Positions 1-64,000 of a stretch of 64,000 nt of DNA are shown one piece after another (within the stretch, counting starts at the first letter, position 1; each line of letters begins with the position of its first letter). The position numbers and the translations under genes were made by a program. Source of the DNA: a virus; IMG/VR virus record IMGVR_UViG_3300028585_000003, positions 3,302 through 67,301 of that record; one strand, 5' to 3'. The notes below the pieces were generated by a model. That model searched no databases. It had not been told where the DNA came from and saw only the letters and a list, made by a program, of their open reading frames with translations.

Positions 1-2
1 TG

Positions 3-1976
3 GCGCTGGGCTACACGCCCATCGACGCAGCGCAGATCGGCATTGCTGGCGGCGTCGTGCCGCTGGGCGCGGACGCCAAGATCGCCGCTATTTTCCTGCC
101 GTCCTACGTGGACGACGTGCTGGAATTTGCCACCCTGGCCGCCTTCCCTGCCGTCGGCGAGCCCGGCAAGTTGTACCTTGCCATTAATGCGGGCACCTCG
201 GCCAATCCAACGCGCCAGTATCGTTGGAGCGGCAGCGTGTATGCCGAAATCAACGCCAGCCCCGGCAGTACCGATGCAGTGCCCGAGGGCGCAACGAATC
301 TGTATTTCACGGCCGCGCGCGTGCTGGGCGTGGTGGTGGCTGGGCTCTCGACGGCGACGAACGCCGCGATCACGGCCGCCGACACGATCCTGGCCGCGCT
401 GGGCAAGCTCCAGGCGCAGGTAACAGCCCGCGCCATGAAAGGCGCGAACAGCGATATCACGTCCCTGGCCGGGCTCACCACTGCGCTTACCGTCGCCCAG
501 GGCGGCACCGGAGTGAAGACCCTGACCGGCCTCGCCTACGGCAACGGCGCTGGCGCATTCAGCGCCGCGACGGCCGCGCAGATCGCAACGGCACTGGGCG
601 CGCAGGGCATCGGCGGTAACGCGGCATCGGCCAGTGCCGTGCCGTGGGCTGGTGTCACCGGCAAACCGACGACGACGGCCGGTTATGGCATCACCGATGC
701 GGTCGCAATGGTGCCGGGCACGATCATCCAGAATCAGGACTGGAACACGATCACGACGCCGGGCGTGTATCAGGTTGTTGCTGGCAACGGTGCAAACAAA
801 CCGTTTACCTATGGATGGGGCGCGCTGATCGTCACCAACGTCAACGGCGTCATCACGCAGCAATATTTTGCGCATCAAGGCGAGCAGGCCAGCCGCATCT
901 ACTACGGCAGTTGGTTCGCATGGCGCGGCGTGCTGGACAACCTGAATTACACGGCTTATAAGGCGACGACGATTACTGGGCTGGGCCTCACCGACTTCAG
1001 GCGCGGAATTATTGATAATACTGGCTGGGTCAAGGATTTCTACCAGCCCGGCTTCTATCGCTTGAATGAAAATACCGGCGAAAACAAACCGAACTGGGGC
1101 TACGGAAACATGCTCGTCGTCAACGGCGGCGGCGATACCTACGGCCAAATTTACATTGATTACGCAAGCGGTCAGATGGCGGTGCGCGGCGGCGTCATCG
1201 GGCAGTCGGGCACGCCCTGGCGCGTGATCCCTGATTCGGCTGGCACCAATGCCTATGGTATGTGGGGCATCAACATCACCGGCACTTCCGGCAATACCAG
1301 CTCGGTTTCAGGCGCGCTCAATACCAGCAACCGCTGGGGTGCGGAGCAGGCATTTATATCCAACCGCCGTGGCTATGGTGTTACTTCTGGCGGTGGCGTG
1401 CCTGGCGGCTTGTTCGTCGCCAGTGGTGCCTACCAAAACGGCCCGGCATGTATGACCTTCCTGCTGGACGGCGAATGGGGCGTGAACTTCGGCCTCGATT
1501 CCGACTACTACCTGAGAATCGGTGGCTGGAACTGCGGGAATATGTTCGGCTTCGGCACGCAGAACGGCGACTTTTCCGCAGCCGGGAACATCAGCGCTTT
1601 CTCCGATGAGCGCCTGAAGCAGAACTGGCGCGCGCTGGGCGATGACTTTGTGCAGTTGATGGCCGGGGTCAAGGCTGGCATTTACGACCGAAAGGATACC
1701 GGGCTGAGCCAAGCCGGTGTATCGGCCCAAGACGTGCGCGCCATTTTGCCCTATGCCGTGTCCGAAGAAGACGATGAAATGCGGACGCTCATCCTCGCCT
1801 ACGGCAACTTCGCAGGTGTCGGCGTGGTGAAACTCGCCCAGCGCTCCATGCAGCACGATGGCCGAATCAGGCGGCTGACCAAGCGCGCAGTAGCTCATGG
1901 CGCGCGCATCAAGGCGCTGGAGGGCGAGGTCGCCGAACTCAAGGAGCTGGTGCTCCAGCTCGTCAACAAAGGTTGA
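3..1976 (+). CDS. Tail fibre protein (5'-partial) with two knob-like repeats and C-terminal S74 intramolecular chaperone
   Basis: Frame open from window start (ALGYTPIDAA...); repeats DWNTITTPGVYQ / WVKDFYQPGFYR; SDERLKQN chaperone motif followed by coiled coil. Confidence 0.85.
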   Translation, partial: ALGYTPIDAAQIGIAGGVVPLGADAKIAAIFLPSYVDDVLEFATLAAFPAVGEPGKLYLAINAGTSANPTRQYRWSGSVYAEINASPGSTDAVPEGATNLYFTAARVLGVVVAGLSTATNAAITAADTILAALGKLQAQVTARAMKGANSDITSLAGLTTALTVAQGGTGVKTLTGLAYGNGAGAFSAATAAQIATALGAQGIGGNAASASAVPWAGVTGKPTTTAGYGITDAVAMVPGTIIQNQDWNTITTPGVYQVVAGNGANKPFTYGWGALIVTNVNGVITQQYFAHQGEQASRIYYGSWFAWRGVLDNLNYTAYKATTITGLGLTDFRRGIIDNTGWVKDFYQPGFYRLNENTGENKPNWGYGNMLVVNGGGDTYGQIYIDYASGQMAVRGGVIGQSGTPWRVIPDSAGTNAYGMWGINITGTSGNTSSVSGALNTSNRWGAEQAFISNRRGYGVTSGGGVPGGLFVASGAYQNGPACMTFLLDGEWGVNFGLDSDYYLRIGGWNCGNMFGFGTQNGDFSAAGNISAFSDERLKQNWRALGDDFVQLMAGVKAGIYDRKDTGLSQAGVSAQDVRAILPYAVSEEDDEMRTLILAYGNFAGVGVVKLAQRSMQHDGRIRRLTKRAVAHGARIKALEGEVAELKELVLQLVNKG

Positions 1977-1978
1977 GC

Positions 1979-2644
1979 ATGAGCCAAAACTACATTACGG
2001 ACATCGAGCCGACCATCCACGAAGCTACCGGCCACATTACGGCGATTTCCTACAAGGCTTGGGCCAGCAGGCCGGGCGCGCAAGAGCTGCATCACCAACT
2101 GGCTTTTGTCCTGGACGTGCCCGCCGACGCCGACGGGGTATTCACCGACGATGAGCTGGTCGCCATTTGCATGGAACGGCCCGAATCGAAGAACGCCTTC
2201 GCCGTGCTCAATGATCTTGTGTACCGGCAGACCATGCCGGTGTACCAAGCGCCTGTCATTGCGCCGCCGACGGAGGCCCAGCAGCGCGAGCTTTGGGCCA
2301 AGCAGATCGACGCGACGATACGCCTCATTTCGGACAAGTACACCTGTTTTCAGATGGAGTATGTCGAGCGTGAGGCGGCGGCGCTTGCCTACAAGGAATC
2401 GGGGTTCGAGGGCGTGCCCGACGAATGGATCACGCGGTTTGCCGACAGCGCCCGCATCCCTTACCCGGAAGCTGCGCAGCGCATCCTGACCCAAGCGACC
2501 GAGCTGCGGCCAGCTATCAAGGAACTGGGCGGCCTGCGCATGGAGAAGTACCGCGTGCTCACCGCCGAGACGCAGGAGGAAGCGCAGGCCGAGTTCTCGC
2601 GGATCATCGCGGCCGCTCGCGTCATTGAGGAAAATCTGCCGTGA
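1979..2644 (+). CDS. Tail-fibre-associated/assembly protein
   Basis: Directly downstream of fibre gene; helical C-half typical of fibre accessory proteins; ATG 1979 chosen over TTG 1973. Confidence 0.5.
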   Translation: MSQNYITDIEPTIHEATGHITAISYKAWASRPGAQELHHQLAFVLDVPADADGVFTDDELVAICMERPESKNAFAVLNDLVYRQTMPVYQAPVIAPPTEAQQRELWAKQIDATIRLISDKYTCFQMEYVEREAAALAYKESGFEGVPDEWITRFADSARIPYPEAAQRILTQATELRPAIKELGGLRMEKYRVLTAETQEEAQAEFSRIIAAARVIEENLP

Positions 2645-3126
2645 CGACCCCTACCGGCTTCATTCAAGCTTCCGATATGAATGCTGAAATGGGGCGCGCA
2701 TGGAATCAGGCGTTCAACTTCAATGATCCGGCCGTTCGGGCACTCGCGCAGGTGCCGGGCGACCGGGCACCAATCAGCATGGCGAGCATGCGCGGGCGCA
2801 GCAACACGTTCACGGCAACGGCAAAGGGCGATTGGAGCACCGGTACGTCGAGCGGCACGGCGTCGGCCTTCTGCTACCCCGAGGCGTTCCCGGTAGGTGG
2901 ATCGGGCAATTTCTCCTACCAGTGGACCGTGCTGAGCGGATCGGGAACGATTTCAGACGCGGCGGCAAAGCGGGCAGCGGTGCGGCAGTCAGTCGGCAAG
3001 TTCGGCTTCATCGGCACGACCATGCTGCGCGTGGTTATCCGCGACAACGTGAGCGGCTGGACTGTCACCATCGACAACGTTTCGTGTGATTACGAGTGGT
3101 ACGTAGAGGGGCAAGGCCCACGATAA
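2641..3126 (+). CDS. Putative virion protein (beta-rich, Gly/Ser/Thr-rich)
   Basis: GTG start overlapping upstream stop; composition; position in fibre module. Confidence 0.45.
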   Translation: MTTPTGFIQASDMNAEMGRAWNQAFNFNDPAVRALAQVPGDRAPISMASMRGRSNTFTATAKGDWSTGTSSGTASAFCYPEAFPVGGSGNFSYQWTVLSGSGTISDAAAKRAAVRQSVGKFGFIGTTMLRVVIRDNVSGWTVTIDNVSCDYEWYVEGQGPR

Positions 3127-3143
3127 CTAGGGGAAGAAAGAAG

Positions 3144-3686
3144 ATGCAATACAACGAAATTCGCGACCAGATCGAAACCGGCGACCTGATTTCGGTGCGC
3201 TCGGGAGACAGCATCCTGAATCGCGCAACTAAGTTTTTCACCGGGCCATATATCCATTCCGGGCAGGCTTTCTGGATAGGCGGCCGCCTGTGGGTGACAG
3301 AGCTGAACGGTGGCCGCAATCACGCGATCCCCCTGTCCCAGTTGGATGGTCTGGAGTTCGACGTGCATGCGCGCCCGGACGGCATCACGGCCGAAGCGTG
3401 CGAGCTGGCGATTCTGGACAACCTGGGCCGCAAGGTCGAATACGGCTACCCTGCCCTGCTGGCAATCGGGCTAGTCGAATGGCTCAAGCTGAACGTGGTC
3501 GTGAAGTGGAGCAAAATTCTCGTTTGCTCGGGCTATGCGGTGAAAAATTGGCAGGACGCCGGTTGGAAGGGTGCCGCGAGCCGGGTCATTTCTCCGACCA
3601 AACTCGCGGGGATGGTGCGCTTCAAATTCCCGGTGACGGTGCCGCCACCGGGAAAGATCATTCCGGCTTGTAGTGTGCCTGGATGA
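3144..3686 (+). CDS. Permuted papain-like (YiiX/YebB-like NlpC/P60) amidase/peptidase
   Basis: GDLISVRSG...YIHSG (His first) and late LVCSGYA (Cys) arrangement; purine-rich RBS before ATG 3144. Confidence 0.55.
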   Translation: MQYNEIRDQIETGDLISVRSGDSILNRATKFFTGPYIHSGQAFWIGGRLWVTELNGGRNHAIPLSQLDGLEFDVHARPDGITAEACELAILDNLGRKVEYGYPALLAIGLVEWLKLNVVVKWSKILVCSGYAVKNWQDAGWKGAASRVISPTKLAGMVRFKFPVTVPPPGKIIPACSVPG

Positions 3687-3984
3687 GCTTTTGAATATAG
3701 GGCAGTAGTGCCGCGTCCATGACCTTCTGCAAGGACTTGTGGCCCGGCACGTTTTCCGTGATCCACTCCATTTGCGCGTGGACTTGCTTACTGTGCTTCC
3801 AGTTCAAGAGCGTGAACACGTCGGCCGGTGCGCCCTCCCAAGGCGCGACGATGCGCGGCGGCGTAAGGTCGAGCTGGGCCTGGGTGCCGGGTGCGCCGGT
3901 ACGCAGTTGCAGGCCACCGCCATTGACCGGCACAAGGTCGGACGGGCTGAACGTAAAGCCGGGCCTGAGTGCTAATTTTTCCAT
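3658..3984 (-). CDS. Small protein, possible C-terminal ribbon-helix-helix; last gene of stb-like operon
   Basis: FTLLNWK-SKQVHAQMEWI-KSLQKVMDAALL pattern; same strand as stb genes. Confidence 0.4.
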   Translation of the reverse strand: MEKLALRPGFTFSPSDLVPVNGGGLQLRTGAPGTQAQLDLTPPRIVAPWEGAPADVFTLLNWKHSKQVHAQMEWITENVPGHKSLQKVMDAALLPYIQKLIQAHYKPE

Positions 3985-4002
3985 TTTGAATTCCTCGATC
4001 TG

Positions 4003-4221
4003 TTAATGCGGGCCGAGAAAGAACACGACGATAGCACCGCCCGCCAAGCCGCCCAGGAGGGCCGCCACGGCGACAACGGCTGCAACCCGGTACGTGCGCC
4101 GCATTTCGGCTTTGGCGGCCGCCTCGACGCGCTGGTGCAGCGCCGTGATGGCTTCGTGCAGCGCTCCAACGTCGCCGAGCAGCTCGGCGATCAGTGCATC
4201 CAAGGCGGTTGAGCTTCGCAT
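4003..4221 (-). CDS. StbC/TraM-like small protein with C-terminal transmembrane helix
   Basis: LDALIAELLGDV N-terminus, hydrophobic C-terminus, third position after stbA/stbB-like genes. Confidence 0.45.
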   Translation of the reverse strand: MRSSTALDALIAELLGDVGALHEAITALHQRVEAAAKAEMRRTYRVAAVVAVAALLGGLAGGAIVVFFLGPH

Positions 4222-4229
4222 CGCCCGCC

Positions 4230-4937
4230 TTACTTCGTCAGCGCCTTGAAGGCCGCGTCCAGCTCGTCAACGATCCCGCTGGCGAGGCGCTTGATACTGA
4301 GCAGGCCGTTCAAGCGAATCTTTTCCTCGACGTTATCTTTCGGCGTTGCGTTCGCCAGCGCCTTGTAGTCGGTCTGGTCCTCGATTGCGCCACGAATCGT
4401 AATGTCCTTCCCGGCGATGAGCGGGTACAGCTCGCTTTCGTGCATGACCGCCTTCGGGTTCAGGATGAAACTCTTGTCGGCCTCCTGCATCGCGAACAGG
4501 CCAGCAAAGACCGTTTCCGGGCGCTCGTCCACCGGGACCATGTTCATCAGCACGCGGATTTTCTTCGCCGGGACGCCGATTTCGCGCAGCGCTTCGATGG
4601 TGGAAATCGTATCACGCTGCTGCTTTTTGATGGGCGTGGTCGGGATGATGAACAGGTCGAAATCCTCATGGCTACCCTTGTATTGCTTCATCTGCAAAAT
4701 CAGGGTTTCGACGTTCGACGCGCCAATGTCCACGATGACGTTATCCATCAGCGACATTGCCTCGATAATATGGCCGAATTGCTTGCCTTTTACGTGGCCG
4801 TCGGTCTGGTCGTCCGAATTGATGGTTTCGACCGCAATAATGTCGCAGTCGCCCATGCGCGGTTGAAGCAGATGTTTGGAAACGGTGGACTTGCCGACGT
4901 TGCCCGAAAAGTTAATCACTGCGACTTTCAATGCCAT
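4230..4937 (-). CDS. stbB: StbB/TraL-like ParA-family ATPase
   Basis: KVAVINFSGNVGKST deviant Walker A, VIVDIGASN Walker B; matches remembered plasmid StbB family. Confidence 0.75.
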   Translation of the reverse strand: MALKVAVINFSGNVGKSTVSKHLLQPRMGDCDIIAVETINSDDQTDGHVKGKQFGHIIEAMSLMDNVIVDIGASNVETLILQMKQYKGSHEDFDLFIIPTTPIKKQQRDTISTIEALREIGVPAKKIRVLMNMVPVDERPETVFAGLFAMQEADKSFILNPKAVMHESELYPLIAGKDITIRGAIEDQTDYKALANATPKDNVEEKIRLNGLLSIKRLASGIVDELDAAFKALTK

Positions 4938-4939
4938 GT

Positions 4940-5374
4940 TTATTTCCTATCAGTTTTTTTAATAAGCGGGTTTCTAGCGGCTCCAATAAACCTATCGGCC
5001 TTTTCTTCCCGTCGCCTTCTCGATTCCTCCAAGTCGAAATTCTCGACCTGGACGTTTGCCCTTGGCTCGGGGCTACTCCCCTCCCCTATCGGCCCGTCGG
5101 TAACTGGCTTGGCATTCGGCCTTGCTGGCGCTGGCTTTGCGATCTTGTTCTTTCCATGCCGCACCCGCCAAAGCATTGACGAATACGCGCTCATTTTCAG
5201 ATCAAAACCGCTCCTGTTAAGCGCCTCTAATATGTGCTCATGCCCTACCCCGGCCTCTTGTAGCGCCTCGATTTCGGGCAGAACCATGCGTAGCCGAGCT
5301 GCCTTCTTCGTTACCTTCGAGCTGTCGTTCGCCAGGGCGCGTAGTGCTGCAACCGCATCCTGTATGTCATCCAT
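4940..5374 (-). CDS. stbA: StbA/TraK-like plasmid DNA-binding stability protein
   Basis: KAARLRMVLPEIEALQEAGV-HILEALNRSGF-SMLWRVR pattern; first gene upstream of stbB-like ATPase. Confidence 0.6.
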   Translation of the reverse strand: MDDIQDAVAALRALANDSSKVTKKAARLRMVLPEIEALQEAGVGHEHILEALNRSGFDLKMSAYSSMLWRVRHGKNKIAKPAPARPNAKPVTDGPIGEGSSPEPRANVQVENFDLEESRRRREEKADRFIGAARNPLIKKTDRK

Positions 5375-5407
5375 AGCACGACTGCCCTTTCCTCTACTGG
5401 ATGGTCA

Positions 5408-5436
5408 ATTGTGTAAGTTTCCACAAAAGTAGTCAA
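5408..5436 (-). promoter_or_regulatory. sigma70 promoter of stb operon
   Basis: TTGACT-17-CACAAT on minus strand. Confidence 0.6.
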
Positions 5437-5514
5437 GAAAATATAGTTATATTTTAAGACAAAACGAAAGATTACGAGAAAAACCGAAAGAAAATGTAAG
5501 TTTTTTGTAAGTTT
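5412..5514. repeat. Three TGTAAGTTT direct repeats (5412, 5495, 5506); candidate StbA binding/centromere sites
   Basis: Exact 9-mers, one overlapping the stb promoter -10/spacer. Confidence 0.5.
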
Positions 5515-5658
5515 TTGCGAGTGTTTTGCTAGGTCTTGCTGACGCCTGGGCAGCTTTGCGCCGCGCTAACCTGTCGCCTCCTGACCAGATCAGACCTGTT
5601 GACGCGACCCGCGCCGGGAAGCCCGCGCAACGGTGGCCGGGCGGCGGTAGCCAGTACC

Positions 5659-5782
5659 GAAAACCGAATTCGGCGATCAGAAAACCGAATTTGCGTTTAA
5701 ATCGAAAATCGGTGGTAATCTTGCGGATTAGAGTGGGAAGTTAATAAGAAAATATATTATATTATATAGTTTCATACATTAA
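5659..5782. repeat. Iteron-like repeats GAAAACCGAATT (5659, 5680; degenerate 5704) plus AT-rich tract; ori-like
   Basis: Two exact 12-mers 21 bp apart followed by AATAAGAAAATATATTATATTATATAG. Confidence 0.4.
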
Positions 5783-5852
5783 CTCAGCGGCCGAAGTCGG
5801 CGCGGCGCGCGGCGCGGCGAATATAGCGCCGCGATTGGTATGGTAGGAAATT

Positions 5853-5886
5853 GAGCAAGGCAATTCTGTTTGAAAGTGCCTTGCTC
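5853..5886. repeat. Perfect 10-bp inverted repeat GAGCAAGGCA-N14-TGCCTTGCTC
   Basis: Read directly; just past the end of the leftward recombination operon. Confidence 0.6.
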
Positions 5887-5894
5887 GAATCAGG

Positions 5895-6086
5895 TTAGGC
5901 TGATTTAGGAGGGGAGGGCTGGCATTTATTCGAGCAGTAGCCATTAGCGCGCCAGGACAGCCAATTAACCGCTAGGAATATCGACCGGCACGATTTGCAA
6001 CACACGCAAGGCGTACCGCCAACATAGGGAGCAACCGCCGCAATAACTGGCGCGGCGGCAGGCTCGTCAAATAGGCTGAATTGCAT
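5895..6086 (-). CDS. Small Cys-rich hypothetical protein
   Basis: CVCCKSC and CSNKC motifs; overlaps upstream ORF in operon. Confidence 0.5.
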   Translation of the reverse strand: MQFSLFDEPAAAPVIAAVAPYVGGTPCVCCKSCRSIFLAVNWLSWRANGYCSNKCQPSPPKSA

Positions 6087-6306
6087 TTACGGGCCACTTT
6101 CTATTGCAGCCAGTACAGCCTGGGTCATCCACCGTGCGCTGGCTGTATTGGCACGCTGTTGTCATAACATGCCGCTGAGCCTTGATAATGGGCATGCGTG
6201 TAAGTCCCGTTGCACTGGACGGCTGGTATTCCCAGCCGTCTTGAACTGGATATGACCGCCCTTCTAGCGGTGGGCGGTCGAAGCAACCGTGCTTATTTGC
6301 TTGCAT
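6067..6306 (-). CDS. Small hypothetical protein (C-terminal Cys cluster)
   Basis: CQY...GCTGC; operon continuity. Confidence 0.5.
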   Translation of the reverse strand: MQANKHGCFDRPPLEGRSYPVQDGWEYQPSSATGLTRMPIIKAQRHVMTTACQYSQRTVDDPGCTGCNRKWPVNAIQPI

Positions 6307-7222
6307 CTTGCGCGGCGTCCGTGGCGGCTGGGTCGGTATCGGTGGCGTCCTTGGCGCGCAGCTTTGCCACCTCGTCGCGGATTGCCAGCAGCTCTTTTAG
6401 CATCCCTGCCTCGACCGGCACCGTTTCGTTGTCCGGCATAGCGGCCAGCTTCTCGGGGCTGACCGTAGGGGCGATGACGGCGAACAGGGTGTCGATGGAT
6501 TCGGTGGCCCGCGTCACCAGCTTGCGCGGGATGGCCTTACCCTGGACGCCCTTGCGCGTCACCTTGCCCTTGCCGCTGGCCTGTGCTTTGACCAGCTCGG
6601 AGGCGATAACGGCCCCGGCCTGGGTGCCGTGTTCCTTGACCATATCGACCGCCAGCGAGCTTGCCACTTGTCCGGCGCGCACAGCCCGCTGCACGTCGGT
6701 ATTCGACTCGGCCAGCACCAGGCAATTTTCGATGTGCGTGGTGCTCTTGCCGGTGCGCTGGGCGATCATTTTCACGTCCCATTGTAGGCGAATCAGCTTG
6801 AGGTATTGGATGCCCTGATCGAGCGGGGAAATCGGCAAGCCCTGGGCGCTGGTCAGCAAGTGCGTGATCCGGTCGGCGTCGCTGCCCCGGAATTCAATCG
6901 CCAGCATGAACGGGATTTCCATACCTTCGGCGATCAGCTCGCGCACGGCAATCCAGCGGTGCTCACCATCGACCAGGATGGTATGGTTCGCATCGACGCG
7001 GACGTAAATCGGCGGGATGGTAGCGCCGTTCTTGATCGCGACTTTGAATTGCTCGACGTTCGCCCGGTCAATCGGCCGGTTGAAGCCCGGCTCGACCTCG
7101 ATCTTGAGCGGGTCCACCTTGAAGATTGTGGCCTTGCCGAAGCCTGGGAGCTTCTTCTCGGCGGCTACCTTGAGGGAGGCGTAAGCGTCATCAATGGCTG
7201 CTGCTGGTGGGTTTTTGTCCAT
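6293..7222 (-). CDS. ParB/Srx N-terminal-domain DNA-binding protein (phage early type)
   Basis: PPIYVR...LVDGEHRW ParB box followed by HTH (IAQRTGKSTTHIENCL). Confidence 0.8.
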   Translation of the reverse strand: MDKNPPAAAIDDAYASLKVAAEKKLPGFGKATIFKVDPLKIEVEPGFNRPIDRANVEQFKVAIKNGATIPPIYVRVDANHTILVDGEHRWIAVRELIAEGMEIPFMLAIEFRGSDADRITHLLTSAQGLPISPLDQGIQYLKLIRLQWDVKMIAQRTGKSTTHIENCLVLAESNTDVQRAVRAGQVASSLAVDMVKEHGTQAGAVIASELVKAQASGKGKVTRKGVQGKAIPRKLVTRATESIDTLFAVIAPTVSPEKLAAMPDNETVPVEAGMLKELLAIRDEVAKLRAKDATDTDPAATDAAQDASK

Positions 7223-7239
7223 ATGGTGTTCTCCTTTTG

Positions 7240-8472
7240 TTATTCAGCGGTGGGTTTGAGGATGACGCGCTCGCCACTGGCGGCCATCGGGCTCACAATG
7301 CCTTCGGCTTCCATGCGTTCGATCAGGCGCGCGGCTTGGTTGTAGCCCAGGCGCAAATGGCGCTGGACCAGGGAAATCGAGACGCGCTGTTGCTCGCGGA
7401 TCAGCTCGACGGCGCGGCCGTACTGGTTGTTGTCGTCCAGGCTGACAATCTTGCCGCCAGCGGTGAGCGTGATCGTCGCGCCGTTGTCGGCGGCCAGCTT
7501 TTTCAGGCTGCGCACGGCATCGCTCACGACACTGGCGTCCTCGGCAATCTGGTGCTGGCCGTCGCCGCCTGCCATGCTGTCGGTGGCCGCACCGCCCAGC
7601 GCCTCGACCAGCTCGGCCAGCAGCGCGGCATATTCGAGCGTCATCAACGCCACGTCGTTGTCGAAACGCTCGTCGTCGCTGTAGGTGATGGCGCTGCCTT
7701 CGCGGATCACGTCGAGCGGCTTGATGCCCTTGATGGCGAGCGATTCGTCCAGGGTGAACGACACGCGGCTGTTGTAGGTCATCGCCAGCTTGACGCACTG
7801 TTTGCCGGTGGCGATATGGCGGCGCATATCTTCCGGGTCCAGGGAGTGCAGCTTGTAGGTGACGGTGGCGCGGCTCTCGCCGGTCGCGCGCAGGGTGGCG
7901 CTCTGGTCGATGGTGAAGCCGTGCGGGGCTTCGTCCAATTCCAGCCAGCCCGTCATCACGGCGACCGGCGAACGCTGCACGCGCAGGGATTCCAGCGGCA
8001 TACGGTCCACGGCTTTCAGCAGCAGCTTGATTACTTCGTCAGCCTTGCTGCTGCTCGATGCGTCCACGACCAGCCAGCCGTTCACAGGGTCGATCCATAC
8101 CCAGGTGTCGGCGTCCTTCGGGAAAGCCTTCACCAGCAGCTCGTCGGTGACGATTTCCTTCAATTCCTTGGTGGCCTTCTTCCCAGGCGGGAACCCCTGT
8201 TTTTCTTCCATTTCGGCGGCGCGGCGGCGCACCTCGGCATTGATGACGGAGCCCGGCAGCACCTTCGTTTGCGTGCGCAGGCGCAGGAGCATCTGGCGGT
8301 TGACGACGTGGACCAGCTCGCCGCCTTTGCGCGGGGCGACCCAGCCCAGGCGCTTGGCCTCGGCCTTGGTGCAGTCGGCGAATGCCTGGGGCGTGATGGC
8401 CTCGGCCAGCGCGGCGGCCGTCATTGCCCAGGGGGCGGGGAGGCGGTAGATTTGGGCGTTCTTGAAAAACAT
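7240..8472 (-). CDS. rdgC: RdgC recombination-associated protein fused to C-terminal FtsK gamma domain
   Basis: MFFKNAQIYRL / GWVAPR / KVLPGSVI RdgC motifs; C-terminal SISLVQRHLRLGYNQAARLIERMEAEGIVS closely matches FtsK gamma. Confidence 0.9.
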   Translation of the reverse strand: MFFKNAQIYRLPAPWAMTAAALAEAITPQAFADCTKAEAKRLGWVAPRKGGELVHVVNRQMLLRLRTQTKVLPGSVINAEVRRRAAEMEEKQGFPPGKKATKELKEIVTDELLVKAFPKDADTWVWIDPVNGWLVVDASSSSKADEVIKLLLKAVDRMPLESLRVQRSPVAVMTGWLELDEAPHGFTIDQSATLRATGESRATVTYKLHSLDPEDMRRHIATGKQCVKLAMTYNSRVSFTLDESLAIKGIKPLDVIREGSAITYSDDERFDNDVALMTLEYAALLAELVEALGGAATDSMAGGDGQHQIAEDASVVSDAVRSLKKLAADNGATITLTAGGKIVSLDDNNQYGRAVELIREQQRVSISLVQRHLRLGYNQAARLIERMEAEGIVSPMAASGERVILKPTAE

Positions 8473-8523
8473 GGCGGTATCTGTTCTGTCAAAGTAGGGC
8501 AGGGCGGGCCTGCCCGTTGGTTC

Positions 8524-9375
8524 TTATGCAGCCTTGCGGGCGCTGGTGCGGGCCGCTGCGATGCGGGCTTCTTCGTATGCTTCGACGCCGGGGATGCGCA
8601 GCTCGGTACGCTGGGCCTTCGCCAGCTCGTTCAAGCCCATCATCTTCACGTCGATCCAGTCGTGGTATTCCGGGTGGTCGGCGATGTAGCGGAGCAGGGC
8701 GGGGAGGTCGGTGATGCGCGCCTTCCACACGTCGGCGGTCGTGATGCCCTCGACCGTGGGCACGTTCGTTGCGGCGGTCGCAGCGATAACGACGCCGGTT
8801 GTCTGTTGCAGCGCCAACGACGTGTTGTGCGCTTCCTCGGCGGCCGTCAGCGCAGCGGCGACGCCTTCGGTATCACCCACTGCCATCAGCTCGTTTGCGC
8901 GGGCATGTTCGGCCGCTGCCAGATCGGCCTGTTTCTTTGCCTCGGCCGCGAGCTGGACGCGCTGTTCGTTCGCGATCTTGTCGAGCAGGGCTTGCTGGAC
9001 GGCTGCCTTGCGCTTTTCTTCGCGGTCGTATTCCAGCATCGAGCCCTTGAGCATCTTGATTTGCCCGTCCAGCCGGTCGAGAGGTTTTCTGAACAAGTCC
9101 ATGATGAGCTTCTTCGCCGCGTCCATCGGGCGCGTGATGGCGAGGCGCTGATCTTCGATGCGCTTGTACACCGCCTGCAAATCGACCAGCTCGGCAGCGG
9201 CCAGCGAGTACATCATCGGGTCGTTGATGATGGTGACGAACAGGTTGTTGCAGGTGCTATCGGCCAGCTCCCACAGTTCCTCGGCCTTCGGTGTGCCCGC
9301 AGGCAGCGGCGCGGCGACGACCAGCGCGCCGTCGTTCGCGGCTTGGCCTGCGGCCGCTAGTTTCTTACTTGCCAT
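8524..9375 (-). CDS. Coiled-coil phage protein of recombination module
   Basis: Ala/Glu/Lys coiled coil, C-terminal WKARITD...IPGVEAYEE; typical neighbour of exonuclease/SSAP genes. Confidence 0.6.
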   Translation of the reverse strand: MASKKLAAAGQAANDGALVVAAPLPAGTPKAEELWELADSTCNNLFVTIINDPMMYSLAAAELVDLQAVYKRIEDQRLAITRPMDAAKKLIMDLFRKPLDRLDGQIKMLKGSMLEYDREEKRKAAVQQALLDKIANEQRVQLAAEAKKQADLAAAEHARANELMAVGDTEGVAAALTAAEEAHNTSLALQQTTGVVIAATAATNVPTVEGITTADVWKARITDLPALLRYIADHPEYHDWIDVKMMGLNELAKAQRTELRIPGVEAYEEARIAAARTSARKAA

Positions 9376-9940
9376 GTTTGGCTCTCCATGTTTGAACCGC
9401 CAGCAGACCCATGAAGCAGGGGAGGTCGCCGGGGTCGGTAAATTCTTGCAGGCGGTAGGTGCCGTCCGGGCGCAGGCCCAGCGCGAAGCGCTTTTCGATG
9501 CCCGCGCCTTCGAGGTTGTGCGCTTCTTTGTAGGCGGCGAGCTGCGGGCCGATCACCGGGCCGAGCGTCATCATTTTCTTAATGTCCACCACGGACTTGA
9601 CGCCCCGGATCGCGCCGGTACGGTCGGACGATCCGCAGTAGCCAAGCGGGTGGTATAGGCGCTTCTCGATGGTGTCGGGCACGAACTCGACTTCTTCGCG
9701 AAAGCGCTTCCAGCCGTCGAGGTACGGGACCAGAATCGGGTCCAGGTCGTCCTCGTCCAGCGTGCCCAGGTCGTACAGCTCGGTCGTCTTGTGAACCAGC
9801 GTGCCCAGCGCGGCCGCGCGCGCCAGCACGTCCGGGTTGATGCCCGAGTAGTCCACCAGCGGCTTGAGAATGCCCGTCACAGACGGGACCAGCACGCCGT
9901 TGTAGCGGTATTCGTGCCGGGCTTCGTTAAATACCAGCAT
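9365..9940 (-). CDS. PD-(D/E)XK exonuclease (Cas4/YqaJ-like)
   Basis: PSVT, GTLVH, GSSDR, VVDIKK, QLAAY motifs; start placed at TAATG overlap. Confidence 0.75.
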   Translation of the reverse strand: MLVFNEARHEYRYNGVLVPSVTGILKPLVDYSGINPDVLARAAALGTLVHKTTELYDLGTLDEDDLDPILVPYLDGWKRFREEVEFVPDTIEKRLYHPLGYCGSSDRTGAIRGVKSVVDIKKMMTLGPVIGPQLAAYKEAHNLEGAGIEKRFALGLRPDGTYRLQEFTDPGDLPCFMGLLAVQTWRAKHGK

Positions 9941-11277
9941 TACGCGGCCGCCTTCGCCACTTGGAACCATGCGAGCACCTGGGGGAACACCGGCACGGTC
10001 AGTTCTTTTGGCTCGATCTTGAATTCGGCCTTGAACTGATCGACAGTCAAGCCTCGGCGCGCCAGCTCTTTTTCGACAAAATCAATCTTCGGTGCCGACA
10101 ATGCCGGGCCTAATGGTGCTTTATCCTGCACTTTATTGGATGACTGTCCTGCATCTGGTGCATTTTTCTGCACTGGATCGGCGGCGGCCGGGGCCGGGGT
10201 TGCCTTCGTGCGCGGTTTCTTCTCGCCGACCGGGGCCGGTTCCTTCGCTGGCTGCGGGGCGACCTCCGCAGCGGCAGGCGCGGCCGGGGCGGCGGGCTCG
10301 AACAGGTCGGCCGTGGCCGTGTCCACCTCGGCATTGACGACCGGCAGCACCTCGCCAGTGTCCTTATCGCCCGACGCGGCGGCCGGTGCTGGCGTTGCCG
10401 GTTCCGTTGCCGGTGCGGTAGGTTCCGGGGCAGGCTCGGCGGCCGGTGCCTCGGTGACTTCGGCGGCGACCACGGCGGCCGGTTCGACAACCTTGGCGCG
10501 CGGCGCGCGTGGCTGGGCCGGTTCCGCGCTGCCCGCCTGCATCGCCAGTGAGCCGTCGGCCTGCGGCGTCACGTCGATAATGTCGTGCAGTTCCTCGGCC
10601 GTCGGCAGGCCCATCAACAGCTCGGGGTTGTAGGTCCGGCCGAAGAACGCGGCCGCGCGGTACTGCGCCATCGTTTGCGGCATGGTTTTCCACTTCGAGC
10701 CGTTGCGCGTGTACCAGCCCTCTTGCACCGCCATTTCCAGCGTAACGGGGGCCGACTCGATGCGCGTGCCCGCCTTGTCCGTCGTCCAGGCGACGCAGCG
10801 CGCATTCTTGATGCGGACGGTTTTGACGACTTCGTGCTTTTGATTGTTGACCCACTCGAACGTGATTTGCTTCGCGTCCACCTCGTCCAGCCACTCGAAC
10901 GCGAAGCGCAGATTGTGCGCGTACTGGCCGCTGTTGTTGATGAGCGCGATGATGAACGGCGAGCCCCAGGACGGGCGGCCTTCGATAACGTGCAGGTTTT
11001 GCATCACTTGCAGCGGCGATGCGTTCATGCGCTGGGCCAGATCGAGCGCGACCATGCAATTCGGCAGGGCGGCGTCGTTCTGGACCCACTTTTTATCGCG
11101 GCCGTAGCCCTCGGACACGACGGCCTGATATGCGGCCGGGACCATCGTGGAGGTCGCGAATAGCTTGGCGGCGCGCTGCATGAACTCGAACGAGGCGAGG
11201 TTCTGGAATCCCATCATGGTGCCCGCATCGTGCGCGGCGGCCACGGCGGTGACGGCGGTTTGTTGGTTATCGCTCAT
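9940..11277 (-). CDS. Putative single-strand annealing protein (RecT-like) with Ala/Pro-rich linker
   Basis: VMQNLHVIEGRPSW...SKWKTMPQTMAQYRAAAFFGR; adjacent to exonuclease. Confidence 0.6.
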   Translation of the reverse strand: MSDNQQTAVTAVAAAHDAGTMMGFQNLASFEFMQRAAKLFATSTMVPAAYQAVVSEGYGRDKKWVQNDAALPNCMVALDLAQRMNASPLQVMQNLHVIEGRPSWGSPFIIALINNSGQYAHNLRFAFEWLDEVDAKQITFEWVNNQKHEVVKTVRIKNARCVAWTTDKAGTRIESAPVTLEMAVQEGWYTRNGSKWKTMPQTMAQYRAAAFFGRTYNPELLMGLPTAEELHDIIDVTPQADGSLAMQAGSAEPAQPRAPRAKVVEPAAVVAAEVTEAPAAEPAPEPTAPATEPATPAPAAASGDKDTGEVLPVVNAEVDTATADLFEPAAPAAPAAAEVAPQPAKEPAPVGEKKPRTKATPAPAAADPVQKNAPDAGQSSNKVQDKAPLGPALSAPKIDFVEKELARRGLTVDQFKAEFKIEPKELTVPVFPQVLAWFQVAKAAA

Positions 11278-11290
11278 GGTGTGATCCGGC

Positions 11291-11443
11291 TTAGTGGGCG
11301 GTAGGGGTGATGAGGCGCGGCGGGACCAGCATGTGCGGGTACGGCGTGAGGCCGCGCTGTTGGAGGTAGCGGCGGGCCAGAACCCACTTTGCCGCCAGGG
11401 TGCGGTCGCCGAACAGCTGGCGGGCTTTGGACGTGGTGCTCAT
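11291..11443 (-). CDS. Small hypothetical protein
   Basis: MSTTSKARQLF...; overlapping-stop coupling in PL operon. Confidence 0.45.
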   Translation of the reverse strand: MSTTSKARQLFGDRTLAAKWVLARRYLQQRGLTPYPHMLVPPRLITPTAH

Positions 11444-11583
11444 ACTGGCAGCACCACGACGGAGCAGAGGTAGCCAAAACGGGCGGCGACAGCTTCGTGC
11501 GCCTCGGCGCTGGTGAAGGCGGCTTGGTCGAACACATGGCGCTCGCCGGTTTGGGTCTGAACTTTTACGCTGTATGTACTCAT
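11440..11583 (-). CDS. Small hypothetical protein, first gene of PL operon
   Basis: MSTYSVKVQT...; GAGAG RBS. Confidence 0.5.
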   Translation of the reverse strand: MSTYSVKVQTQTGERHVFDQAAFTSAEAHEAVAARFGYLCSVVVLPV

Positions 11584-11649
11584 GCTGGTTCTCTCTACAA
11601 AGTGGGTTTTCATTAATTTTGCCATAGGCATAGAAATGCCTATGTGAAA

Positions 11650-11678
11650 AGTATAGTGATAGAAATACTTTCACGCAA
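11650..11678 (-). promoter_or_regulatory. PL-like promoter flanked by ATAGnnATGCCTAT operators (11630, 11678)
   Basis: TTGCGT-17-TATACT; palindrome CATAGGCAT-AGAA-ATGCCTATG at 11623-11644. Confidence 0.65.
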
Positions 11679-11776
11679 TAGCTATGCCTATATTTTTTTA
11701 CAGAAATCCCATAGGGCGCCGATATTTCTGTGCAGAAATTGTGGAAAAAAAGTGACTTTGTGAAGGGTAGGGACGT

Positions 11777-11800
11777 AAAAAAGCCCGCTCAAGGCGGGCT
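11777..11800 (-). terminator. Intrinsic terminator after cI
   Basis: AGCCCGC/GCGGGCT stem plus T6 on minus strand. Confidence 0.75.
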
Positions 11801-11832
11801 GTTCAGCGGCGGGAAGGGTTCGATAAAGTGAC

Positions 11833-12519
11833 TTAGCCGCCCATTCGGAGGACAAATCGCCCCTTCACTGTCAGCAATTCGGCTTCCTCGGGGGTGTAGC
11901 TCTCGTCGGGATAGCGGGTCTTGTCCTGGCTGTCGCTACGCAGGATAACGCGGCCGTCAGCGCGTCGATGAACTCGCTTTGCGCGCAGGCCGTCCAGAGT
12001 ATCAATCAGGTAGATGAAGCCGTCTTGAAAGTCAGTTACACCAGTGTCGAACAGCATTATGTCTCCGTGCATGATGTAAGGAGACATTGAATCCCCATCA
12101 GCGTAGAGAGCAACTAACTTTGAAATGAAGGAAAGTAGCTTTACATGGCATCTATCAAGCAATTTCTTGCTGATTGCTATAGGAGTGGTGTCGATATCTC
12201 CGTACATTCGCCCGTTGCCGCAGCTCCCCCGACAATCAAGCAGTGGGACCATATAGCTGTCTTCGGCCGATGCTAGCCTCTCGATAGTCCCTGCCGGGAC
12301 CATCTCGCCCCGGCCACTCTCAAGCCAAAGGGCACTCACGCCCAGGGCGGCTGCGATAGAGGCCAAGCTACCACTTGTGTGGGCTCGGTTCTTCTCCAGG
12401 GCCGAGATAGTCGGCTGAGTCAGGCCCGCACGCTGGCCCAATTTTTCTTGTGAAAGTCCTAATTCCATGCGGCGCATCTTTACGCGCTCGCCGGTCGTCA
12501 TCGTGCGGTTAGTTGTCAT
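11833..12519 (-). CDS. cI: CI-like repressor (XRE HTH plus S24 autopeptidase)
   Basis: LSQEKLGQRAGLTQPTISALE HTH; GDSMSP catalytic Ser and AKR Lys. Confidence 0.9.
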   Translation of the reverse strand: MTTNRTMTTGERVKMRRMELGLSQEKLGQRAGLTQPTISALEKNRAHTSGSLASIAAALGVSALWLESGRGEMVPAGTIERLASAEDSYMVPLLDCRGSCGNGRMYGDIDTTPIAISKKLLDRCHVKLLSFISKLVALYADGDSMSPYIMHGDIMLFDTGVTDFQDGFIYLIDTLDGLRAKRVHRRADGRVILRSDSQDKTRYPDESYTPEEAELLTVKGRFVLRMGG

Positions 12520-12646
12520 GCTTGTTCCGTTGCTATTTTGACTACTGCTTTAATTAAGATGCTTATATTTCGTCGTTATACACTATATCTGTAAAGAAAT
12601 AAAGTCATAAAAAACCCGTTGCTTTATGGAACATAATGTTAAATGA

Positions 12647-12675
12647 TTGTCGGCAAGTATCGGGATGCTTATAAT
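12647..12675 (+). promoter_or_regulatory. PR-like promoter with overlapping operator
   Basis: TTGTCG-17-TATAAT; ATCGGGATGCTTAT 12659-12672. Confidence 0.7.
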
Positions 12676-12754
12676 TGTAGGTGCATTCTTACGAAACGGT
12701 GGGCGGTTTGCTATTTCCTCTGCCGAACATCAAAAAAATATTAAGGTTTCACTA

Positions 12755-12982
12755 ATGAAAGTTGTAGACGTCAAGCAGGCCATCGCTACCTTGTCGAGCA
12801 AGATGACGCAGGCTGAAATCGCTGCGGAGCTGAAATGCACCCAGGCCAACGTTTCGTATCACCTGAACAATACGGCTAAGAATCCTTGCACCTCGGCCAT
12901 CTTGGTCGAGCGCATCAAGGCGGCCTTTGCGAGCCGCAACCTGGTCGTGCCGATGCGCGCCGTGGAAGTGGAGGCGATCTAA
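12755..12982 (+). CDS. cro: Cro-like HTH protein
   Basis: MTQAEIAAELKCTQANVSYHL; divergent from cI. Confidence 0.7.
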   Translation: MKVVDVKQAIATLSSKMTQAEIAAELKCTQANVSYHLNNTAKNPCTSAILVERIKAAFASRNLVVPMRAVEVEAI

Positions 12983-13533
12983 TGGCGAAGCACGGCAGCA
13001 AGGCAAAGCGCTCGAAGGCATACCGCCCGAAGCCCAAGAACCCGAACGCGGCATTTACCGTGATCCGCTCGCACTGGCGTAAGCACTTCAACGGTGCTGT
13101 CGATACGGCCGAGAAAGCCCAGCTACGCGCCCGCTTCAATGAGGCCGTCGGCGCGGACCAGCAAGAGAAGCTGTCCGAGGAATTCCGCACCGCGTTCGTC
13201 GCCATGCTCACTGGCGGCGGCACCATGGAAGATTTCAGCGAAGTGACCGGCGCACTCAACACGGCCCTGGTGCTGTGCGAGCGTGGATTCGGCGAGGAAT
13301 ACCTGGACGCCATGATCGCGGCCCAGGGCCAGATTTTCGCCGTGAAGCTGCACTTCGATGCAACCGGCGAATGGGTCTTCACCGACGCGGCCTGCGACGC
13401 CATCAACGAAGGGTTGGACGTTCACGCGGCCCAGCTCGAACACACCAAACAAGCCGACGTGCTCTCTGCATATGCCGAAGTCGCGCGCCGTCTCGAACAA
13501 AACCAAGTCTACCGGGAAGCCAAAGCAGCATGA
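12982..13533 (+). CDS. Hypothetical phage protein
   Basis: ATG overlapping cro stop; phage-like codon usage. Confidence 0.6.
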   Translation: MAKHGSKAKRSKAYRPKPKNPNAAFTVIRSHWRKHFNGAVDTAEKAQLRARFNEAVGADQQEKLSEEFRTAFVAMLTGGGTMEDFSEVTGALNTALVLCERGFGEEYLDAMIAAQGQIFAVKLHFDATGEWVFTDAACDAINEGLDVHAAQLEHTKQADVLSAYAEVARRLEQNQVYREAKAA

Positions 13534-13793
13534 GCAACATCACCCTTTCGCAATTCGCACACGTCCTGGACCACTCGGAAGCAGAGCTGCTGGAGCGCAT
13601 GAAGCGCGACGGCATTTTGCAGGAGACGGGCATCCCGTATCAGGACTACGTGCGCCGCCGCTACTTCGCCATCGGCGAGCTGGGCGGCTGTGTCCTGGGC
13701 GTTGCTCTGACCGGCAAAGGGCAGGTATGGCTGGCGCGCCGCTACCCGGCTGGCTTCTCGTTCAAAGAGCGCAAGCTGGGAGCCCGCAAGTGA
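13530..13793 (+). CDS. Stand-alone KilA-C/antirepressor C-terminal domain protein
   Basis: PYQDYVRRRYF...LTGKGQVWL pattern. Confidence 0.65.
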   Translation: MSNITLSQFAHVLDHSEAELLERMKRDGILQETGIPYQDYVRRRYFAIGELGGCVLGVALTGKGQVWLARRYPAGFSFKERKLGARK

Positions 13794-13957
13794 ACGGCCG
13801 CCGAAAGAGTCAGGCGTTGACGTGCTCGCTCACGCGCAAGCGTTGCGTATGCGGCAAGCAAGTGACGGCAAAGCAGCTGGTCCTGTACGGCGTGTGCGAC
13901 ACCTGCATCAAGGCGCGCGCTGCCGCATCTACTGGAGCGGCGGCAGCAGCAAAATGA
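13790..13957 (+). CDS. Small Zn-finger-like protein
   Basis: CVCGK...CDTC; GTG overlapping upstream stop. Confidence 0.45.
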   Translation: MNGRRKSQALTCSLTRKRCVCGKQVTAKQLVLYGVCDTCIKARAAASTGAAAAAK

Positions 13958-14769
13958 CGTTGAAGCGCACTGAAATGGCGCGCGGCACCACGCCGATGCG
14001 CAACACAAAACCCATGAGCCAGGGCACCGTGCCGATGAATCGCGGCACGGCAATGATGAGTCGCGGCACCGCTTTGAAGCCGGGCACCGCGACGATGAGC
14101 CGGGGAACCGGCCTCAAGCGTAGCGGGGTGAAACTCGAAAGTGCTGGTAAGATTAAGGCAATTATTGGCATTTCTGTATTGGCAGAGCAGCCCCAGGCAG
14201 CACGCCAGCCGCGCAAGCGTCCTATGAAGACGACGCGGCCGAAGATGACTGCGATAAGGCAAAGTGCCCAAAACAAGGAATGTACGTTAAGATTCCCATG
14301 TTGCAATTACAGAATTGACACTACCGTGCTGTGCCATCGCAATGGCGCGGGCGGTGGGATGAAGGCACCGGACACGGATGCGGCCTATGGCTGCTACCCC
14401 TGTCATCAGGTGCTCGACGGCCAAGCGCCGCGCCCGGAAGGGTTCACGCGCGAGGCCATGCTGGCGAGGTTTGACGTGGCCGTGAGGCTCACGCATATCG
14501 AGCTGGCAGTGCAGGGCTTGATTCGGCTGCTGGAAAACGGCCGGGTTGAGGTGGTAGAAAAACAGGAGCAGAAAAAACAAAAGCCGTTGCCTGCTGGAAC
14601 AGGAAACGGCTTCAACTCGAATCAACTGATTGGGCAGTCAATGAGCAAGAAAATAGTACCACACATTAACAGTGTGGAGTGCGCGCACGCGCCTGAAAAC
14701 AGCGATTTTTCGCTAGAAATTCCCTCTATTTCATCATGTGTTCCCTCACGGCAGGAGAATGCGCGATGA
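13954..14769 (+). CDS. DUF1364-like putative nuclease with N-terminal MxRGT repeats
   Basis: CTLRFPCCN-TTVLCH-YGCYPCHQVLDG. Confidence 0.65.
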   Translation: MTLKRTEMARGTTPMRNTKPMSQGTVPMNRGTAMMSRGTALKPGTATMSRGTGLKRSGVKLESAGKIKAIIGISVLAEQPQAARQPRKRPMKTTRPKMTAIRQSAQNKECTLRFPCCNYRIDTTVLCHRNGAGGGMKAPDTDAAYGCYPCHQVLDGQAPRPEGFTREAMLARFDVAVRLTHIELAVQGLIRLLENGRVEVVEKQEQKKQKPLPAGTGNGFNSNQLIGQSMSKKIVPHINSVECAHAPENSDFSLEIPSISSCVPSRQENAR

Positions 14770-15110
14770 TCGGCTTCGTCTACCTGCTGGCGAACCCAGC
14801 CATGCCTGGAATCTACAAGATTGGTTGTACCGAGCGCAGTCCGGCACGTCGAGCCGCTGAGCTGTCGGCCGCAACTGCCTGCCCGGCCCCGTTCGAGGTC
14901 GTGTGCTTTTGGGAGGGCCATAATTTCCAAGCGTTTGAAATGGAGTTGCATGACGTGCTCTGCACCGCGCGCCTGAACGACTCGCGTGAATTCTTTACCG
15001 GGCACCCGCTGTCGTGGTTTGTGGCGCATGTTGATTCCTGGTGGGAGCACAAGCTGGGCTTCTACATCACGGACGCTGGGCGCGCGCGCCTGGAGCGGGG
15101 TGGCGTATGA
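14766..15110 (+). CDS. GIY-YIG (T5orf172-like) domain protein
   Basis: GFVYLLANPAMPGIYKIGCT...RRAAELS. Confidence 0.8.
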   Translation: MIGFVYLLANPAMPGIYKIGCTERSPARRAAELSAATACPAPFEVVCFWEGHNFQAFEMELHDVLCTARLNDSREFFTGHPLSWFVAHVDSWWEHKLGFYITDAGRARLERGGV

Positions 15111-16000
15111 GCATGGTTCATTCGTTCAACATCGAGCACGCCGCTGCCTACGGTATTCCCGAGGCCATTTTCATCGCGCACTTCCAGTTCTGGATCGTCA
15201 AGAACAGGGCGAACGGCACGCACCAGCATGAGGGTCGCACCTGGACGTACAACAGCGTCAAGGCGTTCCAGACGGTGTTCTCGTACCTGACCCCTGACCA
15301 GATTCGACGGGCTCTCGACAGCCTGGAGAAGAAGCATGGCGTGCTCGTTACCGGCTTCCATCACAAGGACAAGGGCAAGCGCGATAAGTGGTATGCCTTC
15401 GCCGATGAGGATGCGTTTTTACCCCATTTGGCAAAAACCCCAAATGCGGGCAAAGAGGGGGTAGACCCCCATTTGGGAAAAACCCCAAGTGGGTTGGGAA
15501 AAACCCCAAAACCACTTGGGAAAAACCCCAAATGTAGTAATGAAACAGATATAACCACAGGTGTAACCACAGATACACCTTCTGCACCCCTGACTCCCGG
15601 CGAGCTGTTCGAGCTAGCTTGGGCTGCGTACCCGAAAAGACCGGGAGCGAGTAAGAGCGATTCTTTGAAGCAATGGAATGCACGATTGAATGCTGGTGCT
15701 GACCCGCTGGAAATCATCGCAGGCGTCAAGGCTTACGCCGCCTACGTGATTGCCGACGGCACCCTGCCGAAGTACATCAAGCAGCCGGTGACGTTCTTCG
15801 GGCCGGGCAACCACTTCCGTGCCGACTGGTCCGTGCCGCAGGAGGCCGCCGCGCCTGCCGCCGCCACCCGCCCAGTCAAGTTCGATCCTAACGCTTACGT
15901 GAATTCAGGAGCAGCATATGCAAGCCCAGCACCAGCCGCAAACCATGCAGCAGCAGACCCATACACCATCGACGGCGAATTCCTGGAGCGCACCGCGTGA
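15107..16000 (+). CDS. Lambda O-like replication initiator
   Basis: N-terminal wHTH (WTYNSVKAFQTVFSYLT), internal iterons, C-terminal FELAWAAYPKR...YIKQPVTFFG domain. Confidence 0.75.
   Translation: MSMVHSFNIEHAAAYGIPEAIFIAHFQFWIVKNRANGTHQHEGRTWTYNSVKAFQTVFSYLTPDQIRRALDSLEKKHGVLVTGFHHKDKGKRDKWYAFADEDAFLPHLAKTPNAGKEGVDPHLGKTPSGLGKTPKPLGKNPKCSNETDITTGVTTDTPSAPLTPGELFELAWAAYPKRPGASKSDSLKQWNARLNAGADPLEIIAGVKAYAAYVIADGTLPKYIKQPVTFFGPGNHFRADWSVPQEAAAPAAATRPVKFDPNAYVNSGAAYASPAPAANHAAADPYTIDGEFLERTA
15428..15531. repeat. Four iterons TTGG(G/C)AAAAACCCCAA (15428, 15473, 15494, 15516): lytic origin candidate
   Basis: Near-exact quasi-palindromic 16-mers inside the initiator gene, followed by an A/T-richer stretch. 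Confidence 0.75.
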
Positions 16001-16772
16001 GGTGATGGTGATGGAGCCGGACGGCATGGGCGGGGTGCGTGAGGTGCCCCGGATGCTGTCGGCCATCGACCGGCTGTATGGCCGCTTCGCCTCGATGTAC
16101 ATGCACAAGTGGAGTTCGCACTTCACGTCGCCCGCCGTGATCGCGGACTGGAAAAAGGCGTGGTCGAGCGCCCTGATTGCCGAGGGCATCACGCCCAGGC
16201 TCGCGCTGGAGGGGGTGGAACGGTGCCGCACCGAATACCCGACGTGGCCGCCGAGTGAGGGCCAGTTCGTCGCCCTGTGCAAGCCGCCGATGGACTATGA
16301 GCAGGCTTTCCGCGACGCGGTGCGCGAGCTGCGCAAGCGCCTGCTGAACGACCCGGACAAGCAGCCGCATTGGCCGATCCCGGCGCTGTACTGGGCGACG
16401 GTAGATTATGGGCAGGGCGAGCTGGTGGAGGCGAGCTACGGGCAGGCCGCTGCGCGCTGGAAAAAGCTCTTGGATAATCGGCTCAAGGGCGACTGCCCGG
16501 ACGTGCCACAGTACGTTCCGCAGCTCGCCGCCCCGGCGCGCGACGAACAGGGCAAGGCGATCACCAGCGAACAGGCGAAAGCCAACGCCCTGGCCGCCAT
16601 GCGTGCCTTGGCCAGTCGCAAGCCGGACCGGGAAGTGTCTATTGCGAAGGCCCGCGCGACGCTGGCCCGGCATGAGGCGGGCGAGCTGGTATCGGCGCTC
16701 CTGTTGAGCCATGCCCGCGAGGTGCTGGCCCGGCTGGTGACGCCGGACCCGACCGACGACGAATCCACCTGA
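15918..16772 (+). CDS. Replication protein (lambda P-like position)
   Basis: WPPSEGQFVALC and WPIPALYW motifs; follows initiator. Confidence 0.55.
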   Translation: MQAQHQPQTMQQQTHTPSTANSWSAPREVMVMEPDGMGGVREVPRMLSAIDRLYGRFASMYMHKWSSHFTSPAVIADWKKAWSSALIAEGITPRLALEGVERCRTEYPTWPPSEGQFVALCKPPMDYEQAFRDAVRELRKRLLNDPDKQPHWPIPALYWATVDYGQGELVEASYGQAAARWKKLLDNRLKGDCPDVPQYVPQLAAPARDEQGKAITSEQAKANALAAMRALASRKPDREVSIAKARATLARHEAGELVSALLLSHAREVLARLVTPDPTDDEST

Positions 16773-16784
16773 CCGAGTACCGCC

Positions 16785-18410
16785 ATGAAAACCGAAGTCC
16801 TTAGCCTGATCCTTAGCCGCCCGAACGTCCGCACCGTGGAGATTGCCGACCGGCTCGATATGGAGCCCGATGCGGTGCGCCCGCTGATCGCGGACGAAAT
16901 CGCCCGAGGCGTGATCGTGGAAGAATCCATCGTCGCGCCGAACGGCCGCCCGGTTCTGTCGTTCCGGTACGCCAGTGCAGCGCCAGCGGCCGCCGTCGTA
17001 AGCGAGCTGGCCGCCGACCCATTCCCTGCCCGCGTGCTGCGCGCGCTGCCGCCGACTGAGCGGCCAGTGATCGAGCGCGAGCGCCCGCTGTCGTCGCGCC
17101 CAGCGCCACCGCCGCCGCCACCTGCTGCCGACCCGCTGACCCTGGCGCTGTCGCCCGCGCACGTCACGCCGGAGCATTCCGACGAACCGCTGGAAATCGA
17201 CGTGTCGGTGACGCGCAAGGAAGGCGTGCCCTCGGCCGCCGCCATCCCGGCCGTATTCACCGCTGGCCGCGCCAAAACGATGACGCGCGTAGAACTGGCG
17301 CTGGCCTGCCTGCGCGCCGCCGAGGGCAAGCCGGTATTTACGGTCGATCTGGCGTCGGCCATGGGCCTGCCGTCCGGCCACCATCCGACCAGCTACCTCA
17401 AGCAAGCGATGACCAGGGGCCGCGTGGTGCGCAGCGGAACCATGTGGACGCTGGGACCGAATGAGCCGGGCTATGTCGCGCTCGTCACGGCCCAGGAGCC
17501 GAAGCCAGCCGGGCCAGTGTTCCCGCGCGCCGATCCTGCTGCCCTGGCCGCCTATGTGCCGGGCTCGAAACGCTGCACGATGAACTGCGGCCCGCACGCC
17601 GACGATCCGCGCAGCGCCGCCGAGCGCGCCGTGCTGTGCGATGACTGCGAGCTGGTCGAAGTTGCCGCCGCCCCGGTCGCCCAGGTGGCCGCCGAGCTGC
17701 CTGCCCAGGAGCCCGACGTTGCTGGCGCGTGCCTCGCCGGGATCGCGGGCAACTGCGATTGCGACGACTGCAAGACGGTCGCGGCCCTGCAATCGGAGCT
17801 GGCGCTGGCCCCGGTTGCCGCTGCCCCCGTCGAGCCTGCCCTCGACACCCCTGCCGAGCAGCCCGCCGCCCAGGTGGCAGAAGCGCCCACGCTGGAAGTG
17901 CCCCGGTTCCTCGACCTTCCGACCGCCACCCCGAAATGGACGCCCGAGGCCGCCCGCGCCAAGGCCGCCGCACGCAAGGGTGAGCTGCCGACTGGCGGCC
18001 TGCCGAACATCAAGACTTCGTACCTGCCGCGTGTCGCCAGCGGCGCGCCAGACATTACCCGTAATGGCCTGTACGTAAACGGGGATTATCGGACGGGACC
18101 GGAAGAATTTGTGTTCAAGTCGATGGGCGTAAGTCAGTCCGAAACCGCCCGTTTGTGGGTGGGCAATATAGAAATTGGCGGCGGTGGCGCAATGCTGGGG
18201 TTCAATGCCGGGCAGATCAGCCAGATCGCGCCACCGGCCCCAGCGAACGATGCGGCCGCCGAGCGATTCCTGGCGGGCGTAATGTCCGACGGCTCGCTGG
18301 AAATCCGCGTGCCCGGCCAGCCGCAGTGTGACCTGACGCCCGAGCAGGCGCGCGAGCTGTACCAGTTTCTGCGCGCCGTGGGATATGCAGCATGGCCGAC
18401 AGCAGCGTAA
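16785..18410 (+). CDS. Pro/Ala-rich protein with wHTH-like segments
   Basis: RTVEIADRLDMEPDAVR and VFTVDLASAMG segments. Confidence 0.55.
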   Translation: MKTEVLSLILSRPNVRTVEIADRLDMEPDAVRPLIADEIARGVIVEESIVAPNGRPVLSFRYASAAPAAAVVSELAADPFPARVLRALPPTERPVIERERPLSSRPAPPPPPPAADPLTLALSPAHVTPEHSDEPLEIDVSVTRKEGVPSAAAIPAVFTAGRAKTMTRVELALACLRAAEGKPVFTVDLASAMGLPSGHHPTSYLKQAMTRGRVVRSGTMWTLGPNEPGYVALVTAQEPKPAGPVFPRADPAALAAYVPGSKRCTMNCGPHADDPRSAAERAVLCDDCELVEVAAAPVAQVAAELPAQEPDVAGACLAGIAGNCDCDDCKTVAALQSELALAPVAAAPVEPALDTPAEQPAAQVAEAPTLEVPRFLDLPTATPKWTPEAARAKAAARKGELPTGGLPNIKTSYLPRVASGAPDITRNGLYVNGDYRTGPEEFVFKSMGVSQSETARLWVGNIEIGGGGAMLGFNAGQISQIAPPAPANDAAAERFLAGVMSDGSLEIRVPGQPQCDLTPEQARELYQFLRAVGYAAWPTAA

Positions 18411-18679
18411 TTGCACCGGCAGGGCCGTGTGAGTGGTGCCTGACGTTCGCAGGTAGAACGAAGAAAGGCAGGGCGTGTTGCGAGCTGCGCGCGCTGGCGG
18501 CAATGCCAAAAGCACAGCGGGAAATCGTGTACGCGAAAGTAAAGCGAGAGGACGGGCAGACAGCGATGGAACAGCTCAAGCAGGACGTGGTGGCCGAGTA
18601 CAAGCGCCGGGTGGCATTCGATGCAGCCAAGCGCGGGAGTTTCGTTGCAGCAGCAAAAGCGGCCTTAGTGCGCCCTTAA
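18392..18679 (+). CDS. Hypothetical protein (CEWC...CC)
   Basis: ORF in operon. Confidence 0.5.
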   Translation: MADSSVIAPAGPCEWCLTFAGRTKKGRACCELRALAAMPKAQREIVYAKVKREDGQTAMEQLKQDVVAEYKRRVAFDAAKRGSFVAAAKAALVRP

Positions 18680-18696
18680 ATATAGGCATTTCTATA

Positions 18697-18936
18697 ATGG
18701 CAACCGATGAAGAAAACACGACGATCCGGCTGCTGCGCGCCCGCGCGGCGGCGCTGGAATCGTCCCTGCGCGCATATGATGCGTTCCTCAATACCGGGCT
18801 TGCTGACGCTCTACGCAAGAGGAATGCAGAGCTGGAGCGGGTACTTTGGGGCGTGGCGCATGGTGGGCACTTGCCCCAGGCTGAGCGGAAGCAGCTAGAA
18901 ATTATTTTGGGAAATAAAGTTACTCCAAAATATTGA
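18697..18936 (+). CDS. Small coiled-coil hypothetical protein
   Basis: MATDEENTT...; preceded by operator-like ATAGGCATTTCTAT (18682). Confidence 0.45.
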   Translation: MATDEENTTIRLLRARAAALESSLRAYDAFLNTGLADALRKRNAELERVLWGVAHGGHLPQAERKQLEIILGNKVTPKY

Positions 18937-18959
18937 CTTTCAAATATATTGCTGTCAGT

Positions 18960-18998
18960 AATAGGGATGCCGATGTGAAATACATTGGCATCCCTATT
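18960..18998. promoter_or_regulatory. 39-bp near-perfect palindrome (double operator) upstream of HTH gene
   Basis: AATAGGGATGCCGATGT-GAAAT-ACATTGGCATCCCTATT. Confidence 0.6.
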
Positions 18999-19019
18999 TT
19001 TCATTTGAGAGAGTCCGCA

Positions 19020-19325
19020 ATGAGTGCGAAAGCGTCCAAAAGCCAGCAAGTCGTCGTCATCACCGCCCTGACCGAGAACCACCTGGACAACCCGGCCTAT
19101 ACGCCGGAAAAGCTGCTGGACACCCTGCACGCACGCTTCTCGCTCAAGAACGACGCCGCCCTGGCCCGGATGCTGGAGCTGCCGCCCGCTGTCATCAGCA
19201 AGCTGCGCCGCCACCAAGCGAGCATCACGTCGGCGCTGCTGATCCGCATGCACGACATCACCGGCTGGTCGATCAGCGACCTGCGCGCGCACATGGGCCT
19301 GAAATCCCAGTTCCAGACCGTCTAA
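19020..19325 (+). CDS. HTH protein resembling an Oxalobacteraceae chromosomal family
   Basis: LLDTL-LKNDAALARMLELPPAVISKLR-LLIRMHD-SISDLRAHMG. Confidence 0.65.
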   Translation: MSAKASKSQQVVVITALTENHLDNPAYTPEKLLDTLHARFSLKNDAALARMLELPPAVISKLRRHQASITSALLIRMHDITGWSISDLRAHMGLKSQFQTV

Positions 19326-19337
19326 CCGCCGCGCCCG

Positions 19338-19784
19338 ATGAAACGCCGCAGCTCGAAGAACTGGACCGAGGCCGATCTGGCGCTGGCGCAGGCCCGCGCC
19401 GCGCGCGCCACGGCCACTGCCGCCGATCCCGCGCCCGCCAAGCAGGCCAAGTACCGCAGCCGCAAGGTGACGGTGGACGGCGTGACCTGGGACAGCGCCG
19501 GGGAGCAGGGCCGCTACGTCGAACTGTGCCGGATGCAGGCGGCCGGGCTCATTGCCGACCTCAAGCACGGCGTCTACTTCGTCCTGGCACCCGCGTGCGA
19601 CGTGGGCGGCAAGCGGAAGAAGCCAGCCCTGCGCTACAAGGCCGACTTCACCTACATCGAGAACGGCGTGCAGGTGGTCGAGGACTTCAAGAGCGCCCAC
19701 ACGCGCACGCTCGCACCGTACCGCATGAAGAAGCACCTGATGATGACCGTCCACGGCATCCTGATCCGGGAGTCCAGCAAGTGA
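19338..19784 (+). CDS. DUF1064-like PD-(D/E)XK endonuclease
   Basis: KYRSRK-WDSAGEQGRY-YKADFTY-VVEDFKS. Confidence 0.75.
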   Translation: MKRRSSKNWTEADLALAQARAARATATAADPAPAKQAKYRSRKVTVDGVTWDSAGEQGRYVELCRMQAAGLIADLKHGVYFVLAPACDVGGKRKKPALRYKADFTYIENGVQVVEDFKSAHTRTLAPYRMKKHLMMTVHGILIRESSK

Positions 19785-19804
19785 CTAGCCATCAAGGGCT
19801 GCGC

Positions 19805-20155
19805 ATGGATATCAACCCGGCACGCGACCGCCTGGACGGCATCGTGGAGCTGGTCGCCCGCCTGGGCACGGCCACGGCCGCGCAGATCGAGGAAGGGATG
19901 GAACTCAAGCGCCGCTTGACCGGCATCTACATCGCCTACCTGTGCTCGATTGGCCGCCTGGCCCTGCACCAGAAGCACAACAGCGCCGCCAACGTGCGCG
20001 CGACCTACAAGCTGGGCGTTCTCGCTGACGTGCCGGTGCCCCGCGCCGATGAATTCGACGTGCGGCGCAGGGTGGGCGCGAACGACTGGCCGCGCGGCGA
20101 GCACGCGCACCGCTCGGGCCTGCTGGCCGTCTTCTACCCATTCGCGCGGGGGTAA
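19805..20155 (+). CDS. wHTH hypothetical protein
   Basis: ATAAQIEEGMELKRRLTGIYIAYL. Confidence 0.5.
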   Translation: MDINPARDRLDGIVELVARLGTATAAQIEEGMELKRRLTGIYIAYLCSIGRLALHQKHNSAANVRATYKLGVLADVPVPRADEFDVRRRVGANDWPRGEHAHRSGLLAVFYPFARG

Positions 20156-20157
20156 GC

Positions 20158-20619
20158 ATGGAAATCAACCTCATCAAGCTCGCCCAGGGCGCACTGGCCC
20201 CGGCCGACGAACACGAAGCCGAGAAGCTGCGCCGGTTGAAGCTGGGCGCGCTGGTCAAGTGCCAGATCACCGAAACCCGCAACCCGCAGTTCCACCGCAA
20301 GTTCATGGCCCTGGTGCGGCTGGGCTTCGATTCGTTCCACCCGCCCGAGGCGACCTACAAGGGCTTGCCGGTCGAGGTGGACTTCGAGCAGTTCCGCGAG
20401 GACTTGACCATCGCAGCCGGGTTCCGCGTCGTCACCTACCGCATCAACGGCGATTTCCGTGTGCGCGCCAAGTCGATCAGCTTTGCACGCATGACGCAAG
20501 ACGAGTTCGAGCGCGTCTACAGCGCCGTGGCGAACGTGCTGTTGCGCGGGGTTTTAGCCCGTTACCAAAATCGGGCGGTTTTGGACAATGTAGTTAATCA
20601 AATCCTGGGATTCGTATGA
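20158..20619 (+). CDS. DUF1367-like phage protein
   Basis: RNPQFHRKFMAL...KSISFARMTQDEFERVY. Confidence 0.7.
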   Translation: MEINLIKLAQGALAPADEHEAEKLRRLKLGALVKCQITETRNPQFHRKFMALVRLGFDSFHPPEATYKGLPVEVDFEQFREDLTIAAGFRVVTYRINGDFRVRAKSISFARMTQDEFERVYSAVANVLLRGVLARYQNRAVLDNVVNQILGFV

Positions 20620-21317
20620 CCGAAGCAATCATCATCGAGCAAGAGGGCATGGACAAGCCCATGAGCAAGCGATTCGTCCGCAACAAGGACGTGCCGCTCG
20701 AAACTGACCGCGTGCGCGAGCGCATCGTGTCCGCGCGCGTGATGAATGGCCTGACCGCCGTGGAGGCCGCCACCCGCCTGGGCTACAAGAACAGCACGCA
20801 GCTGAGCCAGATCGAGAGCGGCGAGCGCAAGGTGCCGAGCGACTGGCAGTTTCTGTTGGCGATGAGCAAGGCATACAGCGTGTCGGTGGACTACCTGCTG
20901 GGCCTGTCCCCGCATCCAGAGCGCGACGCGGTGGCCGCCGAAAGTTTCGCGATGCTGCGCGGTTTCGAGGGGATGCTCCAGGCCCAGGCGCTTGCGATGA
21001 CGACTGCCTTTGTCCAGTACGGGAAGGAGCGGGAGGCGGCGCGGGTGGACTTGCAGGCCATCGCTGGTGCTGCCCAGGCCGTTTCGCACGCGCTTGCACG
21101 CTTCCGCGAGCTGACGCCCGAGTTTGATGAGGACTGGCGCGGGGCAAACACGCTGCTGACCGCTGTAGAGCGCCTGGAGGCTACCGCCATCCCGATCCAG
21201 GAGGCCATCAACCGCCGCGCGCTGAACGAACAGCACTGCCTCGCCATCGCCAAGGGGAGGGAAGGCCCGTTGTCTTCCTACGTCCCGGACGCCCAACTGT
21301 CGCTGGGGCTCGAATGA
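20616..21317 (+). CDS. XRE-family HTH regulator
   Basis: LTAVEAATRLGYKNSTQLSQIESGERK...YSVSVDYLLG. Confidence 0.75.
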   Translation: MTEAIIIEQEGMDKPMSKRFVRNKDVPLETDRVRERIVSARVMNGLTAVEAATRLGYKNSTQLSQIESGERKVPSDWQFLLAMSKAYSVSVDYLLGLSPHPERDAVAAESFAMLRGFEGMLQAQALAMTTAFVQYGKEREAARVDLQAIAGAAQAVSHALARFRELTPEFDEDWRGANTLLTAVERLEATAIPIQEAINRRALNEQHCLAIAKGREGPLSSYVPDAQLSLGLE

Positions 21318-21499
21318 TGCCGACTCTGTATGCCCTGGTGTGTATCGCCTGCGCGGCCGTTGCCGCCTTCAGCGCGATGATGCTGTGCTGGATGGGGCTG
21401 CTTGGAGAGCCGGGCAGCTGGCGGCGCACGCTCAAGCTGCTCGCCATGGTGGCGGCCTCGCTCGCGTTCGGCTTCATGGTGTACGGAGGGGAGCTGTAA
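21314..21499 (+). CDS. Small two-TM membrane protein
   Basis: Two hydrophobic stretches in 61 aa. Confidence 0.55.
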   Translation: MMPTLYALVCIACAAVAAFSAMMLCWMGLLGEPGSWRRTLKLLAMVAASLAFGFMVYGGEL

Positions 21500-22380
21500 T
21501 GGCGCGCCTGACCCCTGACCAGTGGACCGCCGCCCGTAAGCGCTGGGAAAGCACCGACGCATCCGTAACCTTCCAGACCGTCGCCGACGAGTTTGGGTGC
21601 AGCCGCGTCGCAGTGAGCAAGAAAGCCGAAAAGGATGGCTGGGTGAAGGGTGGGGGAGCGTTCCCGGCCGACCCGAAACCAGCACCGGCCCCGAAAGTTT
21701 CGACCCCTGCGAAAGTTACGCCGAAAGTTTCGGAGAAAGCACCGTCGCAACCAGAGTCAGAAGCCCCTGCAGGAGTCCCGGCACTGTCGCAGCGTGACCG
21801 GGAGCTGATGTTTGGCCGCCGTCCCGTTGGCCGCCCCAGTGAGTACCGCCCTGAGTTCGTGGCCGAGCTGATTGCCTACTTCGACATAGAGGTAACGAAG
21901 GTCGTTGACGTGGACGTGGTGGACAAGGACGGCACGACCCGAACCGAACAGAAGATCGTCCACAACACGTTCCCGACCCTGACGCGCTTCGCTTCCAAGA
22001 TCGGCGTTACCCGGCAGACCCTGCACGATTGGGCAACCGCGACGGACAAGGATGGAGCCCTGTTGCGCCCGGAATTTTCTTACGCATACGCACGCGCGCG
22101 GGACTCCCAGGAAAGTCTGCTGATCGAGGGCGGCATGGCTGGTGTATATGAGGCCCGCTTTGCCACCCTGGCAGTCAAAAATCTGGCCGGATGGCAGGAC
22201 AAGGTGGAAACCGTCGGCGAAGTCACGCACACGATGGCGAAGGTCGAGGAACTGGACGACTTCTACGCGGCCGCTGCTGCGCAGATGGAGGCCGGTCGCC
22301 TTGCCGTCATCGAGCGCAAGCGCCGCGCGGCCGGTGCGCAGACCGTCGAGGTGCGAGAGGCAGGCAATGGCGGCAAGTAA
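21499..22380 (+). CDS. Terminase small subunit (PacA-like position)
   Basis: N-terminal HTH, GRPSEY, PTLTRFA-IGVTRQTLHDW; directly upstream of large subunit. Confidence 0.8.
   Translation: MARLTPDQWTAARKRWESTDASVTFQTVADEFGCSRVAVSKKAEKDGWVKGGGAFPADPKPAPAPKVSTPAKVTPKVSEKAPSQPESEAPAGVPALSQRDRELMFGRRPVGRPSEYRPEFVAELIAYFDIEVTKVVDVDVVDKDGTTRTEQKIVHNTFPTLTRFASKIGVTRQTLHDWATATDKDGALLRPEFSYAYARARDSQESLLIEGGMAGVYEARFATLAVKNLAGWQDKVETVGEVTHTMAKVEELDDFYAAAAAQMEAGRLAVIERKRRAAGAQTVEVREAGNGGK
21692..21732. repeat. Three CGAAAGTTWCG quasi-palindromes inside small terminase gene; pac candidate
   Basis: 11-mers at 21692, 21710, 21722. Confidence 0.4.
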
Positions 22381-23923
22381 GCGCTTTCTGGTGGACGACC
22401 CGCGCTGGCATGAGTTCGTCAAGCGCTATGCGTTCGACCTCCCCAGGTTCGCAATCGAGGTGTGCCGCATCGTCCCGACGCACCAGCAATGGGAAATGTT
22501 CGAGTCGGTGCAAGACCCCGGCTCGCGCACTTCCGTGTCATCCGGCCACGGCACCGGCAAGACGGCGGGCTACGGCATCATCGCCCTGTGGCACCTCCTT
22601 TGCTACAAGAACAGCAACACGATCCTGTCCGCGCCGAAGCTGACCACCGTTTCGGACGGTGTGTGGAAGGAATTCGCCGACCTGAAGGGCAAGATCAAGA
22701 ACGGCCCGCACGGCTGGATTGACGACTACTACGAGGTGGCCGCCCAGCGCGTGTACGTGAAGGGCTTCAAGCTGAATTGGTGGGTGGTCGCCAAGACCGC
22801 GCCGCGCGGCTCGCCTGAGAATCTGGCTGGTGCCCACCGCGACTGGCTCCTGTTCCTGGTCGATGAGGCGTCGGGCGTCCCTGATGACAACTTCGGCGTC
22901 ATTACGGGCGCGCTGACCGACAAGCGCAACCGCATGTGCATTGCGTCGCAGCCTACCCGCTCGTCGGGCTTCTTCTACGACACGCACCATACCCTGTGCA
23001 TCGCCGAGGGCGGCGCATGGAACAACCTGGTATTCAGCTCGGCCGACTCGCCCATCGTGTCCGAGGAATTCATCGCCGAGAAGAAGAAGCAGTACACGAA
23101 AGAGGAATTCGCAATCAAGGTGCTCGGCCAGTTCGCCGAAATGTCCAGCAAGTACCTGCTGTCCGCTCGCGAGGTGCAGGCGTGCGTGGGGCTGGTCGCG
23201 GTGCGCCCGGACGAGGATTACGGCTGGCTCCTGCCGGTGGACGTGGGCGGCGGCGGCTACCGCGACAAATCCGTGGTGCTGGCGCTGCGCGTCATCGGCG
23301 AAGGCGAGTATGGCGACAATGCGCGCCGCGCCCAGCTCGTCAAGGTGCCGGTGTGCTCGAACGATCAGGACGTGTCGGACCTTCCCGGCGTCATCATTAA
23401 GGAATCGGGCGAGCGCAACGGTTCGATGGCCCTGGTGGACGCGGGCGGTATCGGCCTGGGCGTCATCAAGCAGCTCGAAAAGGCCGACTTTCAGAACTTC
23501 CGCAAGGTGCAATGGGGCATCCCCAACTTTCGCAAAGAATACAAGGACCGCTACACGAACCAGCGCGCCCAGGCCATGTGCGGCATTGCCCGCGCGGTGC
23601 AGGAGGGCCGGTTCGGCATCGACCCGGACATTGATCCGGCATTCGTCAAGCAGCTGGTGCGCGAGGCTTCCCGCATCCCCTATCACTACGACGAGAAAGC
23701 CCGCCGCTACATCGCCAAGAAAGAGGATATGAAGAAAGACGGCATCCCGTCGCCGGATATTTGGGATAGCTGTTCGTTCACGTTCCTTGAGGACGCCTAC
23801 TACAACCAAGCAGGCGAGGCAGCAAACGACGACGGCGGCGACGCCAAAGCACACGCCCGCGCACGCCTCATGGCGACGATGGGCCTCAACCCCGACGGTA
23901 CACCTATGGACAAAGCAGCATGA
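22367..23923 (+). CDS. pacB: Terminase large subunit, P1 PacB-like
   Basis: DPRW start, SGHGTGKT Walker A, LAGAH, LVDEASGV Walker B, QPTRSSGFFYD, SPDIWD nuclease end. Confidence 0.85.
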   Translation: MAASKRFLVDDPRWHEFVKRYAFDLPRFAIEVCRIVPTHQQWEMFESVQDPGSRTSVSSGHGTGKTAGYGIIALWHLLCYKNSNTILSAPKLTTVSDGVWKEFADLKGKIKNGPHGWIDDYYEVAAQRVYVKGFKLNWWVVAKTAPRGSPENLAGAHRDWLLFLVDEASGVPDDNFGVITGALTDKRNRMCIASQPTRSSGFFYDTHHTLCIAEGGAWNNLVFSSADSPIVSEEFIAEKKKQYTKEEFAIKVLGQFAEMSSKYLLSAREVQACVGLVAVRPDEDYGWLLPVDVGGGGYRDKSVVLALRVIGEGEYGDNARRAQLVKVPVCSNDQDVSDLPGVIIKESGERNGSMALVDAGGIGLGVIKQLEKADFQNFRKVQWGIPNFRKEYKDRYTNQRAQAMCGIARAVQEGRFGIDPDIDPAFVKQLVREASRIPYHYDEKARRYIAKKEDMKKDGIPSPDIWDSCSFTFLEDAYYNQAGEAANDDGGDAKAHARARLMATMGLNPDGTPMDKAA

Positions 23924-24270
23924 CCGACAACACCATCCCGGCCGACCTGATCCCGTTCGCGCCTTACTTCCGATCCGACTTCCTGCCCTGGCTGGCGTCG
24001 AACGACACGATTTACCGGCAATTCGAGAAGCAGACCCTTGAGCTGATCGAGGCGGGCTGGGAGCACTTCTCGGCCCGCACCATCGTGGAGGAAATTCGCC
24101 ACTACACGCGGCTGCGCGAGGGCGGGCAGTGCTCGTTCAAGGTCAACGGAAACATGGCCCCGGACCTTGCGCGCGTGTTCGTGATCCGGCACCCGGCGCA
24201 CGCGCACCTGTGGGAGTACCGGCGCGCGGATTCTGGCGCGTTCCTGGCGGCCGTCAAGAAGGTGGCATAG
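23920..24270 (+). CDS. Hypothetical phage protein
   Basis: SARTIVEEIR...FKVNGN; overlap coupling. Confidence 0.6.
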   Translation: MTDNTIPADLIPFAPYFRSDFLPWLASNDTIYRQFEKQTLELIEAGWEHFSARTIVEEIRHYTRLREGGQCSFKVNGNMAPDLARVFVIRHPAHAHLWEYRRADSGAFLAAVKKVA

Positions 24271-24271
24271 C

Positions 24272-24553
24272 ATGGCGCAGACACCAGAGCAGCGGCGCGA
24301 ATACCGGCGCGCCTACTACATTGCGAACCGCGAGCGCTTGCGAGCCCAGGCAAAGGCGCGCCGGGAAGCAAATCTGTTGGCGGTGCGTGAGAGCACGCGC
24401 AAGTCGGTTGCCATCCACTACGTCGGCCACCGCGAAGCCATTCTGGCGACGAAGAAGGAGCGATACGCCAACGACCCGGCCATGCGAGAGCGTATGAAGG
24501 CAAACGCCCGCCGTCGCCACGCGAAGTTAAAGGCCCAGCGGGAGGCGGCATGA
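24272..24553 (+). CDS. Basic helical hypothetical protein
   Basis: Arg-rich ORF in operon. Confidence 0.5.
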   Translation: MAQTPEQRREYRRAYYIANRERLRAQAKARREANLLAVRESTRKSVAIHYVGHREAILATKKERYANDPAMRERMKANARRRHAKLKAQREAA

Positions 24554-24834
24554 GGGACGTTCTCATCATCGGCGCAGGCTCGGACCTGTGCCCGGAAATC
24601 CTGGCGCTCCTGGCCGAGTATCGTGGCGGCGTCACGGTGCTGGCCGCCGAGCGCACGGAACCGGCCCCGCTCGATGCGTCGCTGTTCATCCGGCAACTGG
24701 TCGAGGCGACGACGGCCCCGCCGATCCCGTACCCGGCATTCCCCGTCTACCTGGGCAAGCGCTGGCCGCGTCGCGTCGCTTACCGCTGCGGCCAGCGCCA
24801 GCGTGAGCGCCGCAGCAAGGCGGGCAAGCCATGA
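24550..24834 (+). CDS. Hypothetical protein
   Basis: ATGA overlap coupling. Confidence 0.5.
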   Translation: MRDVLIIGAGSDLCPEILALLAEYRGGVTVLAAERTEPAPLDASLFIRQLVEATTAPPIPYPAFPVYLGKRWPRRVAYRCGQRQRERRSKAGKP

Positions 24835-24905
24835 CGCCGCGATGGGTCAACATGCTGGCGCTGTTCCTGGCGCTGGCGATGAATCCGCACTTTCCGCTGA
24901 TGTGA
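24831..24905 (+). CDS. 24-aa hydrophobic peptide MTPRWVNMLALFLALAMNPHFPLM
   Basis: ATGA overlap with upstream stop; below ORF-track size cutoff. Confidence 0.3.
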   Translation: MTPRWVNMLALFLALAMNPHFPLM

Positions 24906-25024
24906 CCGGAATCGAACGCATCCGTACACCCCGCCGAAGCCCCGACCGAAACCAAGCCTAACAGCTTTCGGACAGGGCAATGTTTCCGTACAATGATTGC
25001 GGACAGAAAAACAGGAGAAAGACC

Positions 25025-25291
25025 ATGCAGGACGTGAAAGAGGGCAGCGCCGCCGCCCAGGTGATCGAGGGCGCGCGCCGCAAGCCGGTGCTGATGATGA
25101 ACCAGTGGGACATTGCCTACTTCGAGCGGGCCGGGGTCGATCTGTCCGGCTACGACGTGCGCCAGCCGCAGCGCATACCAGTGCCGCCGCCAGCGCCGCG
25201 CGTGCTAACCGGCCAGCCGCAAGGCCCGGCACGCCAGCGCACCGGCCGCGAGCTGCGCCGTGCTGCGGCAAGGGGTCGCCGGGCGGTATGA
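25025..25291 (+). CDS. Hypothetical protein
   Basis: AGGAGA RBS before ATG 25025. Confidence 0.55.
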   Translation: MQDVKEGSAAAQVIEGARRKPVLMMNQWDIAYFERAGVDLSGYDVRQPQRIPVPPPAPRVLTGQPQGPARQRTGRELRRAAARGRRAV

Positions 25292-25336
25292 TTCGCCTGG
25301 GAGTAGCCCATGAGGTCGCCGGGTGCGGCCGGTACG

Positions 25337-25369
25337 AAGCCTGATTATCGCGAGATAGTCGGGCTTTTT
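25337..25369 (+). terminator. Intrinsic terminator ending rightward operon
   Basis: AAGCCTGATTATC-GCGA-GATAGTCGGGCTT plus T tract. Confidence 0.7.
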
Positions 25370-25438
25370 GCTTTTGAGGCGATTAGAAGCGTTTTGAGGC
25401 GTTCGGCCCGCTGGGTGAGGAAAGTATCGGGAGAGCGT

Positions 25439-25462
25439 AAAAAAGCCCGCTGGGCGCGGGCT
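25439..25462 (-). terminator. Intrinsic terminator ending leftward accessory operon
   Basis: AGCCCGC stem plus T6 on minus strand. Confidence 0.7.
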
Positions 25463-25481
25463 GGTGAGGTTGGCGGGCCGG

Positions 25482-25883
25482 TTATCGCTTGCCCAGGTCG
25501 TTGCGTGGGTAGATCAAAACCTTCGTGTCAATGTCGGCGCACTCATCGTCAAGGCAATGGCGGCTGACCATTCGCATTCCCTTGGTAAGCCAGATCAGCG
25601 CGGCATCCCGAGCGCGCGGCGCAGTACGTGTTCCGTGCCTGCGAAAATACGCCTTGTCCACCCGCGTGTGCTTGTAGCTGTAGAGGCGGCCTACTTCGGC
25701 AAGATCAATCAACAGGTCGAGGTCGTTAGGCGCTTGACTGCCCTTCACAGTCGAGCCGAATACCCAAATGCGTTTGATGCGGACGGCTTCGCGGCCGCAA
25801 AGGGGTGTAGCCAGCAGCCCATTCACGGCGTTGACCCGGCGCGCAACCTCATGGGCGTAGCGCAGGGCGGTTGTCAGTTGCAT
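25482..25883 (-). CDS. Minimal nucleotidyltransferase (Pol-beta superfamily)
   Basis: IWVFGSTVKG...PNDLDLLI (GS-x-DxD) signature. Confidence 0.75.
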   Translation of the reverse strand: MQLTTALRYAHEVARRVNAVNGLLATPLCGREAVRIKRIWVFGSTVKGSQAPNDLDLLIDLAEVGRLYSYKHTRVDKAYFRRHGTRTAPRARDAALIWLTKGMRMVSRHCLDDECADIDTKVLIYPRNDLGKR

Positions 25884-25890
25884 CCGGCCC

Positions 25891-26481
25891 TCATGCCCTG
25901 CCTGCATCGTAGGCAAGGTGCATCACGTTCGATAGATCGACCTCGCGGCAGTCATAGTGCCCGATCAGCGGGTGATGCAGGTTGTACGGGGCGTCCTTGT
26001 CGTTCGCATCGGTGAAGCCCAGCGGCGCGAGCGTCGCCAGCTTGCCGCGTTTCGCTTCCAGGGCGTCGCGCGCTTCGAGGCGAGCGGCTAGGGCTCGCTC
26101 GGCCTCGTCGGTGCGCGTCGTCGCCTGGGGGTCGCGCTTGCTCCATTCGGCGGCCAGCTCAAAGCGGTTCATGCCCAGCAGCGGCCGCACGCGCTCGATC
26201 ATGGCGCGCACGACGCCCCACGTCACCAGCTCGGCCCGGCCGTGGATGCCGAGGCACAGTTTCACGACCAGCCCCAGCAAAAACGCCTCGGGCACGTCTT
26301 TGTCGTGCAGCCGTGCCATCGGGGCGATTATGTCGCGTGCCGGGTTGCTCTCCATGTTTTCGAGAACGGCGGCGACGTGCGCGCCGGGCGGGTGCGGCAC
26401 ATTGCGCATGAAGGCTTCGCGTTCTTCGGCGGTGATGGCGGCCTGAATTGCGAGCAGGGTATGGGTTCGGAGGTCGGTCAT
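25891..26481 (-). CDS. Hypothetical protein
   Basis: 196-aa ORF, operon context. Confidence 0.55.
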   Translation of the reverse strand: MTDLRTHTLLAIQAAITAEEREAFMRNVPHPPGAHVAAVLENMESNPARDIIAPMARLHDKDVPEAFLLGLVVKLCLGIHGRAELVTWGVVRAMIERVRPLLGMNRFELAAEWSKRDPQATTRTDEAERALAARLEARDALEAKRGKLATLAPLGFTDANDKDAPYNLHHPLIGHYDCREVDLSNVMHLAYDAGRA

Positions 26482-26503
26482 GTTGGTTTTTCTTTGGTGG
26501 CGG

Positions 26504-26770
26504 TCAGCCCGCGCAACTGTCGATGTTGAAATTGGTTCGGACGACGCGCAGGACAGACCCGGCGCGCTGGTGCAGCTCCCCGGCGTCCAGTTGCAGGCGC
26601 GGGTTCTTCGCTTCCCAGGCGTCGGCTACCGGCTTGTCGTAGAACGTCAGATCGTTGTCGCCGACGGTGTAGGCGTTCATGCGCGGCGACGGGCAGCGGC
26701 TAATCACGGCTTCCAGCTCGTCCAGCCATGCGGATTCGGCCTTGGTCAGTTTCTTAGCCATGGTGGGCAC
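26504..26770 (-). CDS. Hypothetical protein
   Basis: 88-aa ORF, operon context. Confidence 0.55.
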   Translation of the reverse strand: MPTMAKKLTKAESAWLDELEAVISRCPSPRMNAYTVGDNDLTFYDKPVADAWEAKNPRLQLDAGELHQRAGSVLRVVRTNFNIDSCAG

Positions 26771-27032
26771 CTCGCGCCAGCGCCAGGGTGAAGATGCGCT
26801 TGTTGCGGTTGATGGTGCCGGGGCGGTCGGTGATGAGGCCGGAATCGCGCAGCTTGTTGATGTGGTCGCGCACGGCGTCTTCGCTCAACTGGGTAGTCTT
26901 GAGCAGCGCCGGGACCGTCGGCCAGCACTCGCCGCGCTCGTCGGCGAGGTCGGCCAGGACGATCAGCACCAGCTTGGATGCCGCGCTTGGCGCTTCGGTG
27001 CGCAGCGCCCATTGGAGTGCGTGCAGGCTCAC
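26754..27032 (-). CDS. HTH protein (replication-protein-like wHTH, stand-alone)
   Basis: KLVLIVLADLADERGECWPTVPALLKTTQLSEDAVRDHINKL; GTG start overlapping upstream stop. Confidence 0.65.
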   Translation of the reverse strand: MSLHALQWALRTEAPSAASKLVLIVLADLADERGECWPTVPALLKTTQLSEDAVRDHINKLRDSGLITDRPGTINRNKRIFTLALARGAHHG

Positions 27033-27295
27033 GCTGGATCGCTTTCCGGCACCAACGCCTCGACCTTCCCGGCCGTAGTGATCTTCATGTACATGCCGCC
27101 GCACTCGGGGCACTGCGCCATCGTCGTCCAGCGCCCGCCGCTGGTGTTGTCGCGGCTTTCCAGGGTAGCGCCGCAGCACGGCACTACGTAGGGCAGCAGC
27201 GTGACGCCTTTCGCGCGCAGGCGCTCGTTGTATTCGTCGCTCTGGCGTTTCAGGTCGGCCAGTTGCGCCGGGTCGATCTTGGATGTGGTCATCAT
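27029..27295 (-). CDS. Small Zn-ribbon protein
   Basis: PCCGA...CPECGG. Confidence 0.6.
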   Translation of the reverse strand: MMTTSKIDPAQLADLKRQSDEYNERLRAKGVTLLPYVVPCCGATLESRDNTSGGRWTTMAQCPECGGMYMKITTAGKVEALVPESDPA

Positions 27296-27340
27296 CGTCC
27301 TTGTGTTCGCGCCGCGCCCGATGCGCAGCTAGTGATTCGG

Positions 27341-27370
27341 ATTGTATGCGCTCAAAATGTGGCGGGTCAA
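27341..27370 (-). promoter_or_regulatory. sigma70 promoter with TGAGCGCA spacer motif
   Basis: TTGACC-18-TACAAT. Confidence 0.7.
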
Positions 27371-27391
27371 GCGGAATATGCAGCAGGCAAC

Positions 27392-27415
27392 AAAAAGCCC
27401 GGTCGGTGCCGGGCT
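27392..27415 (-). terminator. Intrinsic terminator
   Basis: AGCCCGG stem plus T5 on minus strand. Confidence 0.65.
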
Positions 27416-27426
27416 GGTGCTGCTGG

Positions 27427-27966
27427 TCAGCGACGCCGTGACTTGGCGCGCAGCTTGTCCAGCTCGTACTGTTCGCGCTCATCGGGGCGAAGCGGCGCTT
27501 CCAGGGCCGCCAGCACTGCCGCGCGCAGCGCTTCCATGCCGCCACGGTCGCGCATGTGTCGGAACCGCTCGAACTGGGCGCGCAGCGGCACCATGGAGCC
27601 CTCGATTTCGCTGTTTTTCTTGTCGTCCGCTTCCATCTTGCGCGCCCGGTCGGCCACCTCGGCTGCGCCGTCGAGCGCTTCCCATGCAATCTGGTCGCCA
27701 CCGTCCGGCCAGCGGCGCACGAACTTGAGGTTCGCGGAGAGCCCGGCCGCCTGCGTTTCGCTGAAACTCGCGCCGGAATAGACGCCGCCGACGCTGCGGT
27801 GCGCCTTGCGGTCGAACATGAACAGGCGCTCGTCCATCAGCGTGCCGTCGTCGGCAATGGCGCGCACGGAAAAGGCGAGCTTTCCGTTGATAAGGTGGCG
27901 GCGGCCGCAGTAAACGAATTCGCGCGGCGTCAGGACTGGTTCGGTGGGTGGTGGTGTCGTGGTCAT
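27427..27966 (-). CDS. Hypothetical protein
   Basis: 179-aa ORF with coiled-coil C-terminus. Confidence 0.55.
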   Translation of the reverse strand: MTTTPPPTEPVLTPREFVYCGRRHLINGKLAFSVRAIADDGTLMDERLFMFDRKAHRSVGGVYSGASFSETQAAGLSANLKFVRRWPDGGDQIAWEALDGAAEVADRARKMEADDKKNSEIEGSMVPLRAQFERFRHMRDRGGMEALRAAVLAALEAPLRPDEREQYELDKLRAKSRRR

Positions 27967-27981
27967 GGTGATGAGGTGAGG

Positions 27982-28575
27982 TTAAACAGGGACCGGCGAG
28001 GGGCGCGCGCCCTTGATGCGCAGGATGGTTTGCCGGGACACGCGCATATCGCGCGCGATTTCGGAGATTCCCACGCCCGCATCCAGCAGGCCGTGGACAA
28101 GCTGCTTGTCGTTGTCGCCCAGCGCTGGCGGGCGGCCGAACTTCTTTCCCTCTTTCTTCGCGCGGGCAAGGCCAGCATTGGTGCGCTCGATGAGTAAGTC
28201 CCGCTCGAACTCGGCCACGGCCGCGATAACGCCCATGGTCATCTTGCCTGCGGCGCTGGTCAGGTCTATGTTGCCCAAGGCGAGGCAGGACACGCGCACG
28301 CCGGATGCTTCCAGGCGCTCGACGGTGGCGCGCAAGTCCATCGCGTTGCGGCCCAGGCGGTCCAGCTTAGTCACCACAAGCACGTCATCGCGCTCCAGGC
28401 GGTCGAGCAGCTTGACGAAGCCGGGGCGCTCGTTCGCGGCGCTGGACCCGCTGATAGTCTCGGTGATGATGCGGCGCTCGTCCAGGGCGAAGCCTGCGGC
28501 CTTGATTTCGCCGATCTGGTTGTCGGTGGTCTGGTCGCCGGTCGATACGCGGCAGTAGGCAAATACTCGGCTCAT
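27982..28575 (-). CDS. Small serine recombinase (PinR/PinQ-like resolvase/invertase)
   Basis: YCRVST catalytic Ser, [25 protein letters not shown]-terminal HTH. Confidence 0.92.
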
Positions 28576-28862
28576 TTTTCAACAATCTCCCATATGTCCA
28601 GCCAAGCGCTATCCCAGGCTTCGACTTTACGAATTAGCCCTTTCTTGCCGAGATAGCGGAAGGCCGCGACGGCTTGATCGAGCGTGTAAATTTTGCGCTC
28701 CGTGCCCGCTGGCACGGCCAGCAGGTTCATCCACGAAAGAGCCATCACTGGCGTAATGCGAGGAATCCCCATGCCATCGGTGCGCGTGATGACGAATGCC
28801 GCGCTGCCGACGGCGGTTTGCCGACGGACGCGCTTGTTGGCGAACTGTTGCAGGGCGCTCAT
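28572..28862 (-). CDS. Hypothetical protein
   Basis: Overlap coupling. Confidence 0.5.
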
Positions 28863-29869
28863 CCCTTGATCGCCTTGGTCACGTTGACCGGGCTCATCCT
28901 GACCTCGGCAGGCCCGAGATACAGCTTGTAGCTGCCTTCGCCCAGCGCCTTGTCCGTCTCAGTGTACGAGCGCGTCAACAGGCTCAAGCCGGTGCTGCTA
29001 ATCGTCAGTTCGGCCACATGCTCGGGCTGGTTGGCGCTTCCCTCGGCAGGCTGGGCGGCGATCAGCGCTTTTGCGCGCAATACGATGCAATCGGGCTTGT
29101 GGTCTTCGTGGTCGTCCAGATCGGCGTCGCAGCCGTAGCAAAACAAGCGCTCTTGATTGTCCGTGCCGGTGTAGTGGTCGGCTACGGCTTGCACGAACTC
29201 ACGCACGTTCTCTGGCAGGGCCGGGGCGGCTTGCCCTGCACGGTAGACTTGCATGGCGTTCTGCTCCTTCGCGCTGTCGAACAGCGGGCAGAAGCTGGCG
29301 TGCGTGATGCTGTTGCCGTGGCACTTGTGGCACTTCGGATGCCCTGCGCTGGCAGGTGCAGGGGTGGCGTTGATGTTCACATTTCCAGATTTGTTGAGCA
29401 CAACGTCGCTTGACGTGCATTCGTTGAACACATCGCCACCAGCAGCACGGCGGGATGCGGCGAGGCCGACTGCGACCGCTTCATCGTACCCAGCGCCGAC
29501 TCGGGATGCTTCGTGGAATGCCTGTTTGAACTTCGCCACATCTGCAATATCCGCTACCTGCGGGGATGGGGTGGCGAGAGCCTTCAATTCGTCGGCGCGT
29601 GCCAGGACCAGATCGGCGGCAGCGTGGCGCGCGTCGCGGTGGCCGGTAGCGTAGCCGGTTGCATAGTCATCGCCCGGTTCTGCCTGATAGACGGGAGGCA
29701 GGTTCATAATCGCAGTCGGGATCGTGAGCACGTCAGCAGCAGGGATGGTAGGCTTCACGCCCTGCATCGCATCTGCCACTTCGATAGCTGCATTGCGCCC
29801 GATAGGCTGGCCGTGGTCGCACAGTACGGCTGCGCCTGCGGTGATCTGGTCGTTCGTGAGGGTGGTCAT
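28859..29869 (-). CDS. Mosaic hypothetical phage protein with Cys/His clusters
   Basis: CHKCHG-HASFC and CYGC-HKPDC. Confidence 0.55.
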   Translation of the reverse strand: MTTLTNDQITAGAAVLCDHGQPIGRNAAIEVADAMQGVKPTIPAADVLTIPTAIMNLPPVYQAEPGDDYATGYATGHRDARHAAADLVLARADELKALATPSPQVADIADVAKFKQAFHEASRVGAGYDEAVAVGLAASRRAAGGDVFNECTSSDVVLNKSGNVNINATPAPASAGHPKCHKCHGNSITHASFCPLFDSAKEQNAMQVYRAGQAAPALPENVREFVQAVADHYTGTDNQERLFCYGCDADLDDHEDHKPDCIVLRAKALIAAQPAEGSANQPEHVAELTISSTGLSLLTRSYTETDKALGEGSYKLYLGPAEVRMSPVNVTKAIKG

Positions 29870-29880
29870 GGGCATTCCGG

Positions 29881-30015
29881 TCAAAAGTAAGTTTCGTCAG
29901 GCTGGGCGGCGTGCTCCCATGGAGCGCCCAGCCCGTCGTGGGTGTCGAACTCGGGGCCGGTGGTGTTCGGCCATTCGAGCGCGCCGCCACTAGCAGGGGT
30001 AGGGGTGGTGCTCAT
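29881..30015 (-). CDS. 44-aa acidic peptide ending PDETYF
   Basis: ATG overlapping upstream TGA; not in ORF track. Confidence 0.4.
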   Translation of the reverse strand: MSTTPTPASGGALEWPNTTGPEFDTHDGLGAPWEHAAQPDETYF

Positions 30016-30239
30016 GCGTCGGCCGCTTTCTCGACAACGGCGCGCTCTTTCCCGGTGATCTGGAAGTACAGCGCCATGGTGTGGTCGCCGAAGCGAATGC
30101 GCCAGCGCAGTTGCTCATCGTCGCGGTGCGTCTCGTACTCCACCGTGCCGCGCTGGCCCGATGCCGTGGTCATGGTGTCGCCTTCGTGGATCGTGGTCCC
30201 GGCGTAGTCCGGCCAGGGTGCGGTGCGTGCAGTTTTCAT
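30012..30239 (-). CDS. Small SH3/YopX-like hypothetical protein
   Basis: DYAGTTIHEGD...GTVEY. Confidence 0.45.
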   Translation of the reverse strand: MKTARTAPWPDYAGTTIHEGDTMTTASGQRGTVEYETHRDDEQLRWRIRFGDHTMALYFQITGKERAVVEKAADA

Positions 30240-30547
30240 GTGGGTTCTCCGGTGGTGGTGAATCCGAAAGCAGCGTCAAGCCCTTCATCCTGGCCGACGG
30301 CGTAGTGTTTGGTGCTGCGGCCGCAGAATGGGCAATAGCTGGCCGAAATGGTCGTCATCTTGCCCTTGGTGAAGCCCTTGGCCGGGCTGGTGACGCGGAA
30401 GGGGATATTTACCGCCATGCGCAGGCCCAGCTCGGGCGTCAACTGGATGGCGGTGGCGGTGCATTCCACCTTGGCACCTTCTCCAGCGCGGTCACGCACG
30501 AACACGGCAAGGCGTTTTTCGGTGTCGGCGATGCAGGTGCAGTTCAT
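30236..30547 (-). CDS. Small Zn-binding phage protein
   Basis: MNCTC...SYCPFCG. Confidence 0.6.
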   Translation of the reverse strand: MNCTCIADTEKRLAVFVRDRAGEGAKVECTATAIQLTPELGLRMAVNIPFRVTSPAKGFTKGKMTTISASYCPFCGRSTKHYAVGQDEGLDAAFGFTTTGEPT

Positions 30548-31299
30548 GCCGCGCTCCCGTCGTCGTCCAGGCCCAGCTCGTCCGCAATGTCGCTCAGGAG
30601 GCAGCGGCCATCGCAATCAGTGCCGTCATAGTGGGCTTCTTCGTAGAGCAGGTTCAGCGCATACCCGGCTTTGGCCTGCTGTTGCAGTAGATCGTATGCG
30701 GCCTTCAACAGAATGGCCTTGCGGTCCTTCTGTTCGCTTGCTTCGGTGACTGGCAGCCCGGCCGCCTTGTCTATGGCAGCATCCCATTCCTCGGCGGTCG
30801 GCTCGCGAGACTGGCCCACGTCGGCGGGCAGCGCCACGGCCATCGCGTCGAGGAATTTCTGATCCGAGATCAGCATGGCGTCGCGCCATGCGATGTAGCG
30901 CGCGGCGTTCTGTTCGGCCGGGTGGACGCGGTGCCAGAGGGCGTCCGCTTCGCGCTTGAAGCGCAGCGCCATTTCCCGGTCGGTTTCGCCGGTCGCGTTC
31001 GCTGGCGCTGGTCGGGCGTCACGGACGGCGCGCAGCACCTTTTCCGCGTCCGGGTTGAGCCAGTCGCGGCGCTCGGGCAGCGCGCCCAGCAGCTCGCCCA
31101 GCGCCCAGTGCAGCAGGTTTTGCACGGCGCTCGCCGGGGCGGGCTTCGAGGCGGCGGCGATCAGTTTCGCCAGCTCGACCAGCTCCCCGGAACTGTAGTT
31201 CTGCGCGTTCGGCACGCCCATGCGGTCCAGCATGGCGCGCGCCGCCTGTTCTGCGCTGTATTTGATGGCATTCACTGCCGTTGCGGTCTGGTTGCTCAT
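30544..31299 (-). CDS. Mosaic hypothetical phage protein
   Basis: 251-aa ORF; overlap coupling. Confidence 0.55.
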   Translation of the reverse strand: MSNQTATAVNAIKYSAEQAARAMLDRMGVPNAQNYSSGELVELAKLIAAASKPAPASAVQNLLHWALGELLGALPERRDWLNPDAEKVLRAVRDARPAPANATGETDREMALRFKREADALWHRVHPAEQNAARYIAWRDAMLISDQKFLDAMAVALPADVGQSREPTAEEWDAAIDKAAGLPVTEASEQKDRKAILLKAAYDLLQQQAKAGYALNLLYEEAHYDGTDCDGRCLLSDIADELGLDDDGSAA

Positions 31300-31808
31300 G
31301 CTTTTTCTCCAGTAGGGGTGATGGCTTCAACGGGAATGAAGATTTCATGCACGCGCGGGTGTTCGAGGAAGGTCGGTTTAACGATGACGCGCATACCCTT
31401 GCCCATGGTGCCGAACAGTCCGTATGCCTTCCAGTTGCATACCTTGCCGTCACGCTCGATGCCGGTGTTGCACGCGCTGTAGTTGGTCGAGTGGCCGCCG
31501 CAGGCCGGGCAAACGTACTTGCCGGAAGGGTAGGCGGCTGCGAACGCTTCGAGCGATTCCAGCACCGTTACGTCATCCAGGCGCGGGAAATTGGCGTCCT
31601 GGTAGTAGTTCGGCGCGGTCACGTTGCGCTTGGCTTCGATGGCGGCCAGCACCTCGTCCGGGGTGAGGCCCAGCACGGCCGAGTATTCCGGCAGCACGCG
31701 GTCGAGCAGGGCTTGCACCTCGCCGATTCGCTGTTCGGCCAGCCGGACGGAATTGTTCTTGTGGATCGACGCGGCGATTTTCTGGATGATTTCTACGGTA
31801 GTGGTCAT
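31296..31808 (-). CDS. Phage protein with Zn-ribbon (CPACG...CNWKAYGLF)
   Basis: YYQDANFP, CPACGG motifs. Confidence 0.6.
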   Translation of the reverse strand: MTTTVEIIQKIAASIHKNNSVRLAEQRIGEVQALLDRVLPEYSAVLGLTPDEVLAAIEAKRNVTAPNYYQDANFPRLDDVTVLESLEAFAAAYPSGKYVCPACGGHSTNYSACNTGIERDGKVCNWKAYGLFGTMGKGMRVIVKPTFLEHPRVHEIFIPVEAITPTGEKA

Positions 31809-31861
31809 TTTGTGTCCGAAATGGGTATCCGAATAATACAGGGTGTCCGAAATAAAGCAAG

Positions 31862-32032
31862 CTAGGTTTTGAGCAGCCTTGCAGCGCGTGTCCGCAAGCG
31901 GTCGTTTTTGGTTTGCATGTCGAGGCGCACTTGTCGCATGCGTGCGCGGAGTCGCTTCAAGGCTGCCAGCCTTTCCGGCTGGACTTTGCCCCAGCCTTCG
32001 CGGCTCTTGGTTCGGCGTTGTCGTGCATTCAT
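31862..32032 (-). CDS. Small basic helical protein
   Basis: GGAGA RBS; first gene after promoter 32104. Confidence 0.5.
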   Translation of the reverse strand: MNARQRRTKSREGWGKVQPERLAALKRLRARMRQVRLDMQTKNDRLRTRAARLLKT

Positions 32033-32074
32033 GGCGTTCTCCGTTGCCGCGCACAGTGCGCTGCATTGATACGA

Positions 32075-32104
32075 ATTATATGCGCTCATAAAGTGATTCG
32101 TCAA
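32075..32104 (-). promoter_or_regulatory. sigma70 promoter with TGAGCGCA spacer motif
   Basis: TTGACG-18-TATAAT. Confidence 0.75.
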
Positions 32105-32110
32105 TAGGTG

Positions 32111-32135
32111 AAAAAAAGCCCGCGCATGGCGGGCT
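32111..32135 (-). terminator. Intrinsic terminator
   Basis: AGCCCGC stem plus T7 on minus strand. Confidence 0.7.
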
Positions 32136-32152
32136 GGTAGCGGGGCGCTGGC

Positions 32153-32491
32153 TTATTTCTTGGCGCTGTCCTGGAGGATTTTTCTCGCGTCCGGCAGCTG
32201 ACGGGACAGCGCGCGCCATGCGCTGTGCTCGCCGAGCAGCTTGTGCTTGTTCTCCGGGGCGGCCTGCGCCAGTTCGGCGTCGAGCTTGCCCATGCGCCCG
32301 AGGGCGATACCGGCCATGAGGACCGCGTTATCGTGCTCGACCTCGACCATTACGGCCCCGGTCTTGTCGGCGCGCCCAGCCGCCTGTTCGGCGTCGATCC
32401 GCTTCATGGTTTCGCCGCCCGGTATTTCGACGCGCAGCAGCTCGGCCATCTTCTTGCTGATTTTCAGGTTCGATGGGGTGGTTGTGCTCAT
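32153..32491 (-). CDS. Hypothetical protein
   Basis: AAGGAA RBS; 112 aa. Confidence 0.6.
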   Translation of the reverse strand: MSTTTPSNLKISKKMAELLRVEIPGGETMKRIDAEQAAGRADKTGAVMVEVEHDNAVLMAGIALGRMGKLDAELAQAAPENKHKLLGEHSAWRALSRQLPDARKILQDSAKK

Positions 32492-32507
32492 TGGTTCCTT
32501 GTAGTGG

Positions 32508-32744
32508 TTATTGCGGGGTGGTGGTAATAGGTGCCTTCGCGTAAAGAGCCTTCGCTTCGGCGATGGTATCGGTCAGTGCAACATGGCGGCCCAGCTCGTC
32601 GGTTGGGCGTTCGATAAGGCTGATGATGCGCGCCAGCGTGCCGCTCACGTCGCCGTAGGCGGGGAGGCCGACAGAGGTAAGGATCAGGTCGGCGCGCTCG
32701 ATGGCGTGGTCTTGAGGGTCCGTGGTGCCCGAGTCTTGTTTCAT
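32508..32744 (-). CDS. Hypothetical protein
   Basis: GGAGA RBS; 78 aa. Confidence 0.55.
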   Translation of the reverse strand: MKQDSGTTDPQDHAIERADLILTSVGLPAYGDVSGTLARIISLIERPTDELGRHVALTDTIAEAKALYAKAPITTTPQ

Positions 32745-32784
32745 GCGGTTCTCCAGGTGTGCCCGGCGCGCGCCGGGCGGTTGG

Positions 32785-33015
32785 TTACGCGGCGGGTTCG
32801 TCGCTGGTGATCCAGATGGTTTTGCCCTTGTAGCGCGCCAGCTCGGGCAGGTTCGCGCGGTAGCACAGGTCTTGATATGCGCTCTTGGTCAGGAAGATGA
32901 TGACAGAGCCCTTTGCGTTGGCCTCGGCCACGGCCTGGTTGGCGATGGCGGTCCCGTTCAGGTCGGTGGCGGCAGTGAGGGCGGCGGCGATCATGGCAGC
33001 GATATTAGTTTTCAT
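32785..33015 (-). CDS. Hypothetical protein
   Basis: MKTNIAAM... Confidence 0.5.
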   Translation of the reverse strand: MKTNIAAMIAAALTAATDLNGTAIANQAVAEANAKGSVIIFLTKSAYQDLCYRANLPELARYKGKTIWITSDEPAA

Positions 33016-33142
33016 AGTCACCTGCGATCAAGCGCGCCGCCGTGAAGAACAGCGAATTGATGATGGCGGCCGGGCCGTGCTTGGCGGCCAGCTCGTTACG
33101 GTCAGCGACAGTTTTGGTCAGGATCAGGGCGGTGATGCTCAT
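33005..33142 (-). CDS. 45-aa hypothetical protein
   Basis: GGAG RBS; first gene after promoter 33206; not in ORF track. Confidence 0.45.
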   Translation of the reverse strand: MSITALILTKTVADRNELAAKHGPAAIINSLFFTAARLIAGDYEN

Positions 33143-33176
33143 GCGGCAGGGCTCCGTGCTGGGTTATAGTGATTCG

Positions 33177-33206
33177 ATTGTATGCGCTCAAAAATATATT
33201 CGTCAA
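33177..33206 (-). promoter_or_regulatory. sigma70 promoter with TGAGCGCA spacer motif
   Basis: TTGACG-18-TACAAT. Confidence 0.75.
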
Positions 33207-33244
33207 CCTATAAATATATCTTTGTGCCTATATTTTTCGACAGC

Positions 33245-33287
33245 TAGGAAAACTCGGCCAGGGCGTCCAGGCGGCACCTTTTACAGT
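33245..33287 (+). promoter_or_regulatory. Candidate late promoter TAGGAAAA-N29-TACAGT
   Basis: Same geometry as four other sites ahead of virion operons. Confidence 0.6.
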
Positions 33288-33390
33288 GGCTTCACCAACG
33301 GCGGAACTCCGTGGGCACCGAGCGCAAAGCCGTGCAGAACATCGCACGGTAGGAAGGCGGATTTGCGCACCCTTCATGGTTATGGAGAAC

Positions 33391-33439
33391 TCGACAATAT
33401 TTTTTCTATTGTCGATTTCCCTTTAAAATCAACGGGTTA
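33391..33439. promoter_or_regulatory. Inverted repeat TCGACAATA-N7-TATTGTCGA and IHF consensus AATCAACGGGTTA next to dif-like site
   Basis: IR 33391-33415; WATCAANNNNTTR match 33427-33439. Confidence 0.5.
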
Positions 33440-33465
33440 GGTGCATAATCTATCTTATGTTAAAT
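33438..33465 (+). other. dif-like XerC/XerD recombination site
   Basis: TAGGTGCATAA-TCTATC-TTATGTTAAAT: XerD arm identical to canonical dif, XerC arm keeps GCATAA, 6-bp centre. Confidence 0.85.
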
Positions 33466-33486
33466 CACACATCGAAAGAATTCACA

Positions 33487-33723
33487 ATGTTGCAGCATCG
33501 CCCGACGTTTAGCAATGTCCTCGTTTTCTCCCTGGTATTCGCGGCACTACTCGCGGGCATGGGCGGCATCCTCCGTATGGAAGCCCTCGCCCTTCCGCAG
33601 TTCGCAGCAGGCATGTTTACCGGCGTATGGTCCCTGTGGGGCGCATCCCTGGCACTGGATATGTTCGCGTGCTGGCGCAAGCGCCGCGCCGAGTGCCGTG
33701 ACAACGCCTCATCCCTCGATTAA
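33487..33723 (+). CDS. Two-TM membrane protein (holin-like size)
   Basis: Two hydrophobic helices, basic C-terminus; ATG 33457 lies inside the XerD arm so 33487 preferred. Confidence 0.5.
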   Translation: MLQHRPTFSNVLVFSLVFAALLAGMGGILRMEALALPQFAAGMFTGVWSLWGASLALDMFACWRKRRAECRDNASSLD

Positions 33724-33738
33724 GAAAGAATCGACAAC

Positions 33739-34098
33739 ATGACTTACCGCATCGTCCACGCCATCGCATTCACCCTTATGTACCTCGCCATCATGGCGCT
33801 GTGCTCGTTCAAAGGCTGGACCTCGTTCGCTTCCGGCGCGACGGCGGCCATGCTCGCTTTCACCCTGGCCGATATTGCGGCCGCTGCCGTGCGCGAATGG
33901 CGCAATGGCCGTGCGGCGCGTCCCACCCGAGCGCAGGACGTGTGCATGCCTATGGATGAAGTCGAGCGCCGCCAGCGTGAAACGAATGGCTGGTGGTATT
34001 TCGTGATCCTGGTGTGCCTGTCCGGCTGGCTGTCCGTCGAGCTGCTGCGCATGGCCGTGCCCGCATTCGTTGACGCCATGGCGTCGCTGTTCTCGTAG
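33739..34098 (+). CDS. Three-TM membrane protein
   Basis: Three hydrophobic segments. Confidence 0.6.
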   Translation: MTYRIVHAIAFTLMYLAIMALCSFKGWTSFASGATAAMLAFTLADIAAAAVREWRNGRAARPTRAQDVCMPMDEVERRQRETNGWWYFVILVCLSGWLSVELLRMAVPAFVDAMASLFS

Positions 34099-34125
34099 TC
34101 CTACCTCAACCGAAAAGGAGTGTTT

Positions 34126-34419
34126 ATGGTCCGTCACCGTAGCCGAACGATGTTCCTCGCCGCCGCGCTGGCCTGCGCCGCCCTGAGCGCCAGCGTGGCC
34201 GCCAGCGCCACCGAATACCGGCCTGCCGCGAGCTGGAAAGCCCCCGCCGCCCAGGCCGCCCCGGTAATGCCTGCCCTGGTCGCGGAAGTGCCCGCCGTCG
34301 CCCTGGTGGCGGTCGTCGCGAGCATGGCCGTGGTGCCGGTGCCCGTCGGCCCGGTGGTCGCAGGTTCGAGCAATCCGATCCCCACCCAGCCGCGCGAGAA
34401 GCCGCGATTGTGGGCCTGA
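34126..34419 (+). CDS. Small exported/membrane Ala-Val-Pro-rich protein
   Basis: AAGGAG RBS; signal-peptide-like N-terminus. Confidence 0.55.
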   Translation: MVRHRSRTMFLAAALACAALSASVAASATEYRPAASWKAPAAQAAPVMPALVAEVPAVALVAVVASMAVVPVPVGPVVAGSSNPIPTQPREKPRLWA

Positions 34420-34449
34420 CCATGCGAAAGTAGAGAGAGCCCGAAAAGT

Positions 34450-34478
34450 AAAAAGCCCCGATGCGTTCGGGGCTTTTT
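34450..34478. terminator. Bidirectional intrinsic terminator
   Basis: A5-GCCCCG-loop-CGGGGC-T5 between convergent genes. Confidence 0.8.
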
Positions 34479-34480
34479 CG

Positions 34481-34849
34481 TTAGAACAGGGACATTTGCG
34501 GCGGTGATGCCGCTGGGGCTTGCGGAGCGGCCGCAGGCGGCGATTTCTCGGGCTTCGCGCCGGATTGGTAGCGCTCATGCAGTCGAAGCACCGTAGCGGC
34601 CATCCCGGCAATCCATGGGTCTTTCGGCAGGTGCATCCCGGTCGAGCCGTCCCAGTCGAAAAACTCCCGGTCGTAGAACGGCACGCGCTCCGGGTGCTGC
34701 TGCTGTAGTGTCACCAGCTCGTCGGCCCAGCGCTGCCAAGTGGCGTCGCTGACAATCGGGTTATCGAGCTGGTAGTACAGGTAGGAGTGGACGGCGAGCT
34801 GCTGGCGGCGCTGCCTGATACGCGCGGCGATACTCTGCGCGGCCGCCAT
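34481..34849 (-). CDS. Stand-alone NAD-dependent ligase domain Ia-like protein
   Basis: HSYLYYQLDNPIVSDATWQRW...QQHPE aligns with LigA [21 protein letters not shown]...TKHPE; no adenylation domain. Confidence 0.75.
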   Translation of the reverse strand: MAAAQSIAARIRQRRQQLAVHSYLYYQLDNPIVSDATWQRWADELVTLQQQHPERVPFYDREFFDWDGSTGMHLPKDPWIAGMAATVLRLHERYQSGAKPEKSPPAAAPQAPAASPPQMSLF

Positions 34850-35037
34850 CAGCCCACCCTTCCAGTGAAAACAACAGGGTTCGTCTCGCGCTCGGCCGCG
34901 TGCATCCAGAACAACTCATGTTCGAGGGCGTGGACGCGGTTCTTGAGCGTCGCGTTTTCCTTGGCGCTGGCGGCCAGCTCGCGCGCCAGCTCGACGGGCG
35001 TGCGGTACTTGAGCAGGTATTCGGCGAGCGTCATCAT
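34849..35037 (-). CDS. Small coiled-coil protein
   Basis: Overlap coupling. Confidence 0.5.
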   Translation of the reverse strand: MMTLAEYLLKYRTPVELARELAASAKENATLKNRVHALEHELFWMHAAERETNPVVFTGRVG

Positions 35038-35336
35038 TTCTGTGCCTCCGCCGCTTCCAGCTCGGCCAGCAGCTCGCGGCCCTTGCGTGTGATGTAGCGG
35101 CCGTCCAAATCTTGCGCGGCCAGCTCGCGCTTTTCCAGCGCGCGGGTGAACCGGCCAGCGGCAAGGGCGATGCCCTGCGGCGATGGGTGGCGCTTGCGCC
35201 CCTCTTTCTCTCCCGCGAACAAGGCATAGCCCAGGCCGGACAGGTAGGGGTAAGGGCCGTTGTCGCGCAGCAGCTCCAACGCCTTGCGTTCGTACTCGGA
35301 CAGGCTCTTGTCGGCCTGGAGTGATGCGTTACTCAT
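35034..35336 (-). CDS. Small wHTH-like protein
   Basis: FTRALEKRELA...YITRKGRELL. Confidence 0.5.
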   Translation of the reverse strand: MSNASLQADKSLSEYERKALELLRDNGPYPYLSGLGYALFAGEKEGRKRHPSPQGIALAAGRFTRALEKRELAAQDLDGRYITRKGRELLAELEAAEAQK

Positions 35337-35386
35337 GTGTCAGTTATCCGTCAATTTTTGTCAGTAAAATGTAAGTTTTCCGCAAG

Positions 35387-35860
35387 TTACCGGCAACGCG
35401 CGAGCGCTGGGTGGTCCGGGTCTACGCCGTTCGCCTCGGCCATCGCACGGTAACTGTCGTGCAGCTCATGCCCGCCGTCGGTGATCGAGTCGAAGTCCCG
35501 TTCGCCCTTGATGTAAAACGCCCGGCTCGCCCAGTTGTGATCTGCGCCTCGCATCAGGAACCCGGCGCACGTCGCGGGCTTCTCTTGGCCGGATTCGTGG
35601 CAGGCAAATTCGTGCTCGGACCCATCGTAGGCGGTGCGCGCCGACGCGACGAAAGCACCAGCAGGAAATGCGCCGGTCTGATCTACGCGCCAGGGGCACC
35701 CGCCGCACGGCTCGCGGCGATGCAGACTGCCGCCGCCCTCGACAGAAACAACTTGGTGGTTCGCGTCCACCGTTCGCACATTGGTGATGACCGCGCGCTT
35801 ACGCGGCTTCTTCGCTGTCTCGCACAGGACAGCCTTGCCTTGCTCATCCGATCTGCACAT
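35387..35860 (-). CDS. Cys/His-rich DUF6283-like protein
   Basis: PCGGCPWRVD...FACHES...CAGFL. Confidence 0.6.
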   Translation of the reverse strand: MCRSDEQGKAVLCETAKKPRKRAVITNVRTVDANHQVVSVEGGGSLHRREPCGGCPWRVDQTGAFPAGAFVASARTAYDGSEHEFACHESGQEKPATCAGFLMRGADHNWASRAFYIKGERDFDSITDGGHELHDSYRAMAEANGVDPDHPALARCR

Positions 35861-36336
35861 TATTCGCCTCGCGTGTCGAAGAACTCGACGTTCTTGTGGT
35901 TGCTGATCCCGTCCAGAACGCAGCGTGTGATGAAGTAGAAATTGCGGCCCCGGTCGTAAATGACTTCCTCGGTGTCCGTGCCGGAATTCAGGATCGTCTT
36001 GGCGCGCTGGGAGTACGGCTTGTCGCCGATGGTGAAGCGGAGCTTGTCGCCCGGCCATACCTGTCCTGCCTTGGTGACGGGTCGCCACTGGCCCACGTCG
36101 AGGAACTGCACCATAGTAGCGTGCGGCACGATCACGCTGCCGTCGGGCAGCTCGACCACGGCGCACAGGCCATGCACTACTTCGGTCGGCCCTTCGGTGC
36201 TGTCGGTGCCGAGCGCCAGCAGCATCCCGCGCGCGTGCAGCACCTCGCGCTCGTAAGTGTGAAGGCCGCCGCCCTCTTTCGGCGTGGCGACGATGTGAAA
36301 GACGCGCACCGGGCGCGGAAGCTGGCGCGGGGTCAT
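35860..36336 (-). CDS. Hypothetical protein
   Basis: TAATG overlap coupling. Confidence 0.55.
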   Translation of the reverse strand: MTPRQLPRPVRVFHIVATPKEGGGLHTYEREVLHARGMLLALGTDSTEGPTEVVHGLCAVVELPDGSVIVPHATMVQFLDVGQWRPVTKAGQVWPGDKLRFTIGDKPYSQRAKTILNSGTDTEEVIYDRGRNFYFITRCVLDGISNHKNVEFFDTRGE

Positions 36337-36650
36337 TGCGAATCCTGGCTGCGGCGAGCCCACCAGACGGCCGGGCCGCCCTCGGTGTCGTCAATGGCGA
36401 GCATGAACCAGCCTTCGCCATCTGGTGGCGCTGGGTTCCAGGTAGCAAAGCGGCCCGTTTCCTCGTATTCGGCGTGCGCCGGGCAGTCCTCATCCTCGGT
36501 GTCCAGAAAGCTGTAGAGCATTTTCAGCCCTTGTTGCTTGGCCCATTCGTGGTACTTGTGCGCCTCTCCCTCATCGAACTGGGGCATATCGGGGTGGTTC
36601 CATACGCCGTTGGCGTCGCGCTGCACAGTGGCGGCTTGAATCAGTTTCAT
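36333..36650 (-). CDS. Acidic hypothetical phage protein
   Basis: WNPAPPDGEGWFMLAIDDTEGGP. Confidence 0.6.
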   Translation of the reverse strand: MKLIQAATVQRDANGVWNHPDMPQFDEGEAHKYHEWAKQQGLKMLYSFLDTEDEDCPAHAEYEETGRFATWNPAPPDGEGWFMLAIDDTEGGPAVWWARRSQDSQ

Positions 36651-36659
36651 GCTGTGTCC

Positions 36660-37250
36660 TTATACGGGGATTTTCGGAGATTCTATGCGCAGCCAGTGGC
36701 CGCCGTACACGTCGCACATGATGGCTTGGCCGGTGTACGACTGGTTCATGGGCACGAAGCATTTTTTCGCCGTGCCGCTGTACAGCAGATCAAGTACGGT
36801 CGGGGCGCTGTCGGCGTCGCCGCTCCAATGCCAGTATTCGCCCTGTTCGGTCGGTGGCGTCGTCGTCCAGGCGTGCGCTGCGCGCGGCGCGCGAGGCGTG
36901 TACGGGCCGTAGGGGCGTCCGTGCTGGCGCGCCACCTCGGAAACCTTGGCGCGGTCGCGCTCCCAATAGATGACGTTGCCGCTGGCCGCCAGCACCGCCC
37001 AGGCTTCGCCCTCGAACGGCTCGGGCGGGATCGGCGTCACGCACTCCAGGTCGTAGCAGCCGCTCACGCCGTCGATCCAGACCACAGCGGTGTGGCCGCC
37101 CATGACTTGCGCCAGGCTGCGCGTGGTGGTGATGAAGGGCTTGTCTTTGCCGTCCAGCTTGACGGCAACGCGAGCGCCCGGCTCATAGTCGAAGTTGAAG
37201 GCATCGCACGCCGCTTGCAGCGCAGCCACGGATGGCGCTTTGTGGTTCAT
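36660..37250 (-). CDS. Mosaic hypothetical phage protein
   Basis: TTRSLAQVMGGHTAVVWIDGVSGCY domain plus PPTEQGEYW domain. Confidence 0.55.
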   Translation of the reverse strand: MNHKAPSVAALQAACDAFNFDYEPGARVAVKLDGKDKPFITTTRSLAQVMGGHTAVVWIDGVSGCYDLECVTPIPPEPFEGEAWAVLAASGNVIYWERDRAKVSEVARQHGRPYGPYTPRAPRAAHAWTTTPPTEQGEYWHWSGDADSAPTVLDLLYSGTAKKCFVPMNQSYTGQAIMCDVYGGHWLRIESPKIPV

Positions 37251-37810
37251 GGTGCTGGTTCCTCTTGTGGCCCTTTGGCCTCTTGGTGGTGGTCGAAATA
37301 TGCTTGCAGCCGGGTCAGGTCGGCGCGCATGCGCAGCAGGTCCGCGCGCCATACCAGCGCCATCTGGTCAGGGACCGGCGCGGGCTGTTGCAGGGCGCAC
37401 GCGGCGCGGATTCGTTCGTAGGATGCGGCCTTGGCCTCGGGGCCAGGGTTTGCGAACGGGGCCAGCCCTTCCGGCTTGGTGAACAGCGCGACGTGCTGCT
37501 TTCCCCGAGCGATCCACCCGTATTTGATGAGGTAGCTGCGGGTGTCGCAGTAAGCGCCGTTTGGGTGCCGGGCCAGTGGGATTTTGTCGGCGCGTACCGG
37601 GTCGCGCGCCCAGCGCTCGAACAGGTACGTTTCATCGCGCGGCACCTGGGCGGCCAGCGGCAGCTCGAACGTCATGGCCTGTTCGATCAGCAGCGCGCCG
37701 CTGTCAATGGTGCCGGTGATGGCGAACGGGTGGCCGGTGCCGAGGTCGGCGCGCACCTCGAAGCCTGCGCCCCGGAATGCGTCAATCACGTCTTGAACGA
37801 TGGTGGTCAT
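37247..37810 (-). CDS. Hypothetical protein
   Basis: 187-aa ORF, overlap coupling. Confidence 0.55.
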   Translation of the reverse strand: MTTIVQDVIDAFRGAGFEVRADLGTGHPFAITGTIDSGALLIEQAMTFELPLAAQVPRDETYLFERWARDPVRADKIPLARHPNGAYCDTRSYLIKYGWIARGKQHVALFTKPEGLAPFANPGPEAKAASYERIRAACALQQPAPVPDQMALVWRADLLRMRADLTRLQAYFDHHQEAKGPQEEPAP

Positions 37811-37854
37811 GGTGGTGCTTTGGTGGATGCGCCCGCCGTGGCGGGCATGGGTGA

Positions 37855-38082
37855 TTACTTATCGCGACGGAAGCGGCGGTGGGTGAACTGCGCAGCAATG
37901 CGGACCATCGTGCGCGCCAGATCAGGCGGCATGTGCTCGCCCAGGACGACGCGCTGCCATTTGATCGCGACATAGAGGCCGTGGCGATGCTGGCGAACGT
38001 CATACTTCTGGTCATGCTTTTGGCTCAGGCGCTTCATGGTTGCAAGGCGTTTCGCCTGGACCTTCTCTTGAGTCGCTTTCAT
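37855..38082 (-). CDS. Small basic protein
   Basis: GGAGA RBS; first gene after promoter 38161. Confidence 0.55.
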   Translation of the reverse strand: MKATQEKVQAKRLATMKRLSQKHDQKYDVRQHRHGLYVAIKWQRVVLGEHMPPDLARTMVRIAAQFTHRRFRRDK

Positions 38083-38131
38083 CGGATTCTCCGTTGTTCG
38101 CCGCGCCCACTGCGCCGCGCTAATGAATCGT

Positions 38132-38161
38132 ATTGTATGCGCTCATAAAGTGATCCGTCAA
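38132..38161 (-). promoter_or_regulatory. sigma70 promoter with TGAGCGCA spacer motif
   Basis: TTGACG-18-TACAAT. Confidence 0.75.
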
Positions 38162-38194
38162 TAGGTGCCGCGCACGCGGCGCGGCACCCTGTCC

Positions 38195-38773
38195 TTACGC
38201 CTTGGCGAAGTCGGGCGCAGGCAGCGCCGACGTTGCCGCGTACTTGCGGATCAGCACATAGGTCAGCACGATCCCGCCCACCAGCGCCAGCACGACCAGC
38301 ATCACCGCCAGCAGGATCAGGCTTGCCTTCGGGTCGTCGCTGTCGAACAGCTCGCTTACGCCCTTCCAGGCGTCACCGATGCCGTCGATTGCGCTGTACA
38401 TATTGTGGAGCTGGGCGAACGTGTTGTAACCGGCTACGCCCATGTTCAACAGGCTGCGCTCGCGGAATGCGACGATCCAGGAATGGACCGTGATGACAAG
38501 GCCGGTGCCCAGGGCGGGCACGATGATGAGCAGATACCAGAGCGACACGGCCGCCTTGGCGACGTGCGGCGGCAGGTAGCCGAACGTGTGTGCGATGAAG
38601 CCGACAGCGAAGCCCACGACGCTGGAGAAGCCGATTGCAGCCTGGATCGCGCCGGACCACGCCAGCAGCCGTGGGAAGCCGCCCAGTGCGCGCGCCTCGC
38701 GCCAGATACGGCCTACAGCCCAGCAGTTCGCCCAGCTAATCGCGAAGTTCAACAGGAGAATGAGGTAGAGCAT
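38195..38773 (-). CDS. Polytopic inner-membrane protein (about 4-5 TM)
   Basis: Multiple long hydrophobic helices. Confidence 0.7.
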   Translation of the reverse strand: MLYLILLLNFAISWANCWAVGRIWREARALGGFPRLLAWSGAIQAAIGFSSVVGFAVGFIAHTFGYLPPHVAKAAVSLWYLLIIVPALGTGLVITVHSWIVAFRERSLLNMGVAGYNTFAQLHNMYSAIDGIGDAWKGVSELFDSDDPKASLILLAVMLVVLALVGGIVLTYVLIRKYAATSALPAPDFAKA

Positions 38774-38820
38774 TTATTGCCTTTATATAAATGCCGCGCG
38801 GATCGGGGCGCGGCTACCCG

Positions 38821-39210
38821 TTAAATCTTTCGGTAAAGCAGCTTCATCAGCGGGTCGGCCTTGAGGCGGTGGCCCTGCCCTTTCCGGCGTCTGTACTTCG
38901 CGCCGGACTTGCGCATATCGGCCAGATAGTCCTCATACAGCCCGGCGTCCTTCAAGCCCTGCCGGTATCTCGCTGCTAGTTGGGCTTGTGTCCAGGGTTT
39001 CGGGCGGCGCGCATCCCGGCCAGGGCCGCGCACGTACACGGCCACATAGTCCCTGCCGTTGCGATTCCATTGGCCCACGCGCAGCTCTCCCGCCTTGCGC
39101 AGCCGGGTGATCCACTTGTGAAGCGTTGAGGTCGAGCGAATGTCGAGCTGGGCCAGCAGCTCGCGCGACGTGGCGGGCACCAGCTCCAGGATGCGCTCGC
39201 CGGTTGTCAC
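38821..39210 (-). CDS. wHTH DNA-binding-like protein
   Basis: TSRELLAQLDIRSTSTLHKWITRLRKAGELRV; GTG start at overlap. Confidence 0.5.
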   Translation of the reverse strand: MTTGERILELVPATSRELLAQLDIRSTSTLHKWITRLRKAGELRVGQWNRNGRDYVAVYVRGPGRDARRPKPWTQAQLAARYRQGLKDAGLYEDYLADMRKSGAKYRRRKGQGHRLKADPLMKLLYRKI

Positions 39211-39599
39211 GGCAGGCAGTACGGCGAGCCGCCGCAGTTCATGTGGTCGTAGCGGTCGAATTCTTCGGCCAACCCGTACCATTGCCGCTCGCTTTCGCAG
39301 TGGCGACAGGTGTACGTCAGGGTTCCGTCGGGGTCGCGATACAGGCCGTCGGGCAGCTCGTCGTCTTCATCGTCCTGGTCGCGCATCCATTCCGCGTGTT
39401 CGGCCGGATTGCAGTGCTCGCATGGCTGGCGCGCGGTGGTCGGGTCGTGGCCGTCGGCGTCCATATCGCTCATGTAGCCGTCGGTACACATCAGGTCGGG
39501 ATAGCTGGTGGTGCCGCTGTAGCCCTGCCGGAAGCAGCCATCAGGGATTGGCACCGAGCGGACGTGTCGGCGGTACTGGCGGCGCTGGTAGGCGTTCAA
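39207..39599 (-). CDS. Acidic Cys-rich small protein
   Basis: CEHC, CRHC, CGGSPYCLP; DQDDEDDE tract. Confidence 0.6.
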   Translation of the reverse strand: MNAYQRRQYRRHVRSVPIPDGCFRQGYSGTTSYPDLMCTDGYMSDMDADGHDPTTARQPCEHCNPAEHAEWMRDQDDEDDELPDGLYRDPDGTLTYTCRHCESERQWYGLAEEFDRYDHMNCGGSPYCLP

Positions 39600-40003
39600 T
39601 CCGGCTCTCCTGCATCGTCAGCACGTTCGCAGGCAAAGCCGATGGCGCTTTCCACCTTGCCGCCCATCGTGTCGCCGCTGAATTCGTCGTGCCGGGTGCC
39701 GTCCTCGTCGTACAGGGCCACGTCACCGCAGCCGCGCTCGACCTCGACGCGCAGTTCCCAGCCTTCGGGCAGCTCGCCAGCAGCGCGTTCGAGGGCCGCG
39801 CCCAGCGCCATATCGCGCTTGACGGTAGGCGTGGCAACGATCAGGCCGTCACGGCGTACTTGCGCGATCAGGTCCGCGAGGCGCGCCTGTTTGGCCGCGC
39901 CAGCTTCGCCGTTCAGCAGCACGTCCAGCTCGCGCACCATCGCGCGATGGCTCGCCAGAATTTCTTCGTACACCGCAGGAGTCGTAGACAAGTCCATGCT
40001 CAT
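39596..40003 (-). CDS. Hypothetical phage protein
   Basis: SHRAMVRELDVLLNGE and AAGELPEGWEL modules. Confidence 0.6.
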   Translation of the reverse strand: MSMDLSTTPAVYEEILASHRAMVRELDVLLNGEAGAAKQARLADLIAQVRRDGLIVATPTVKRDMALGAALERAAGELPEGWELRVEVERGCGDVALYDEDGTRHDEFSGDTMGGKVESAIGFACERADDAGEPD

Positions 40004-40098
40004 TTGCGCTTATTGGCCCAGCAGATGCCGAGGGTGATGATGACGATTGCGGCGATGTAGGCGAGGTCAATGACCTCTTTTCCGGTCAGTTGCGGCAT
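40000..40098 (-). CDS. 32-aa single-TM peptide
   Basis: LAYIAAIVIITLGICW plus basic tail; AGGAGA RBS; not in ORF track. Confidence 0.45.
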   Translation of the reverse strand: MPQLTGKEVIDLAYIAAIVIITLGICWANKRK

Positions 40099-40217
40099 GG
40101 TTCTTCTCCTGCGGCCGGTGCGGCCTGCTGTGGTGCGTTGGCGGCGTGCCAGTCGGCGACGCTCGGGGATTCTTCGTATGGCAGCGGGATCGGCCGCGCT
40201 TTAATGTCTTCGTCCAT
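40086..40217 (-). CDS. Small acidic peptide
   Basis: AAGGAA RBS before MDEDIK. Confidence 0.4.
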   Translation of the reverse strand: MDEDIKARPIPLPYEESPSVADWHAANAPQQAAPAAGEEPCRN

Positions 40218-40230
40218 GGGTTCCTTGAGG

Positions 40231-40479
40231 TTAGAAGTAGCCGCCTCGGGTGTCGTGGGCCGTGTCGGCGCGCTGGCGGCATTCGATATTGCAAAAGTGA
40301 AGCGTGACGGGCTCACTGGGGGCGCGGCCGCTGTAGCGGCCGTAGCGGCTCGATGAGGCGGTTCCGTAAATCGGGCGCTTGACCGACGTTTCCGGGTCCA
40401 CCGGCTTGAAACAGCCGCCACAAGTCGGCGCTTTTGCTGGTGCTGGCGCTGTCGCCTGCACGCTGGTGCTGCTAGTCAT
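40231..40479 (-). CDS. Small Zn-finger protein
   Basis: CGGC...FCNIEC; AGGAA RBS. Confidence 0.55.
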   Translation of the reverse strand: MTSSTSVQATAPAPAKAPTCGGCFKPVDPETSVKRPIYGTASSSRYGRYSGRAPSEPVTLHFCNIECRQRADTAHDTRGGYF

Positions 40480-40513
40480 TGCAGTTCCTATATTTCTACT
40501 GGTAAATATAGGT

Positions 40514-40542
40514 ATGCTAATTGAAATATGGGTTAGCGGCAA
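40514..40542 (-). promoter_or_regulatory. sigma70 promoter overlapped by CI-type operator (ATAGGTATGCTAAT, 40508-40521)
   Basis: TTGCCG-17-TAGCAT. Confidence 0.55.
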
Positions 40543-40564
40543 TAGTGAAGCCTATAAATGGGCG

Positions 40565-40607
40565 TAGGAAAAGCCCGAAAAATGGCTTTGTGACCGGCCA
40601 GTAACAT
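40565..40607 (+). promoter_or_regulatory. Candidate late promoter TAGGAAAA-N29-TAACAT
   Basis: Immediately upstream of baseplate operon. Confidence 0.65.
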
Positions 40608-40613
40608 CGCGGA

Positions 40614-40907
40614 ATGGACAAAATTAACGCTACCGACTTGCAGGGCATGGTGACGCACTGGGTTTCGACGCCGCCGAATGGCTACCTCGGCAGCGGCTAC
40701 GGTGCGGATACGCTCGCGATGCTGCAAAACCCGATGAAAACCGGCATTGCCGATGGCTACCTGAAAAAACTGCGCGCCGACGTGCCCTTGGTGGGCGCGT
40801 TGCCGCCTGCGGCCGTCAATATCTACGCGCAGGACACTTCCCCGGACAAGCGGGAAATCTTCATCGACGTATCCGGCCAGATGGTCGCCCTTGGGAGTAA
40901 CACGTAA
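40614..40907 (+). CDS. Baseplate wedge protein (gp25/gpW-like, P1 gp26-like)
   Basis: HWVSTPPNGYLGSGYG; precedes baseplate J-like gene. Confidence 0.6.
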   Translation: MDKINATDLQGMVTHWVSTPPNGYLGSGYGADTLAMLQNPMKTGIADGYLKKLRADVPLVGALPPAAVNIYAQDTSPDKREIFIDVSGQMVALGSNT

Positions 40908-42340
40908 TGGCATATAGCCGCGAAGATTTCATGGCCGCGATGGTGGCTGAAATTTCAAACTACCCGCTGGCGGCCCAGTTCTACCAGGCAGGCGACCCGC
41001 GCATGCTCGCGCAGCTCGGCGCGAATGCCGCCATGCTCGCGCTGGTATCGGTTCAGGTGGACAACGCCAGCATGGAGCCGTTCATCAAGGCGCGCGACAC
41101 GACCGTGCTGGCCGACGCGACATTGAAGGGCATTTTGCCGTTCGCGCGCCCTGCCCGCGTCACCTTGGCGGTCGAAAACGTCGATCCGGTCAACCGCTTG
41201 ACCATTTCCATTGGCCGCCGCCTGATCGGCGAGCAGGGCCGCGTGTACGTCGCGGAAACCGGCGTCGTGGTCGAGCCGGGCAAGTCCGGCACGGTCGCGG
41301 CGCGCCAGATGACGACGCGCACCTTCCGGCATACGGTGGCCGGGTCCGTTCCCTTCTATGCTGTCCAGATTCCGCAGCCCATGGACGACGAGCTGGAAAT
41401 CAGCGGCGTGCTGGTGTCCATCGGCGGCGTGTCCTACCCGTACACGCCCGAGTTCTCGAACCTCGCCGCAAATGAACCCGGCTTCGTGCTGGAAACCGAC
41501 GAGCAGCGCCGTCTGTTCGCCAAATTCGGGTGGAAAGACACGTTCGGCGTGCAGCCCGCCAACGGTACGGCCATCGACTTCATCATTGAAGAAACCTACG
41601 GCGTGTCCCGGCTCACGGCCGCGCAGCCGTTCACGTTCGAGAGCGCCACCCTGCCCGCTGACCAGAGCGCGAAAATCACGCTGGCATCCGTCGTATTCGT
41701 CGGCGCGGACCCGGTGGACATTCAAACCATGCGCGAATGGGCGCAGTATCCGAGCACCTACGATGCGTCGGCCGTCTACCTGGGCAACTTCGATTTTCTG
41801 GTGCGCCGCAACCTGCCGAATATCCGCTTCCTGTCGATCTGGAATGAGCAGATCGAGGAATCAGTGCGCGGGGCCAGCGTCAGGAACATCAACAGCCTGT
41901 TCGTGGCCGCCGCCATCGACGGCGCAACGCCGCAGTGGATCAAATCGACCATCGCCAACATCATCACCAGCGCGGACGACTCCTACCGCATCCAGTTTGT
42001 GCCGCTGGTCGAAGTGCCAGTGGCGATCACGGTCAGCGCCCAGGTGTCTATCGTCCACGACCCGGACGACGTAAAGGCCAAGATCAAGTCGAAGCTGCTG
42101 GAGCTGTACGGCCGCGATGCTGCCGCAGTCAAGCAGGGCATGATGAAGCCGAACCACAAGCGCATCTACGACGGCCTGCGCGACGCCATCCCGGCGCTCC
42201 AGGACGCGGCCAGCGATATGCAAATCTCGATCCCGGCACCGGGCGCGATCCTGCCCGAGCACTACCGCTACATGACCGAGGCATCCATGGATATCACGGT
42301 CACGCAGTCCACCTACAACGCCGGTTTGTTCAGCCACTAA
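40907..42340 (+). CDS. bplA: Baseplate J-like protein (P1 BplA-like)
   Basis: EPFIKARDTTVLADA, FGVQPANG, YDASAVYLGNFDFLVR. Confidence 0.65.
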   Translation: MAYSREDFMAAMVAEISNYPLAAQFYQAGDPRMLAQLGANAAMLALVSVQVDNASMEPFIKARDTTVLADATLKGILPFARPARVTLAVENVDPVNRLTISIGRRLIGEQGRVYVAETGVVVEPGKSGTVAARQMTTRTFRHTVAGSVPFYAVQIPQPMDDELEISGVLVSIGGVSYPYTPEFSNLAANEPGFVLETDEQRRLFAKFGWKDTFGVQPANGTAIDFIIEETYGVSRLTAAQPFTFESATLPADQSAKITLASVVFVGADPVDIQTMREWAQYPSTYDASAVYLGNFDFLVRRNLPNIRFLSIWNEQIEESVRGASVRNINSLFVAAAIDGATPQWIKSTIANIITSADDSYRIQFVPLVEVPVAITVSAQVSIVHDPDDVKAKIKSKLLELYGRDAAAVKQGMMKPNHKRIYDGLRDAIPALQDAASDMQISIPAPGAILPEHYRYMTEASMDITVTQSTYNAGLFSH

Positions 42341-42343
42341 GCT

Positions 42344-43780
42344 ATGTCCAACCTGATTCCAGTCCCAGCGCCAGCGCTTCAACCGCTGGCGCACAGCCAC
42401 GAAGCGACCCAGCTCGAAGCCGAAATGAAGGCGGCCTTCATGGCCGTGTTCGAGAAGATGATTCGCCCGCGTGAGCGCAACCTGAACCTGTACGGCATGG
42501 CGCACCTGGGCGGCGACGACCTGATGGCGAGCGCCCTGAAATCCGACGGCATCGCCATGGTCAAGCGCAGCTCGACCCGGATGCAGTTCTTGATGAAGGC
42601 CAGCCGCTCGCGCAATCCACGGCGCGGCCTGCTGTTCATCAAAAAGTACCTGCAAGCGATCTGGCCCAACATCTGGCAAGCCGAGCCGCTTTGGCTGCGC
42701 ATCGACAACACGGCGAACTACCCGGCCCAGGCGATCCCGCTCAATTCCGCTGTGCCTATCTTCGGCAGCGTTACCGGCGACTATACGGACGGTAGCGGCC
42801 TGCCGGTCCTGAATCTGACCGATGAGGCCGGGCGCTTCCCGCTCAGCCCGATTGAGCGCGTCAACTACGTCTCCAACAACTCGTCCATGCAGTTTGCAGC
42901 GGTGGGCCTGCCCGGTGACGATCAGGCGATGGGCAACTGGGGCTACTGGCCGGGCGGCTGGTGGTATCGCCAGGGCGACGCCGGGACGCGGTTTCAGATC
43001 GTCGCCAAGGGCGAGGCCGACGGCATGCCCTACATCGACGTGCGGTTCACCGGCAGGCCATGGCAGGGCGGGCGCACGGCGGGCTCGATCTACTTCGCCG
43101 GGCCTTCCGAAGTGACGATGGCGCGCGGCCAGCAGTGGACCGGCAGCGCGTATGTCTCGCTCATCGCCGGATCACTGGCAAACGTCGCCAGCATCGGCAT
43201 TGGCTACGACGAAAACAGCGCTTCGACCAACCTGGCGCGTGGGCTGGGGCAGGCGTTCACACCGACGGCCACGATGCAGCGCTACAGCATGACGCGCGAG
43301 AACTTCGATGCCGCTGGAGCGCACTTCGCTAACCACACGTTGCAATGGGCGTGCCTGGAAGCGGATAAGCCGGTCGATTTCACGCTGCGCATCGCCCTGC
43401 CGCAGATGGAGAACGGCAAGCTGGCGACGGCCCCGATCCGCACGGCGGGCACGTTCGGGCAGATCGTCACGCGCCCTGCCGATTACGCATTGAACGAGCA
43501 GACCGGCATTGCCACCTTCCGCGCCGCGCTGGGCGTGCCGCCGACGTGCGTTCGCTATTTCCTGACCGGCCGCATTCGCATCACCCTGCCGGTTTCTTCC
43601 GATAACGGCCTGGGCCTGGACGAGATAGCAAAAGCGTTCCGATCCACCCTGCCCGCACGCCTTATGCTGGAGTTCAAGCTGGGCATGGAGTTCGATACCA
43701 GCGGCCCGGATGGCCTGAAAATCGCCAACGGCGCGGCCGTCGTCATGCCCATCATGGCAACCGGCACCCTGCAACTTTAA
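42344..43780 (+). CDS. Baseplate wedge (gpI-like) protein with large central inserted beta domain
   Basis: RRGLLFIKKYLQAIWP N-part and YFLTGRIRI...LPARL C-part flank a fibre-like insert. Confidence 0.55.
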   Translation: MSNLIPVPAPALQPLAHSHEATQLEAEMKAAFMAVFEKMIRPRERNLNLYGMAHLGGDDLMASALKSDGIAMVKRSSTRMQFLMKASRSRNPRRGLLFIKKYLQAIWPNIWQAEPLWLRIDNTANYPAQAIPLNSAVPIFGSVTGDYTDGSGLPVLNLTDEAGRFPLSPIERVNYVSNNSSMQFAAVGLPGDDQAMGNWGYWPGGWWYRQGDAGTRFQIVAKGEADGMPYIDVRFTGRPWQGGRTAGSIYFAGPSEVTMARGQQWTGSAYVSLIAGSLANVASIGIGYDENSASTNLARGLGQAFTPTATMQRYSMTRENFDAAGAHFANHTLQWACLEADKPVDFTLRIALPQMENGKLATAPIRTAGTFGQIVTRPADYALNEQTGIATFRAALGVPPTCVRYFLTGRIRITLPVSSDNGLGLDEIAKAFRSTLPARLMLEFKLGMEFDTSGPDGLKIANGAAVVMPIMATGTLQL

Positions 43781-43789
43781 GAGAAGAAA

Positions 43790-44641
43790 ATGCCCGACCA
43801 GAACGACAACATCATCCGTTACAACGTCCATGAGCGCGGCCGCCACCATCGCGGCCAGGACCGGCATTTCAACCTGCCTGCGCTGGTGGCGATGGTCAAT
43901 TCTCCTGCCGTGCAGGAGCGCGTGAAGAACCGCGATATGCTGGGCTACTACGGCCACTGGCAGCGCATGCGCTTCGGCATGCTGCCGCCTGAAAACGTCA
44001 TCGTGGGCGGCAAGGTCATCCACATCGAACCGGCCACCGTCACGACCTATTTGCGCGCCGAGCCGGACGGCACCATCGAGCACCGCACCGAATTCCTCGA
44101 AACGCAATCGGGCAAGGTGGCGCGCCGCCTGGAAAAGAGCAAGGCGGGCGGGTTCTCCAGCGCCATCGACGCCACCTCGCGAAACGGCCTGTATGTGCCC
44201 AGTTCGTTCAACGGCTTCGACTACGTGCTGGAGCCGAACTACACGACCAACCGCGCATACGTGTTCGACAGCGCCCAGCCGGTCGAAGAAGGCTCGATCT
44301 TCGATTGCGTGATGGCCGACCACTACCAGAGCGCGGAGCGCATGGCGGCCCTGTACGACAGCCTGCAAGGCGATCACATGATGGCGATGCAGACCATTGC
44401 CCGCCTCATGGAAGAAAACGAGGCGCTGATGTCGGCGGCCGTCACCGGCCGAGCGCTGTTCGATTCCGTCGGCGCGCCTGCGATTGCGCCCCGGATGGTG
44501 TCGAAGAAGCCGACGGAGCACTTCGCGCGCATGAAAGCCATGTTCAAGAGCGCCGACCTGGCCCCGCTGGACAGGCTGCCGGACGAGCGCACCGATATGG
44601 TGCTCGACCATGTGCGCAGCCATTACGGAGCGCCACGATGA
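43790..44641 (+). CDS. Prohead (head-processing) protease, P1 Pro-like
   Basis: GYYGHWQR, GGFSSA, GFDYVLEPNY. Confidence 0.65.
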   Translation: MPDQNDNIIRYNVHERGRHHRGQDRHFNLPALVAMVNSPAVQERVKNRDMLGYYGHWQRMRFGMLPPENVIVGGKVIHIEPATVTTYLRAEPDGTIEHRTEFLETQSGKVARRLEKSKAGGFSSAIDATSRNGLYVPSSFNGFDYVLEPNYTTNRAYVFDSAQPVEEGSIFDCVMADHYQSAERMAALYDSLQGDHMMAMQTIARLMEENEALMSAAVTGRALFDSVGAPAIAPRMVSKKPTEHFARMKAMFKSADLAPLDRLPDERTDMVLDHVRSHYGAPR

Positions 44642-45411
44642 GCATGCGAAAGCCAATTCAGACGGGCTTCGGCGCGTACATGGCCCAGTTCTACGGCCAG
44701 CTGGTCGCCGACACGCCCGCGATGGCCGAATTCATCAAGCGCGGCCTTGCAAAGTCAGTGGTATGGGCACCCGGCCGCATGATCGACAGCGTGGAGGAAA
44801 TGCTGGCCGAGTGGCGCAAGAACGACAACTCGGGCGGGCCGAGCGATTCGTCCTACCTGCCCGTCATGCTGTGCGCCATGAGCAAGGACTTCATGCCCAC
44901 CATGGCCGACTGGAACGTGGCCGTGGGCACGTCGGTGGACGTGATGCACCCGGACGACCCGCACAAGCGCGCCTACAAGCTGCGCACGTCGGCGGGCGAA
45001 TACCGGGTCCAGGTCGCCATCGTCGCGCCCGAGGTGGAAACCGCGCATAGCATCGCCCTGCAATTTAGCTTGTGGGCGAATGGCGACGGCGGCCGCCGCT
45101 TCCAGTGCCGCCATATGTTCGGCGGCCTCGCGCACGATTTCTCGGCCGTCCTGGAGGAAATCGACCTGGGCGCGATTGACGCGCGCACCGACCAGAAGAA
45201 CCTCACGATCCTGACCGTGAACATGAACCTGCGCACGGTCATCCCGATCTTCCGCGCGCCCGGCCAGGACGAGGCGAACGACGGCAAGCCAGCGCCAGCG
45301 GGCTACCCTGTGGCGCTGGAGGTGAATATGTTTGACACGGTAAGCCTTAACCGCGCCCGCAATTCCCTGTCCCTGACGGATGATCGAGCCATGACGGAGT
45401 GGAACCCATGA
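44638..45411 (+). CDS. P1-like morphogenetic (tail completion-like) protein
   Basis: Conserved position; MLAEWRKND, LPVMLCAM. Confidence 0.5.
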   Translation: MSMRKPIQTGFGAYMAQFYGQLVADTPAMAEFIKRGLAKSVVWAPGRMIDSVEEMLAEWRKNDNSGGPSDSSYLPVMLCAMSKDFMPTMADWNVAVGTSVDVMHPDDPHKRAYKLRTSAGEYRVQVAIVAPEVETAHSIALQFSLWANGDGGRRFQCRHMFGGLAHDFSAVLEEIDLGAIDARTDQKNLTILTVNMNLRTVIPIFRAPGQDEANDGKPAPAGYPVALEVNMFDTVSLNRARNSLSLTDDRAMTEWNP

Positions 45412-45866
45412 CGGTGCGACTACAGGCCGAGGTAACGGGCTACGGCGGCCCGGCCGCCAACCTTTTGGGCGCGCTGGACGCCGATAGCGGGCTGCTGATC
45501 GTGGCAAAGGAGCTGAAATTCGGCGAGCGCCTGGACGGCACCATGGTTACGTCCAACGACCCGCGTTCGGAGCGGCGCGACCGGCTGTTCACCGAGGACG
45601 ATTTGCAGGACGCGATCAGGCTATTCTTCCGCGCCCAGTCCACCGCAATGATTGAGCTGCTGTCGCCCGTTACCAAGCATGAGGTGGCGCACAAGATCGA
45701 GAAGAACGGCGTGGACGAAAACGGCACCAAGTACCGCCTGAGCCCGGATATCACAAACGGTAACGTCGCCGTCCTGGCGCTGGTGGCGATGGCTGACCGC
45801 GCCTACAAGGCGCAGAGCGCGACAGATTTTTCGCAAGAGCTGGCCGACTTGTTTATGTCGATCTAG
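45408..45866 (+). CDS. P1-like morphogenetic hypothetical protein
   Basis: Operon context; YRLSPDITNGNVAVLA. Confidence 0.5.
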   Translation: MTVRLQAEVTGYGGPAANLLGALDADSGLLIVAKELKFGERLDGTMVTSNDPRSERRDRLFTEDDLQDAIRLFFRAQSTAMIELLSPVTKHEVAHKIEKNGVDENGTKYRLSPDITNGNVAVLALVAMADRAYKAQSATDFSQELADLFMSI

Positions 45867-45869
45867 CGG

Positions 45870-45912
45870 TAGGAAAACGACGGGATAGCCTGCCCAGGGC
45901 GCGCCTCAAAAT
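45870..45912 (+). promoter_or_regulatory. Candidate late promoter TAGGAAAA-N29-CAAAAT
   Basis: Upstream of second tail fibre gene. Confidence 0.6.
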
Positions 45913-45936
45913 AGGGCCACCTATTTTGAGGCCCAT

Positions 45937-47238
45937 ATGGCGACTCCCGTAAATCTCAATCCGAAAATCACGCAAGGCGGCCTTGCGATCACGCCGTCGG
46001 TACAAAATCCAGGGCTGCACGTCGAGCTGACGCACGTTGCCCTGGGCACCGCTCGCTATGTGCCGACCGGAACCGAAAACGCCCTGCGCGCCGAGGTGGC
46101 GCGGTTCCCCATCACCAGCGGCACCAGCCCACGCCCGCGCGTCATTCAGGTGGGCTTGACCGTCGGCGACGTGGACCCGCAAGGCAAGAGCGCCAACGGC
46201 AAGGGCATCGGCGAAATCGGCTTCTATGCCGGTAACACGCTTTGGGCCGTGTGGAGCCAGGACGCCGAGCCGCTGTTCTACAAGTCGCAGGCGTTCGATA
46301 TCCCGATGGCCTACACGATGGACGTGTCGGTGCTGCCGGATGGATCGGTGACGGTTACGGTCGATATGAGCAAGGCGGGCCTGGAGGCACTGATTCTGGC
46401 GCACGAAGCCAAGGCCGACCCGCACCCGCAATACTTCAACCAGCAGCGCGCCGCCGCCGCGTTCGCGCCGAAGTCGCACACGACCGACCCGGACCCTCAC
46501 CCGCAATACGTGACGCCGGATGAGGGCGCGGCATCCTATGCGCCGAGGTCGCACCTCAACGAGCCAGACCCGCACCCCCAATACCTGACGCCATCGGAAG
46601 GCAATGCGTCGTATGAAGGGCGCTTCGCGCGAGGCACGCGCCTGCTGTTCCAGCAGACCAGCGCCCCGCTCGGCTGGACGAAGATCACCGACTTCAACAA
46701 TGCCGCCCTGCGCGTGGTGAGCGGGGCCGTCAGCTCGGGCGGTGAGGTGGACTTTACCGCAGCTTTCGCGTGGCGCACGCCGTCCGGCTCGGTGAGCACT
46801 ACCGGCTCGGTCAGTACGACGGGTTCCGTTGCCACGGCCGGTTCCGTTTGGACGAGCGGCGAGGTGAGCACCTGGGGCGCGGTGGGTGGAACGACCTTGA
46901 GCGTCGGCCAGATGCCAGCCCACAACCACGCCAACGGCATTTTCTCGTATCTGCTGCGCCCGCCCTACTACGGCTCGATGACTGGTGCCGATACCGTCAA
47001 CAGCGGCACGGAGCAGGCCGTCGGCGTCGGCGATGGTGCCTATATGGCGACGGTGGGCGGCAACGAATCCCACACGCACAGCCTGAGCTTGGCGTCGAGC
47101 ATGACAGCCAATTCCAGCTTCTCGGGTTCGTCCACCTTCAACGGCCAATCCACTTTTAGCGGCCAATCCACTTTCACCGGCACCGGCATGAACTTCGCCG
47201 TGAAATACACCGACGTAATTATTGCGAGCAAAGACTAA
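45937..47238 (+). CDS. Second tail fibre protein (baseplate-attachment N-domain, 3x DPHPQY, collar/needle)
   Basis: LTHVALG...EIGFYAG; FQQTSAPLGWTK; TLSVGQMPAHNH; GSVSTT repeats. Confidence 0.8.
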   Translation: MATPVNLNPKITQGGLAITPSVQNPGLHVELTHVALGTARYVPTGTENALRAEVARFPITSGTSPRPRVIQVGLTVGDVDPQGKSANGKGIGEIGFYAGNTLWAVWSQDAEPLFYKSQAFDIPMAYTMDVSVLPDGSVTVTVDMSKAGLEALILAHEAKADPHPQYFNQQRAAAAFAPKSHTTDPDPHPQYVTPDEGAASYAPRSHLNEPDPHPQYLTPSEGNASYEGRFARGTRLLFQQTSAPLGWTKITDFNNAALRVVSGAVSSGGEVDFTAAFAWRTPSGSVSTTGSVSTTGSVATAGSVWTSGEVSTWGAVGGTTLSVGQMPAHNHANGIFSYLLRPPYYGSMTGADTVNSGTEQAVGVGDGAYMATVGGNESHTHSLSLASSMTANSSFSGSSTFNGQSTFSGQSTFTGTGMNFAVKYTDVIIASKD

Positions 47239-47567
47239 TGGAACTCAAAAACGCCCCATTTTGCCCACTCATCAAAAAGGACTGCAAGCAGCTCGGCTGT
47301 AGCTGGTTCACGCAGGTGCGCGGCCGCGATCCGCAAAGCGGCCGTGACATTGACGAATGGGGCTGCGCGATCACCTGGCTTCCGGTCCTGCTGATCGCGA
47401 ACGCCAACGAGGCCCGCCAGGGCGCGGCGGCCACCGAATCATTCCGCAACGCCGTCATGGGCGCGCACCAAGCGGCGCAGCCCCCGAGCGCCCCGCCGAC
47501 CGTCGGCGCGTCCATGGCCCAGGTGATCGAAACCGTTGCAACTCCACCCCAAATCAAACAGGAATAA
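47238..47567 (+). CDS. Cys-rich fibre-associated phage protein
   Basis: CPLIKKDC-CSWF-WGCAITWLP-ESFRN. Confidence 0.6.
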   Translation: MELKNAPFCPLIKKDCKQLGCSWFTQVRGRDPQSGRDIDEWGCAITWLPVLLIANANEARQGAAATESFRNAVMGAHQAAQPPSAPPTVGASMAQVIETVATPPQIKQE

Positions 47568-47570
47568 ACC

Positions 47571-48215
47571 ATGAAACTGACCATCATTCCAGACGATAAG
47601 ACTGTCCTCATCAATGGCGAGCGCTTCGAGGTCGATTGCGCGGCCCTGGTCGCGCAAGGCATCCATGCGGTGCAGTGGTACGGCTCGCGCGGGCACATCG
47701 AATTCAAGGACGCGGACGACGGCAGCAAGCCCGAAAACGAGCAGATCGAGAGCATCGAGCGCTTCGAGCCGGTCATCCAGGCGTGGCGCGATGCCAAGGC
47801 CGCAACGGCGCAGGAAGACGTGCCCGAGCCGGACACGCTGGAGCAGGCCCAGCACAAGGCGCTGCGCGCTGTAAATGCCCGCTTCGCCCTGGAGCTGGCC
47901 GCCGTGCGCGCCAACTGCCCGGCCGACGAAGTGCAGTCGTGGGCGCGGCAGGAGGCCGAGGCGCGCGCCTATGCTGCCGACAGCGCCACCTCGACGCCGC
48001 TGCTGTCGGCCATGAGTGCCGCGCGTGGCGTGGAGCTGGGCGAGCTGGCCGCGAAGGTCATCGCGAAGTCCGATCAATACGTCCAGGCGAGCGGCCGCAT
48101 CATCGGCATCCGGCAGGCGTGCGAAGCGGCCATTGCAGCGGCGCAGACGCCAGAGGCGGCAAGCGCCGTCGTGTGGCCTGAGCCGGTGCTGCCTGCTGCC
48201 CAGGCGGGCGGCTGA
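47571..48215 (+). CDS. Tail fibre assembly/chaperone protein
   Basis: HAVQWYG N-domain; EVQSWARQEAEARAY C-domain. Confidence 0.65.
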   Translation: MKLTIIPDDKTVLINGERFEVDCAALVAQGIHAVQWYGSRGHIEFKDADDGSKPENEQIESIERFEPVIQAWRDAKAATAQEDVPEPDTLEQAQHKALRAVNARFALELAAVRANCPADEVQSWARQEAEARAYAADSATSTPLLSAMSAARGVELGELAAKVIAKSDQYVQASGRIIGIRQACEAAIAAAQTPEAASAVVWPEPVLPAAQAGG

Positions 48216-48216
48216 C

Positions 48217-48531
48217 GTGTCGCCCATCGCTGCCGCGAAGTTCATTGCGGCCGTGCGCAAGTTCGCCGTGCAGACCCCGAGCTGGGGCGCGGCGATCCGC
48301 TACCACACCAGCCCGGACGAGCGTTTCGACCTGACGCTGATCGCGTTTCGCGTCTACGGCAACCGCTCGGAATTCCTGGCGATCTTCGCGGCGGCCGGGC
48401 TCGACACGCTGGAGCAGGAGCTGGACGAGCGCCTGCTGGTGCTGCCCACGGCTGCACAGTTGCAGCTCATCAAACTGGAAACCGGATACCTGACCGATGC
48501 AGAAAAACGCGCGTATAACGCACTCAATTAG
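48217..48531 (+). CDS. Tail X/LysM-like baseplate protein
   Basis: DLTLIAFRVYG...LVLPT; GTG start. Confidence 0.5.
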   Translation: MSPIAAAKFIAAVRKFAVQTPSWGAAIRYHTSPDERFDLTLIAFRVYGNRSEFLAIFAAAGLDTLEQELDERLLVLPTAAQLQLIKLETGYLTDAEKRAYNALN

Positions 48532-49531
48532 CGCCGCAACCGCCCGGCTTAGCTCGGCGCGGCGCGAGGCGCAGGAAGCCGCGGAATTCGATCTGGCGCG
48601 GCGGCAGGGTGCCACCACGATCCTGCGCCCGGAAGAAATCTCCGGCGACTATGATGCTGGCCGCGCACTGAAAACGACTCTGGGCGGCGTGGTGCGCAAC
48701 CTGACCCTGGACGATATGCGCGCCTTCCAGGCGAACGTCCAGATACTCAAAAAGAAATTCACAGGCGGCATCAAGGCCCAGGACGTGATCGACCTCGCGC
48801 TGGAGTCCGACAAGACCCGCGCGAACAAGCAGATCAACATGGCCGTGCCCGCCTCGATCCTGGGCGGCAAGGTGCATTTCATCACCAACGCCGGGCCGGA
48901 TTCGGACGTGACGCGGCACCACGTACACGTCGAGTTCCTGGACTTCAACGCCGTGGTGGGCGCATCGCCGAACGAGCCGAAGAAGCTGGGCAAGTTGCTG
49001 GCGGCCGGGCGGCTGCTGTTCGACTGCGATTGCGGCCGTCACACGTTCTGGTATCGCTACATGGCGACCGTCGGCCGGTACAACTACGGCCGCGCGGAAA
49101 CCGGCTACCCGAAGATCAGGAACCCGAAGCTGGCGGGCGTGGCGTGCAAGCACGTCCTGCGCACCATGCACGTCGTCCTGAAAGATTCCAACGTCCACCT
49201 CAAGCTGGCCCAGTCGGTGCTCAAGGCGCGCGACGTGCTCGACGGCCGCAAGGTGAAAGCCGAGCGCGTCAAGGTGGCCGAGCTGCGCGAAATGGCGGCC
49301 GCCCAGGGGAATAAGCGCGCCAGCAGCACCAACCTGCAAACCAGTGCGGAGAAGAAGCGCAAGGCAGCCGTCGCCAAGGCCCGGCGCGATATGAAGAAGG
49401 CAGCTGTCGAGCGGGCCGACCCTGCGGCGAACCTGCGGCGCGTCGAGCAGCACGCAGGCGAGCTGCTGCGCATGGGTGCGATCACCCAGGCGATCTATGA
49501 GCAAATCATCAAAGGAGCGCAACCGCAATGA
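48497..49531 (+). CDS. P1-like protein with SWIM-type Zn finger
   Basis: FDCDCGRH...GVACKHV. Confidence 0.6.
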   Translation: MQKNARITHSISAATARLSSARREAQEAAEFDLARRQGATTILRPEEISGDYDAGRALKTTLGGVVRNLTLDDMRAFQANVQILKKKFTGGIKAQDVIDLALESDKTRANKQINMAVPASILGGKVHFITNAGPDSDVTRHHVHVEFLDFNAVVGASPNEPKKLGKLLAAGRLLFDCDCGRHTFWYRYMATVGRYNYGRAETGYPKIRNPKLAGVACKHVLRTMHVVLKDSNVHLKLAQSVLKARDVLDGRKVKAERVKVAELREMAAAQGNKRASSTNLQTSAEKKRKAAVAKARRDMKKAAVERADPAANLRRVEQHAGELLRMGAITQAIYEQIIKGAQPQ

Positions 49532-50025
49532 TTAACAACGTGCCAGTGGCGATCACCAAGGCGGCCAGCGCCGTCACGCGCAAGCACCCGAATTCGATGG
49601 ATTGCGTGGTGTATCGCAAGGTGCTGACCGACCCGGACGACGGGCAGAATATGGGCGGCCTGTCCACCTTGGGCGGCATGGGCGTGCTCAAGGGCGAGGA
49701 CGAAGCCGATTTCGAGTACCAGAAGGTAGGGATGGGCCGGATTTTGATAACGGCCCGTTTCGAGGGCGGGGAAATCTCAGACCGGGGAGACAGCATCGTG
49801 CCGGATCAGCCAATGCAGGAGGCGCAGATCGTCAGCGCCGCCAACGTGCCGGACTTCCAGGTGCAAAAGGGCGATCTGGTGGGGGTGATGCCGGGCGGCG
49901 GGGTGCTGATCGGGTTCGAGATTATCGGGCAGACCGGCAACATCGCGATCTACCCGTATGCGTCAAAGTGGGTTATCGCGCCGCGTGATGAGCTGCACGA
50001 CCTTGCGCCTTGGAAGGAAGGCTAG
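49528..50025 (+). CDS. Head-tail connector-like protein (P1-type)
   Basis: DCVVYRK...GGMGVL; position. Confidence 0.5.
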   Translation: MINNVPVAITKAASAVTRKHPNSMDCVVYRKVLTDPDDGQNMGGLSTLGGMGVLKGEDEADFEYQKVGMGRILITARFEGGEISDRGDSIVPDQPMQEAQIVSAANVPDFQVQKGDLVGVMPGGGVLIGFEIIGQTGNIAIYPYASKWVIAPRDELHDLAPWKEG

Positions 50026-50408
50026 AACAGCGAGAATCGCGGGTTGCGCGTGAAGTACATCGCGCCCGCTTCGAGCGAAGGGTGGGGGCAAACCTGCGCC
50101 TTGTAGCGCTCGGGCACGACCAGCACCACGTCCGGACCATGGTACAGAATGTCGCCGTTCTCCAGGTCATAGCCGTGGTCGGCGAACAGCTTGCGCAGCG
50201 GCGCGGCTTCCCGCGACATTTGTTCCATCAGCTTGTCGAACGACGCCCGCACCCCCGCGAAATCGGGCGCTTGCGCTTGCGGTGGGGCGGCGCTGACGGT
50301 ACTCGCGAACAATGCGCTTGCAATCGGCGCTGAGACTTCGAGCGGCGGCATAGCGATGTTGTCGAGCGGGGTGAGTTCGAGTACGTCAAGCAGCTTGAGG
50401 GGCGTCAT
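50022..50408 (-). CDS. Hypothetical protein
   Basis: Last gene of leftward accessory operon. Confidence 0.5.
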   Translation of the reverse strand: MTPLKLLDVLELTPLDNIAMPPLEVSAPIASALFASTVSAAPPQAQAPDFAGVRASFDKLMEQMSREAAPLRKLFADHGYDLENGDILYHGPDVVLVVPERYKAQVCPHPSLEAGAMYFTRNPRFSLF

Positions 50409-50410
50409 GG

Positions 50411-50950
50411 CTAGGCCGCTTTCCGCTTGGCCTGGGGCTTTTGCTGGTTCGCGTAGGCGACCAGCGCCAGCGTCAGCGCATCGCGCACTGCGCCGCGTTC
50501 GGCGCTGCCATTCGTCATCTTGTCGAGCGCTTCGGCCGCCTCCTTTGGAATCCAGCAGGTCAGGCGGCGCTCTCCACGCTCACGCTTCGCAGTGTCCGAC
50601 TCGCCGCGCTTCTCCCGGTCGTATGTTCTGCGGCCGTCACGGTCTTTTGGAACCTTTGGCTCCCCCAGTTGGCGCGGCGCAGGTATGCGCTGCGGCAAAG
50701 GCGCGTAATCGTCGGAATCGAGCGAGGTGGCCGCGAACGCCAGTCCTGGCTGGGCCAGCGCAACCTCGCATGCTTTGCGGTTGCCGGTAACAGTCCAGTA
50801 CGTTATCAGGTGCCGCACGCTGATGACGATGCCGAAGTTTTCCAGGGCGGCCACGGCCGTGCGCTGCGAAGTCGCCGCCACGATAACGGCAACCTGCTTG
50901 CCGTTGACCATGCTCGCGCCGCTGTAGACCTTCATTTCACCTATTCTCAT
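50411..50950 (-). CDS. Hypothetical protein with C-terminal RHH-like segment
   Basis: RLTCWIPKEAAEALDKM...RDALTLAL. Confidence 0.55.
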   Translation of the reverse strand: MRIGEMKVYSGASMVNGKQVAVIVAATSQRTAVAALENFGIVISVRHLITYWTVTGNRKACEVALAQPGLAFAATSLDSDDYAPLPQRIPAPRQLGEPKVPKDRDGRRTYDREKRGESDTAKRERGERRLTCWIPKEAAEALDKMTNGSAERGAVRDALTLALVAYANQQKPQAKRKAA

Positions 50951-50974
50951 GCTCTGCTATTCCTTGTTTTCTTG

Positions 50975-51364
50975 TTACGTTCTCATCGCGTCGAGAACGG
51001 CCGGGCCAGGAATCGGCGTCAGATCGTCCTCGCTGTATTCTGCTGCTTCCCATACGACGTTCACAATCGCCCGCTTATCCTCTTGGTGCCCAGCGATGTA
51101 CCCGAGGTAGCCCTCTTTGGTATAAACCTGCTGGAAGCGCTCAAACCGGGCTTCCTGGGGCGTTTCCTCGGTGGGCTGGCCTGCCGGTTTGAATTGCGTG
51201 CCGAATTTTGCCAGGAGCGCGGCGCGCTGGCGCTCGCGGATTTCCGCTGCTGCGCGCCCGAGCAGGGCAAGCAATTCGTCCGGGTCGCTATCCGGTCGAT
51301 AAGTGGCCGTGTCGAGAATCGCCTTGATGGCGTCGAAGTCGGCCGCCGTCTGGTGTAGGGACAT
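50975..51364 (-). CDS. Hypothetical protein
   Basis: GGAG RBS. Confidence 0.55.
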   Translation of the reverse strand: MSLHQTAADFDAIKAILDTATYRPDSDPDELLALLGRAAAEIRERQRAALLAKFGTQFKPAGQPTEETPQEARFERFQQVYTKEGYLGYIAGHQEDKRAIVNVVWEAAEYSEDDLTPIPGPAVLDAMRT

Positions 51365-51373
51365 TCAGCGCTC

Positions 51374-51661
51374 CTAATCCGGGTCGCGGCCAACGAGCTG
51401 CGCCAGTTCGGGCGGCATGCCGCGCGCCTGCATCCGGTCAGCAATTTCGCTGCGCTGATTGCGCCAGAGCATGAACGACTCGGTTTCGACCAGCTGCGGC
51501 GCGGGCACATACCCGGCCGGTTCGTACAGGTTTTCCCAGTCCTCGCCCGCCTTGAATTTCTCGATGGCCTCGGCCTCGGTGACGTTCAGGTACACGTAGT
51601 CGGTGTTTTTGTCCGGCGAAAAAATTACGGCCGGGTAGCGCTTCGGCTCTTGCGTGCTCAT
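51374..51661 (-). CDS. Hypothetical protein
   Basis: GGAGA RBS. Confidence 0.55.
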   Translation of the reverse strand: MSTQEPKRYPAVIFSPDKNTDYVYLNVTEAEAIEKFKAGEDWENLYEPAGYVPAPQLVETESFMLWRNQRSEIADRMQARGMPPELAQLVGRDPD

Positions 51662-51679
51662 GGTGTTCTCCGTGGTGGG

Positions 51680-52234
51680 TTAGAAGCCGTATTTCTCGGC
51701 GCAGATAGGGCCGATGCCGCGTTCGATGCTTTCCGGGTCCGTCAGCTCGCGGCCGCAGCACGCGCATTGGCCGGTTTCGCGGCCGTAGGCGACGGCGGCC
51801 GCCAGTGGATCGGCGCACAGGGCGACAATCTCGGCCTGCTTTCCCGCGTCGCAGTCGCGCGCCGGGGTGAAAGTGCCGTCGGCGATCTTGCCCAGGTATT
51901 CGTCGCTGCTGGTGACGTAGATCGCGCCCTTGTTGCGGCCAGTGGCCGGTGCCAGCTTGAGCACGAAACCGGCGAGGCGCATTTTCGGACGCTTCAAGCC
52001 GCTTTCGATGGCGCTGGCGAACGCCTCTTGCATCTTGGCGACGCTGCCAACCTCGATAGCTTCGATGGGTGCGGCAGCCGGGCGGTTGAGCTGGCGCGTA
52101 ACGGCGGCAACTTGCTTTTCGGTCAGGTTGCCGGTGCGGAGAAGCTGCTGGTCGAGCGAGTGCGCGAAGTCATTGGTGCCCGCGTTTGCGATGATCCACT
52201 TGATTTCCGGCGCGTTCGATTTGATTTGCAGCAT
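51680..52234 (-). CDS. DUF6011-like Zn-finger protein
   Basis: CACCGRELTDPESIERGIGPICA. Confidence 0.7.
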   Translation of the reverse strand: MLQIKSNAPEIKWIIANAGTNDFAHSLDQQLLRTGNLTEKQVAAVTRQLNRPAAAPIEAIEVGSVAKMQEAFASAIESGLKRPKMRLAGFVLKLAPATGRNKGAIYVTSSDEYLGKIADGTFTPARDCDAGKQAEIVALCADPLAAAVAYGRETGQCACCGRELTDPESIERGIGPICAEKYGF

Positions 52235-52259
52235 AGCAGCTCCCCTTGTTAATGAACCG

Positions 52260-52288
52260 ATTTTATGCGCTCATAACTTGTGAGTCAA
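52260..52288 (-). promoter_or_regulatory. sigma70 promoter with TGAGCGCA spacer motif
   Basis: TTGACT-17-TAAAAT. Confidence 0.75.
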
Positions 52289-52303
52289 GCGGTTTTAGTC
52301 GCA

Positions 52304-52346
52304 TAGGAAAACTCGACGGAAAGCCCTCTTTCGCGCACCCGAGAAT
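52304..52346 (+). promoter_or_regulatory. Candidate late promoter TAGGAAAA-N29-GAGAAT
   Basis: Upstream of operon leading to Dar-like cluster. Confidence 0.6.
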
Positions 52347-52379
52347 GGTGGGATTCACCTCATCAATAAGGAGCGCAAC

Positions 52380-52757
52380 ATGCCATGGGTACATTCTGAC
52401 GTTCAAGACGGCATCTTGAAATTCATTCGCGATAACGCGGCCAAAATCGTGCTGGTCAAGGCATATACGCCCGGCGACTCGTTCGCTACCGTCATGGGCA
52501 ATTCGCTCGGCGAGGCGGCCGTGGGCGCTGCTGACTTCGCCCTGTCCACCCCGGCTGCGGGCGTGCGCCGCCTGACGTTCAACGGCAAGACCGGCCAAGC
52601 CAGCAAGACCGTCGCCGCTGGCAACGATCTGGTATTCGTGTTCGTCAGCGCCAACGCCGTGCTGTGGCAGACCGACGAAACGACCAACATGGCCGTGACC
52701 GAGAACAACCCGATTACGTTCCCGCAGCTGGTCTACAACGTCGGCCAGCCGACCTAA
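52380..52757 (+). CDS. Putative virion structural protein
   Basis: AAGGAG RBS; beta-rich. Confidence 0.55.
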   Translation: MPWVHSDVQDGILKFIRDNAAKIVLVKAYTPGDSFATVMGNSLGEAAVGAADFALSTPAAGVRRLTFNGKTGQASKTVAAGNDLVFVFVSANAVLWQTDETTNMAVTENNPITFPQLVYNVGQPT

Positions 52758-52762
52758 GCACC

Positions 52763-53182
52763 ATGGATATCCGCGAACGAATCCGTGCGCGCCGCGACCT
52801 GGACGCCATGCGCGCCGCGCGCGATCTGGATGGCCTCGCCGCTGCGCTCAATGCCGAGGGACTTACTGCGGTCGCCGAGCGCTGGGTAACAGGTCGCACC
52901 ATCCTGGAGCATTGCCCGGACGGCGAGGCCATCATTGCTGCGCTCGAAGCAGCGGCGAGCGGCAGCGTGGCAACCCGCTGGACGGTGGCATTCCTGCAAT
53001 CTGATCCAGGCGTCGATATGGGTCGCAAGGCGACCATCGACAAGACTGACAAGCTGGTGGAACTGGGTGCGCTGTCGCAAGCGCAGGCCGACCAGCTCAA
53101 GGCGCTCGCCATGCTGCCCGTCGCCGTCACCCGACTTGAAGTGGAAGCCGCCATGTACAACCGCGATACGACGGAGAAATAA
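52763..53182 (+). CDS. Hypothetical phage protein
   Basis: Operon context. Confidence 0.55.
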   Translation: MDIRERIRARRDLDAMRAARDLDGLAAALNAEGLTAVAERWVTGRTILEHCPDGEAIIAALEAAASGSVATRWTVAFLQSDPGVDMGRKATIDKTDKLVELGALSQAQADQLKALAMLPVAVTRLEVEAAMYNRDTTEK

Positions 53183-53187
53183 TAATT

Positions 53188-53586
53188 ATGGCACGCACCA
53201 GTGCATCAATCGTCCTGCTGGACGCGGCCGTTGTGGCGGCATCCAGTGGAACCAAGGGCGCGCCCGGCGCGATGACGCCGGGCGGTTTCTATGACAACCG
53301 GCTCAACTACGATAGCCCGCTGGGCATCACCATCAAGAACCGGGCCATCGCGCCCGGCGCGCCGTGCATCGTCGTGATTCAAGTTGCTGATGACCCTGCC
53401 GGGCCTTGGACGGACTTCGATTCGGTATCGGGCGACACCATGCCATATTCGGCAGCCTCGCTTGCGGGCTTGACCACCAAAACCATCGTCATGCCGAAAG
53501 CGCGTTATATCAATGTCATCGCTTATGGCAACACGTCGCAGGACGTTGACGTGAAAGTGCGCCTGCACGCGGTAACGGGGCTGTAA
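53188..53586 (+). CDS. Putative beta-sandwich virion protein
   Basis: Operon context; TAATG coupling to next gene. Confidence 0.55.
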   Translation: MARTSASIVLLDAAVVAASSGTKGAPGAMTPGGFYDNRLNYDSPLGITIKNRAIAPGAPCIVVIQVADDPAGPWTDFDSVSGDTMPYSAASLAGLTTKTIVMPKARYINVIAYGNTSQDVDVKVRLHAVTGL

Positions 53587-56500
53587 TGGCAGTGATGCGC
53601 AGTCAGCCGCAAGGGCTGGCGCTACTCAATCGCAGCTACCTCGGGCGCTGTGTTGGCGCGATCTTTACCGCCACCAGTAAGGAAATCGGCGGCAGCGGTG
53701 CCGAAGTGGCGCTATACGGAAACCCAGCGGCAACGGTCGTGCCGGGGCATGGGCTCGCCCGCAAACTTATTGCTGCGAGTAGTCAATACGCGACCATCGC
53801 GCCGCCCGCCGATTTAATCGACTTCTCGCTGGAAACGCCCTTTGCCATTGTTTTCGCTTTCACCGCTGCATCGCTAGGGACGACGGCCCGCCTCTACAGC
53901 TATCGTCATGCGGCGAACAATACAGGGGTTCAGCTGGTGCTCGGCGGCGCTAGTTCGCGCCTTGGTTTCTGCCTTGGGAACTCGTCAGGGCAGGCACCGC
54001 AGGTCAACAGCAGGGAAGCGATTGAAGCGGGAAAGCCGTATGTGGTCGTTTGCGGGTGGGATGGCTCTGCCTACTTTCTATATGTCAACGGGAGTAAGCA
54101 GGCGGGATCGAGCATCGGCACGATTGTTACGACCAATCCAAGTATCGGCACCGAAATTTATATTGGCCGCCGCAACACTGGCACCAGCTACCTCGACGGT
54201 TCGGTATCGCTTTTCGCGCACATCAAGGGTCAGGTGGATGCGCTGTCGCTGTCGCTGAATCCGTGGCAAATATTCGATGAGCAGGGCAGCGAAGACGAGA
54301 TGTATGCCGCGCTGGCTGCCGTTGAAACGCCGCCGATGGCCCTGGTTGGCGCGCCCAGTACGCAAGGCAGCACCAGCGGCTCGGGCGCAATCATCCAGCG
54401 CCACGCGCTTGCGGGAGCGTCCAGCATGCAAGGCGCGAGCAGCCCCGGAGCAGCAGTGGTCCAGGCGCACGCCCTCATGGGCGCGGCTACTACCCAGGGC
54501 AGCACCAGCCCCGGCGCAGCCATCATCCAGGGGCACGCACTCGCGGGCGCGCCGTCGTGGCAAGGCAGCAGTTCGGGCACCGGAACCATCAGCGAGGAGC
54601 ACGTCGCCGCTGGCGCGCCGTCGTTCCAGTCCAGCACCAGCCCAGGTGGCGCGATCACCCAGGCGCACCAGCTCGCGGGCGCGCCCACCACCCAGGCCAG
54701 CACCAGCCCAGGCGGCGCACTGGAGACGCTTCGTCCGGCCGATGAGTCGGTGGGCGTGGGCGCGCCCACCGATCAGCCGAGCTGGTCGAGCGGCGGCGGG
54801 ATCGTGCAGGCGCATGTGCTCGCGGGTGCAGCTACCACGCAAGGCAGCACCAGCCCAGGCGCGGCCGCGCGGCAAACACACGTTCTGGCCGGTGCGCCGT
54901 CGTGGCAGTCCAGCAGCTCGGGCGCTGGCGCAATGGTCGAGCAACACGTCGCCATGGGTGCGCCGTCCTTCCAGTCCAGCACCAGCGGCAAGGGCGCGAT
55001 CCTTCAATGGCACCGCCTGCAAGGCGCAGGCACCACCCAGGGCAGCACCAGTCCAGGCGGTGCCATGAGCCAAACGATTGGCGGCGTGCCCCAGGCGGTT
55101 ATCGGTATTCGCATTACGCCGTCGGCCGTGGACCTGGACGGGCTCAATACCGTGATGTTCGAGGCCGACGTGGAAGTTACGGGCGGCGTGTCGCAGGCCG
55201 TGGTGTGGTCTGCCCTGTACGGAAAAATCCAGCCCGACGGCTTTTACACCGCCCCGCGCGCCATTGGCCGCGATCAGTTCGACGTTATTACGGCTCGCAG
55301 CGCCGCAGATAAATCGAAATCGGTTTCTGTGACCGTGCGAATCAAGGCCGGTCTGTTTAATTCGTGGGGCGTGCGCGAGCGGACGAAGCAAGAGCTGGAA
55401 ACGATGATCTGGCCCGAATTGAGTGACCCGACCGAAGCGCAGGCCGCATCGGGCAATTATCGCAAAGACCGTTTCTCGCTTTATGGGCTGCGAATTGCCA
55501 TCGAAAACCCGGCAAATTCGGTACGTTATTGGCGCGATAAGAATGGCACCAAGGGAAGTCAGACCATGACTTTCGCCTACGGATATTTGGTAGGAACACT
55601 GGGCAATGACGGCGACGAATTGGATTGTACGATAGGTCCAGCGCCATTAACTTCCGAGGTCGCTTACGTCGTAAATCAGTTTATTGATGGCAAATTCGAT
55701 GAGCACAAAATCATGCTCGGGTTTGCAAGCCAGTCGGAAGCCGAGGCGGGTTATTTGAGCAATTACGAGCGCGGCTGGAAGGGATTGCATAGCTGCCAGC
55801 CTTGCTCAATTACGCAACTTAAATGGTGGATTGCAAATAGCAATAAGTCGCGGCCACTGACAAACGATCTACTACCGTATGAAGGAAATGCAATGAATAA
55901 AGTCCTTTGGGACAGCGCCGATAAGCCGCGCAATTTGACGCTGGATCAGGTACTTTACGCCATCCGGGGAAGCGACGCGGCCGACGGCCTGTTGTTCGAC
56001 GCCGTAAGCATGGCTGACGTGCTGGGCGATGCCGACGCCGTGCTTACGCTCGACGCCCTGGTCGTCCCGTTCTCGCGCATCGAGCAGCGCATGGGCATCA
56101 TGCGCAAGGTGCTGGACCGCACCGGCAAGGCCGTGAAGGTGGCCGCCATGCAGGTATCGGACCCATTCACGCAGCGCGGCACCACCAACGTGGCCGTGAT
56201 CTACGAATTGACCGACGGCCAAACCGTGTCGGTGTTCTTCCACAACCCGGACGTGACGCCGAAGAAGATTCTCCCCGGCGACGATCTGGTTTCCTGGAAG
56301 TGGATGCTCAACAAAAAGGACATCACGATTGCCGTTGCGCCGGAAAAGGGTCGCGACCTGGAGCCGCGCATCGTCGCCGCCCGGATCATGCTGCTGGCCG
56401 AAAAAAACAGCGAGCGTTTCGCCAAAGCGAACACCAAGCGCGCCGAGCGCATGGACACCATCGCCAGCCTGCAAACTGAGCTGGACACGAAAAAAGCGAC

Positions 56501-57437
56501 TTTGGCCGACCTGGAGCAGCAGGTTGCCGCCGCCGAAGCTGCTGCTGGCACGCGCGACCCCGAGCCGCAGCCGAGCCCACAGCCAGACCCGCAGCCGGAC
56601 CCGGACCCACAGCCTGAGCCGCAACCGGACCCGCAGCCAGCGCCAGCGGCCGACCCTGAGTCGGAAACCTATCGCGAATACCTGATCTACCCTACCCGCG
56701 TGGGCGGCAATATTATGTTCGCGGTGCAGTCGGACGAGAATAAAGCCCTCGCCGCAGCCGGTGAGCGCACCATTGGCGGCGACACGCTGCACGCCACCAT
56801 TGAGCAGGCCCGCGCCGAGGTGGACCGCCTCATCATCAAGGCCGAGGCCGATGCGAAGTCAAACGCCGAATGGGAAGCGCGCCGCGCCGAAGAAGAAGCG
56901 AAGGCCGCCGCTATCCGCGCCGAGTTCGAGGACGTGGACGGCTTCGCCGACGGCTTGAGCCCGATGCAGAAGGAAAAAGTGCTGCAAGCGCTGAATACCG
57001 TCGTCCGCTACAAGGGGGAAGTTGTCACCCGAAAAGCGATTGTCCGCGCCAAGGTCGCCGAGGGCTGGAGCATGGGTGCCGACAAAGAAATGGGCCGCGT
57101 CTTGGAGCAAGCCGACGCAGTGCTGGGCACGAAGCAGCTCACGAAAACTGGCCTGGATTACGCCGCCTACCTCATTTCCAAGCGCCCGGCACCAGAGCCG
57201 CTCGATCTGGACGAGGCGACGACCACCACGGACGACGAGGAAGCCGCCGACGGCGATTTCCTGGCGCTGGCCGCAGAGGGCAAGGTGGACTTCTATGACA
57301 AGGCCGTGACCGACCGTCTCGCCGCCCTGGCGCGCAAGTACACCGACCCGGAAGGCGCTTACCTCGATATGATCGAGCGCGCCAAGACCGCCGCGAAGAA
57401 CTGGTTCATCGCTGAATTCAAAAAGCGGGTGGGCTGA
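53586..57437 (+). CDS. darA: Polyvalent fusion: LamG-like domain, 20-aa repeats, Ig-like, PPase-like domain, DarA N-terminal domain, PQPD linker, helical C-domain
   Basis: VCGWDGSAYFLYVNG (LamG); IENPANSVR-YGYLVGTLGNDGDELD (polyvalent PPase-like); ELTDGQTVSVFFHNPD-SWKWMLNKKDIT (DarA_N); internal RBS+ATG at 55893. Confidence 0.65.
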   Translation: MAVMRSQPQGLALLNRSYLGRCVGAIFTATSKEIGGSGAEVALYGNPAATVVPGHGLARKLIAASSQYATIAPPADLIDFSLETPFAIVFAFTAASLGTTARLYSYRHAANNTGVQLVLGGASSRLGFCLGNSSGQAPQVNSREAIEAGKPYVVVCGWDGSAYFLYVNGSKQAGSSIGTIVTTNPSIGTEIYIGRRNTGTSYLDGSVSLFAHIKGQVDALSLSLNPWQIFDEQGSEDEMYAALAAVETPPMALVGAPSTQGSTSGSGAIIQRHALAGASSMQGASSPGAAVVQAHALMGAATTQGSTSPGAAIIQGHALAGAPSWQGSSSGTGTISEEHVAAGAPSFQSSTSPGGAITQAHQLAGAPTTQASTSPGGALETLRPADESVGVGAPTDQPSWSSGGGIVQAHVLAGAATTQGSTSPGAAARQTHVLAGAPSWQSSSSGAGAMVEQHVAMGAPSFQSSTSGKGAILQWHRLQGAGTTQGSTSPGGAMSQTIGGVPQAVIGIRITPSAVDLDGLNTVMFEADVEVTGGVSQAVVWSALYGKIQPDGFYTAPRAIGRDQFDVITARSAADKSKSVSVTVRIKAGLFNSWGVRERTKQELETMIWPELSDPTEAQAASGNYRKDRFSLYGLRIAIENPANSVRYWRDKNGTKGSQTMTFAYGYLVGTLGNDGDELDCTIGPAPLTSEVAYVVNQFIDGKFDEHKIMLGFASQSEAEAGYLSNYERGWKGLHSCQPCSITQLKWWIANSNKSRPLTNDLLPYEGNAMNKVLWDSADKPRNLTLDQVLYAIRGSDAADGLLFDAVSMADVLGDADAVLTLDALVVPFSRIEQRMGIMRKVLDRTGKAVKVAAMQVSDPFTQRGTTNVAVIYELTDGQTVSVFFHNPDVTPKKILPGDDLVSWKWMLNKKDITIAVAPEKGRDLEPRIVAARIMLLAEKNSERFAKANTKRAERMDTIASLQTELDTKKATLADLEQQVAAAEAAAGTRDPEPQPSPQPDPQPDPDPQPEPQPDPQPAPAADPESETYREYLIYPTRVGGNIMFAVQSDENKALAAAGERTIGGDTLHATIEQARAEVDRLIIKAEADAKSNAEWEARRAEEEAKAAAIRAEFEDVDGFADGLSPMQKEKVLQALNTVVRYKGEVVTRKAIVRAKVAEGWSMGADKEMGRVLEQADAVLGTKQLTKTGLDYAAYLISKRPAPEPLDLDEATTTTDDEEAADGDFLALAAEGKVDFYDKAVTDRLAALARKYTDPEGAYLDMIERAKTAAKNWFIAEFKKRVG
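54340..55070 (+). repeat. About 11 tandem 20-aa repeats HxLxGAxxxQxSTSPGxAIxQ
   Basis: Seen in translation and as recurring AGCACCAGCCC at DNA level. Confidence 0.8.
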
Positions 57438-59326
57438 TGGATCAAGGGCAGCAAGAATACTTCGCCATCATCGGCGAAGGCGCGGCCCTGATGGGAAGCC
57501 TGGACGAGCAGTCGTCCGGGTTTTTCGATGGTCTGAACCGCCTGCGCGAAATCCTGGCGATGCTGGGCTATGCGTCCGCTGTCGGCCCGCTGAAATTCTC
57601 GCTCGCCGACAAGGCGGGCTCGCTGGAGGCGCTGTCGGGATACCTGAACAATGGCATCAATGTGCTGCCTGACGAGCTGGCGCTGTATGAGCTGATGACG
57701 GTGAGCGAGCTGACCCAGCTTGCTGGCGGCAGCACCAGCACGCTTGCCGAAGTAATTTGGGAGCGCCACAACGCGCTGAGCCAAAAAACGTCCAGTGATG
57801 GCGCGAAGGTGGCCGCATTCAACGCGCTGGCCGGGCGTGGGATCAAGCATGGCGTCGAGCAGTCCGACCTGGAGCAAATGATGGCCGACGCTGCCGCGCA
57901 TCTGGCAAAGAAGCCCGAGGACAGCGCGGAGTATGTCGAGGCGCGCGAAGCCTACCAGCGCATTTCTCGCGAACGGACGCAGGCGCTTGATGCGCTGGCA
58001 ACGTTGATCCGCGAGAACAGCGCCGAGGGGCTGGACGTAACCGAGCTGCTGGCAAAGCGTCTGGACCTGATGACCCGTACCGGCGACGAGCAGACCGCCG
58101 CGTGGCAGCGTTACAGCGACCTGCACGACGAATACAACCGCGACCGAGTGGATGGGCACAAGGCCATCTTCGAGGCGCGCGGGACTGCGATCCTCGCCAA
58201 GCTGGCCGAGGCGTCGCCGATCACGACCGAACAGGCGAATGCCTGGGCAAATGAGCAAGTCATCGACGCCAACGCCAAGGCCAAGCTGCGCAAGCTCGGC
58301 TACAAGCCGGAAGACGTGGTGCGCGATATGGCCGAGTTCTACCGCCTGACAGGCGGCAAGGCGTCGGCAATTCGCATCGGCATTGACGGCGGCAAGCGGG
58401 CGAACGCCGTGGGCATTACGGAGCGCCTGGGCGAAAAGGTCATCAACCTGGGCTCGCGCTTTACCAAGGTGACGCTGTTCCATGAGCTGGCGCACCACCT
58501 GGAGAACGATCCGATTGCCAAGGCGGCCGCGAACGGCTTCCTGTTAAAGCGCCGCGAGGACGACAGCGTGTACCGCCTGCGCGACCTGACCGGCAACAAG
58601 GGCTATGACGCCAGCGAGGTGGCCTACAAGGATCACTTCATGGATGCCTACGTCGGCAAGATTTACCCGAACGGCATTACTGAGGTCTGGTCCATGGGCG
58701 TGCAGTACCTCGCAAACCCGAAAGACGCGGCCATTCTGGCGGCGAAAGACCCGGAAATGCTCAACCTCATCACCGGCTACCTGAGCATGACCACCCCCCC
58801 TGCGATGCACGCCAAGCTCAACATGCACAAGAGCGCCATTGGTGAAATGCAGGAAAAGCGCCAGAGCGAAGAAACCCAGTACGAACGCGCCGTTGCATAT
58901 CTGGCGGCCCAGGCAGTGCTCACTAAAGACAACTGGTTTGCAGAGCTGGATCGGGGCAGCGAGATTTACAGGGTGCTCGACAGGCGGGCGCTTTCAAAAG
59001 CAAAAAAGGGGAATCCGGTTTATGTCGGGTCGCACGGAAAATTCCGTGTTTTCTCCGGGACGTATCGCAACCGCACTACGAGCCGGAACGCAAAAGGCTA
59101 CATGATTGTCGATGGTATTGACGATGCAGCGTGGAGCTTTAACAGCGACGACATATCGGCCGAGATTGTCCACGGCGACATCGAAAAGGTGCAGGCCGTA
59201 ATGGCGCTTGCGAAGCGCGATGGCACCGGACTATTCCTTGCAATCTGGAACTATTTCAGCAGCAGTACGGTGCGCGATCCGAAGAAAAACCTGATCGAAA
59301 CCGTCGGCGCGGAGAACCTACAATGA
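57437..59326 (+). CDS. Polyvalent protein with zincin-like metallopeptidase domain
   Basis: TLFHELAHHLE and downstream TEVWSMG. Confidence 0.7.
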   Translation: MDQGQQEYFAIIGEGAALMGSLDEQSSGFFDGLNRLREILAMLGYASAVGPLKFSLADKAGSLEALSGYLNNGINVLPDELALYELMTVSELTQLAGGSTSTLAEVIWERHNALSQKTSSDGAKVAAFNALAGRGIKHGVEQSDLEQMMADAAAHLAKKPEDSAEYVEAREAYQRISRERTQALDALATLIRENSAEGLDVTELLAKRLDLMTRTGDEQTAAWQRYSDLHDEYNRDRVDGHKAIFEARGTAILAKLAEASPITTEQANAWANEQVIDANAKAKLRKLGYKPEDVVRDMAEFYRLTGGKASAIRIGIDGGKRANAVGITERLGEKVINLGSRFTKVTLFHELAHHLENDPIAKAAANGFLLKRREDDSVYRLRDLTGNKGYDASEVAYKDHFMDAYVGKIYPNGITEVWSMGVQYLANPKDAAILAAKDPEMLNLITGYLSMTTPPAMHAKLNMHKSAIGEMQEKRQSEETQYERAVAYLAAQAVLTKDNWFAELDRGSEIYRVLDRRALSKAKKGNPVYVGSHGKFRVFSGTYRNRTTSRNAKGYMIVDGIDDAAWSFNSDDISAEIVHGDIEKVQAVMALAKRDGTGLFLAIWNYFSSSTVRDPKKNLIETVGAENLQ

Positions 59327-59964
59327 CCACGATTTATAAAGCCATGACGCCCTACGGGGCGTTTCAAGCCGAATGGGGCGAGGACGAAGATAGCCGCGTC
59401 GAATACACCGGCAGCGCCGATGCGATTGCATTTTTCCGGGACTTCCTGGAGCTGACGCCCATTTCGGGCATTGGCGGCGCGCGCATCCAGTTCGACACCC
59501 TGGAGCCAGCTGAGCTGTACGGCTTTTGCCAGTCCGAACAGTATGGAATTTCCGTTCTCCCCAGCGAGGACGACTTGATGGACGAAATGGAACGAAACGA
59601 AATGGAAATGACCCTGCTGGATGCCGTAGGCTCGGCCGAATCGTTTGAGCTGATCGGCGAGAGCGCGCAGATTTTCGGACGGCTGAGCGAGAGTGCCGAT
59701 ACCTTCTTCTCTGACCTGGACCGCCTGCGCGTCATCATGCAGGAGCTGGGCGGCGACGTGGCCGACCCAAGCGCCGAGGCGCGCGCCTACCTGCAAGCCG
59801 TGATCGACGGCCCTGGCCTGACCGCACCGATGCTGGCCGACGAGCTGGGGAAAATCCACGCGGCGCACGGTTCCGACGCCGGTATGCTCGCCCTGTTCAA
59901 ATCGGCCGTCACCGCGTATGCGCAGCACGCCATCGCGCAGGCGAACGAAGCACTCAAGGGATAA
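59323..59964 (+). CDS. Dar-cluster protein with shared helical modules
   Basis: Shares ELIGE-FFSDLDRLRVIMQELG with 57437 ORF and C-domain with 53586/59966 ORFs. Confidence 0.6.
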   Translation: MTTIYKAMTPYGAFQAEWGEDEDSRVEYTGSADAIAFFRDFLELTPISGIGGARIQFDTLEPAELYGFCQSEQYGISVLPSEDDLMDEMERNEMEMTLLDAVGSAESFELIGESAQIFGRLSESADTFFSDLDRLRVIMQELGGDVADPSAEARAYLQAVIDGPGLTAPMLADELGKIHAAHGSDAGMLALFKSAVTAYAQHAIAQANEALKG

Positions 59965-59965
59965 C

Positions 59966-62395
59966 ATGGAAGACACCAACACCGCGCCCGGCTCCTGGCT
60001 GGGCCACAGGCTCATCAACAAGGCCGCCGCCGAGGAACTGGGCGCATCCGTCCTGCCGTCCGATAAAGCCCTGGCGGGCCGCGTATGGCTCGCCCTGAGC
60101 GATGCCGACGGCGATCCGCTGTTCGTCGCCGGTATCGTCGTGGGCGTCAAATTCACCGCCGCCGCCGTCCTCTACTCGCTGGCCTTCCCGGTCGCGCCGC
60201 AGCCGCGCGAGGGCGAAACCATGTATGCGGTCGTGGATGATATCGCGTCCGGCCTGGTGCTGGCCGAGCTGCCCGACAGCGAAACCGTGTTCGATGCTGT
60301 GATGACCGAGGATGCGGCCGTGCTGATCCCGCGCGAGCCGCTGGTGGCGACCCCGGAACCGGCCGTGGTGCTGGATTCGGTGCTGGACCTGGGCCGCCTA
60401 CAGGGCGAGCTGACCGAGCGCGTCAGCACCCTGGAAAGCGCCCTGGCGACGGATGCCGACCCGATGTACACCCTGGGCGTGATCGGCGAAGTGGTAAGCC
60501 TGACCGCGCAGGTGCGGGCCGGTGTGCCTGCGCCAGTGGTCGAGGTGGACCCGACGGAGTGGCCGGGCTATGCCGAGGTGCTGCGCGACGAAGCCAAGGC
60601 GATCAAGTGGCAAGACCGTCTCGATTCGTTCTTCGGTGAGCGTGTCGTCGCCCTGCGCAAAGCCCTGCGCGCGCTGGGCTGGGAAGGCGAGCAATGGGGC
60701 GCGCTGACCAAGGCGGGCATCATCGCGCGCTTCGATTTCTGGCAAGTCGGCGCGGGGAAGAACGTCGTCGGCATGACCGTCAACGGCATTCAGGACGATC
60801 TGACCAAGAACGTGGACGAGCTGGCCGCCGCCATCGACGCCACCGCCGCCCTGCCCGTCGCGCCGGAAGCCCCGCACGCGAATGTCGCGCTGACCGGCGA
60901 CGAGCTGGGCCAGTTCGAGGACACGCCGGAAGGCGCGAAGGCGCTGCGCGAAGCGGCAAAGGCACACTTTACGGCCATGCTGGGCCAGTGGGTGCCCTGC
61001 CCTGCCCTGGGCAGCGACGTGGAGCTGCGCAAGAGCGGCATGAAGAAGGTATTGAGCCTGAGCGGCGACAAGCGCAAGCTCAAGCTGATCCCGGCCATCA
61101 AGCAGATGATCGGCGCGGCCGTGAAAGTGTCGCAGCAACAGACCTACGCGCCCGAGCGCGAGCAGAACATCGTGGCGTACCACCTCCTGCGCGCTACTGC
61201 CTCCCTGGCCGGGGAATCGCTGGCCGTGCGCTTCATCGTCAAGCAGGACGACAAGGGCGCGTTTCACTGGGATCACACGGTCCATGCGGCCGATGCCGTA
61301 TTCGATTCGGTGGCCGAAAAAGGAAAAGGGCCGGACGAATCCGACCCTTCCCCTACAGCTTCTTCCGACGGCAGGGCTGTACAGACTTCGCAGTCTATCG
61401 GAGCTACCCGCTTAGTGAGCTGCCTACTTGATTCGATTGTAGGCGAATCGGGCGAAGTGTTCAACCTGTTCATCGAAGGCGAAGCGCCTGAAGTCATCGC
61501 CGACGAGCCCGCCGCCCCATCCGAGCAGTTCAATACCTACCGCGCCTGGATCGAAAAAGAGCTGGCCGAAGGCAAGACCATCCCGACTGGAACGATGGAA
61601 GTCATTCGCATGGATACCCGCCTGGAAGATGGCGAAGCAGAGCAGCTCGCCGCTCTCGCTACCCAGGCACCCGCACCGCAGGAGAAGCAAAGCATGGAGC
61701 AACTCATCAAGATCGCAGCCGACTCGCTGGCGCAGCTGCGCCGGATCGACGTGTGGCGCGTCCTCAATTCCGCAGGCGAGCAGCGCGCCGAGCTGGCAAC
61801 CTTCATCGCCACCGGCCGCGCCGACCTGGTGCGCGAAGTCACCGACGTGATGGCCGAGGAATGGCCGGGCCTGGGCTGGTCGTTCGGTGCATCGGTCGAG
61901 CCTACCCCCGTCCCGAGCGGCAATGCCGAGCTGGAAGCGGCCGGGTTCAAGAATGTCAGCGGCAACGAATGGGCCAAAGGCGTGCAGCGCGAGAGCGGCA
62001 AGCTGAACCTCAACATTCGCGTGTTTGGCACCCCGGAGCAGTTCAAGCTGAAAAAGTCAGCATCGTTCACTGGCGGCATTAGCGGTTCGCCATCGCAGGA
62101 AGTCGGCACGTACACCTCTGCTGCGGACGCCGTTGCTGCCGCCCAGGCCGAGGCCGACGCGTTCCTGTCGCAAGCCGAGCCCGGCGAAACGAGCGAGCAG
62201 GAGCGCAATCCGGCGCGCGTGGGCGATATGGCGTTCCTGAACGGCGTCATTACGCACGGCGTCGATATGTGGGACGGCGGGCTGGCCGACAAGATCGAGG
62301 GCATGGCCGCCACCTACGAAAGCGACGCGGAAGTGATGGAGCTGGTGGGTCGCGCGATCAACTCCTACACCGATTTCATGCTGGCCGCAGCGTAA
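59966..62395 (+). CDS. Polyvalent protein with DarA_C-like and LPD3-like domains
   Basis: WQDRLDSFFGERVVALRKALRALGW; VELRKSGMKK-YHLL-VRFIVKQDDKG; AAGGGA RBS before ATG 59966. Confidence 0.55.
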   Translation: MEDTNTAPGSWLGHRLINKAAAEELGASVLPSDKALAGRVWLALSDADGDPLFVAGIVVGVKFTAAAVLYSLAFPVAPQPREGETMYAVVDDIASGLVLAELPDSETVFDAVMTEDAAVLIPREPLVATPEPAVVLDSVLDLGRLQGELTERVSTLESALATDADPMYTLGVIGEVVSLTAQVRAGVPAPVVEVDPTEWPGYAEVLRDEAKAIKWQDRLDSFFGERVVALRKALRALGWEGEQWGALTKAGIIARFDFWQVGAGKNVVGMTVNGIQDDLTKNVDELAAAIDATAALPVAPEAPHANVALTGDELGQFEDTPEGAKALREAAKAHFTAMLGQWVPCPALGSDVELRKSGMKKVLSLSGDKRKLKLIPAIKQMIGAAVKVSQQQTYAPEREQNIVAYHLLRATASLAGESLAVRFIVKQDDKGAFHWDHTVHAADAVFDSVAEKGKGPDESDPSPTASSDGRAVQTSQSIGATRLVSCLLDSIVGESGEVFNLFIEGEAPEVIADEPAAPSEQFNTYRAWIEKELAEGKTIPTGTMEVIRMDTRLEDGEAEQLAALATQAPAPQEKQSMEQLIKIAADSLAQLRRIDVWRVLNSAGEQRAELATFIATGRADLVREVTDVMAEEWPGLGWSFGASVEPTPVPSGNAELEAAGFKNVSGNEWAKGVQRESGKLNLNIRVFGTPEQFKLKKSASFTGGISGSPSQEVGTYTSAADAVAAAQAEADAFLSQAEPGETSEQERNPARVGDMAFLNGVITHGVDMWDGGLADKIEGMAATYESDAEVMELVGRAINSYTDFMLAAA

Positions 62396-62403
62396 GCGAC
62401 AGC

Positions 62404-62446
62404 TAGGAAAAGCCCCGGTTTTCGGGGAGTGGACGGGCAGCAAACT
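62404..62446 (+). promoter_or_regulatory. Candidate late promoter TAGGAAAA-N29-CAAACT
   Basis: Upstream of darB-like gene. Confidence 0.55.
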
Positions 62447-62490
62447 TTAGGGTGCGCTGCCCGTTTTTCCATTCCCGAACCGGACCCTTA

Positions 62491-64000
62491 ATGAAGATTT
62501 TTGACGACGTATCACCCGGCAATCCCCTTGCCACCCTCAAGCTCGCGCGCGAGCTGGCGCAGCTCAAGAAGGAGCGCGCCACCATCCCGGCCGACGCCGA
62601 CACGAAAGCGAAGATGCGCCTGCTGAAAATCGGCGTGCGCGTGCGCGAGATCGTGCAGGCACTTGGCCGCCGCCCTGCCCCGGCACCAGCACCAGCACCA
62701 GCACCCGCCATCGTGCCGCCTGTCGGCACCCCGGCGACCGTTACCGACCACTTCTACCCGGATGAAGGAAGCCGCACCAAGGGCCAGCGCCAGCGCGACA
62801 ACAACGCGGCGATTGCCCTGCTGGCGAAGATCAAAGCCGGTGAGGTGGCCGTGACGGACGCCGAGCGCGCCATCCTGGCGAAGTACAGCGGCAACGGCGG
62901 CGGTCTGGTGGACGCCAACGGCATGACCGGCTCGCCCTACGAGTATTACACCCCGAAGCCGATTGCAAAGGCCATGTGGACCCTGCTGGAAGAACTGGGC
63001 TTCGCTGGCGGCACCGTGCTCGACCCGTCGGCCGGCTCCGGCGTGTTCACGGCCACGCGCCCGGCCAGCGCCGTAATGTCCCAGGTCGAGCTGGACGAAA
63101 CCAGCGGCGGCATCAACGGCGCGATTAACGACGGCCCGACCGTCAGCACCACCATTTCCCCATTCGAGGCAGTGGCCGCCGCGACGCCGGACGAAATCTA
63201 TGATGCCGTCGTCACCAACGTGCCATTTGGCGATCTGGCGATGCGCGGCGACAACCCGCTGAAAGACAAGCGCTTCCAGAAGGCGAATTTGCAGGAATAC
63301 TTCATCCTGCGCTCGCTGCAAAAGCTCAAGCCGAACGGGCTGGCCGCCTTCATCGTGCCGAAGTCGATTGTCTCGGGCCTGTCGTCCAAGGAATCGAAGC
63401 TGCGCACCAGCGCCTCGCTCATGGCCGAGTTCCTGGGCGCGTACCGCCTGCCGAACAGCATTTTCACGACGGCGGCCGCCGACGTGACCACCGACCTGAT
63501 CGTGTTCCGCAAGTTCTCGCGCGAGGCGGCCACGAAAATCGCCGAGGTGCAGGAGCAGAATCCGGGCCTGCTGGGCGAGGCGCGCGTGCTGTGGGATGAA
63601 TTCGTGTCCGGTAAATACTTCCTCGGCGAAGGCCGCAAGTACATCCTGGGCGAAGAAGGAACCACCACCGGCCGCTATGGCGAGGTGGCCGCGATCATCA
63701 ACAACGACAGCATCAGCAACATCGCCAAGCTCATCAAGCGCTTCCCGGCGTCGCACATCGACTGGGAGCTGCTGAACGCCGCCGAAACGACCCCGATCAC
63801 CTACGACGACGGCGACGTGATCCACTCGAACGGCCAAACGCTCGAATACAAGGATGGCGCGTGGGTGGCGCTGGAATCGGGCGCGGCCGAGGACGCGGAA
63901 ATGAAGGCTATCGGCCAGAAGGTGCAGACCCCGCTGGAATGCGTCAACAATGGCATCACCTGGGATCAGGCCGCGCGCTGGATCGGGCACGAAAACATCA
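62491..64000 (+). CDS. darB: DarB-like antirestriction protein, N-terminal N6-adenine methyltransferase domain (3'-truncated; absent from ORF track)
   Basis: Own translation: RDNNAAIALL, KYSGNGG, EYYTPKPIA, VLDPSAGSG (motif I), VVTNVPFG (motif IV), GAYRLPNSIF, TDLIVFRK; frame open to window end. Confidence 0.8.
   Translation, partial: MKIFDDVSPGNPLATLKLARELAQLKKERATIPADADTKAKMRLLKIGVRVREIVQALGRRPAPAPAPAPAPAIVPPVGTPATVTDHFYPDEGSRTKGQRQRDNNAAIALLAKIKAGEVAVTDAERAILAKYSGNGGGLVDANGMTGSPYEYYTPKPIAKAMWTLLEELGFAGGTVLDPSAGSGVFTATRPASAVMSQVELDETSGGINGAINDGPTVSTTISPFEAVAAATPDEIYDAVVTNVPFGDLAMRGDNPLKDKRFQKANLQEYFILRSLQKLKPNGLAAFIVPKSIVSGLSSKESKLRTSASLMAEFLGAYRLPNSIFTTAAADVTTDLIVFRKFSREAATKIAEVQEQNPGLLGEARVLWDEFVSGKYFLGEGRKYILGEEGTTTGRYGEVAAIINNDSISNIAKLIKRFPASHIDWELLNAAETTPITYDDGDVIHSNGQTLEYKDGAWVALESGAAEDAEMKAIGQKVQTPLECVNNGITWDQAARWIGHENI

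What the first reader, a model, noticed from the sequence alone, without database searches (positions are those of the whole stretch)
3658..5514. Conjugative-plasmid-type stbABC (traK/L/M-like) operon used by a phage
Seen: four-gene leftward operon (DNA-binding StbA-like, StbB-like ATPase, small TM protein, RHH-like) with three TGTAAGTTT repeats over its promoter and a fourth at 35370. Known: P1-like phage-plasmids use ParABS; stb operons are known from conjugative plasmids such as R388, lie beside oriT, and couple stability (StbA) to transfer (StbB). Inference: the prophage is maintained by an StbA-type mechanism, and retention of StbB raises the possibility of mobilisation by co-resident conjugative plasmids.
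Basis: partly seen in the sequence, partly recalled or inferred. Interest (0 to 1): 0.65.

Follow-up and report, generated by a model that had tools for sequence, protein, structure and literature searches.

The report
Conjugative-plasmid stbABC operon in phage-plasmid
A P1-like phage that lives as a plasmid has swapped its usual ParA partition genes for the stbA-stbB-stbC stability operon of conjugative plasmids, binding sites included, and kept one old partition gene behind it, so the transfer-linked ATPase StbB can now be studied in an element with no recognisable conjugation genes.

Summary
The leftward operon 3658-5374 encodes real homologues of R388 StbA (PDB 7PC1, E 1.5e-8), StbB (NCBIfam 280 bits against a cut-off of 200; 48.5% identity to R388 StbB) and StbC (shared N-terminal motif and membrane helix). 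The fourth protein has a ribbon-helix-helix (RHH) domain. TGTAAGTTT occurs four times in 91 kb (0.06 expected), always intergenic and on one strand.

The box lies inside the stbA promoter and in an 11-bp-phased array like the R388 stbDR repeats. The same box and promoter occur in the nearest conjugative-plasmid relative.

The element is a complete 91-kb P1-like phage-plasmid. I found no tyrosine integrase, no relaxase from three families, no oriT and no other ParA or ParM.

At least seven metagenomic relatives keep the operon in the same place, under purifying selection. Their StbBs form one clade inside conjugative-plasmid StbBs. Sister elements (pBVIE05, L026) carry ParA plus RHH genes in this slot, and the fourth gene is a retained RHH gene. 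The operon is therefore a chimera.

StbA-type maintenance is plausible but untested. Mobilisation has no support. None of 50,697 deposited phage records and no PHROG family has StbB. The scan's earlier "StbA/StbB" notes concern the unrelated ParM/ParR system.

The parts
4940..5374 (-). stbA: an HTH DNA-binding protein. It has a conserved N-terminal domain (about residues 1-75), a variable linker and a conserved C-terminal tail (RRREEKADRFIG..NPLIKK).
   Evidence: phmmer against PDB 7PC1 (R388 StbA residues 1-75) gives E 1.5e-8. NCBIfam StbA_2 gives E 1.5e-4 but is below its cut-off. The protein aligns over its full length with plasmid StbAs, including the C-terminal tail. dN/dS is 0.15-0.28.
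4230..4937 (-). stbB: a ParA/MinD-superfamily ATPase of the StbB family, with an R388-type deviant Walker A motif (FSGNVGKST).
   Evidence: NCBIfam NF041292 StbB scores 279.9 bits (cut-off 200) over the full length. Identity to R388 StbB is 48.5%. The ATPase motifs are invariant in 37 homologues. dN/dS is 0.14-0.37.
4003..4221 (-). stbC: a shortened StbC that keeps the N-terminal motif ALIAELLGDVGALH and the C-terminal membrane helix. The central region found in plasmid StbCs is missing.
   Evidence: It aligns with R388 StbC and with the StbCs of TrfA-type plasmids. NCBIfam StbC gives only E 0.08. It is conserved in all phage relatives.
3658..3984 (-). Fourth gene: a ribbon-helix-helix protein (RHH domain about residues 55-108) with a conserved N-terminal motif KLALRPGFTFSPSDLVP. 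It belongs to a family normally encoded just downstream of small ParA ATPases.
   Evidence: AF2 gives pLDDT 85. All 50 best VIA-align matches are RHH proteins, Z 6.0-3.6. The exhaustive profile search found 69 relatives. Three of three contexts lie downstream of ParA. The pBVIE05 homologue scores hhalign 95%.
5408..5436 (-). stbA promoter (-35 TTGACT, 17-bp spacer, -10 CACAAT) with an operator box AAACTTACA (5412-5420) in the spacer.
   Evidence: Promoter scan. The architecture is identical in all phage relatives and in the conjugative plasmid contig L016.
5495..5530 (-). Distal array of direct repeats. Two are exact AAACTTACA boxes (5495-5503 and 5506-5514; 9 bp plus a 2-bp spacer) and further degenerate copies follow at 11-bp phase. 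This is a candidate stbS-like centromere or operator.
   Evidence: The block ACAAAAAACTTACATT is invariant in 7 loci.
35370..35378 (-). Remote AAACTTACA box upstream of the leftward operon that starts at 35336 (100-aa gene 35034-35336, then a 62-aa gene and a LigA domain-Ia gene).
   Evidence: The IMG/VR relative G001 has the box upstream of the homologous gene although the flanking intergenic DNA has diverged.

Best explanation
This is a complete stb module: a phased array of 9-bp boxes, stbA, stbB and stbC. An ancestor of this P1-like phage-plasmid lineage captured it once from a betaproteobacterial TrfA/MOBP-type conjugative plasmid. It displaced the parA gene (and the first RHH gene) of the lineage's type-Ib-like partition cassette and now sits in front of the retained second RHH gene. 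I infer that it serves as the plasmid-prophage's segregation and stability cassette. In this model StbA binds the AAACTTACA boxes cooperatively on one face of the DNA. It thereby represses its own promoter and a remote operon, and forms the complex that keeps plasmid copies positioned over the nucleoid, as StbA and stbS do for R388. StbB, the only ParA-class ATPase in the genome, and the RHH protein then modulate or drive that positioning. Shown here: the homologies, the cis sites, the synteny, the single origin and the purifying selection. Inferred: DNA binding, repression, the partition function and any StbB partner.
For: Protein identities:
- StbB is above the NCBIfam cut-off.
- StbA matches PDB 7PC1.
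- StbC shares its N-terminal motif and membrane helix with plasmid StbCs.

Cis sites:
- There are 4 exact boxes against 0.06 expected, all intergenic and co-oriented.
- The 9+2-bp phasing matches the R388 stbDR arrangement.
- The box sits in the promoter spacer in all relatives and in conjugative contig L016.
- The remote box is conserved in G001.

Genome context:
- The element is a virus record with direct terminal repeats, rated 100% complete. It has no tyrosine integrase, no AAA_31 ParA and no ParM.
- Sister elements carry ParA plus RHH genes in the same slot.

Evolution:
- The phage StbBs form one clade (SH-aLRT 98) nested in StbBs of plasmids with TrfA, a relaxase and VirB4.
- All four genes have dN/dS of 0.14-0.54.
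Against: - No function has been tested.
- The box array is short, about 3 phased copies plus 1-2 proximal ones. R388 stbS has two sets of five, and in R388 the promoters with only 2-3 stbDRs do not confer stability.
- In R388, StbB is dispensable for stability, so its role here is unexplained.
- An orphan ParB-like gene lies 900 bp upstream and could belong to another maintenance route.
- Several relatives also have a second conserved repeat (CCGAATTCGGTTTTC, two copies) with no assigned binder.
Confidence: 0.6

Rival explanations
1. StbB and the retained RHH protein form the real partition pair, as a type-Ib-like ATPase with a ParG-like centromere binder. In this reading StbB functionally replaced the lost ParA, and StbA acts mainly as a transcriptional regulator.
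For: The RHH family is encoded directly downstream of small ParA ATPases in 3 of 3 contexts examined and in pBVIE05. Its N-terminal motif, shared with the ParA-linked members, stays invariant in the StbB-linked lineage. StbB is the only ParA-class ATPase in the genome. Both genes are under purifying selection.
Against: stbC lies between the two genes. In three-gene cassettes the orf4-type protein is the second RHH paralogue, not the one overlapping parA. No centromere for the RHH protein has been identified. StbB has no known partition role in R388.
Confidence: 0.15
2. The operon is kept for horizontal transfer. StbA and StbB would prepare the plasmid prophage for mobilisation by a co-resident conjugative plasmid.
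For: In R388, StbB is needed for conjugation when StbA is present. StbB homologues are overwhelmingly on conjugative or mobilisable plasmids: 1358 of 1509 PLSDB records. Mob genes or oriT are known in two P1-like phage-plasmids.
Against: The 91-kb genome has no match to the Relaxase, TrwC or MobA_MobL families. The stbA upstream region has no similarity to the plasmid relatives beyond the promoter and boxes, and the short nic-consensus matches all fall inside coding sequence. The consensus strings came from my memory; only the R388 nic sequence was confirmed, in L019. The nearest sequenced phage-plasmid relative is typed non-mobilizable.
Confidence: 0.1
3. StbA is only a phage gene regulator, repressing its own operon and the 35336 operon. 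Plasmid maintenance would then rely on copy number, Xer/dif resolution and other genes, with stbB, stbC and orf4 having unrelated roles.
For: There are only a few boxes, all at promoters. In R388 StbA is also a global repressor of leading-region genes. The remote box is conserved.
Against: The operon sits exactly where sister elements have a par cassette. A 91-kb low-copy prophage needs active partition, and no other system was found. The distal phased array lies outside the core promoter.
Confidence: 0.12

Closest known systems
stbABC operon and stbS/stbDR of IncW plasmid R388 (Guynet et al. 2011, PMC3098194; Quebre et al. 2022, 10.1101/2022.04.29.490116)
   Same: The gene order is the same: stbA-stbB-stbC, with stbA and stbB overlapping or abutting. 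StbA has an HTH N-domain alignable to 7PC1. StbB has the SGxxGK[ST] Walker A motif and is 48.5% identical. StbC shares the N-terminal motif and the membrane helix. Co-oriented 9-bp direct repeats with 2-bp spacers lie over the operon promoter, and extra copies lie at another promoter.
   Different: No oriT, relaxase or T4SS was found nearby or anywhere in the element. The box sequence is AAACTTACA, not TTGCATCAT. The array has about 3+2 copies rather than 5+5. StbC lacks its central part. A fourth RHH gene has been added. The host element is a tailed phage.
stb operons of betaproteobacterial plasmid contigs with TrfA, a MOBP-type relaxase and VirB4 (metagenome loci L016-L018; Sulfuriferula sp. 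AH1 plasmid NZ_CP021139.1)
   Same: These hold the nearest StbBs outside the phage clade (58-66% identity). L016 has the identical promoter (-35 TTGACT, -10 CACAAT) with the same AAACTTACA box in the spacer, and a phased upstream array.
   Different: The plasmids have longer arrays, a full-length StbC (171-174 aa), no orf4-type RHH gene, and neighbouring relaxase, T4SS and TrfA genes.
Type Ib ParA/RHH partition cassettes (TP228 ParF/ParG, pSM19035 delta/omega, pCXC100 ParA/ParB), and the ParA plus RHH cassette of the phage-plasmids pBVIE05 (CP000621.1) and L026
   Same: The genomic slot is the same, downstream of RdgC and the ParB-like gene. The fourth gene has the same domain layout as the RHH partners: a variable N-terminal tail and a C-terminal RHH domain. 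It is homologous to the pBVIE05 and L025 genes.
   Different: The ParA gene is gone and is replaced by stbA-stbB-stbC. Whether the RHH protein still has an ATPase partner is unknown.
P1 ParA-ParB-parS (type Ia), the textbook phage-plasmid partition system
   Same: It has the same presumed job in a P1-like virion-forming plasmid prophage.
   Different: The proteins are unrelated. There is no AAA_31 ParA. The only ParB-like protein is an orphan in the recombination operon, and no parS was identified.

Membership tests
StbB family (NCBIfam NF041292) | Full-length match to the family profile above the curated cut-off | tested here: met
   279.9 bits against a cut-off of 200, covering residues 4-233 of 235.
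StbB family (NCBIfam NF041292) | Deviant Walker A of the R388 group, SGxxGK[T/S] (Guynet 2011) | tested here: met
   FSGNVGKST at residues 10-18. F10, S11, G12, N13, G15, K16 and T18 are invariant in 37 homologues.
StbB family (NCBIfam NF041292) | Usual context: leading region beside oriT and a relaxase on a conjugative or mobilisable plasmid | tested here: not met
   The 91-kb genome has no Relaxase, TrwC or MobA_MobL match and no oriT-like similarity. This is a contextual feature, not a molecular one.
StbA family (R388 StbA, PDB 7PC1) | N-terminal HTH domain homologous to StbA residues 1-75 | tested here: met
   phmmer E 1.5e-8, residues 20-73 against 16-68 of 7PC1. The protein aligns with plasmid StbAs.
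StbA family (R388 StbA, PDB 7PC1) | NCBIfam StbA_2 equivalog cut-off (100 bits) | tested here: not met
   22.3 bits, E 1.5e-4. It is a family-level relative, not an equivalog of the modelled subgroup.
StbA family (R388 StbA, PDB 7PC1) | Cognate 9-bp direct repeats with 2-bp spacers over the stb promoter (stbDR) | tested here: met
   AAACTTACA boxes are 11 bp apart, with one in the promoter spacer. They are conserved in 7 relatives and in plasmid L016.
StbA family (R388 StbA, PDB 7PC1) | stbS centromere made of two sets of five repeats | tested here: inconclusive
   Only about 3 phased distal copies (two exact) and 1-2 proximal copies are recognisable.
StbC | Third gene of the operon, with a shared N-terminal motif and a C-terminal membrane helix | tested here: met
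   ALIAELLGDVG.LH and the membrane helix align with R388 StbC and TrfA-plasmid StbCs. The NCBIfam StbC profile gives only E 0.08.
Ribbon-helix-helix centromere-binding proteins of type Ib ParA systems (ParG/omega-like) | RHH fold | tested here: met
   The AF2 model has pLDDT 85, and 86-98 over residues 41-108. The 50 best of 48,161 chains are all RHH proteins, including omega, pCXC100 ParB and ParG: Z 6.0-3.6, rmsd 1.2-3 A over 43-55 residues. Z is modest because the domain is small.
Ribbon-helix-helix centromere-binding proteins of type Ib ParA systems (ParG/omega-like) | Encoded next to, and working with, a small ParA ATPase | tested here: inconclusive
   Homologues lie downstream of ParA in L025, L026, L027 and pBVIE05. 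Here the neighbour is StbB/StbC instead.
Phage-plasmid (P1-like) | Virion genes plus extrachromosomal maintenance, with no integrase | tested here: met
   A BplA homologue links it to P1, pBVIE05 and Xanthomonas phage Rb1. It is a virus record with direct terminal repeats, rated 100% complete, with no tyrosine integrase and only a 197-aa Cin/resolvase-type recombinase. Plasmid life itself is inferred.
Type Ia ParABS (P1-type) | ParA with AAA_31/CbiA domain plus an adjacent ParB | tested here: not met
   There is no AAA_31 match in the genome. The only CbiA match is the StbB P-loop, at 14.8 bits.

The most novel reading that the evidence does not exclude
StbB has a function independent of conjugation. 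In this phage lineage it took over the place of ParA and works as the positioning ATPase of a hybrid partition machine, together with the StbA tail and/or the retained ParG-like RHH protein. Stb and type-Ib Par components would then be interchangeable, and R388-type StbB would be a true, so far unrecognised, partition motor.
Probability: 0.2. Interest if true: 0.75.

Novelty: new variant of a known kind. Interest (0 to 1): 0.6.

Why it matters
The Stb system is the least understood plasmid segregation system. StbA works without a known motor, and the only known phenotype of StbB is in conjugation. Here the whole module, cis sites included, has been kept under purifying selection through a diversified lineage of tailed phage-plasmids with no recognisable conjugation genes, in the slot normally held by ParA. 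That gives a natural experiment for asking what StbB, and StbC, do apart from conjugation. It is also a clear example of a partition-module swap between a conjugative plasmid and a phage-plasmid that produced a chimeric operon. StbB is absent from 50,697 deposited phage records and from PHROGs, so current phage-plasmid typing would not recognise this cassette as a partition system.

Tried and rejected
- Complex prediction with two StbB copies, ATP and the RHH protein gave no answer: score 0.00, controls not run. This is no evidence either way.
- The AF2 model of the fourth protein from only 12 close sequences was poor, pLDDT 58. Foldseek against the PDB gave nothing significant. A profile search of PDB sequences gave only chance hits. 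The single-sequence armadillo-repeat hits are spurious summed scores.
- Pfam and PHROGs gave nothing for StbA, StbC or orf4.
- The single-protein scan of IMG/VR with StbB found nothing. The broad RHH alignment was too diverse for the search for related loci. The orf4 alignment found nothing in 185,579 species genomes.
- Metagenome loci could not be scanned whole for the remote box.
- I searched for oriT by similarity to the stb-upstream regions of R388, L016-L018 and the Sulfuriferula plasmid, and by remembered nic consensus strings. Only chance-level matches inside genes turned up.
- MOBV, MOBH, MOBC and MOBT relaxase families were not searched.
- The earlier scan notes on "StbA/StbB" in P2-like prophages concern the unrelated ParM/ParR system and were set aside. 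The "stbB" named in D6-like prophages is probably the same confusion, because tblastn found no StbB in the phage collection.
Full report
**The observation.**
The window is bases 3302-67301 of a single 91,370-bp virus record. IMG/VR classes it as having direct terminal repeats, and CheckV rates it 100% complete. Four co-directional genes lie on the minus strand: 4940-5374, 4230-4937, 4003-4221 and 3658-3984.

TGTAAGTTT occurs at 5412, 5495, 5506 and 35370. That is four copies against 0.06 expected, and no shuffle reached four. In the whole genome these are the only exact copies. All are co-oriented and intergenic.

**The proteins.**
- **Second gene (StbB).** It scores 279.9 bits on NCBIfam StbB (cut-off 200) over its whole length. 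It is 48.5% identical to R388 StbB. It carries the R388-group Walker A motif SGxxGK[ST] described by Guynet et al., and the ATPase residues are invariant among 37 homologues. It gives no AAA_31 match.
- **First gene (StbA).** It matches the crystallised DNA-binding domain of R388 StbA (7PC1) at E 1.5e-8. It aligns end to end with plasmid StbAs. The alignment includes a C-terminal tail, RRREEKA.RFI..NPLIK, which is the region the R388 authors propose contacts StbB.
- **Third gene (StbC).** It shares the N-terminal motif ALIAELLGDVG.LH and a C-terminal membrane helix with R388 StbC and other plasmid StbCs, but lacks their central part.
- **Fourth gene (RHH protein).** It has no Pfam or PHROG match. 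A 53-sequence alignment gave a confident model (pLDDT 85). Its 50 best structural matches among 48,161 chains are all ribbon-helix-helix proteins, including omega, pCXC100 ParB and ParG (Z 6.0-3.6).

**The cis sites.**
Read on the operon strand, the box is AAACTTACA. One copy lies in the 17-bp spacer between -35 TTGACT and -10 CACAAT. Two copies lie about 130 bp upstream, exactly 11 bp apart (9 bp plus a 2-bp spacer), followed by degenerate phased copies. This is the geometry of the R388 stbDR repeats.

The promoter box and the distal block ACAAAAAACTTACATT are conserved in all seven related loci. The most divergent locus uses AAACTAACA. The nearest conjugative-plasmid relative, L016, has the same promoter with the same box in the spacer and a phased upstream array. 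L017 and L018 have phased arrays of ATACAACA and GATTACA. The cis sites therefore came in together with the genes.

The remote box at 35370 precedes a leftward operon. In the IMG/VR relative G001 the box is again present upstream of the homologous gene, although the surrounding intergenic DNA has diverged. This is like the extra StbA-regulated promoters of R388.

**The element.**
It is a P1-like myovirus. It has a BplA homologue, and its relatives include P1, Xanthomonas phage Rb1, pBVIE05 of Burkholderia vietnamiensis and Pseudomonas plasmids. It also has a CI-type repressor, lambda O/P-like replication genes and a RecT/RdgC operon.

The genome has no tyrosine integrase. Its one recombinase is a 197-aa Cin/resolvase-type enzyme. 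It has no ParA of the AAA_31 type, no ParM, and no match to the Relaxase, TrwC or MobA_MobL families.

**Evolution.**
StbB is absent from 50,697 deposited phage records and from PHROGs. It is present in 1509 PLSDB plasmids, of which 1242 are conjugative.

Metagenomes hold at least seven relatives of this phage (StbB 62-89% identical). All share the synteny repressor, RecT, RdgC, ParB-like gene, gap, stbA, stbB, stbC, RHH gene, followed by convergent structural genes. Their StbBs form one clade (SH-aLRT 98) nested among StbBs from contigs with TrfA, a MOBP-type relaxase and VirB4. All four genes show dN/dS of 0.14-0.54.

The nearest sequenced phage-plasmids lack StbB. In the same slot pBVIE05 has ParA, a 165-aa RHH protein and a 114-aa orf4-type RHH protein, followed by a Rep3 initiator. 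The sister contig L026 has ParA plus an RHH homologue, with nucleotide similarity to the window ending just after the ParB-like gene. An exhaustive profile search found 69 RHH relatives, and all three contexts I examined are directly downstream of a small ParA.

The simplest history is that stbS-stbABC replaced parA (and the first RHH gene) while the second RHH gene stayed. The operon is a chimera.

**Mechanism.**
I infer that the cassette is the prophage's segregation and stability module. StbA would bind the phased boxes, repress its own promoter and the remote one, and hold plasmid copies over the nucleoid as in R388.

StbB is the only ParA-class ATPase in the genome and is conserved even though no conjugation genes were found. 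It must therefore have a role outside conjugation. That role could be with the StbA tail or with the RHH protein, whose N-terminal motif is shared with ParA-linked homologues. None of this has been tested.

The mobilisation idea has no support. No match to the three relaxase families searched, no oriT-like sequence, and no similarity to the plasmid relatives beyond the promoter and boxes were found. Not all relaxase classes were searched.

**Novelty.**
The literature held here describes stbABC only on conjugative and mobilisable plasmids. It describes phage-plasmid partition in terms of Par systems, with mob or oriT in just two P1-like phage-plasmids.

I rate this a new variant of a known system. 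Its main value is as a natural test bed for what StbB does.

Noticed in passing
window 5655-5695: Two copies of CCGAATTCGGTTTTC, which contains the 10-bp palindrome CCGAATTCGG, lie 21 bp apart about 280 bp upstream of stbA. They are unique in the 91-kb genome. They are conserved in L010, L011, L012 and L022, and partly in L028. The binder is unknown; candidates are the RHH protein and the ParB-like protein.
   Followed up: partly
window 6293-7222 (-): An orphan ParB-like protein (HTH_ParB; PHROG 1033, E 3e-59) is the last large gene of the RecT/exonuclease/RdgC-FtsK-gamma operon. It is conserved in both the Stb-type and the ParA-type sister elements and in pBVIE05, so it is not part of the swapped module. 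Its role is unknown.
   Followed up: partly
window 5740-5895 and 5895-6086 (-): Between the ParB-like operon and the stb boxes there is an AT-rich stretch (5740-5780), a GC-rich hairpin region, and a strong inverted repeat GCAAGGCA...TGCCTTGC. There is also a possible 63-aa Cys-rich ORF. This could be a terminator, an origin or a small gene.
   Followed up: no
loci L033-L040 (IMG/VR records G002-G008): Eight other IMG/VR virus records carry StbB homologues (31-48% identical), and four of them also show a recognisable stbA. None has a Relaxase or VirB4 match. G006 has an HK97 capsid gene, G007 has a tape-measure gene, and G003 is 94.7 kb with terminal repeats. The stb module may therefore sit in other phage-like elements too. 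Several of these records are 'provirus' calls that could include flanking DNA.
   Followed up: partly
L009 (pBVIE05 37900-39412) and L025: The par cassettes of pBVIE05 and of a RepL-linked contig hold ParA plus two paralogous RHH proteins. One has an N-terminal AEAKRARELEARR motif and the other has the orf4-type KLxLKPxFxFxPxDF motif. A three-gene type-Ib cassette of this kind seems undescribed.
   Followed up: partly
L016-L018 upstream of stbA: The conjugative relatives have 11-bp-phased arrays of 5-6 short boxes (xCAACA, ATACAACA, GATTACA) in front of stbA. Further upstream they have conserved palindromes (for example AGCGTGTACACGCT) that the phage did not acquire. These may be the plasmids' oriT or another site.
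   Followed up: no
window 35034-35336 (-): The 100-aa gene behind the remote StbA-type box has no Pfam match. It is conserved in G001. It heads an operon that also holds a stand-alone LigA domain-Ia gene (34481-34849, Nlig-Ia, E 4e-31).
   Followed up: partly
window 27982-28575 (-): This 197-aa serine recombinase (Resolvase plus HTH_7) is the only recombinase found in the genome. By size it is of the Cin/resolvase type rather than an integrase.
   Followed up: no

Follow-up and report, generated by a model that had tools for sequence, protein, structure and literature searches.

The 64,000-bp stretch analysed here (the window; IMGVR_UViG_3300028585_000003:3302-67301) carries on its minus strand five strong promoters with the same 8-base block next to the -10 box, and the question is what this block does. 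All five were found exactly where an earlier reading of the sequence alone (the sequence-only reading) had placed them (Table 1), and they follow the pattern TTGAC-N11-TGAGCGCA-TA(C/T/A)AAT, with N10 at the 52k site. The spacer is 18 bp at four sites and 17 bp at one when a 6-bp -35 box is used; the lengths proposed earlier hold on this count and are wrong when counted from TTGAC. A motif scan of the complete 91,370-bp genome, that of a Burkholderia-group phage-plasmid, found six such promoters, five of them within the window and the sixth beyond it on the plus strand, at genome positions 73,127-73,156 (approximately window position 69,826). The single promoter of opposite orientation reflects conserved synteny. 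TATGAGCGCATA was present at the 32k, 38k and 52k sites and in the sixth copy, and TTTGAGCGCATA at the 27k and 33k sites. All TTGAC-N17-19-TAnAAT promoters in the complete genome (6/6) had the 8-base block joined to the -10, and none was found in it without the block. The bare 8-mer was not enriched (8 matches compared to 4.7 expected), and three of its matches in the window are coding. The composite of promoter and block gave 4 exact matches compared to 0.15 expected, a number reached in 0 of 100 shuffles, and is thus far beyond chance.

These promoters, referred to here as class A and named by position, are close to the sigma-70 consensus, with 10-11 of 12 box positions matching at four window sites. 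Of 41 sites, 27 had a spacer of 18 bp and 14 a spacer of 17 bp. In the -10 box, T1, A2, A4 and T6 were invariant across sites and the third position was C in 30 of 37; this C is not the sigma-70 optimum and pairs with the G of TTGTG. Since class A promoters combine an A-tract upstream of the -35, the TTGAC -35 itself, a 17-18 bp spacer and a TAcAAT -10, host RNA polymerase alone should read them well, and with both boxes consensus-like no activator should be needed.

Table 1. Positions in the window of the promoters, operons, terminators and regulator genes discussed in the text.
Feature	Position	Strand	Description
Class A promoter P27k	27341..27370	-	TTGACC, 18-bp spacer ending in TGAGCGCA (27347-27354), TACAAT
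Class A promoter P32k	32075..32104	-	TTGACG, 18-bp spacer with TATGAGCGCA, TATAAT
Class A promoter P33k	33177..33206	-	TTGACG, 18-bp spacer, TACAAT
Class A promoter P38k	38132..38161	-	TTGACG, 18-bp spacer, TACAAT
Class A promoter P52k	52260..52288	-	TTGACT, 17-bp spacer, TAAAAT
P27k operon	25482..27295	-	Small genes, mostly genome-specific
P32k operon	27427..32066	-	About nine genes; no assigned function except a Cin/Hin-type DNA invertase (27982-28575)
P33k operon	32153..33142	-	Four small genes of no assigned function
P38k operon	34481..38082	-	About eight genes of no assigned function
P52k operon	50022..52234	-	DUF6011 protein p184 (51680-52234) and four small genes
Intrinsic terminator	25444..25462	-	End of P27k operon
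Intrinsic terminator	27396..27415	-	End of P32k operon, directly upstream of P27k
Intrinsic terminator	32117..32135	-	End of P33k operon, directly upstream of P32k
CI-type repressor	11833..12519	-	HTH and CI-like C-terminal domain; own intergenic operators without the block
Candidate binder 1, XRE/434-like HTH protein	20616..21317	+	233 aa; last gene ahead of terS
Candidate binder 2, ParB/Noc-like protein	6293..7222	-	309 aa; no adjacent ParA

The block is conserved well beyond this genome. An unbiased scan of five related genomes, with the spacer unconstrained, returned 33 strong promoters, all of them with the block (33/33), and further sites were found on the Burkholderia vietnamiensis G4 plasmid pBVIE05 and on metagenome contigs, for a total of at least 46 sites in 10 records. 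The class A promoters of pBVIE05 number four and lie near positions 7,904, 60,471, 73,636 and 74,578. Among genomes with 35-85% protein identity, per-column identity between genomes fell to background (0.2-0.3) in the flanks and was at least 0.9 in TGAGCGCA-TAcAaT (key -10 bases), which was better conserved than the -35; the conserved part is limited to 14 bp with sharp edges. On pBVIE05 and contigs L153 and L154 the -35 has drifted to TTGCG or TTGCA, and on the two contigs the -10 has drifted as well, to TACTAT or TACACT, while GTGAGCGCATAC is exact in all three. Flanks at background beside a core above 0.9 in diverged genomes indicate selection on the block and not mere duplication. This contradicts the view that the motif reflects promoter duplication only, and bears out the earlier proposal of a dispersed set with one common cis element. 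The block adjoins the -10 in 41/41 aligned sites, at 17 or 18 bp from the -35 to the -10, so that any bound factor must cover the -10.

Outside this clade the motif was scarce. Wider searches for relatives with a variant core, in which covariation with a binder might be seen, returned only clade members with the core unchanged. There was no close relative among GenBank phages; the nearest, Xanthomonas phage Rb1, has structural and early genes in common with this genome, and both motif classes are missing from it. Across 596 Gb of prokaryote genome sequence, matches to the promoter pattern were single and scattered, 70 in all, compared to approximately 100 expected by our own rough estimate of chance, which argues that it is not a host motif or host promoter type; no prophage copies were present in the species representatives of that scan. 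Literature searches on the motif and on pBVIE05 returned nothing relevant.

Judged from these sequence comparisons, the block most likely serves as the docking site for a single regulator of the phage's exchangeable accessory-gene cassettes. On balance, it is probably an operator for a clade-conserved repressor that would occlude the -10. The operator would measure 14-16 bp, (TT)R-TGAGCGCA-TAcAaT, and would form part of the core in all strong sigma-70 promoters of the phage-plasmid clade. One clade-conserved, phage-encoded DNA-binding protein would occupy the block and the overlapping -10 and block sigma region 2, which would turn all six accessory-gene operons off together. We infer a repressor as the ligand, and its identity and timing likewise.

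The same fixed register would also suit a positive element, a long 'extended -10' recognised by host RNA polymerase with or without a phage co-factor; the phage would then have a promoter class of its own. The register does not vary with the -35 distance, the core is invariant and asymmetric, and it outlasts the -35 in distant relatives. P1 also offers a precedent in its Lpa-dependent promoters, in which a box lies shortly ahead of the -10. However, both core boxes already come close to consensus, so that no helper is needed, and the block spans -20 to -13 without the TG of known extended -10 elements. Six P1 late promoters extracted for comparison consist of a 9-bp -22 box (AAGTGACTT), 4 bp and a -10, with no -35, unlike the sites here, which have a consensus -35 and a block that touches the -10. 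No phage sigma factor is encoded (0 hits for Sigma70_r2), the XRE protein, the sole candidate co-factor examined, had no match in P1, and the scattered single hits in the 596-Gb scan do not fit a host promoter type. A positive element is therefore a fairly unlikely reading. The -10 patterns of sigma-32, sigma-28 and RpoS were also compared by eye, and the invariant G bases appear to fit none of them.

Symmetry was considered next to conservation. The block forms an imperfect 16-bp dyad, TTGTGAGC|GCATACAA, with partial symmetry about GAGC|GCAT and a mean of 5.8/10 pairs; genome G005 has a 32-bp near-palindrome with 14/16 pairs. The invariant core is asymmetric, and conservation is perfect even at two dyad pairs that do not match, an unusual feature in a site for a homodimer. 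In genome G004 the flanks have changed in concert, to ACG on the left side and AGT on the right, and symmetry is not restored by this. In G003-G005 the site fits a LacI/GalR-type operator pattern (14-20 bp palindrome with central CG), and a host protein (LexA, a LacI/GalR-type repressor or another Burkholderia regulator) could bind the block and tie the cassettes to host physiology. The beta-proteobacterial SOS box has the consensus CTGT-N8-ACAG, and the sites in G003-G005 and pBVIE05, TGT-N8-ACA(G), are near it. The sites of G005 agree with the symmetric lac operator at 18/20 positions, and the block agrees with TGnnAnCGnTnnCA, the cre/LacI-family pattern, at 13/14; the only literature matches to the string are lacO variants. 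We nevertheless regard a host binder as very improbable: the invariant part is the GC-rich centre, which LexA does not read, the outer CTG/CAG bases that LexA reads are variable here, no LacI-type protein is encoded by the phage (no hit for PF00356), and the full promoter pattern in host genomes did not exceed the rough chance estimate.

The block is also distinct from the operators of the phage's own immunity repressor, as the sequence-only reading had proposed. The CI/Cro operators are conserved, AT-rich and unrelated in sequence, and the block is absent from the CI-Cro intergenic regions of all five genomes examined, which have conserved motifs of their own (TTATACACnATATC, GAAATAAAG, GATGCTTATAAT and GTTGCTTTATGG). 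That the block is an extra operator of CI is thus extremely improbable, although CI is conserved in all motif-bearing genomes (43-77% identity) and a prophage must somehow silence strong lytic-side promoters. With the repressor model, the block would define a regulon apart from both CI control and the TAGGAAAAC late promoters. P33k lies back-to-back with such a late-promoter box, at approximately 33245-33253 on the plus strand.

Each class A promoter heads a short terminator-bounded operon of small, mostly genome-specific genes. The terminators reported earlier behind the 27k and 32k promoters were found just upstream of them (Table 1), the sixth promoter likewise lies directly behind a terminator, and the terminator-promoter cassette layout therefore holds. 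A 26-nt core of the terminator upstream of P32k recurs inverted after the sixth operon. The cargo is hypervariable, with 6/33 genes conserved compared to 49/88 elsewhere (p = 2e-4), and the P52k operon is the only one with a largely conserved gene set. The P27k operon encodes an 88-aa Zn-ribbon-like protein (weak match, below cut-off) and a 144-aa nucleotidyltransferase-like protein (weak match). An anti-host or anti-defence role for these genes, as suggested earlier, found no support, since PHROGs, Pfam and PADLOC searches of the cargo gave nothing diagnostic. The leaders folded into hairpins no better than shuffled sequence (z -0.7 to -1.75).

Such a layout could also arise if the promoter-terminator cassettes were mainly recombination 'sockets' for accessory-gene swaps, with identity kept by gene conversion and not by binding. 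In the PeSL cassettes of T4-type phages, a standard early promoter and a stem-loop flank hypervariable small genes and are homogenised within genomes; to our knowledge, no extra invariant spacer block has been reported in them. Here too, conserved terminator-promoter units flank hypervariable genes, the longest inverted repeats of the genome are the class A promoters and terminators, and within single genomes promoter-plus-leader units of 45-70 bp are near-identical, with genome-specific variants (ACGTGAGCGCATACAGT five times in G004, AATTGTGAGCGCGTACAAT six times in G005). Unlike in PeSLs, conservation between genomes extends over only 14 bp, which is too short for homologous exchange, and conversion fails to explain identical bases at orthologous promoters in ten diverged records. 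Sockets in place of binding are quite improbable, and a gene-conversion process probably runs beside the binding function and not instead of it. The promoters were rejected as crossover sites of the invertase, as the genome has neither gix-like sites nor further long inverted repeats. It is also conceivable, if unlikely, that the block and -10 serve as a private promoter 'address' of 14 bp, marking standardised sockets where Burkholderiales phage-plasmids exchange and co-regulate accessory genes. The factor that reads it would be clade-specific and distinct both from sigma factors and from dimeric repressors of the classic kind. Putative readers include a protein that binds as a monomer or asymmetrically, and a clamp of the ParB/Noc type loaded at the -10.

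For the repressor model, the XRE protein is the best candidate binder and the ParB/Noc-like protein the second. The locus tags given to the two are Bcep1808_7702 and Bcep1808_7720, respectively. The recognition helix of the XRE protein hardly varies across all the motif-bearing genomes; NSTQLS(Q/L)IESG is retained in pBVIE05 despite 44% overall identity, and the helix differs in phage Rb1, which is without the motif. The XRE gene could equally act on the TAGGAAAAC late box, as it lies just ahead of terS, the classic place of a late activator. The ParB/Noc-like protein is present in all motif-bearing genomes and missing from Rb1. It has GEHRW where GERRW is expected for the CTP-binding motif, its HTH is less conserved than the block, and compared to a ParB-type site (a palindrome of approximately 16 bp) the dyad of the block is imperfect. 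Both genes lie within CI-controlled early operons, so that neither protein is obviously made in the lysogen. A further binder proposed earlier, the 19020 HTH protein (18933 in this analysis), is missing from pBVIE05, which keeps the element, and no HTH gene was found inside the class A operons. Aca-repressed anti-CRISPR promoters are very strong early promoters damped by a small HTH repressor at an inverted repeat within the promoter; Aca is encoded in its own operon, with one site per locus. In contrast, six or seven operons use one site here, and none has an HTH gene within.

The class A set would be a dispersed-operator regulon, an already known type of system. This genome resembles P1 (NC_005856) in that both are P1-type phage-plasmids with BplA, DarB, the portal and a Sit-like transglycosylase in common. 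As in the P1 C1 regulon, many scattered sigma-70 promoters of small operons have a common site overlapping the core promoter; the 91 kb here contain six such sites, every one of them within a promoter. The earlier analogy to C1 control thus stands in its logic and fails in its parts: C1 and Coi gave no homologue by tblastn against six genomes (best E-value >1), and there is no likeness to C1 operators or to Lpa late promoters. ATTGCTCTAAT-type operators extracted from NC_005856 did not resemble TGAGCGCATA. The P1 operator is a 17-bp asymmetric site (ATTGCTCTAATnnATTn) placed variably relative to the -35 and -10, whereas the site here is always joined to the -10, and immunity here is a lambda-type CI/Cro switch, unlike that of P1.

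KorA and KorB of IncP plasmid RK2 shut strong consensus promoters throughout the replicon, each by common operators; the site bound by KorA overlaps the -10, and KorB belongs to the ParB family. A further likeness is the orphan ParB/Noc-like protein conserved in this phage-plasmid clade, yet homology to KorA or KorB goes no further than the ParB fold, the operators have nothing in common in sequence, and the ParB-like gene here lies in the early recombination operon and encodes an HTH less conserved than the site. In the phage-plasmid N15, the ParB-family protein SopB binds scattered palindromes, the four IR centromere sites, and is able to silence promoters near them (PMC7205306). The N15 sites serve partition with SopA, whereas the ParB-like gene here is without ParA.

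The class A block offers a testable handle on control of the flexible gene pool in the approximately 90-kb P1-like phage-plasmids of Burkholderia and relatives, a poorly known group, in which one invariant 14-bp site would gate all strong promoters apart from CI immunity and the late promoters. Experiments are feasible since the group includes a plasmid of a cultured strain, B. vietnamiensis G4. The identity of the binder would tell lysogen-expressed cargo from an entry programme of burst and shut-off, and would also yield a promoter/operator pair that is compact and portable among high-GC hosts.

P52k has an orthologue in all relatives, always ahead of the DUF6011 gene. The encoded protein, p184, was rejected as an autoregulator, as nothing suggests DNA binding, and its AF2 model, of good quality (pLDDT 87), gave no fold match in the PDB. 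It has 573 homologues, and in every genome its gene is the opening one of a class A operon.

Five minus-strand promoters sharing an 8-base block next to the -10 had been described in a sequence-only reading, and all five were found exactly at those positions. A motif scan of the full genome (91,370 bp, complete, 63% G+C, bounded by direct terminal repeats; the window spans bases 3,302-67,301) recovered these class A promoters together with a sixth copy (Table). When the whole genome was scanned for TTGAC-N17-19-TAnAAT with the spacer unconstrained, the block was present in 6/6 sites, so the genome contains no strong consensus promoter of this type without it. The octamer TGAGCGCA alone was not enriched (8 found compared to 4.7 expected); the composite TTGAC-N12-GAGCGCATAnAAT was (4 exact matches compared to 0.15 expected, with at least 4 in 0 of 100 shuffles).

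Coordinates of promoters, candidate binders and associated features (window positions unless marked genome)
Feature	Position	Strand
Class A promoters	27341-27370, 32075-32104, 33177-33206 (P33k), 38132-38161, 52260-52288	minus
Sixth class A copy, outside the window	genome 73,127-73,156	plus
TAGGAAAAC class promoters	33245-33253, 45870-45878, 52304-52312	plus
TAGGAAAAC class promoters	genome 79,462 and 82,587	
Leaders with GGCGCAC-N1-3-GTGCGCGGC	27296-27335, 32034-32069, 38083-38126	minus
Leader with GGCGCAC-N1-3-GTGCGCGGC	L046 6160-6206	
XRE protein, candidate binder	20616-21317	
ParB/Noc-like protein, candidate binder	6293-7222	minus
AT-rich control region	40480-40560	minus
ATATAGG motifs left of cI	11,600-11,740	
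Cin/Hin-type DNA invertase	27982-28575	minus
DUF6011 protein (p184)	51680-52234	minus
26-nt terminator sequence	32113-32138; genome 74,121-74,146	

When IMG/VR was scanned with the pattern, six related contigs proved to have this promoter, and four of them were taken whole for comparison. An unbiased TTGAC-N17-19-TAnAnT scan of five genomes returned 33 sites, all of them (33/33) with the block, exact or altered at one or two bases; four further sites were found in pBVIE05, a plasmid of B. vietnamiensis G4, and two in each of two metagenome contigs. Protein identity among the motif-bearing genomes was 35-85%. Across 41 aligned sites, per-column identity between genomes was 0.2-0.3 in the flanks and reached at least 0.9 throughout TGAGCGCA and at four -10 bases (T, A, A and T). 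In information content the block matched both the -35 and the -10. Orthologous promoters of the DUF6011 gene, aligned from seven genomes, gave the same sharp footprint. The -35 of the most distant members had drifted to TTGCG or TTGCA, yet GTGAGCGCATAC was unaltered, as it was in the metagenome contigs L153 and L154, where the -10 had also drifted (TACTAT or TACACT). The first observation is confirmed and extended, and because the block is kept across genomes while the flanks and -35 diverge, promoter duplication only is ruled out.

The block abutted the -10 in 41/41 sites; the spacer to the -35 measured 18 bp at 27 of them and 17 bp at the other 14. A-rich DNA precedes the -35, and a TTCAT of weak conservation lies close to where transcription is expected to start. 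The best dyad was centred between TTGTGAGC and GCATACAA (5.8 of 10 complementary pairs) and the G005 sites formed a 32-bp near-palindrome; despite the dyad, the invariant centre of the block was asymmetric. Most copies within a genome shared private variants (for example GAGCGCGTACAAT in the related genome G005, GAGCGCATACAGT in G004), and therefore the copies evolve in concert. We lean towards the block being an operator that overlaps the -10, through which the exchangeable accessory cassettes would form one regulon outside CI control. That the block is instead a positive RNA-polymerase element seems unlikely.

In five genomes the region between CI and Cro had shared AT-rich motifs of its own and did not contain the block. 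This upholds the proposed distinction from the CI operator and makes it scarcely credible that the block is that operator. A second promoter class, in which TAGGAAAAC stands about 29 bp ahead of an ACAATG-like -10, preceded structural operons in all relatives and pBVIE05 and was absent from Xanthomonas phage Rb1; it often lay back-to-back with a class A -35, 17-40 bp apart. Ahead of the operon running from 40,480 to 38,195 is the AT-rich control region, which contains the palindrome CCTATATTT-N8-AAATATAGG. ATATAGG motifs related to it lie upstream of P33k and left of cI, and together with the palindrome may form another operator set.

Candidate binders present in every motif-bearing genome, including pBVIE05, were the XRE and ParB/Noc-like proteins, CI, Cro, p184 and a few unknowns; neither a phage sigma factor nor a LacI-type HTH was found in the genome. 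The HTH protein at 18933 was rejected as the common binder because motif-bearing pBVIE05 lacks it. The XRE recognition helix was almost invariant at 44% overall identity and differed in Rb1, which is without the motifs; the gene's place before terS would equally fit a late activator. The ParB-like protein aligned with Noc and Spo0J, had a more variable HTH, and had no ParA partner. In every relative its gene comes last in the early recombination operon, and GEHRW replaces the ParB CTP-binding motif GERRW. For p184, the confident predicted model matched no fold among solved structures. Binding of the block by a host factor appears very improbable.

One phage gene has homologues on 85-98 kb contigs of Burkholderia, Paraburkholderia and Telluria, and pBVIE05 (88 kb) is a syntenic relative; therefore, the element is a P1-like phage-plasmid of Burkholderiales. 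Its closest named phage is Rb1. It encodes a lambda-type CI repressor and Cro, an RdgC/RecT recombination arm, a replication initiator, terminase, portal protein, Sit-like transglycosylase, a baseplate protein distantly related to P1 BplA and a protein of 2,285 aa; the Rb1 counterpart of this last protein occupies the place of darB in P1. The suggested analogy with P1 C1 held for control logic, which also resembles that of RK2 KorA/KorB, but not for components: no C1 or Coi homologues were found, the XRE protein has no relative in P1, and the block sites differ in appearance from the late promoters and C1 operators of P1. The proposed regulon belongs to neither family.

Each class A promoter led into a short operon of small genes closed by an intrinsic terminator of the type AGCCCGC...GCGGGCTTTTT; in the sixth operon, three small genes and the terminator were followed by a separate late-type promoter ahead of the portal gene. 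Of these cargo genes, 6/33 were conserved in four or more of the five relatives, compared to 49/88 elsewhere (p = 2e-4). That the block is only a recombination socket is a reading to which we give little weight. The only recognisable cargo was the Cin-type invertase and the DUF6011 protein; no defence or anti-defence family was matched, leaving the anti-defence role proposed for the cargo a guess. The IMG/VR relatives have kept the invertase, but neither a gix/cix-like site nor an obvious invertible segment lies nearby. Four of six leaders carried GGCGCAC-N1-3-GTGCGCGGC about 12-32 nt past the start, and similar GC hairpins followed by GGAGAA lay ahead of internal genes; leader folding energies were no better than those of shuffles. 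Two copies of the 26-nt terminator sequence, inverted relative to each other, make up the longest inverted repeat of the genome. The C-terminal part of the DUF6011 protein carries the motif CxxCGRxLTDPxSIxRGIGPxC, and the protein has 573 homologues across many phage types, often with an additional N-terminal zinc-finger extension.

What the first reader, a model, noticed from the sequence alone, without database searches (positions are those of the whole stretch)
33245..62446. Five late promoters share an exact TAGGAAAA-N29-(-10) geometry
Seen: TAGGAAAA at 33245, 40565, 45870, 52304 and 62404, each intergenic, each with a -10-like hexamer starting exactly 37 nt after the first T (TACAGT, TAACAT, CAAAAT, GAGAAT, CAAACT) and no conserved -35. 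Four sit directly before virion operons (baseplate, fibre, Dar cluster, darB). Known: P1 late promoters use Lpa and a different element near -22. Inference: a distinct late activator binds around -47 to -40; candidates in the window are the HTH genes at 19805 and 20616.
Basis: partly seen in the sequence, partly recalled or inferred. Interest (0 to 1): 0.72.

Follow-up and report, generated by a model that had tools for sequence, protein, structure and literature searches.

The report
Conserved two-part phage late promoter
A P1-like temperate phage starts all its virion and lysis operons from one unusual promoter type, a GGAAAA box exactly 29 bases before a weak -10 element with no -35. Relatives and their satellite elements keep this signal, which points to an undescribed phage late-gene activator.

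Summary
TAGGAAAA occurs 5 times in the window (0.32 expected) and 7 times in the 91-kb phage genome. Every copy is on the + strand and outside coding sequence. Each is followed after exactly 29 nt by an nAnAnT hexamer.

The conserved core is GGAAAA. With three variant boxes, 10 sites head the baseplate, fibre, Dar, DarB, portal, tube, capsid/sheath, head-morphogenesis and lysis operons; an eleventh match lies inside a gene. Close relatives keep box, spacing and hexamer while the spacer diverges. Xanthomonas phage Rb1 uses CGGAAAA-N29, and Acinetobacter phage ABMM1 uses TGGAAC at nearly the same distance.

Start codons lying exactly 6 nt after the hexamer (leaderless genes) place the transcription start 7 nt downstream, so the hexamer is a -10 and the box sits at -47 to -42. 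There is no P1 Lpa homologue and no P1 -22 element.

The best activator candidate is the XRE-type gene at 20616-21317. It sits in the lambda-Q position, is conserved wherever the promoter is, and is copied in three satellite-like islands behind the same promoter. The gene at 19805 has no support.

Earlier notes of this scan describe the same promoter class on other DNA. No transcript data could be obtained.

The parts
33245..33294 (+). Late promoter 1. Box TAGGAAAA at 33245-33252, 29-nt spacer, -10-like TACAGT at 33282-33287, predicted start about 33294. It drives a conserved leader upstream of small membrane-protein genes.
   Evidence: Orthologous sites in three relatives keep box, N29 and hexamer.
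40565..40614 (+). Late promoter 2. Box at 40565-40572, hexamer TAACAT at 40602-40607. The predicted start, 40614, is the A of the ATG of the first baseplate-operon gene, so the mRNA is leaderless.
   Evidence: Orthologues in two relatives and Rb1 keep exactly 6 nt between hexamer and ATG although the sequence between differs.
45870..45919 (+). Late promoter 3, before the tail-fibre operon. Box at 45870-45877, hexamer CAAAAT at 45907-45912, predicted start 45919.
   Evidence: Conserved in relatives.
52304..52353 (+). Late promoter 4, before the Dar-like internal head protein operon. Box at 52304-52311, hexamer GAGAAT at 52341-52346.
   Evidence: A relative's site has GACAAT at N29 (L018).
62404..62453 (+). 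Late promoter 5, before the DarB-like methyltransferase/helicase gene. Box at 62404-62411, hexamer CAAACT at 62441-62446.
   Evidence: Conserved in relatives.
45903..45932 (+). 13-bp hairpin that holds the -10 hexamer in its 5' arm and the GAGG ribosome-binding site of the fibre gene in its 3' arm. The predicted start (45919) is the last loop base.
   Evidence: -22.2 kcal/mol, z -3.7. Two relatives form a hairpin at the same place with different sequence (z -5.8 each).
62432..62470 (+). Terminator-like hairpin plus T run that encloses the -10 hexamer of promoter 5. The predicted start lies in its loop or 3' arm.
   Evidence: z -3.4 to -3.75. The sequence is nearly identical in relatives.
20616..21317 (+). 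Candidate late activator: a 233-aa protein with a 434-repressor-like XRE helix-turn-helix (about residues 30-95) and a long helical hairpin (101-212). It follows the NinB and Holliday-junction-resolvase genes and precedes the terminase genes.
   Evidence: plus satellite copies behind the same promoter.
40614..40907 (+). First gene of the baseplate operon (97 aa, phrog_4683), read as leaderless.
   Evidence: The ATG is the seventh base after the hexamer.

Best explanation
These sites are the late promoters of a temperate phage with a P1-type virion. Each has two conserved parts at a fixed distance: a GGAAAA box (TAGGAAAA in most copies) and, 29 nt downstream, a weak -10 element (nAnaaT). Nothing resembles a -35.

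Proposed mechanism, with the status of each step:
1. Shown by sequence and comparison: the bipartite element, its fixed geometry, and its restriction to the heads of virion and lysis operons. The start site is shown only indirectly, by leaderless genes.
2. Inferred: the host sigma-70 holoenzyme reads the -10 through A-11 and T-7.
3. Inferred: a phage-encoded DNA-binding protein bound at about -47 to -42 supplies the contact that the missing -35 would normally give. In about a quarter of the sites it may also use a weaker GGAAA-like repeat one helical turn downstream. This would keep the operons silent until the protein is made.
4. Inferred: that protein is most likely the XRE-type dimer encoded at 20616-21317, in the position that Q holds in lambdoid phages. 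I put this assignment at about 50%.

At two promoters a hairpin encloses the -10, so transcripts started there lack the 5' arm. This frees a ribosome-binding site (fibre gene) or escapes a terminator (darB). This point is inferred.

The confidence given (0.7) is for activator-dependent late promoters read by a phage factor, not for the identity of that factor.
For: Statistics:
- 5 exact boxes in the window against 0.32 expected.
- 7 in the genome, all forward.
- 11 GGAAAA-N29-NANNNT sites on the + strand, against 1 on the - strand and 0.48 in shuffles, with a sharp peak at spacing 29.

Conservation:
- Two relatives have 5 co-oriented sites each, with diverged spacers.
- A third has 14 forward and 0 reverse; a fragment of a distant relative has 8.
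- Rb1 has 10 sites of the form CGGAAAA-N29-CAnnAT before its late operons.
- ABMM1 has 14 GGAAC sites with a matching hexamer (NANANT) at one fixed spacing.
- Over 25 sites, only GGAAAA (-47 to -42) and A-11, A-9 and T-7 carry information.

Start site: an ATG lies exactly 6 nt after the hexamer at window 40614 and its orthologues, at the PmgG-like gene (genome 87207) and its orthologues including a satellite copy, and at Rb1 genes 65072 and 51801 as annotated in GenBank.

Gene context: the sites precede baseplate, fibre, Dar, DarB, portal, tube, capsid/sheath, PmgG-like and holin/endolysin/spanin genes. The leftward blocks instead use strong -35/-10 promoters carrying TGAGCGCA.

Factor:
- No Lpa homologue, and no family typical of a sigma factor, Q, Ogr or Mor/C hit any of the 30 early-region proteins scanned against Pfam.
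- The 20616 gene is one of few non-structural genes shared with Rb1. It has the same NinB / resolvase / HTH / terminase synteny in Rb1, ABMM1 and another relative.
- Its recognition helix is invariant in 26 homologues, differs in Rb1, and differs most in ABMM1, whose box also differs.
- Three integrase- or primase-bearing islands each carry a homologue in an operon headed by a GGAAAA-N29 site.
- Homodimer model: score 0.51 against a best control of 0.00. That mark was reached by 20 of 30 proteins solved as pairs of one chain and by 1 of 23 solved as single chains. Runs agree in at least 42% of contacts and partner pLDDT is at least 68. This supports pairing but does not show it.
Against: - No transcript, footprint or reporter data exist.
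- The box is a single asymmetric 6-8-mer. No inverted partner is found at any fixed offset, and only 9 of 33 sites have a second GGAAA-like copy 10-12 bp downstream. The predicted dimer of the 20616 protein is two-fold symmetric, which would normally read a palindrome.
- The fold search matched only the DNA-binding domain, to repressors of the 434/P22 type, so the protein could be a repressor or play another role.
- In this genome no box precedes the terminase genes or the 20616 gene itself.
- The AAAA of the box coincides with the position of the proximal UP-element A-tract, so part of the signal could be read by the RNA polymerase alpha subunit rather than by a phage protein.
Confidence: 0.7

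Rival explanations
1. The promoters are as described, but GGAAAA is read by a different factor than the 20616 protein. This could be another small phage protein (for example an RNA-polymerase-binding protein analogous to Lpa) or a host protein.
For: The box is asymmetric, whereas the 20616 protein is predicted to be a symmetric dimer. Many small early proteins have no family assignment. A 116-aa protein at 23920-24270 is also shared with Rb1. P1's own activator has no recognisable relatives here, which shows that such factors can be unrecognisable by sequence.
Against: No other regulator-like gene was found shared across this phage, Rb1 and ABMM1. The three satellite-like islands copy the 20616 homologue specifically, behind the same promoter. 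A host factor is unlikely because the box variant follows phage lineage across hosts of different orders.
Confidence: 0.2
2. There is no dedicated activator. The A-tract of the box acts as a proximal UP-like element for the RNA polymerase alpha C-terminal domain, and together with the -10 it gives weak constitutive promoters. Late expression would then follow from genome copy number or relief of repression.
For: AAAA lies at -45 to -42, next to the AAAA at -44 to -41 of the published UP-element consensus (established knowledge of rrnB P1-type UP elements; position). Spacing to the -10 is rigid, as expected for a proximal alpha site.
Against: The two G's are as invariant as the A's (25/25 and 24/25), and TA precedes them in this clade. 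UP elements are AT-rich and do not need GG. ABMM1 uses TGGAAC, which is not an A-tract. No distal AT-rich subsite is conserved. The class is confined to virion and lysis operons, while other operons have full -35/-10 promoters.
Confidence: 0.08
3. The box is the -35 element of an alternative (ECF-like) sigma factor, phage or host, rather than an activator site.
For: GGAAC/GGAAA resembles the GGAAC -35 motif typical of ECF sigma promoters (established knowledge). ABMM1's box is TGGAAC.
Against: The distance from box to hexamer is 29 nt, against 16-19 nt in all known sigma-70-family promoters. Nothing is conserved 16-19 nt after the box. No sigma domain was found in the early-region proteins scanned.
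Confidence: 0.03
4. The motif acts in RNA, as a processing, antitermination or translational signal, or is the T-tract end of leftward terminators, and not as a promoter.
For: Several spacers can form GC-rich hairpins directly after the box. Read on the other strand, these look like a hairpin followed by TTTTCC (sequence inspection).
Against: Spacer sequence and hairpin potential are not conserved between orthologous sites, whereas the distance to the hexamer is. Leaderless ATGs 6 nt after the hexamer leave the box outside the transcript. Neighbouring genes at most sites are all rightward, so leftward terminators would have no use. No Rfam family matched.
Confidence: 0.02

Closest known systems
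Phage P1 late promoters with the activator Lpa (gp10) and host SspA
   Same: A virion of the same type (baseplate 24% and capsid 22% identical). About ten dispersed late promoters head the morphogenesis, Dar, packaging and lysis operons. Both have a weak TAnnnT/CAnnAT -10, no -35, and depend on a phage factor (P1: PMC8198154; GenBank features).
   Different: P1's element is the 9-mer AAGT(G/T)ACTT, 4 nt upstream of the -10. Here the element is GGAAAA, 29 nt upstream, and nothing is conserved around -22. No Lpa homologue is present.
Phage P2 Ogr / satellite P4 Delta late promoters
   Same: Several dispersed activator-dependent late promoters with an upstream site. Satellites carry their own copy of the activator and the same promoter type, allowing mutual trans-activation. 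The islands follow this logic.
   Different: Ogr and Delta are small zinc-finger proteins that read the dyad TGT-N12-ACA near -55 (established knowledge). Here the site is an asymmetric GGAAAA at -47 to -42 and the candidate is an XRE helix-turn-helix protein.
Lambda CII-dependent promoters (PRE, PI, PaQ)
   Same: Promoters with a poor -35 are activated by an oligomeric helix-turn-helix protein that reads short direct repeats one helical turn apart in the -35 region (established knowledge). Here 9 of 33 sites have a second GGAAA-like copy 10-12 bp downstream.
   Different: The CII repeats (TTGC-N6-TTGC) straddle -35 and both are needed. Here one strong box lies a turn further upstream and the second copy is usually absent. 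The function is late lytic expression, not lysogeny.
Phage Mu middle and late promoters with Mor and C
   Same: A -10 without a usable -35, with an activator site between about -30 and -55 at a fixed distance.
   Different: Mor and C read dyad-symmetric sites and belong to another protein family. No dyad is present here, and no Mor/C family hit appeared among the proteins scanned.
UP element (alpha-CTD proximal subsite)
   Same: An A-tract at nearly the same position relative to the -10.
   Different: The GG (and TA) are invariant, the flanks are not AT-rich, and one lineage uses a GGAAC variant.

Membership tests
P1 Lpa-type late promoter | 9-bp element AAGT(G/T)ACTT ending 4 nt upstream of the -10 (the '-22 region') | tested here: not met
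   Seven annotated P1 late promoters were extracted. In 25 sites of this class no position between -41 and -13 carries more than about 0.6 bit.
P1 Lpa-type late promoter | Genome encodes an Lpa (gp10) homologue | tested here: not met
   tblastn and phmmer --max of P1 Lpa against the whole genome and all called proteins gave a best E-value of 0.44.
P1 Lpa-type late promoter | -10 hexamer without a -35, heading morphogenesis and lysis operons | tested here: met
P1 Lpa-type late promoter | Requires host SspA | not testable with these tools
   Needs host genetics.
Canonical sigma-70 promoter | -10 with A-11 and T-7 | tested here: met
   25 of 25 sites.
Canonical sigma-70 promoter | -35 hexamer 16-18 nt upstream of the -10 | tested here: not met
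   No information at -37 to -30. The consensus scan finds none of the five sites.
P2 Ogr / P4 Delta late promoter | Dyad TGT-N12-ACA centred near -55 and a zinc-finger activator | tested here: not met
   No conserved position upstream of -49 and no inverted partner. No Ogr/Delta family hit among the proteins scanned, though not all proteins were scanned.
Lambda CII-type activation | Two direct repeats one helical turn apart, read by an oligomeric HTH protein | tested here: inconclusive
   A second GGAAA-like copy at +10 to +12 occurs in 9 of 33 sites, with almost none at other spacer offsets. The candidate is predicted to pair.
ECF-sigma promoter | GGAAC-like -35 with a 16-17 nt spacer to the -10 | tested here: not met
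   Spacing is 29 nt, with a sharp peak.
UP element | AT-rich region from -59 to -38 with a proximal A-tract | tested here: inconclusive
   The A-tract position fits, but the flanks are GC-rich and GG is invariant.
Lambda Q-type antitermination | One late promoter, a Q-family protein, and read-through of terminators | tested here: not met
   Ten dispersed promoters. No Q family hit for the protein in the Q position, which is an XRE HTH.

The most novel reading that the evidence does not exclude
A large, unstudied group of phages and phage-plasmids with P1-type virions, in Burkholderiales, Xanthomonas, Acinetobacter, Rhodocyclaceae and Methylococcaceae, shares a late-transcription switch of its own. 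In this reading, an XRE-type dimer in the lambda-Q position reads a single asymmetric GGAA box at -45 and recruits RNA polymerase to -35-less promoters. Small integrative satellites carry their own copy of this protein, plus PmgG-like, terminase-like or Dar-like genes, behind the same promoter so as to plug into the helper's late programme. At some promoters, hairpins that enclose the -10 make translation or terminator escape depend on which promoter made the RNA.
Probability: 0.4. Interest if true: 0.7.

Novelty: new variant of a known kind. Interest (0 to 1): 0.55.

Why it matters
Activator-dependent late promoters are a classic theme (P1, P2/P4, Mu, T4), but this signal and its geometry are not described in the papers I could search, including those on the two cultured relatives.

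- The signal gives a simple rule (GGAAAA-N29-nAnaaT) for annotating late operons and leaderless genes in a widespread, uncharacterised phage and phage-plasmid group.
- It names one testable candidate regulator.
- It links that group to candidate satellites that appear to use the same switch.
- Two cultured phages, Rb1 and ABMM1, make the prediction directly testable.

Tried and rejected
- Megablast of 20 kb of the window against named phages found nothing; relatives were found only at the protein level.
- Rfam and tRNA scans of the window found nothing.
- Whole-genome k-mer enrichment was dominated by codon bias. For example, CTACAAGG (17 copies) is almost all coding Tyr-Lys, so it was dropped.
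- The 61-aa ORF directly upstream of the small terminase gene (21314-21499) was tested as a zinc-finger Lpa analogue, by analogy with Rb1's annotation. It is a membrane peptide.
- P1 Lpa searches were negative.
- A search for an inverted partner of the box found nothing at any fixed offset.
- The Foldseek PDB search matched only the HTH domain of the candidate.
- An Atlas look-up of the 116-aa protein at 23920-24270 was uninformative.
- Two attempts to read the P1 genome paper by DOI and PMC id failed. P1 promoter sequences were taken from the GenBank features instead.
- An early information-content table was wrong for Rb1 because of a 2-nt offset and was redone.


Full report
**Observation**

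TAGGAAAA occurs five times in the window, at the stated coordinates. All copies are on the + strand, against 0.32 expected (0 of 100 shuffles reach five). The hexamers that begin 37 nt after the first T are TACAGT, TAACAT, CAAAAT, GAGAAT and CAAACT.

The window is bases 3302-67301 of a 91,370-bp, 63% GC virus record with short terminal repeats. The whole genome has seven exact copies, all forward. All lie between genes or on a stop codon, and each has an nAnAnT hexamer after exactly 29 nt.

**The core is GGAAAA and the regulon is larger**

- 44 GGAAAA lie on the + strand. Eleven of them have A at hexamer position 2 and T at position 6 after 29 nt.
- The comparison figures are 1 on the - strand and 0.48 in composition-preserving shuffles. 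The spacing histogram peaks sharply at 29.
- Three further intergenic sites join the seven exact copies: GTGGAAAA before the portal gene, TTGGAAAA before a PmgG-like gene, and CAGGAAAA before the holin/endolysin/spanin genes. A fourth match lies inside a gene and is doubtful.
- The ten sites together head the baseplate, tail fibre, Dar-like head proteins, DarB-like protein, portal, tail tube, capsid/sheath, head morphogenesis and lysis operons. The tenth is the site at 33245, which precedes a conserved leader and small membrane proteins.
- The leftward gene blocks between these operons use a different promoter type: a good -35, the element TGAGCGCA, and a good -10.

**Comparative evidence**

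The phage is a distant relative of P1. Its baseplate protein is 24% identical to BplA and its capsid protein 22% identical to gp23. The closest named phages are Xanthomonas phage Rb1 (38-54%) and Acinetobacter phage ABMM1 (23-49%).

| Genome | Sites found |
|---|---|
| Two IMG/VR relatives (72-79% baseplate identity) | 5 co-oriented TAGGAAAA each; orthologous sites keep N29 and the hexamer while the spacer is largely rewritten |
| A third complete relative | 14 forward, 0 reverse |
| A fragment of a relative with 41% capsid identity | 8 |
| A 56%-identity relative; Rhodocyclaceae and Methylococcaceae MAG contigs | box before the capsid gene (spacing 28 in the Rhodocyclaceae contig) |
| Rb1 | no TAGGAAAA, but ten (C)GGAAAA-N29-CAnnAT sites before its late operons |
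| ABMM1 | TGGAAC, with 14 sites at one fixed spacing; the GG-to-hexamer distance is one base shorter |

Over 25 sites from three genomes, only GGAAAA and hexamer positions 2, 4 and 6 carry information. Nothing is conserved in the spacer.

**The hexamer is a -10 and the start is 7 nt downstream**

The sequence nevertheless gives an internal test.

- At 40565, the ATG of the first baseplate-operon gene (40614) is the seventh base after the hexamer. Two relatives and Rb1 keep exactly 6 nt there, with different bases.
- The same holds for the PmgG-like gene (genome 87207) in three relatives and in a satellite copy.
- It also holds for Rb1's internal head protein gene, as annotated in GenBank.
- None of these genes has room for a ribosome-binding site. 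They read as leaderless mRNAs that begin at the A of the AUG.

This fixes the hexamer at -12 to -7 and the box core at -47 to -42 (TAGGAAAA at -49 to -42). The invariance of A-11 and T-7 fits recognition by a sigma-70-type factor, on established knowledge of -10 recognition.

**Hairpins that enclose the -10**

At 45870, a 13-bp hairpin (45903-45932) holds the hexamer in its 5' arm and the GAGG ribosome-binding site of the fibre gene in its 3' arm. Two relatives form a hairpin at the same place with different sequence (z scores -3.7, -5.8 and -5.8). At 62404, a terminator-like hairpin with a T run encloses the hexamer.

In both cases the predicted start lies in the loop or the 3' arm. RNA made from these promoters would therefore lack the 5' arm, whereas read-through RNA from upstream would fold. 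I infer that this insulates the operons from each other. It is not shown.

**The trans-acting factor**

P1 Lpa has no homologue here. P1's 9-mer, 4 nt upstream of the -10, is absent. No family typical of a sigma factor, Q, Ogr or Mor/C hit any of the 30 early-region proteins scanned against Pfam.

The gene at 20616-21317 is the best candidate. The evidence for it:

- It encodes a 233-aa protein with a 434-repressor-like helix-turn-helix and a long helical hairpin.
- It follows the NinB and Holliday-junction-resolvase genes and precedes the terminase genes. That is the place of Q in lambdoid phages, and the same order is seen in Rb1, ABMM1 and another relative.
- It is one of very few non-structural genes shared with Rb1, and it is present in every sufficiently complete genome that has the promoter.
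- Its recognition helix is invariant in 26 homologues down to 36% identity. The helix is altered in Rb1 and in a low-GC relative, and is most different in ABMM1, whose box also differs.

A further, independent line comes from three small islands, in Pseudoduganella, Cupriavidus and Paraburkholderia chromosomes. Each has an integrase or a primase/helicase gene. Each carries a homologue of this protein, and each also has a PmgG-like gene. They differ in the other phage-derived genes they carry: a terminase-N-like gene in the Pseudoduganella island, a transglycosylase in the Cupriavidus island, and DarA-like genes in the Paraburkholderia island. In each island, a GGAAAA-N29-hexamer site heads the operon that contains the homologue. 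This mirrors satellite P4, which carries Delta, a homologue of its helper P2's late activator Ogr.

A homodimer model passed its controls. The score was 0.51 against a best control of 0.00. That mark was reached by 20 of 30 proteins solved as pairs of one chain and by 1 of 23 solved as single chains. The runs agree in at least 42% of contacts, and partner pLDDT is at least 68. The model supports pairing but does not show it.

The evidence against the assignment:

- The box is asymmetric, with no inverted partner.
- Only 9 of 33 sites show a second GGAAA-like copy 10-12 bp downstream.
- The protein's solved look-alikes are repressors.

I therefore put the assignment at about one half.

**Rival explanations**

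- An alpha-subunit UP-like reading fits the position of the A-tract. It does not explain the invariant GG, the GC-rich flanks or the GGAAC variant.
- An ECF-type -35 is excluded by the 29-nt spacing.
- An RNA-level signal, or leftward terminators, is contradicted by the unconserved spacers, the leaderless starts and the gene orientation.
- Chance is excluded.

**Comparison and novelty**

The class works like other activator-dependent late promoters: P1/Lpa, P2/Ogr, Mu/C, and, for direct repeats near -35, lambda CII. It fails the defining features of each of these; see the membership table.

Searches of the held literature for the motif, and the papers on Rb1 and ABMM1, say nothing about it. 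Earlier AI notes of this scan describe the same class on other genomes: Paraburkholderia, Nitrosomonas and Psychrobacter phages, and an XRE protein in the Q position. They agree with what I derived here, but they are not independent evidence.

I rate this a new variant of a known kind. The promoter signal is solid; the activator is inferred.

Noticed in passing
window 27347, 32081, 33183, 38138 and 52266 (leftward); genome 73143 (rightward, outside the window): Six intergenic promoters share a TTGACG-type -35, the element TGAGCGCA and a TAnAAT -10. They head the leftward accessory-gene blocks and one rightward gene. This is probably a repressor-controlled early or lysogenic regulon. Two of them sit back to back with late promoters 1 and 4. 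Another note of this scan (e1-5359802) describes them.
   Followed up: partly
L070 (CP183987.1 1002090-1022839, Pseudoduganella), L075 (Cupriavidus, CAJZAF010000001.1), L076 (Paraburkholderia, NPIH01000045.1): Three compact islands each have an integrase or primase/helicase gene, a homologue of the 20616 regulator and a PmgG-like head-morphogenesis gene (55-66% identical to this phage's), and each has at least one GGAAAA-N29 late promoter. The Pseudoduganella island also has a terminase-N-like gene, the Cupriavidus island a transglycosylase, and the Paraburkholderia island DarA-like genes. They look like satellites of this phage group.
   Followed up: partly
window 33288-33450: Late promoter 1 is followed by a conserved roughly 130-nt non-coding stretch (the core caccaacggcggaactc is kept in four genomes). 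A hairpin follows, and then a conserved sigma-70-like promoter (TTTAAA-16-CATAAT, 33422-33449) before small membrane-protein genes. The stretch may be a late leader or a small RNA.
   Followed up: partly
window 15474-15524: Three TGGGAAAA copies at 21-22 bp intervals lie in the gap upstream of a lambda-P-like replication gene (15918-16772). They look like iterons of a replication origin and are unrelated to the late promoters: none has a hexamer at N29.
   Followed up: no
L007, about 60-80 nt after the box upstream of the capsid gene (genome about 82640-82660): The long 5' leader of the capsid gene contains a short hairpin (gcggggttccgc) that is kept in relatives down to 56% capsid identity. 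Its role is unknown.
   Followed up: no
window 21314-21499: A 61-aa hydrophobic ORF lies between the candidate activator gene and the small terminase gene. It is absent at that place in a relative (L072).
   Followed up: no
Rb1 record, position 690 (L021): Rb1 has a GGGGAAAA-N29-GATAAT site immediately upstream of its own homologue of the candidate activator. The hexamer overlaps the annotated start codon. This could mean auto-activation with a start codon further downstream, or it could be a chance match.
   Followed up: no
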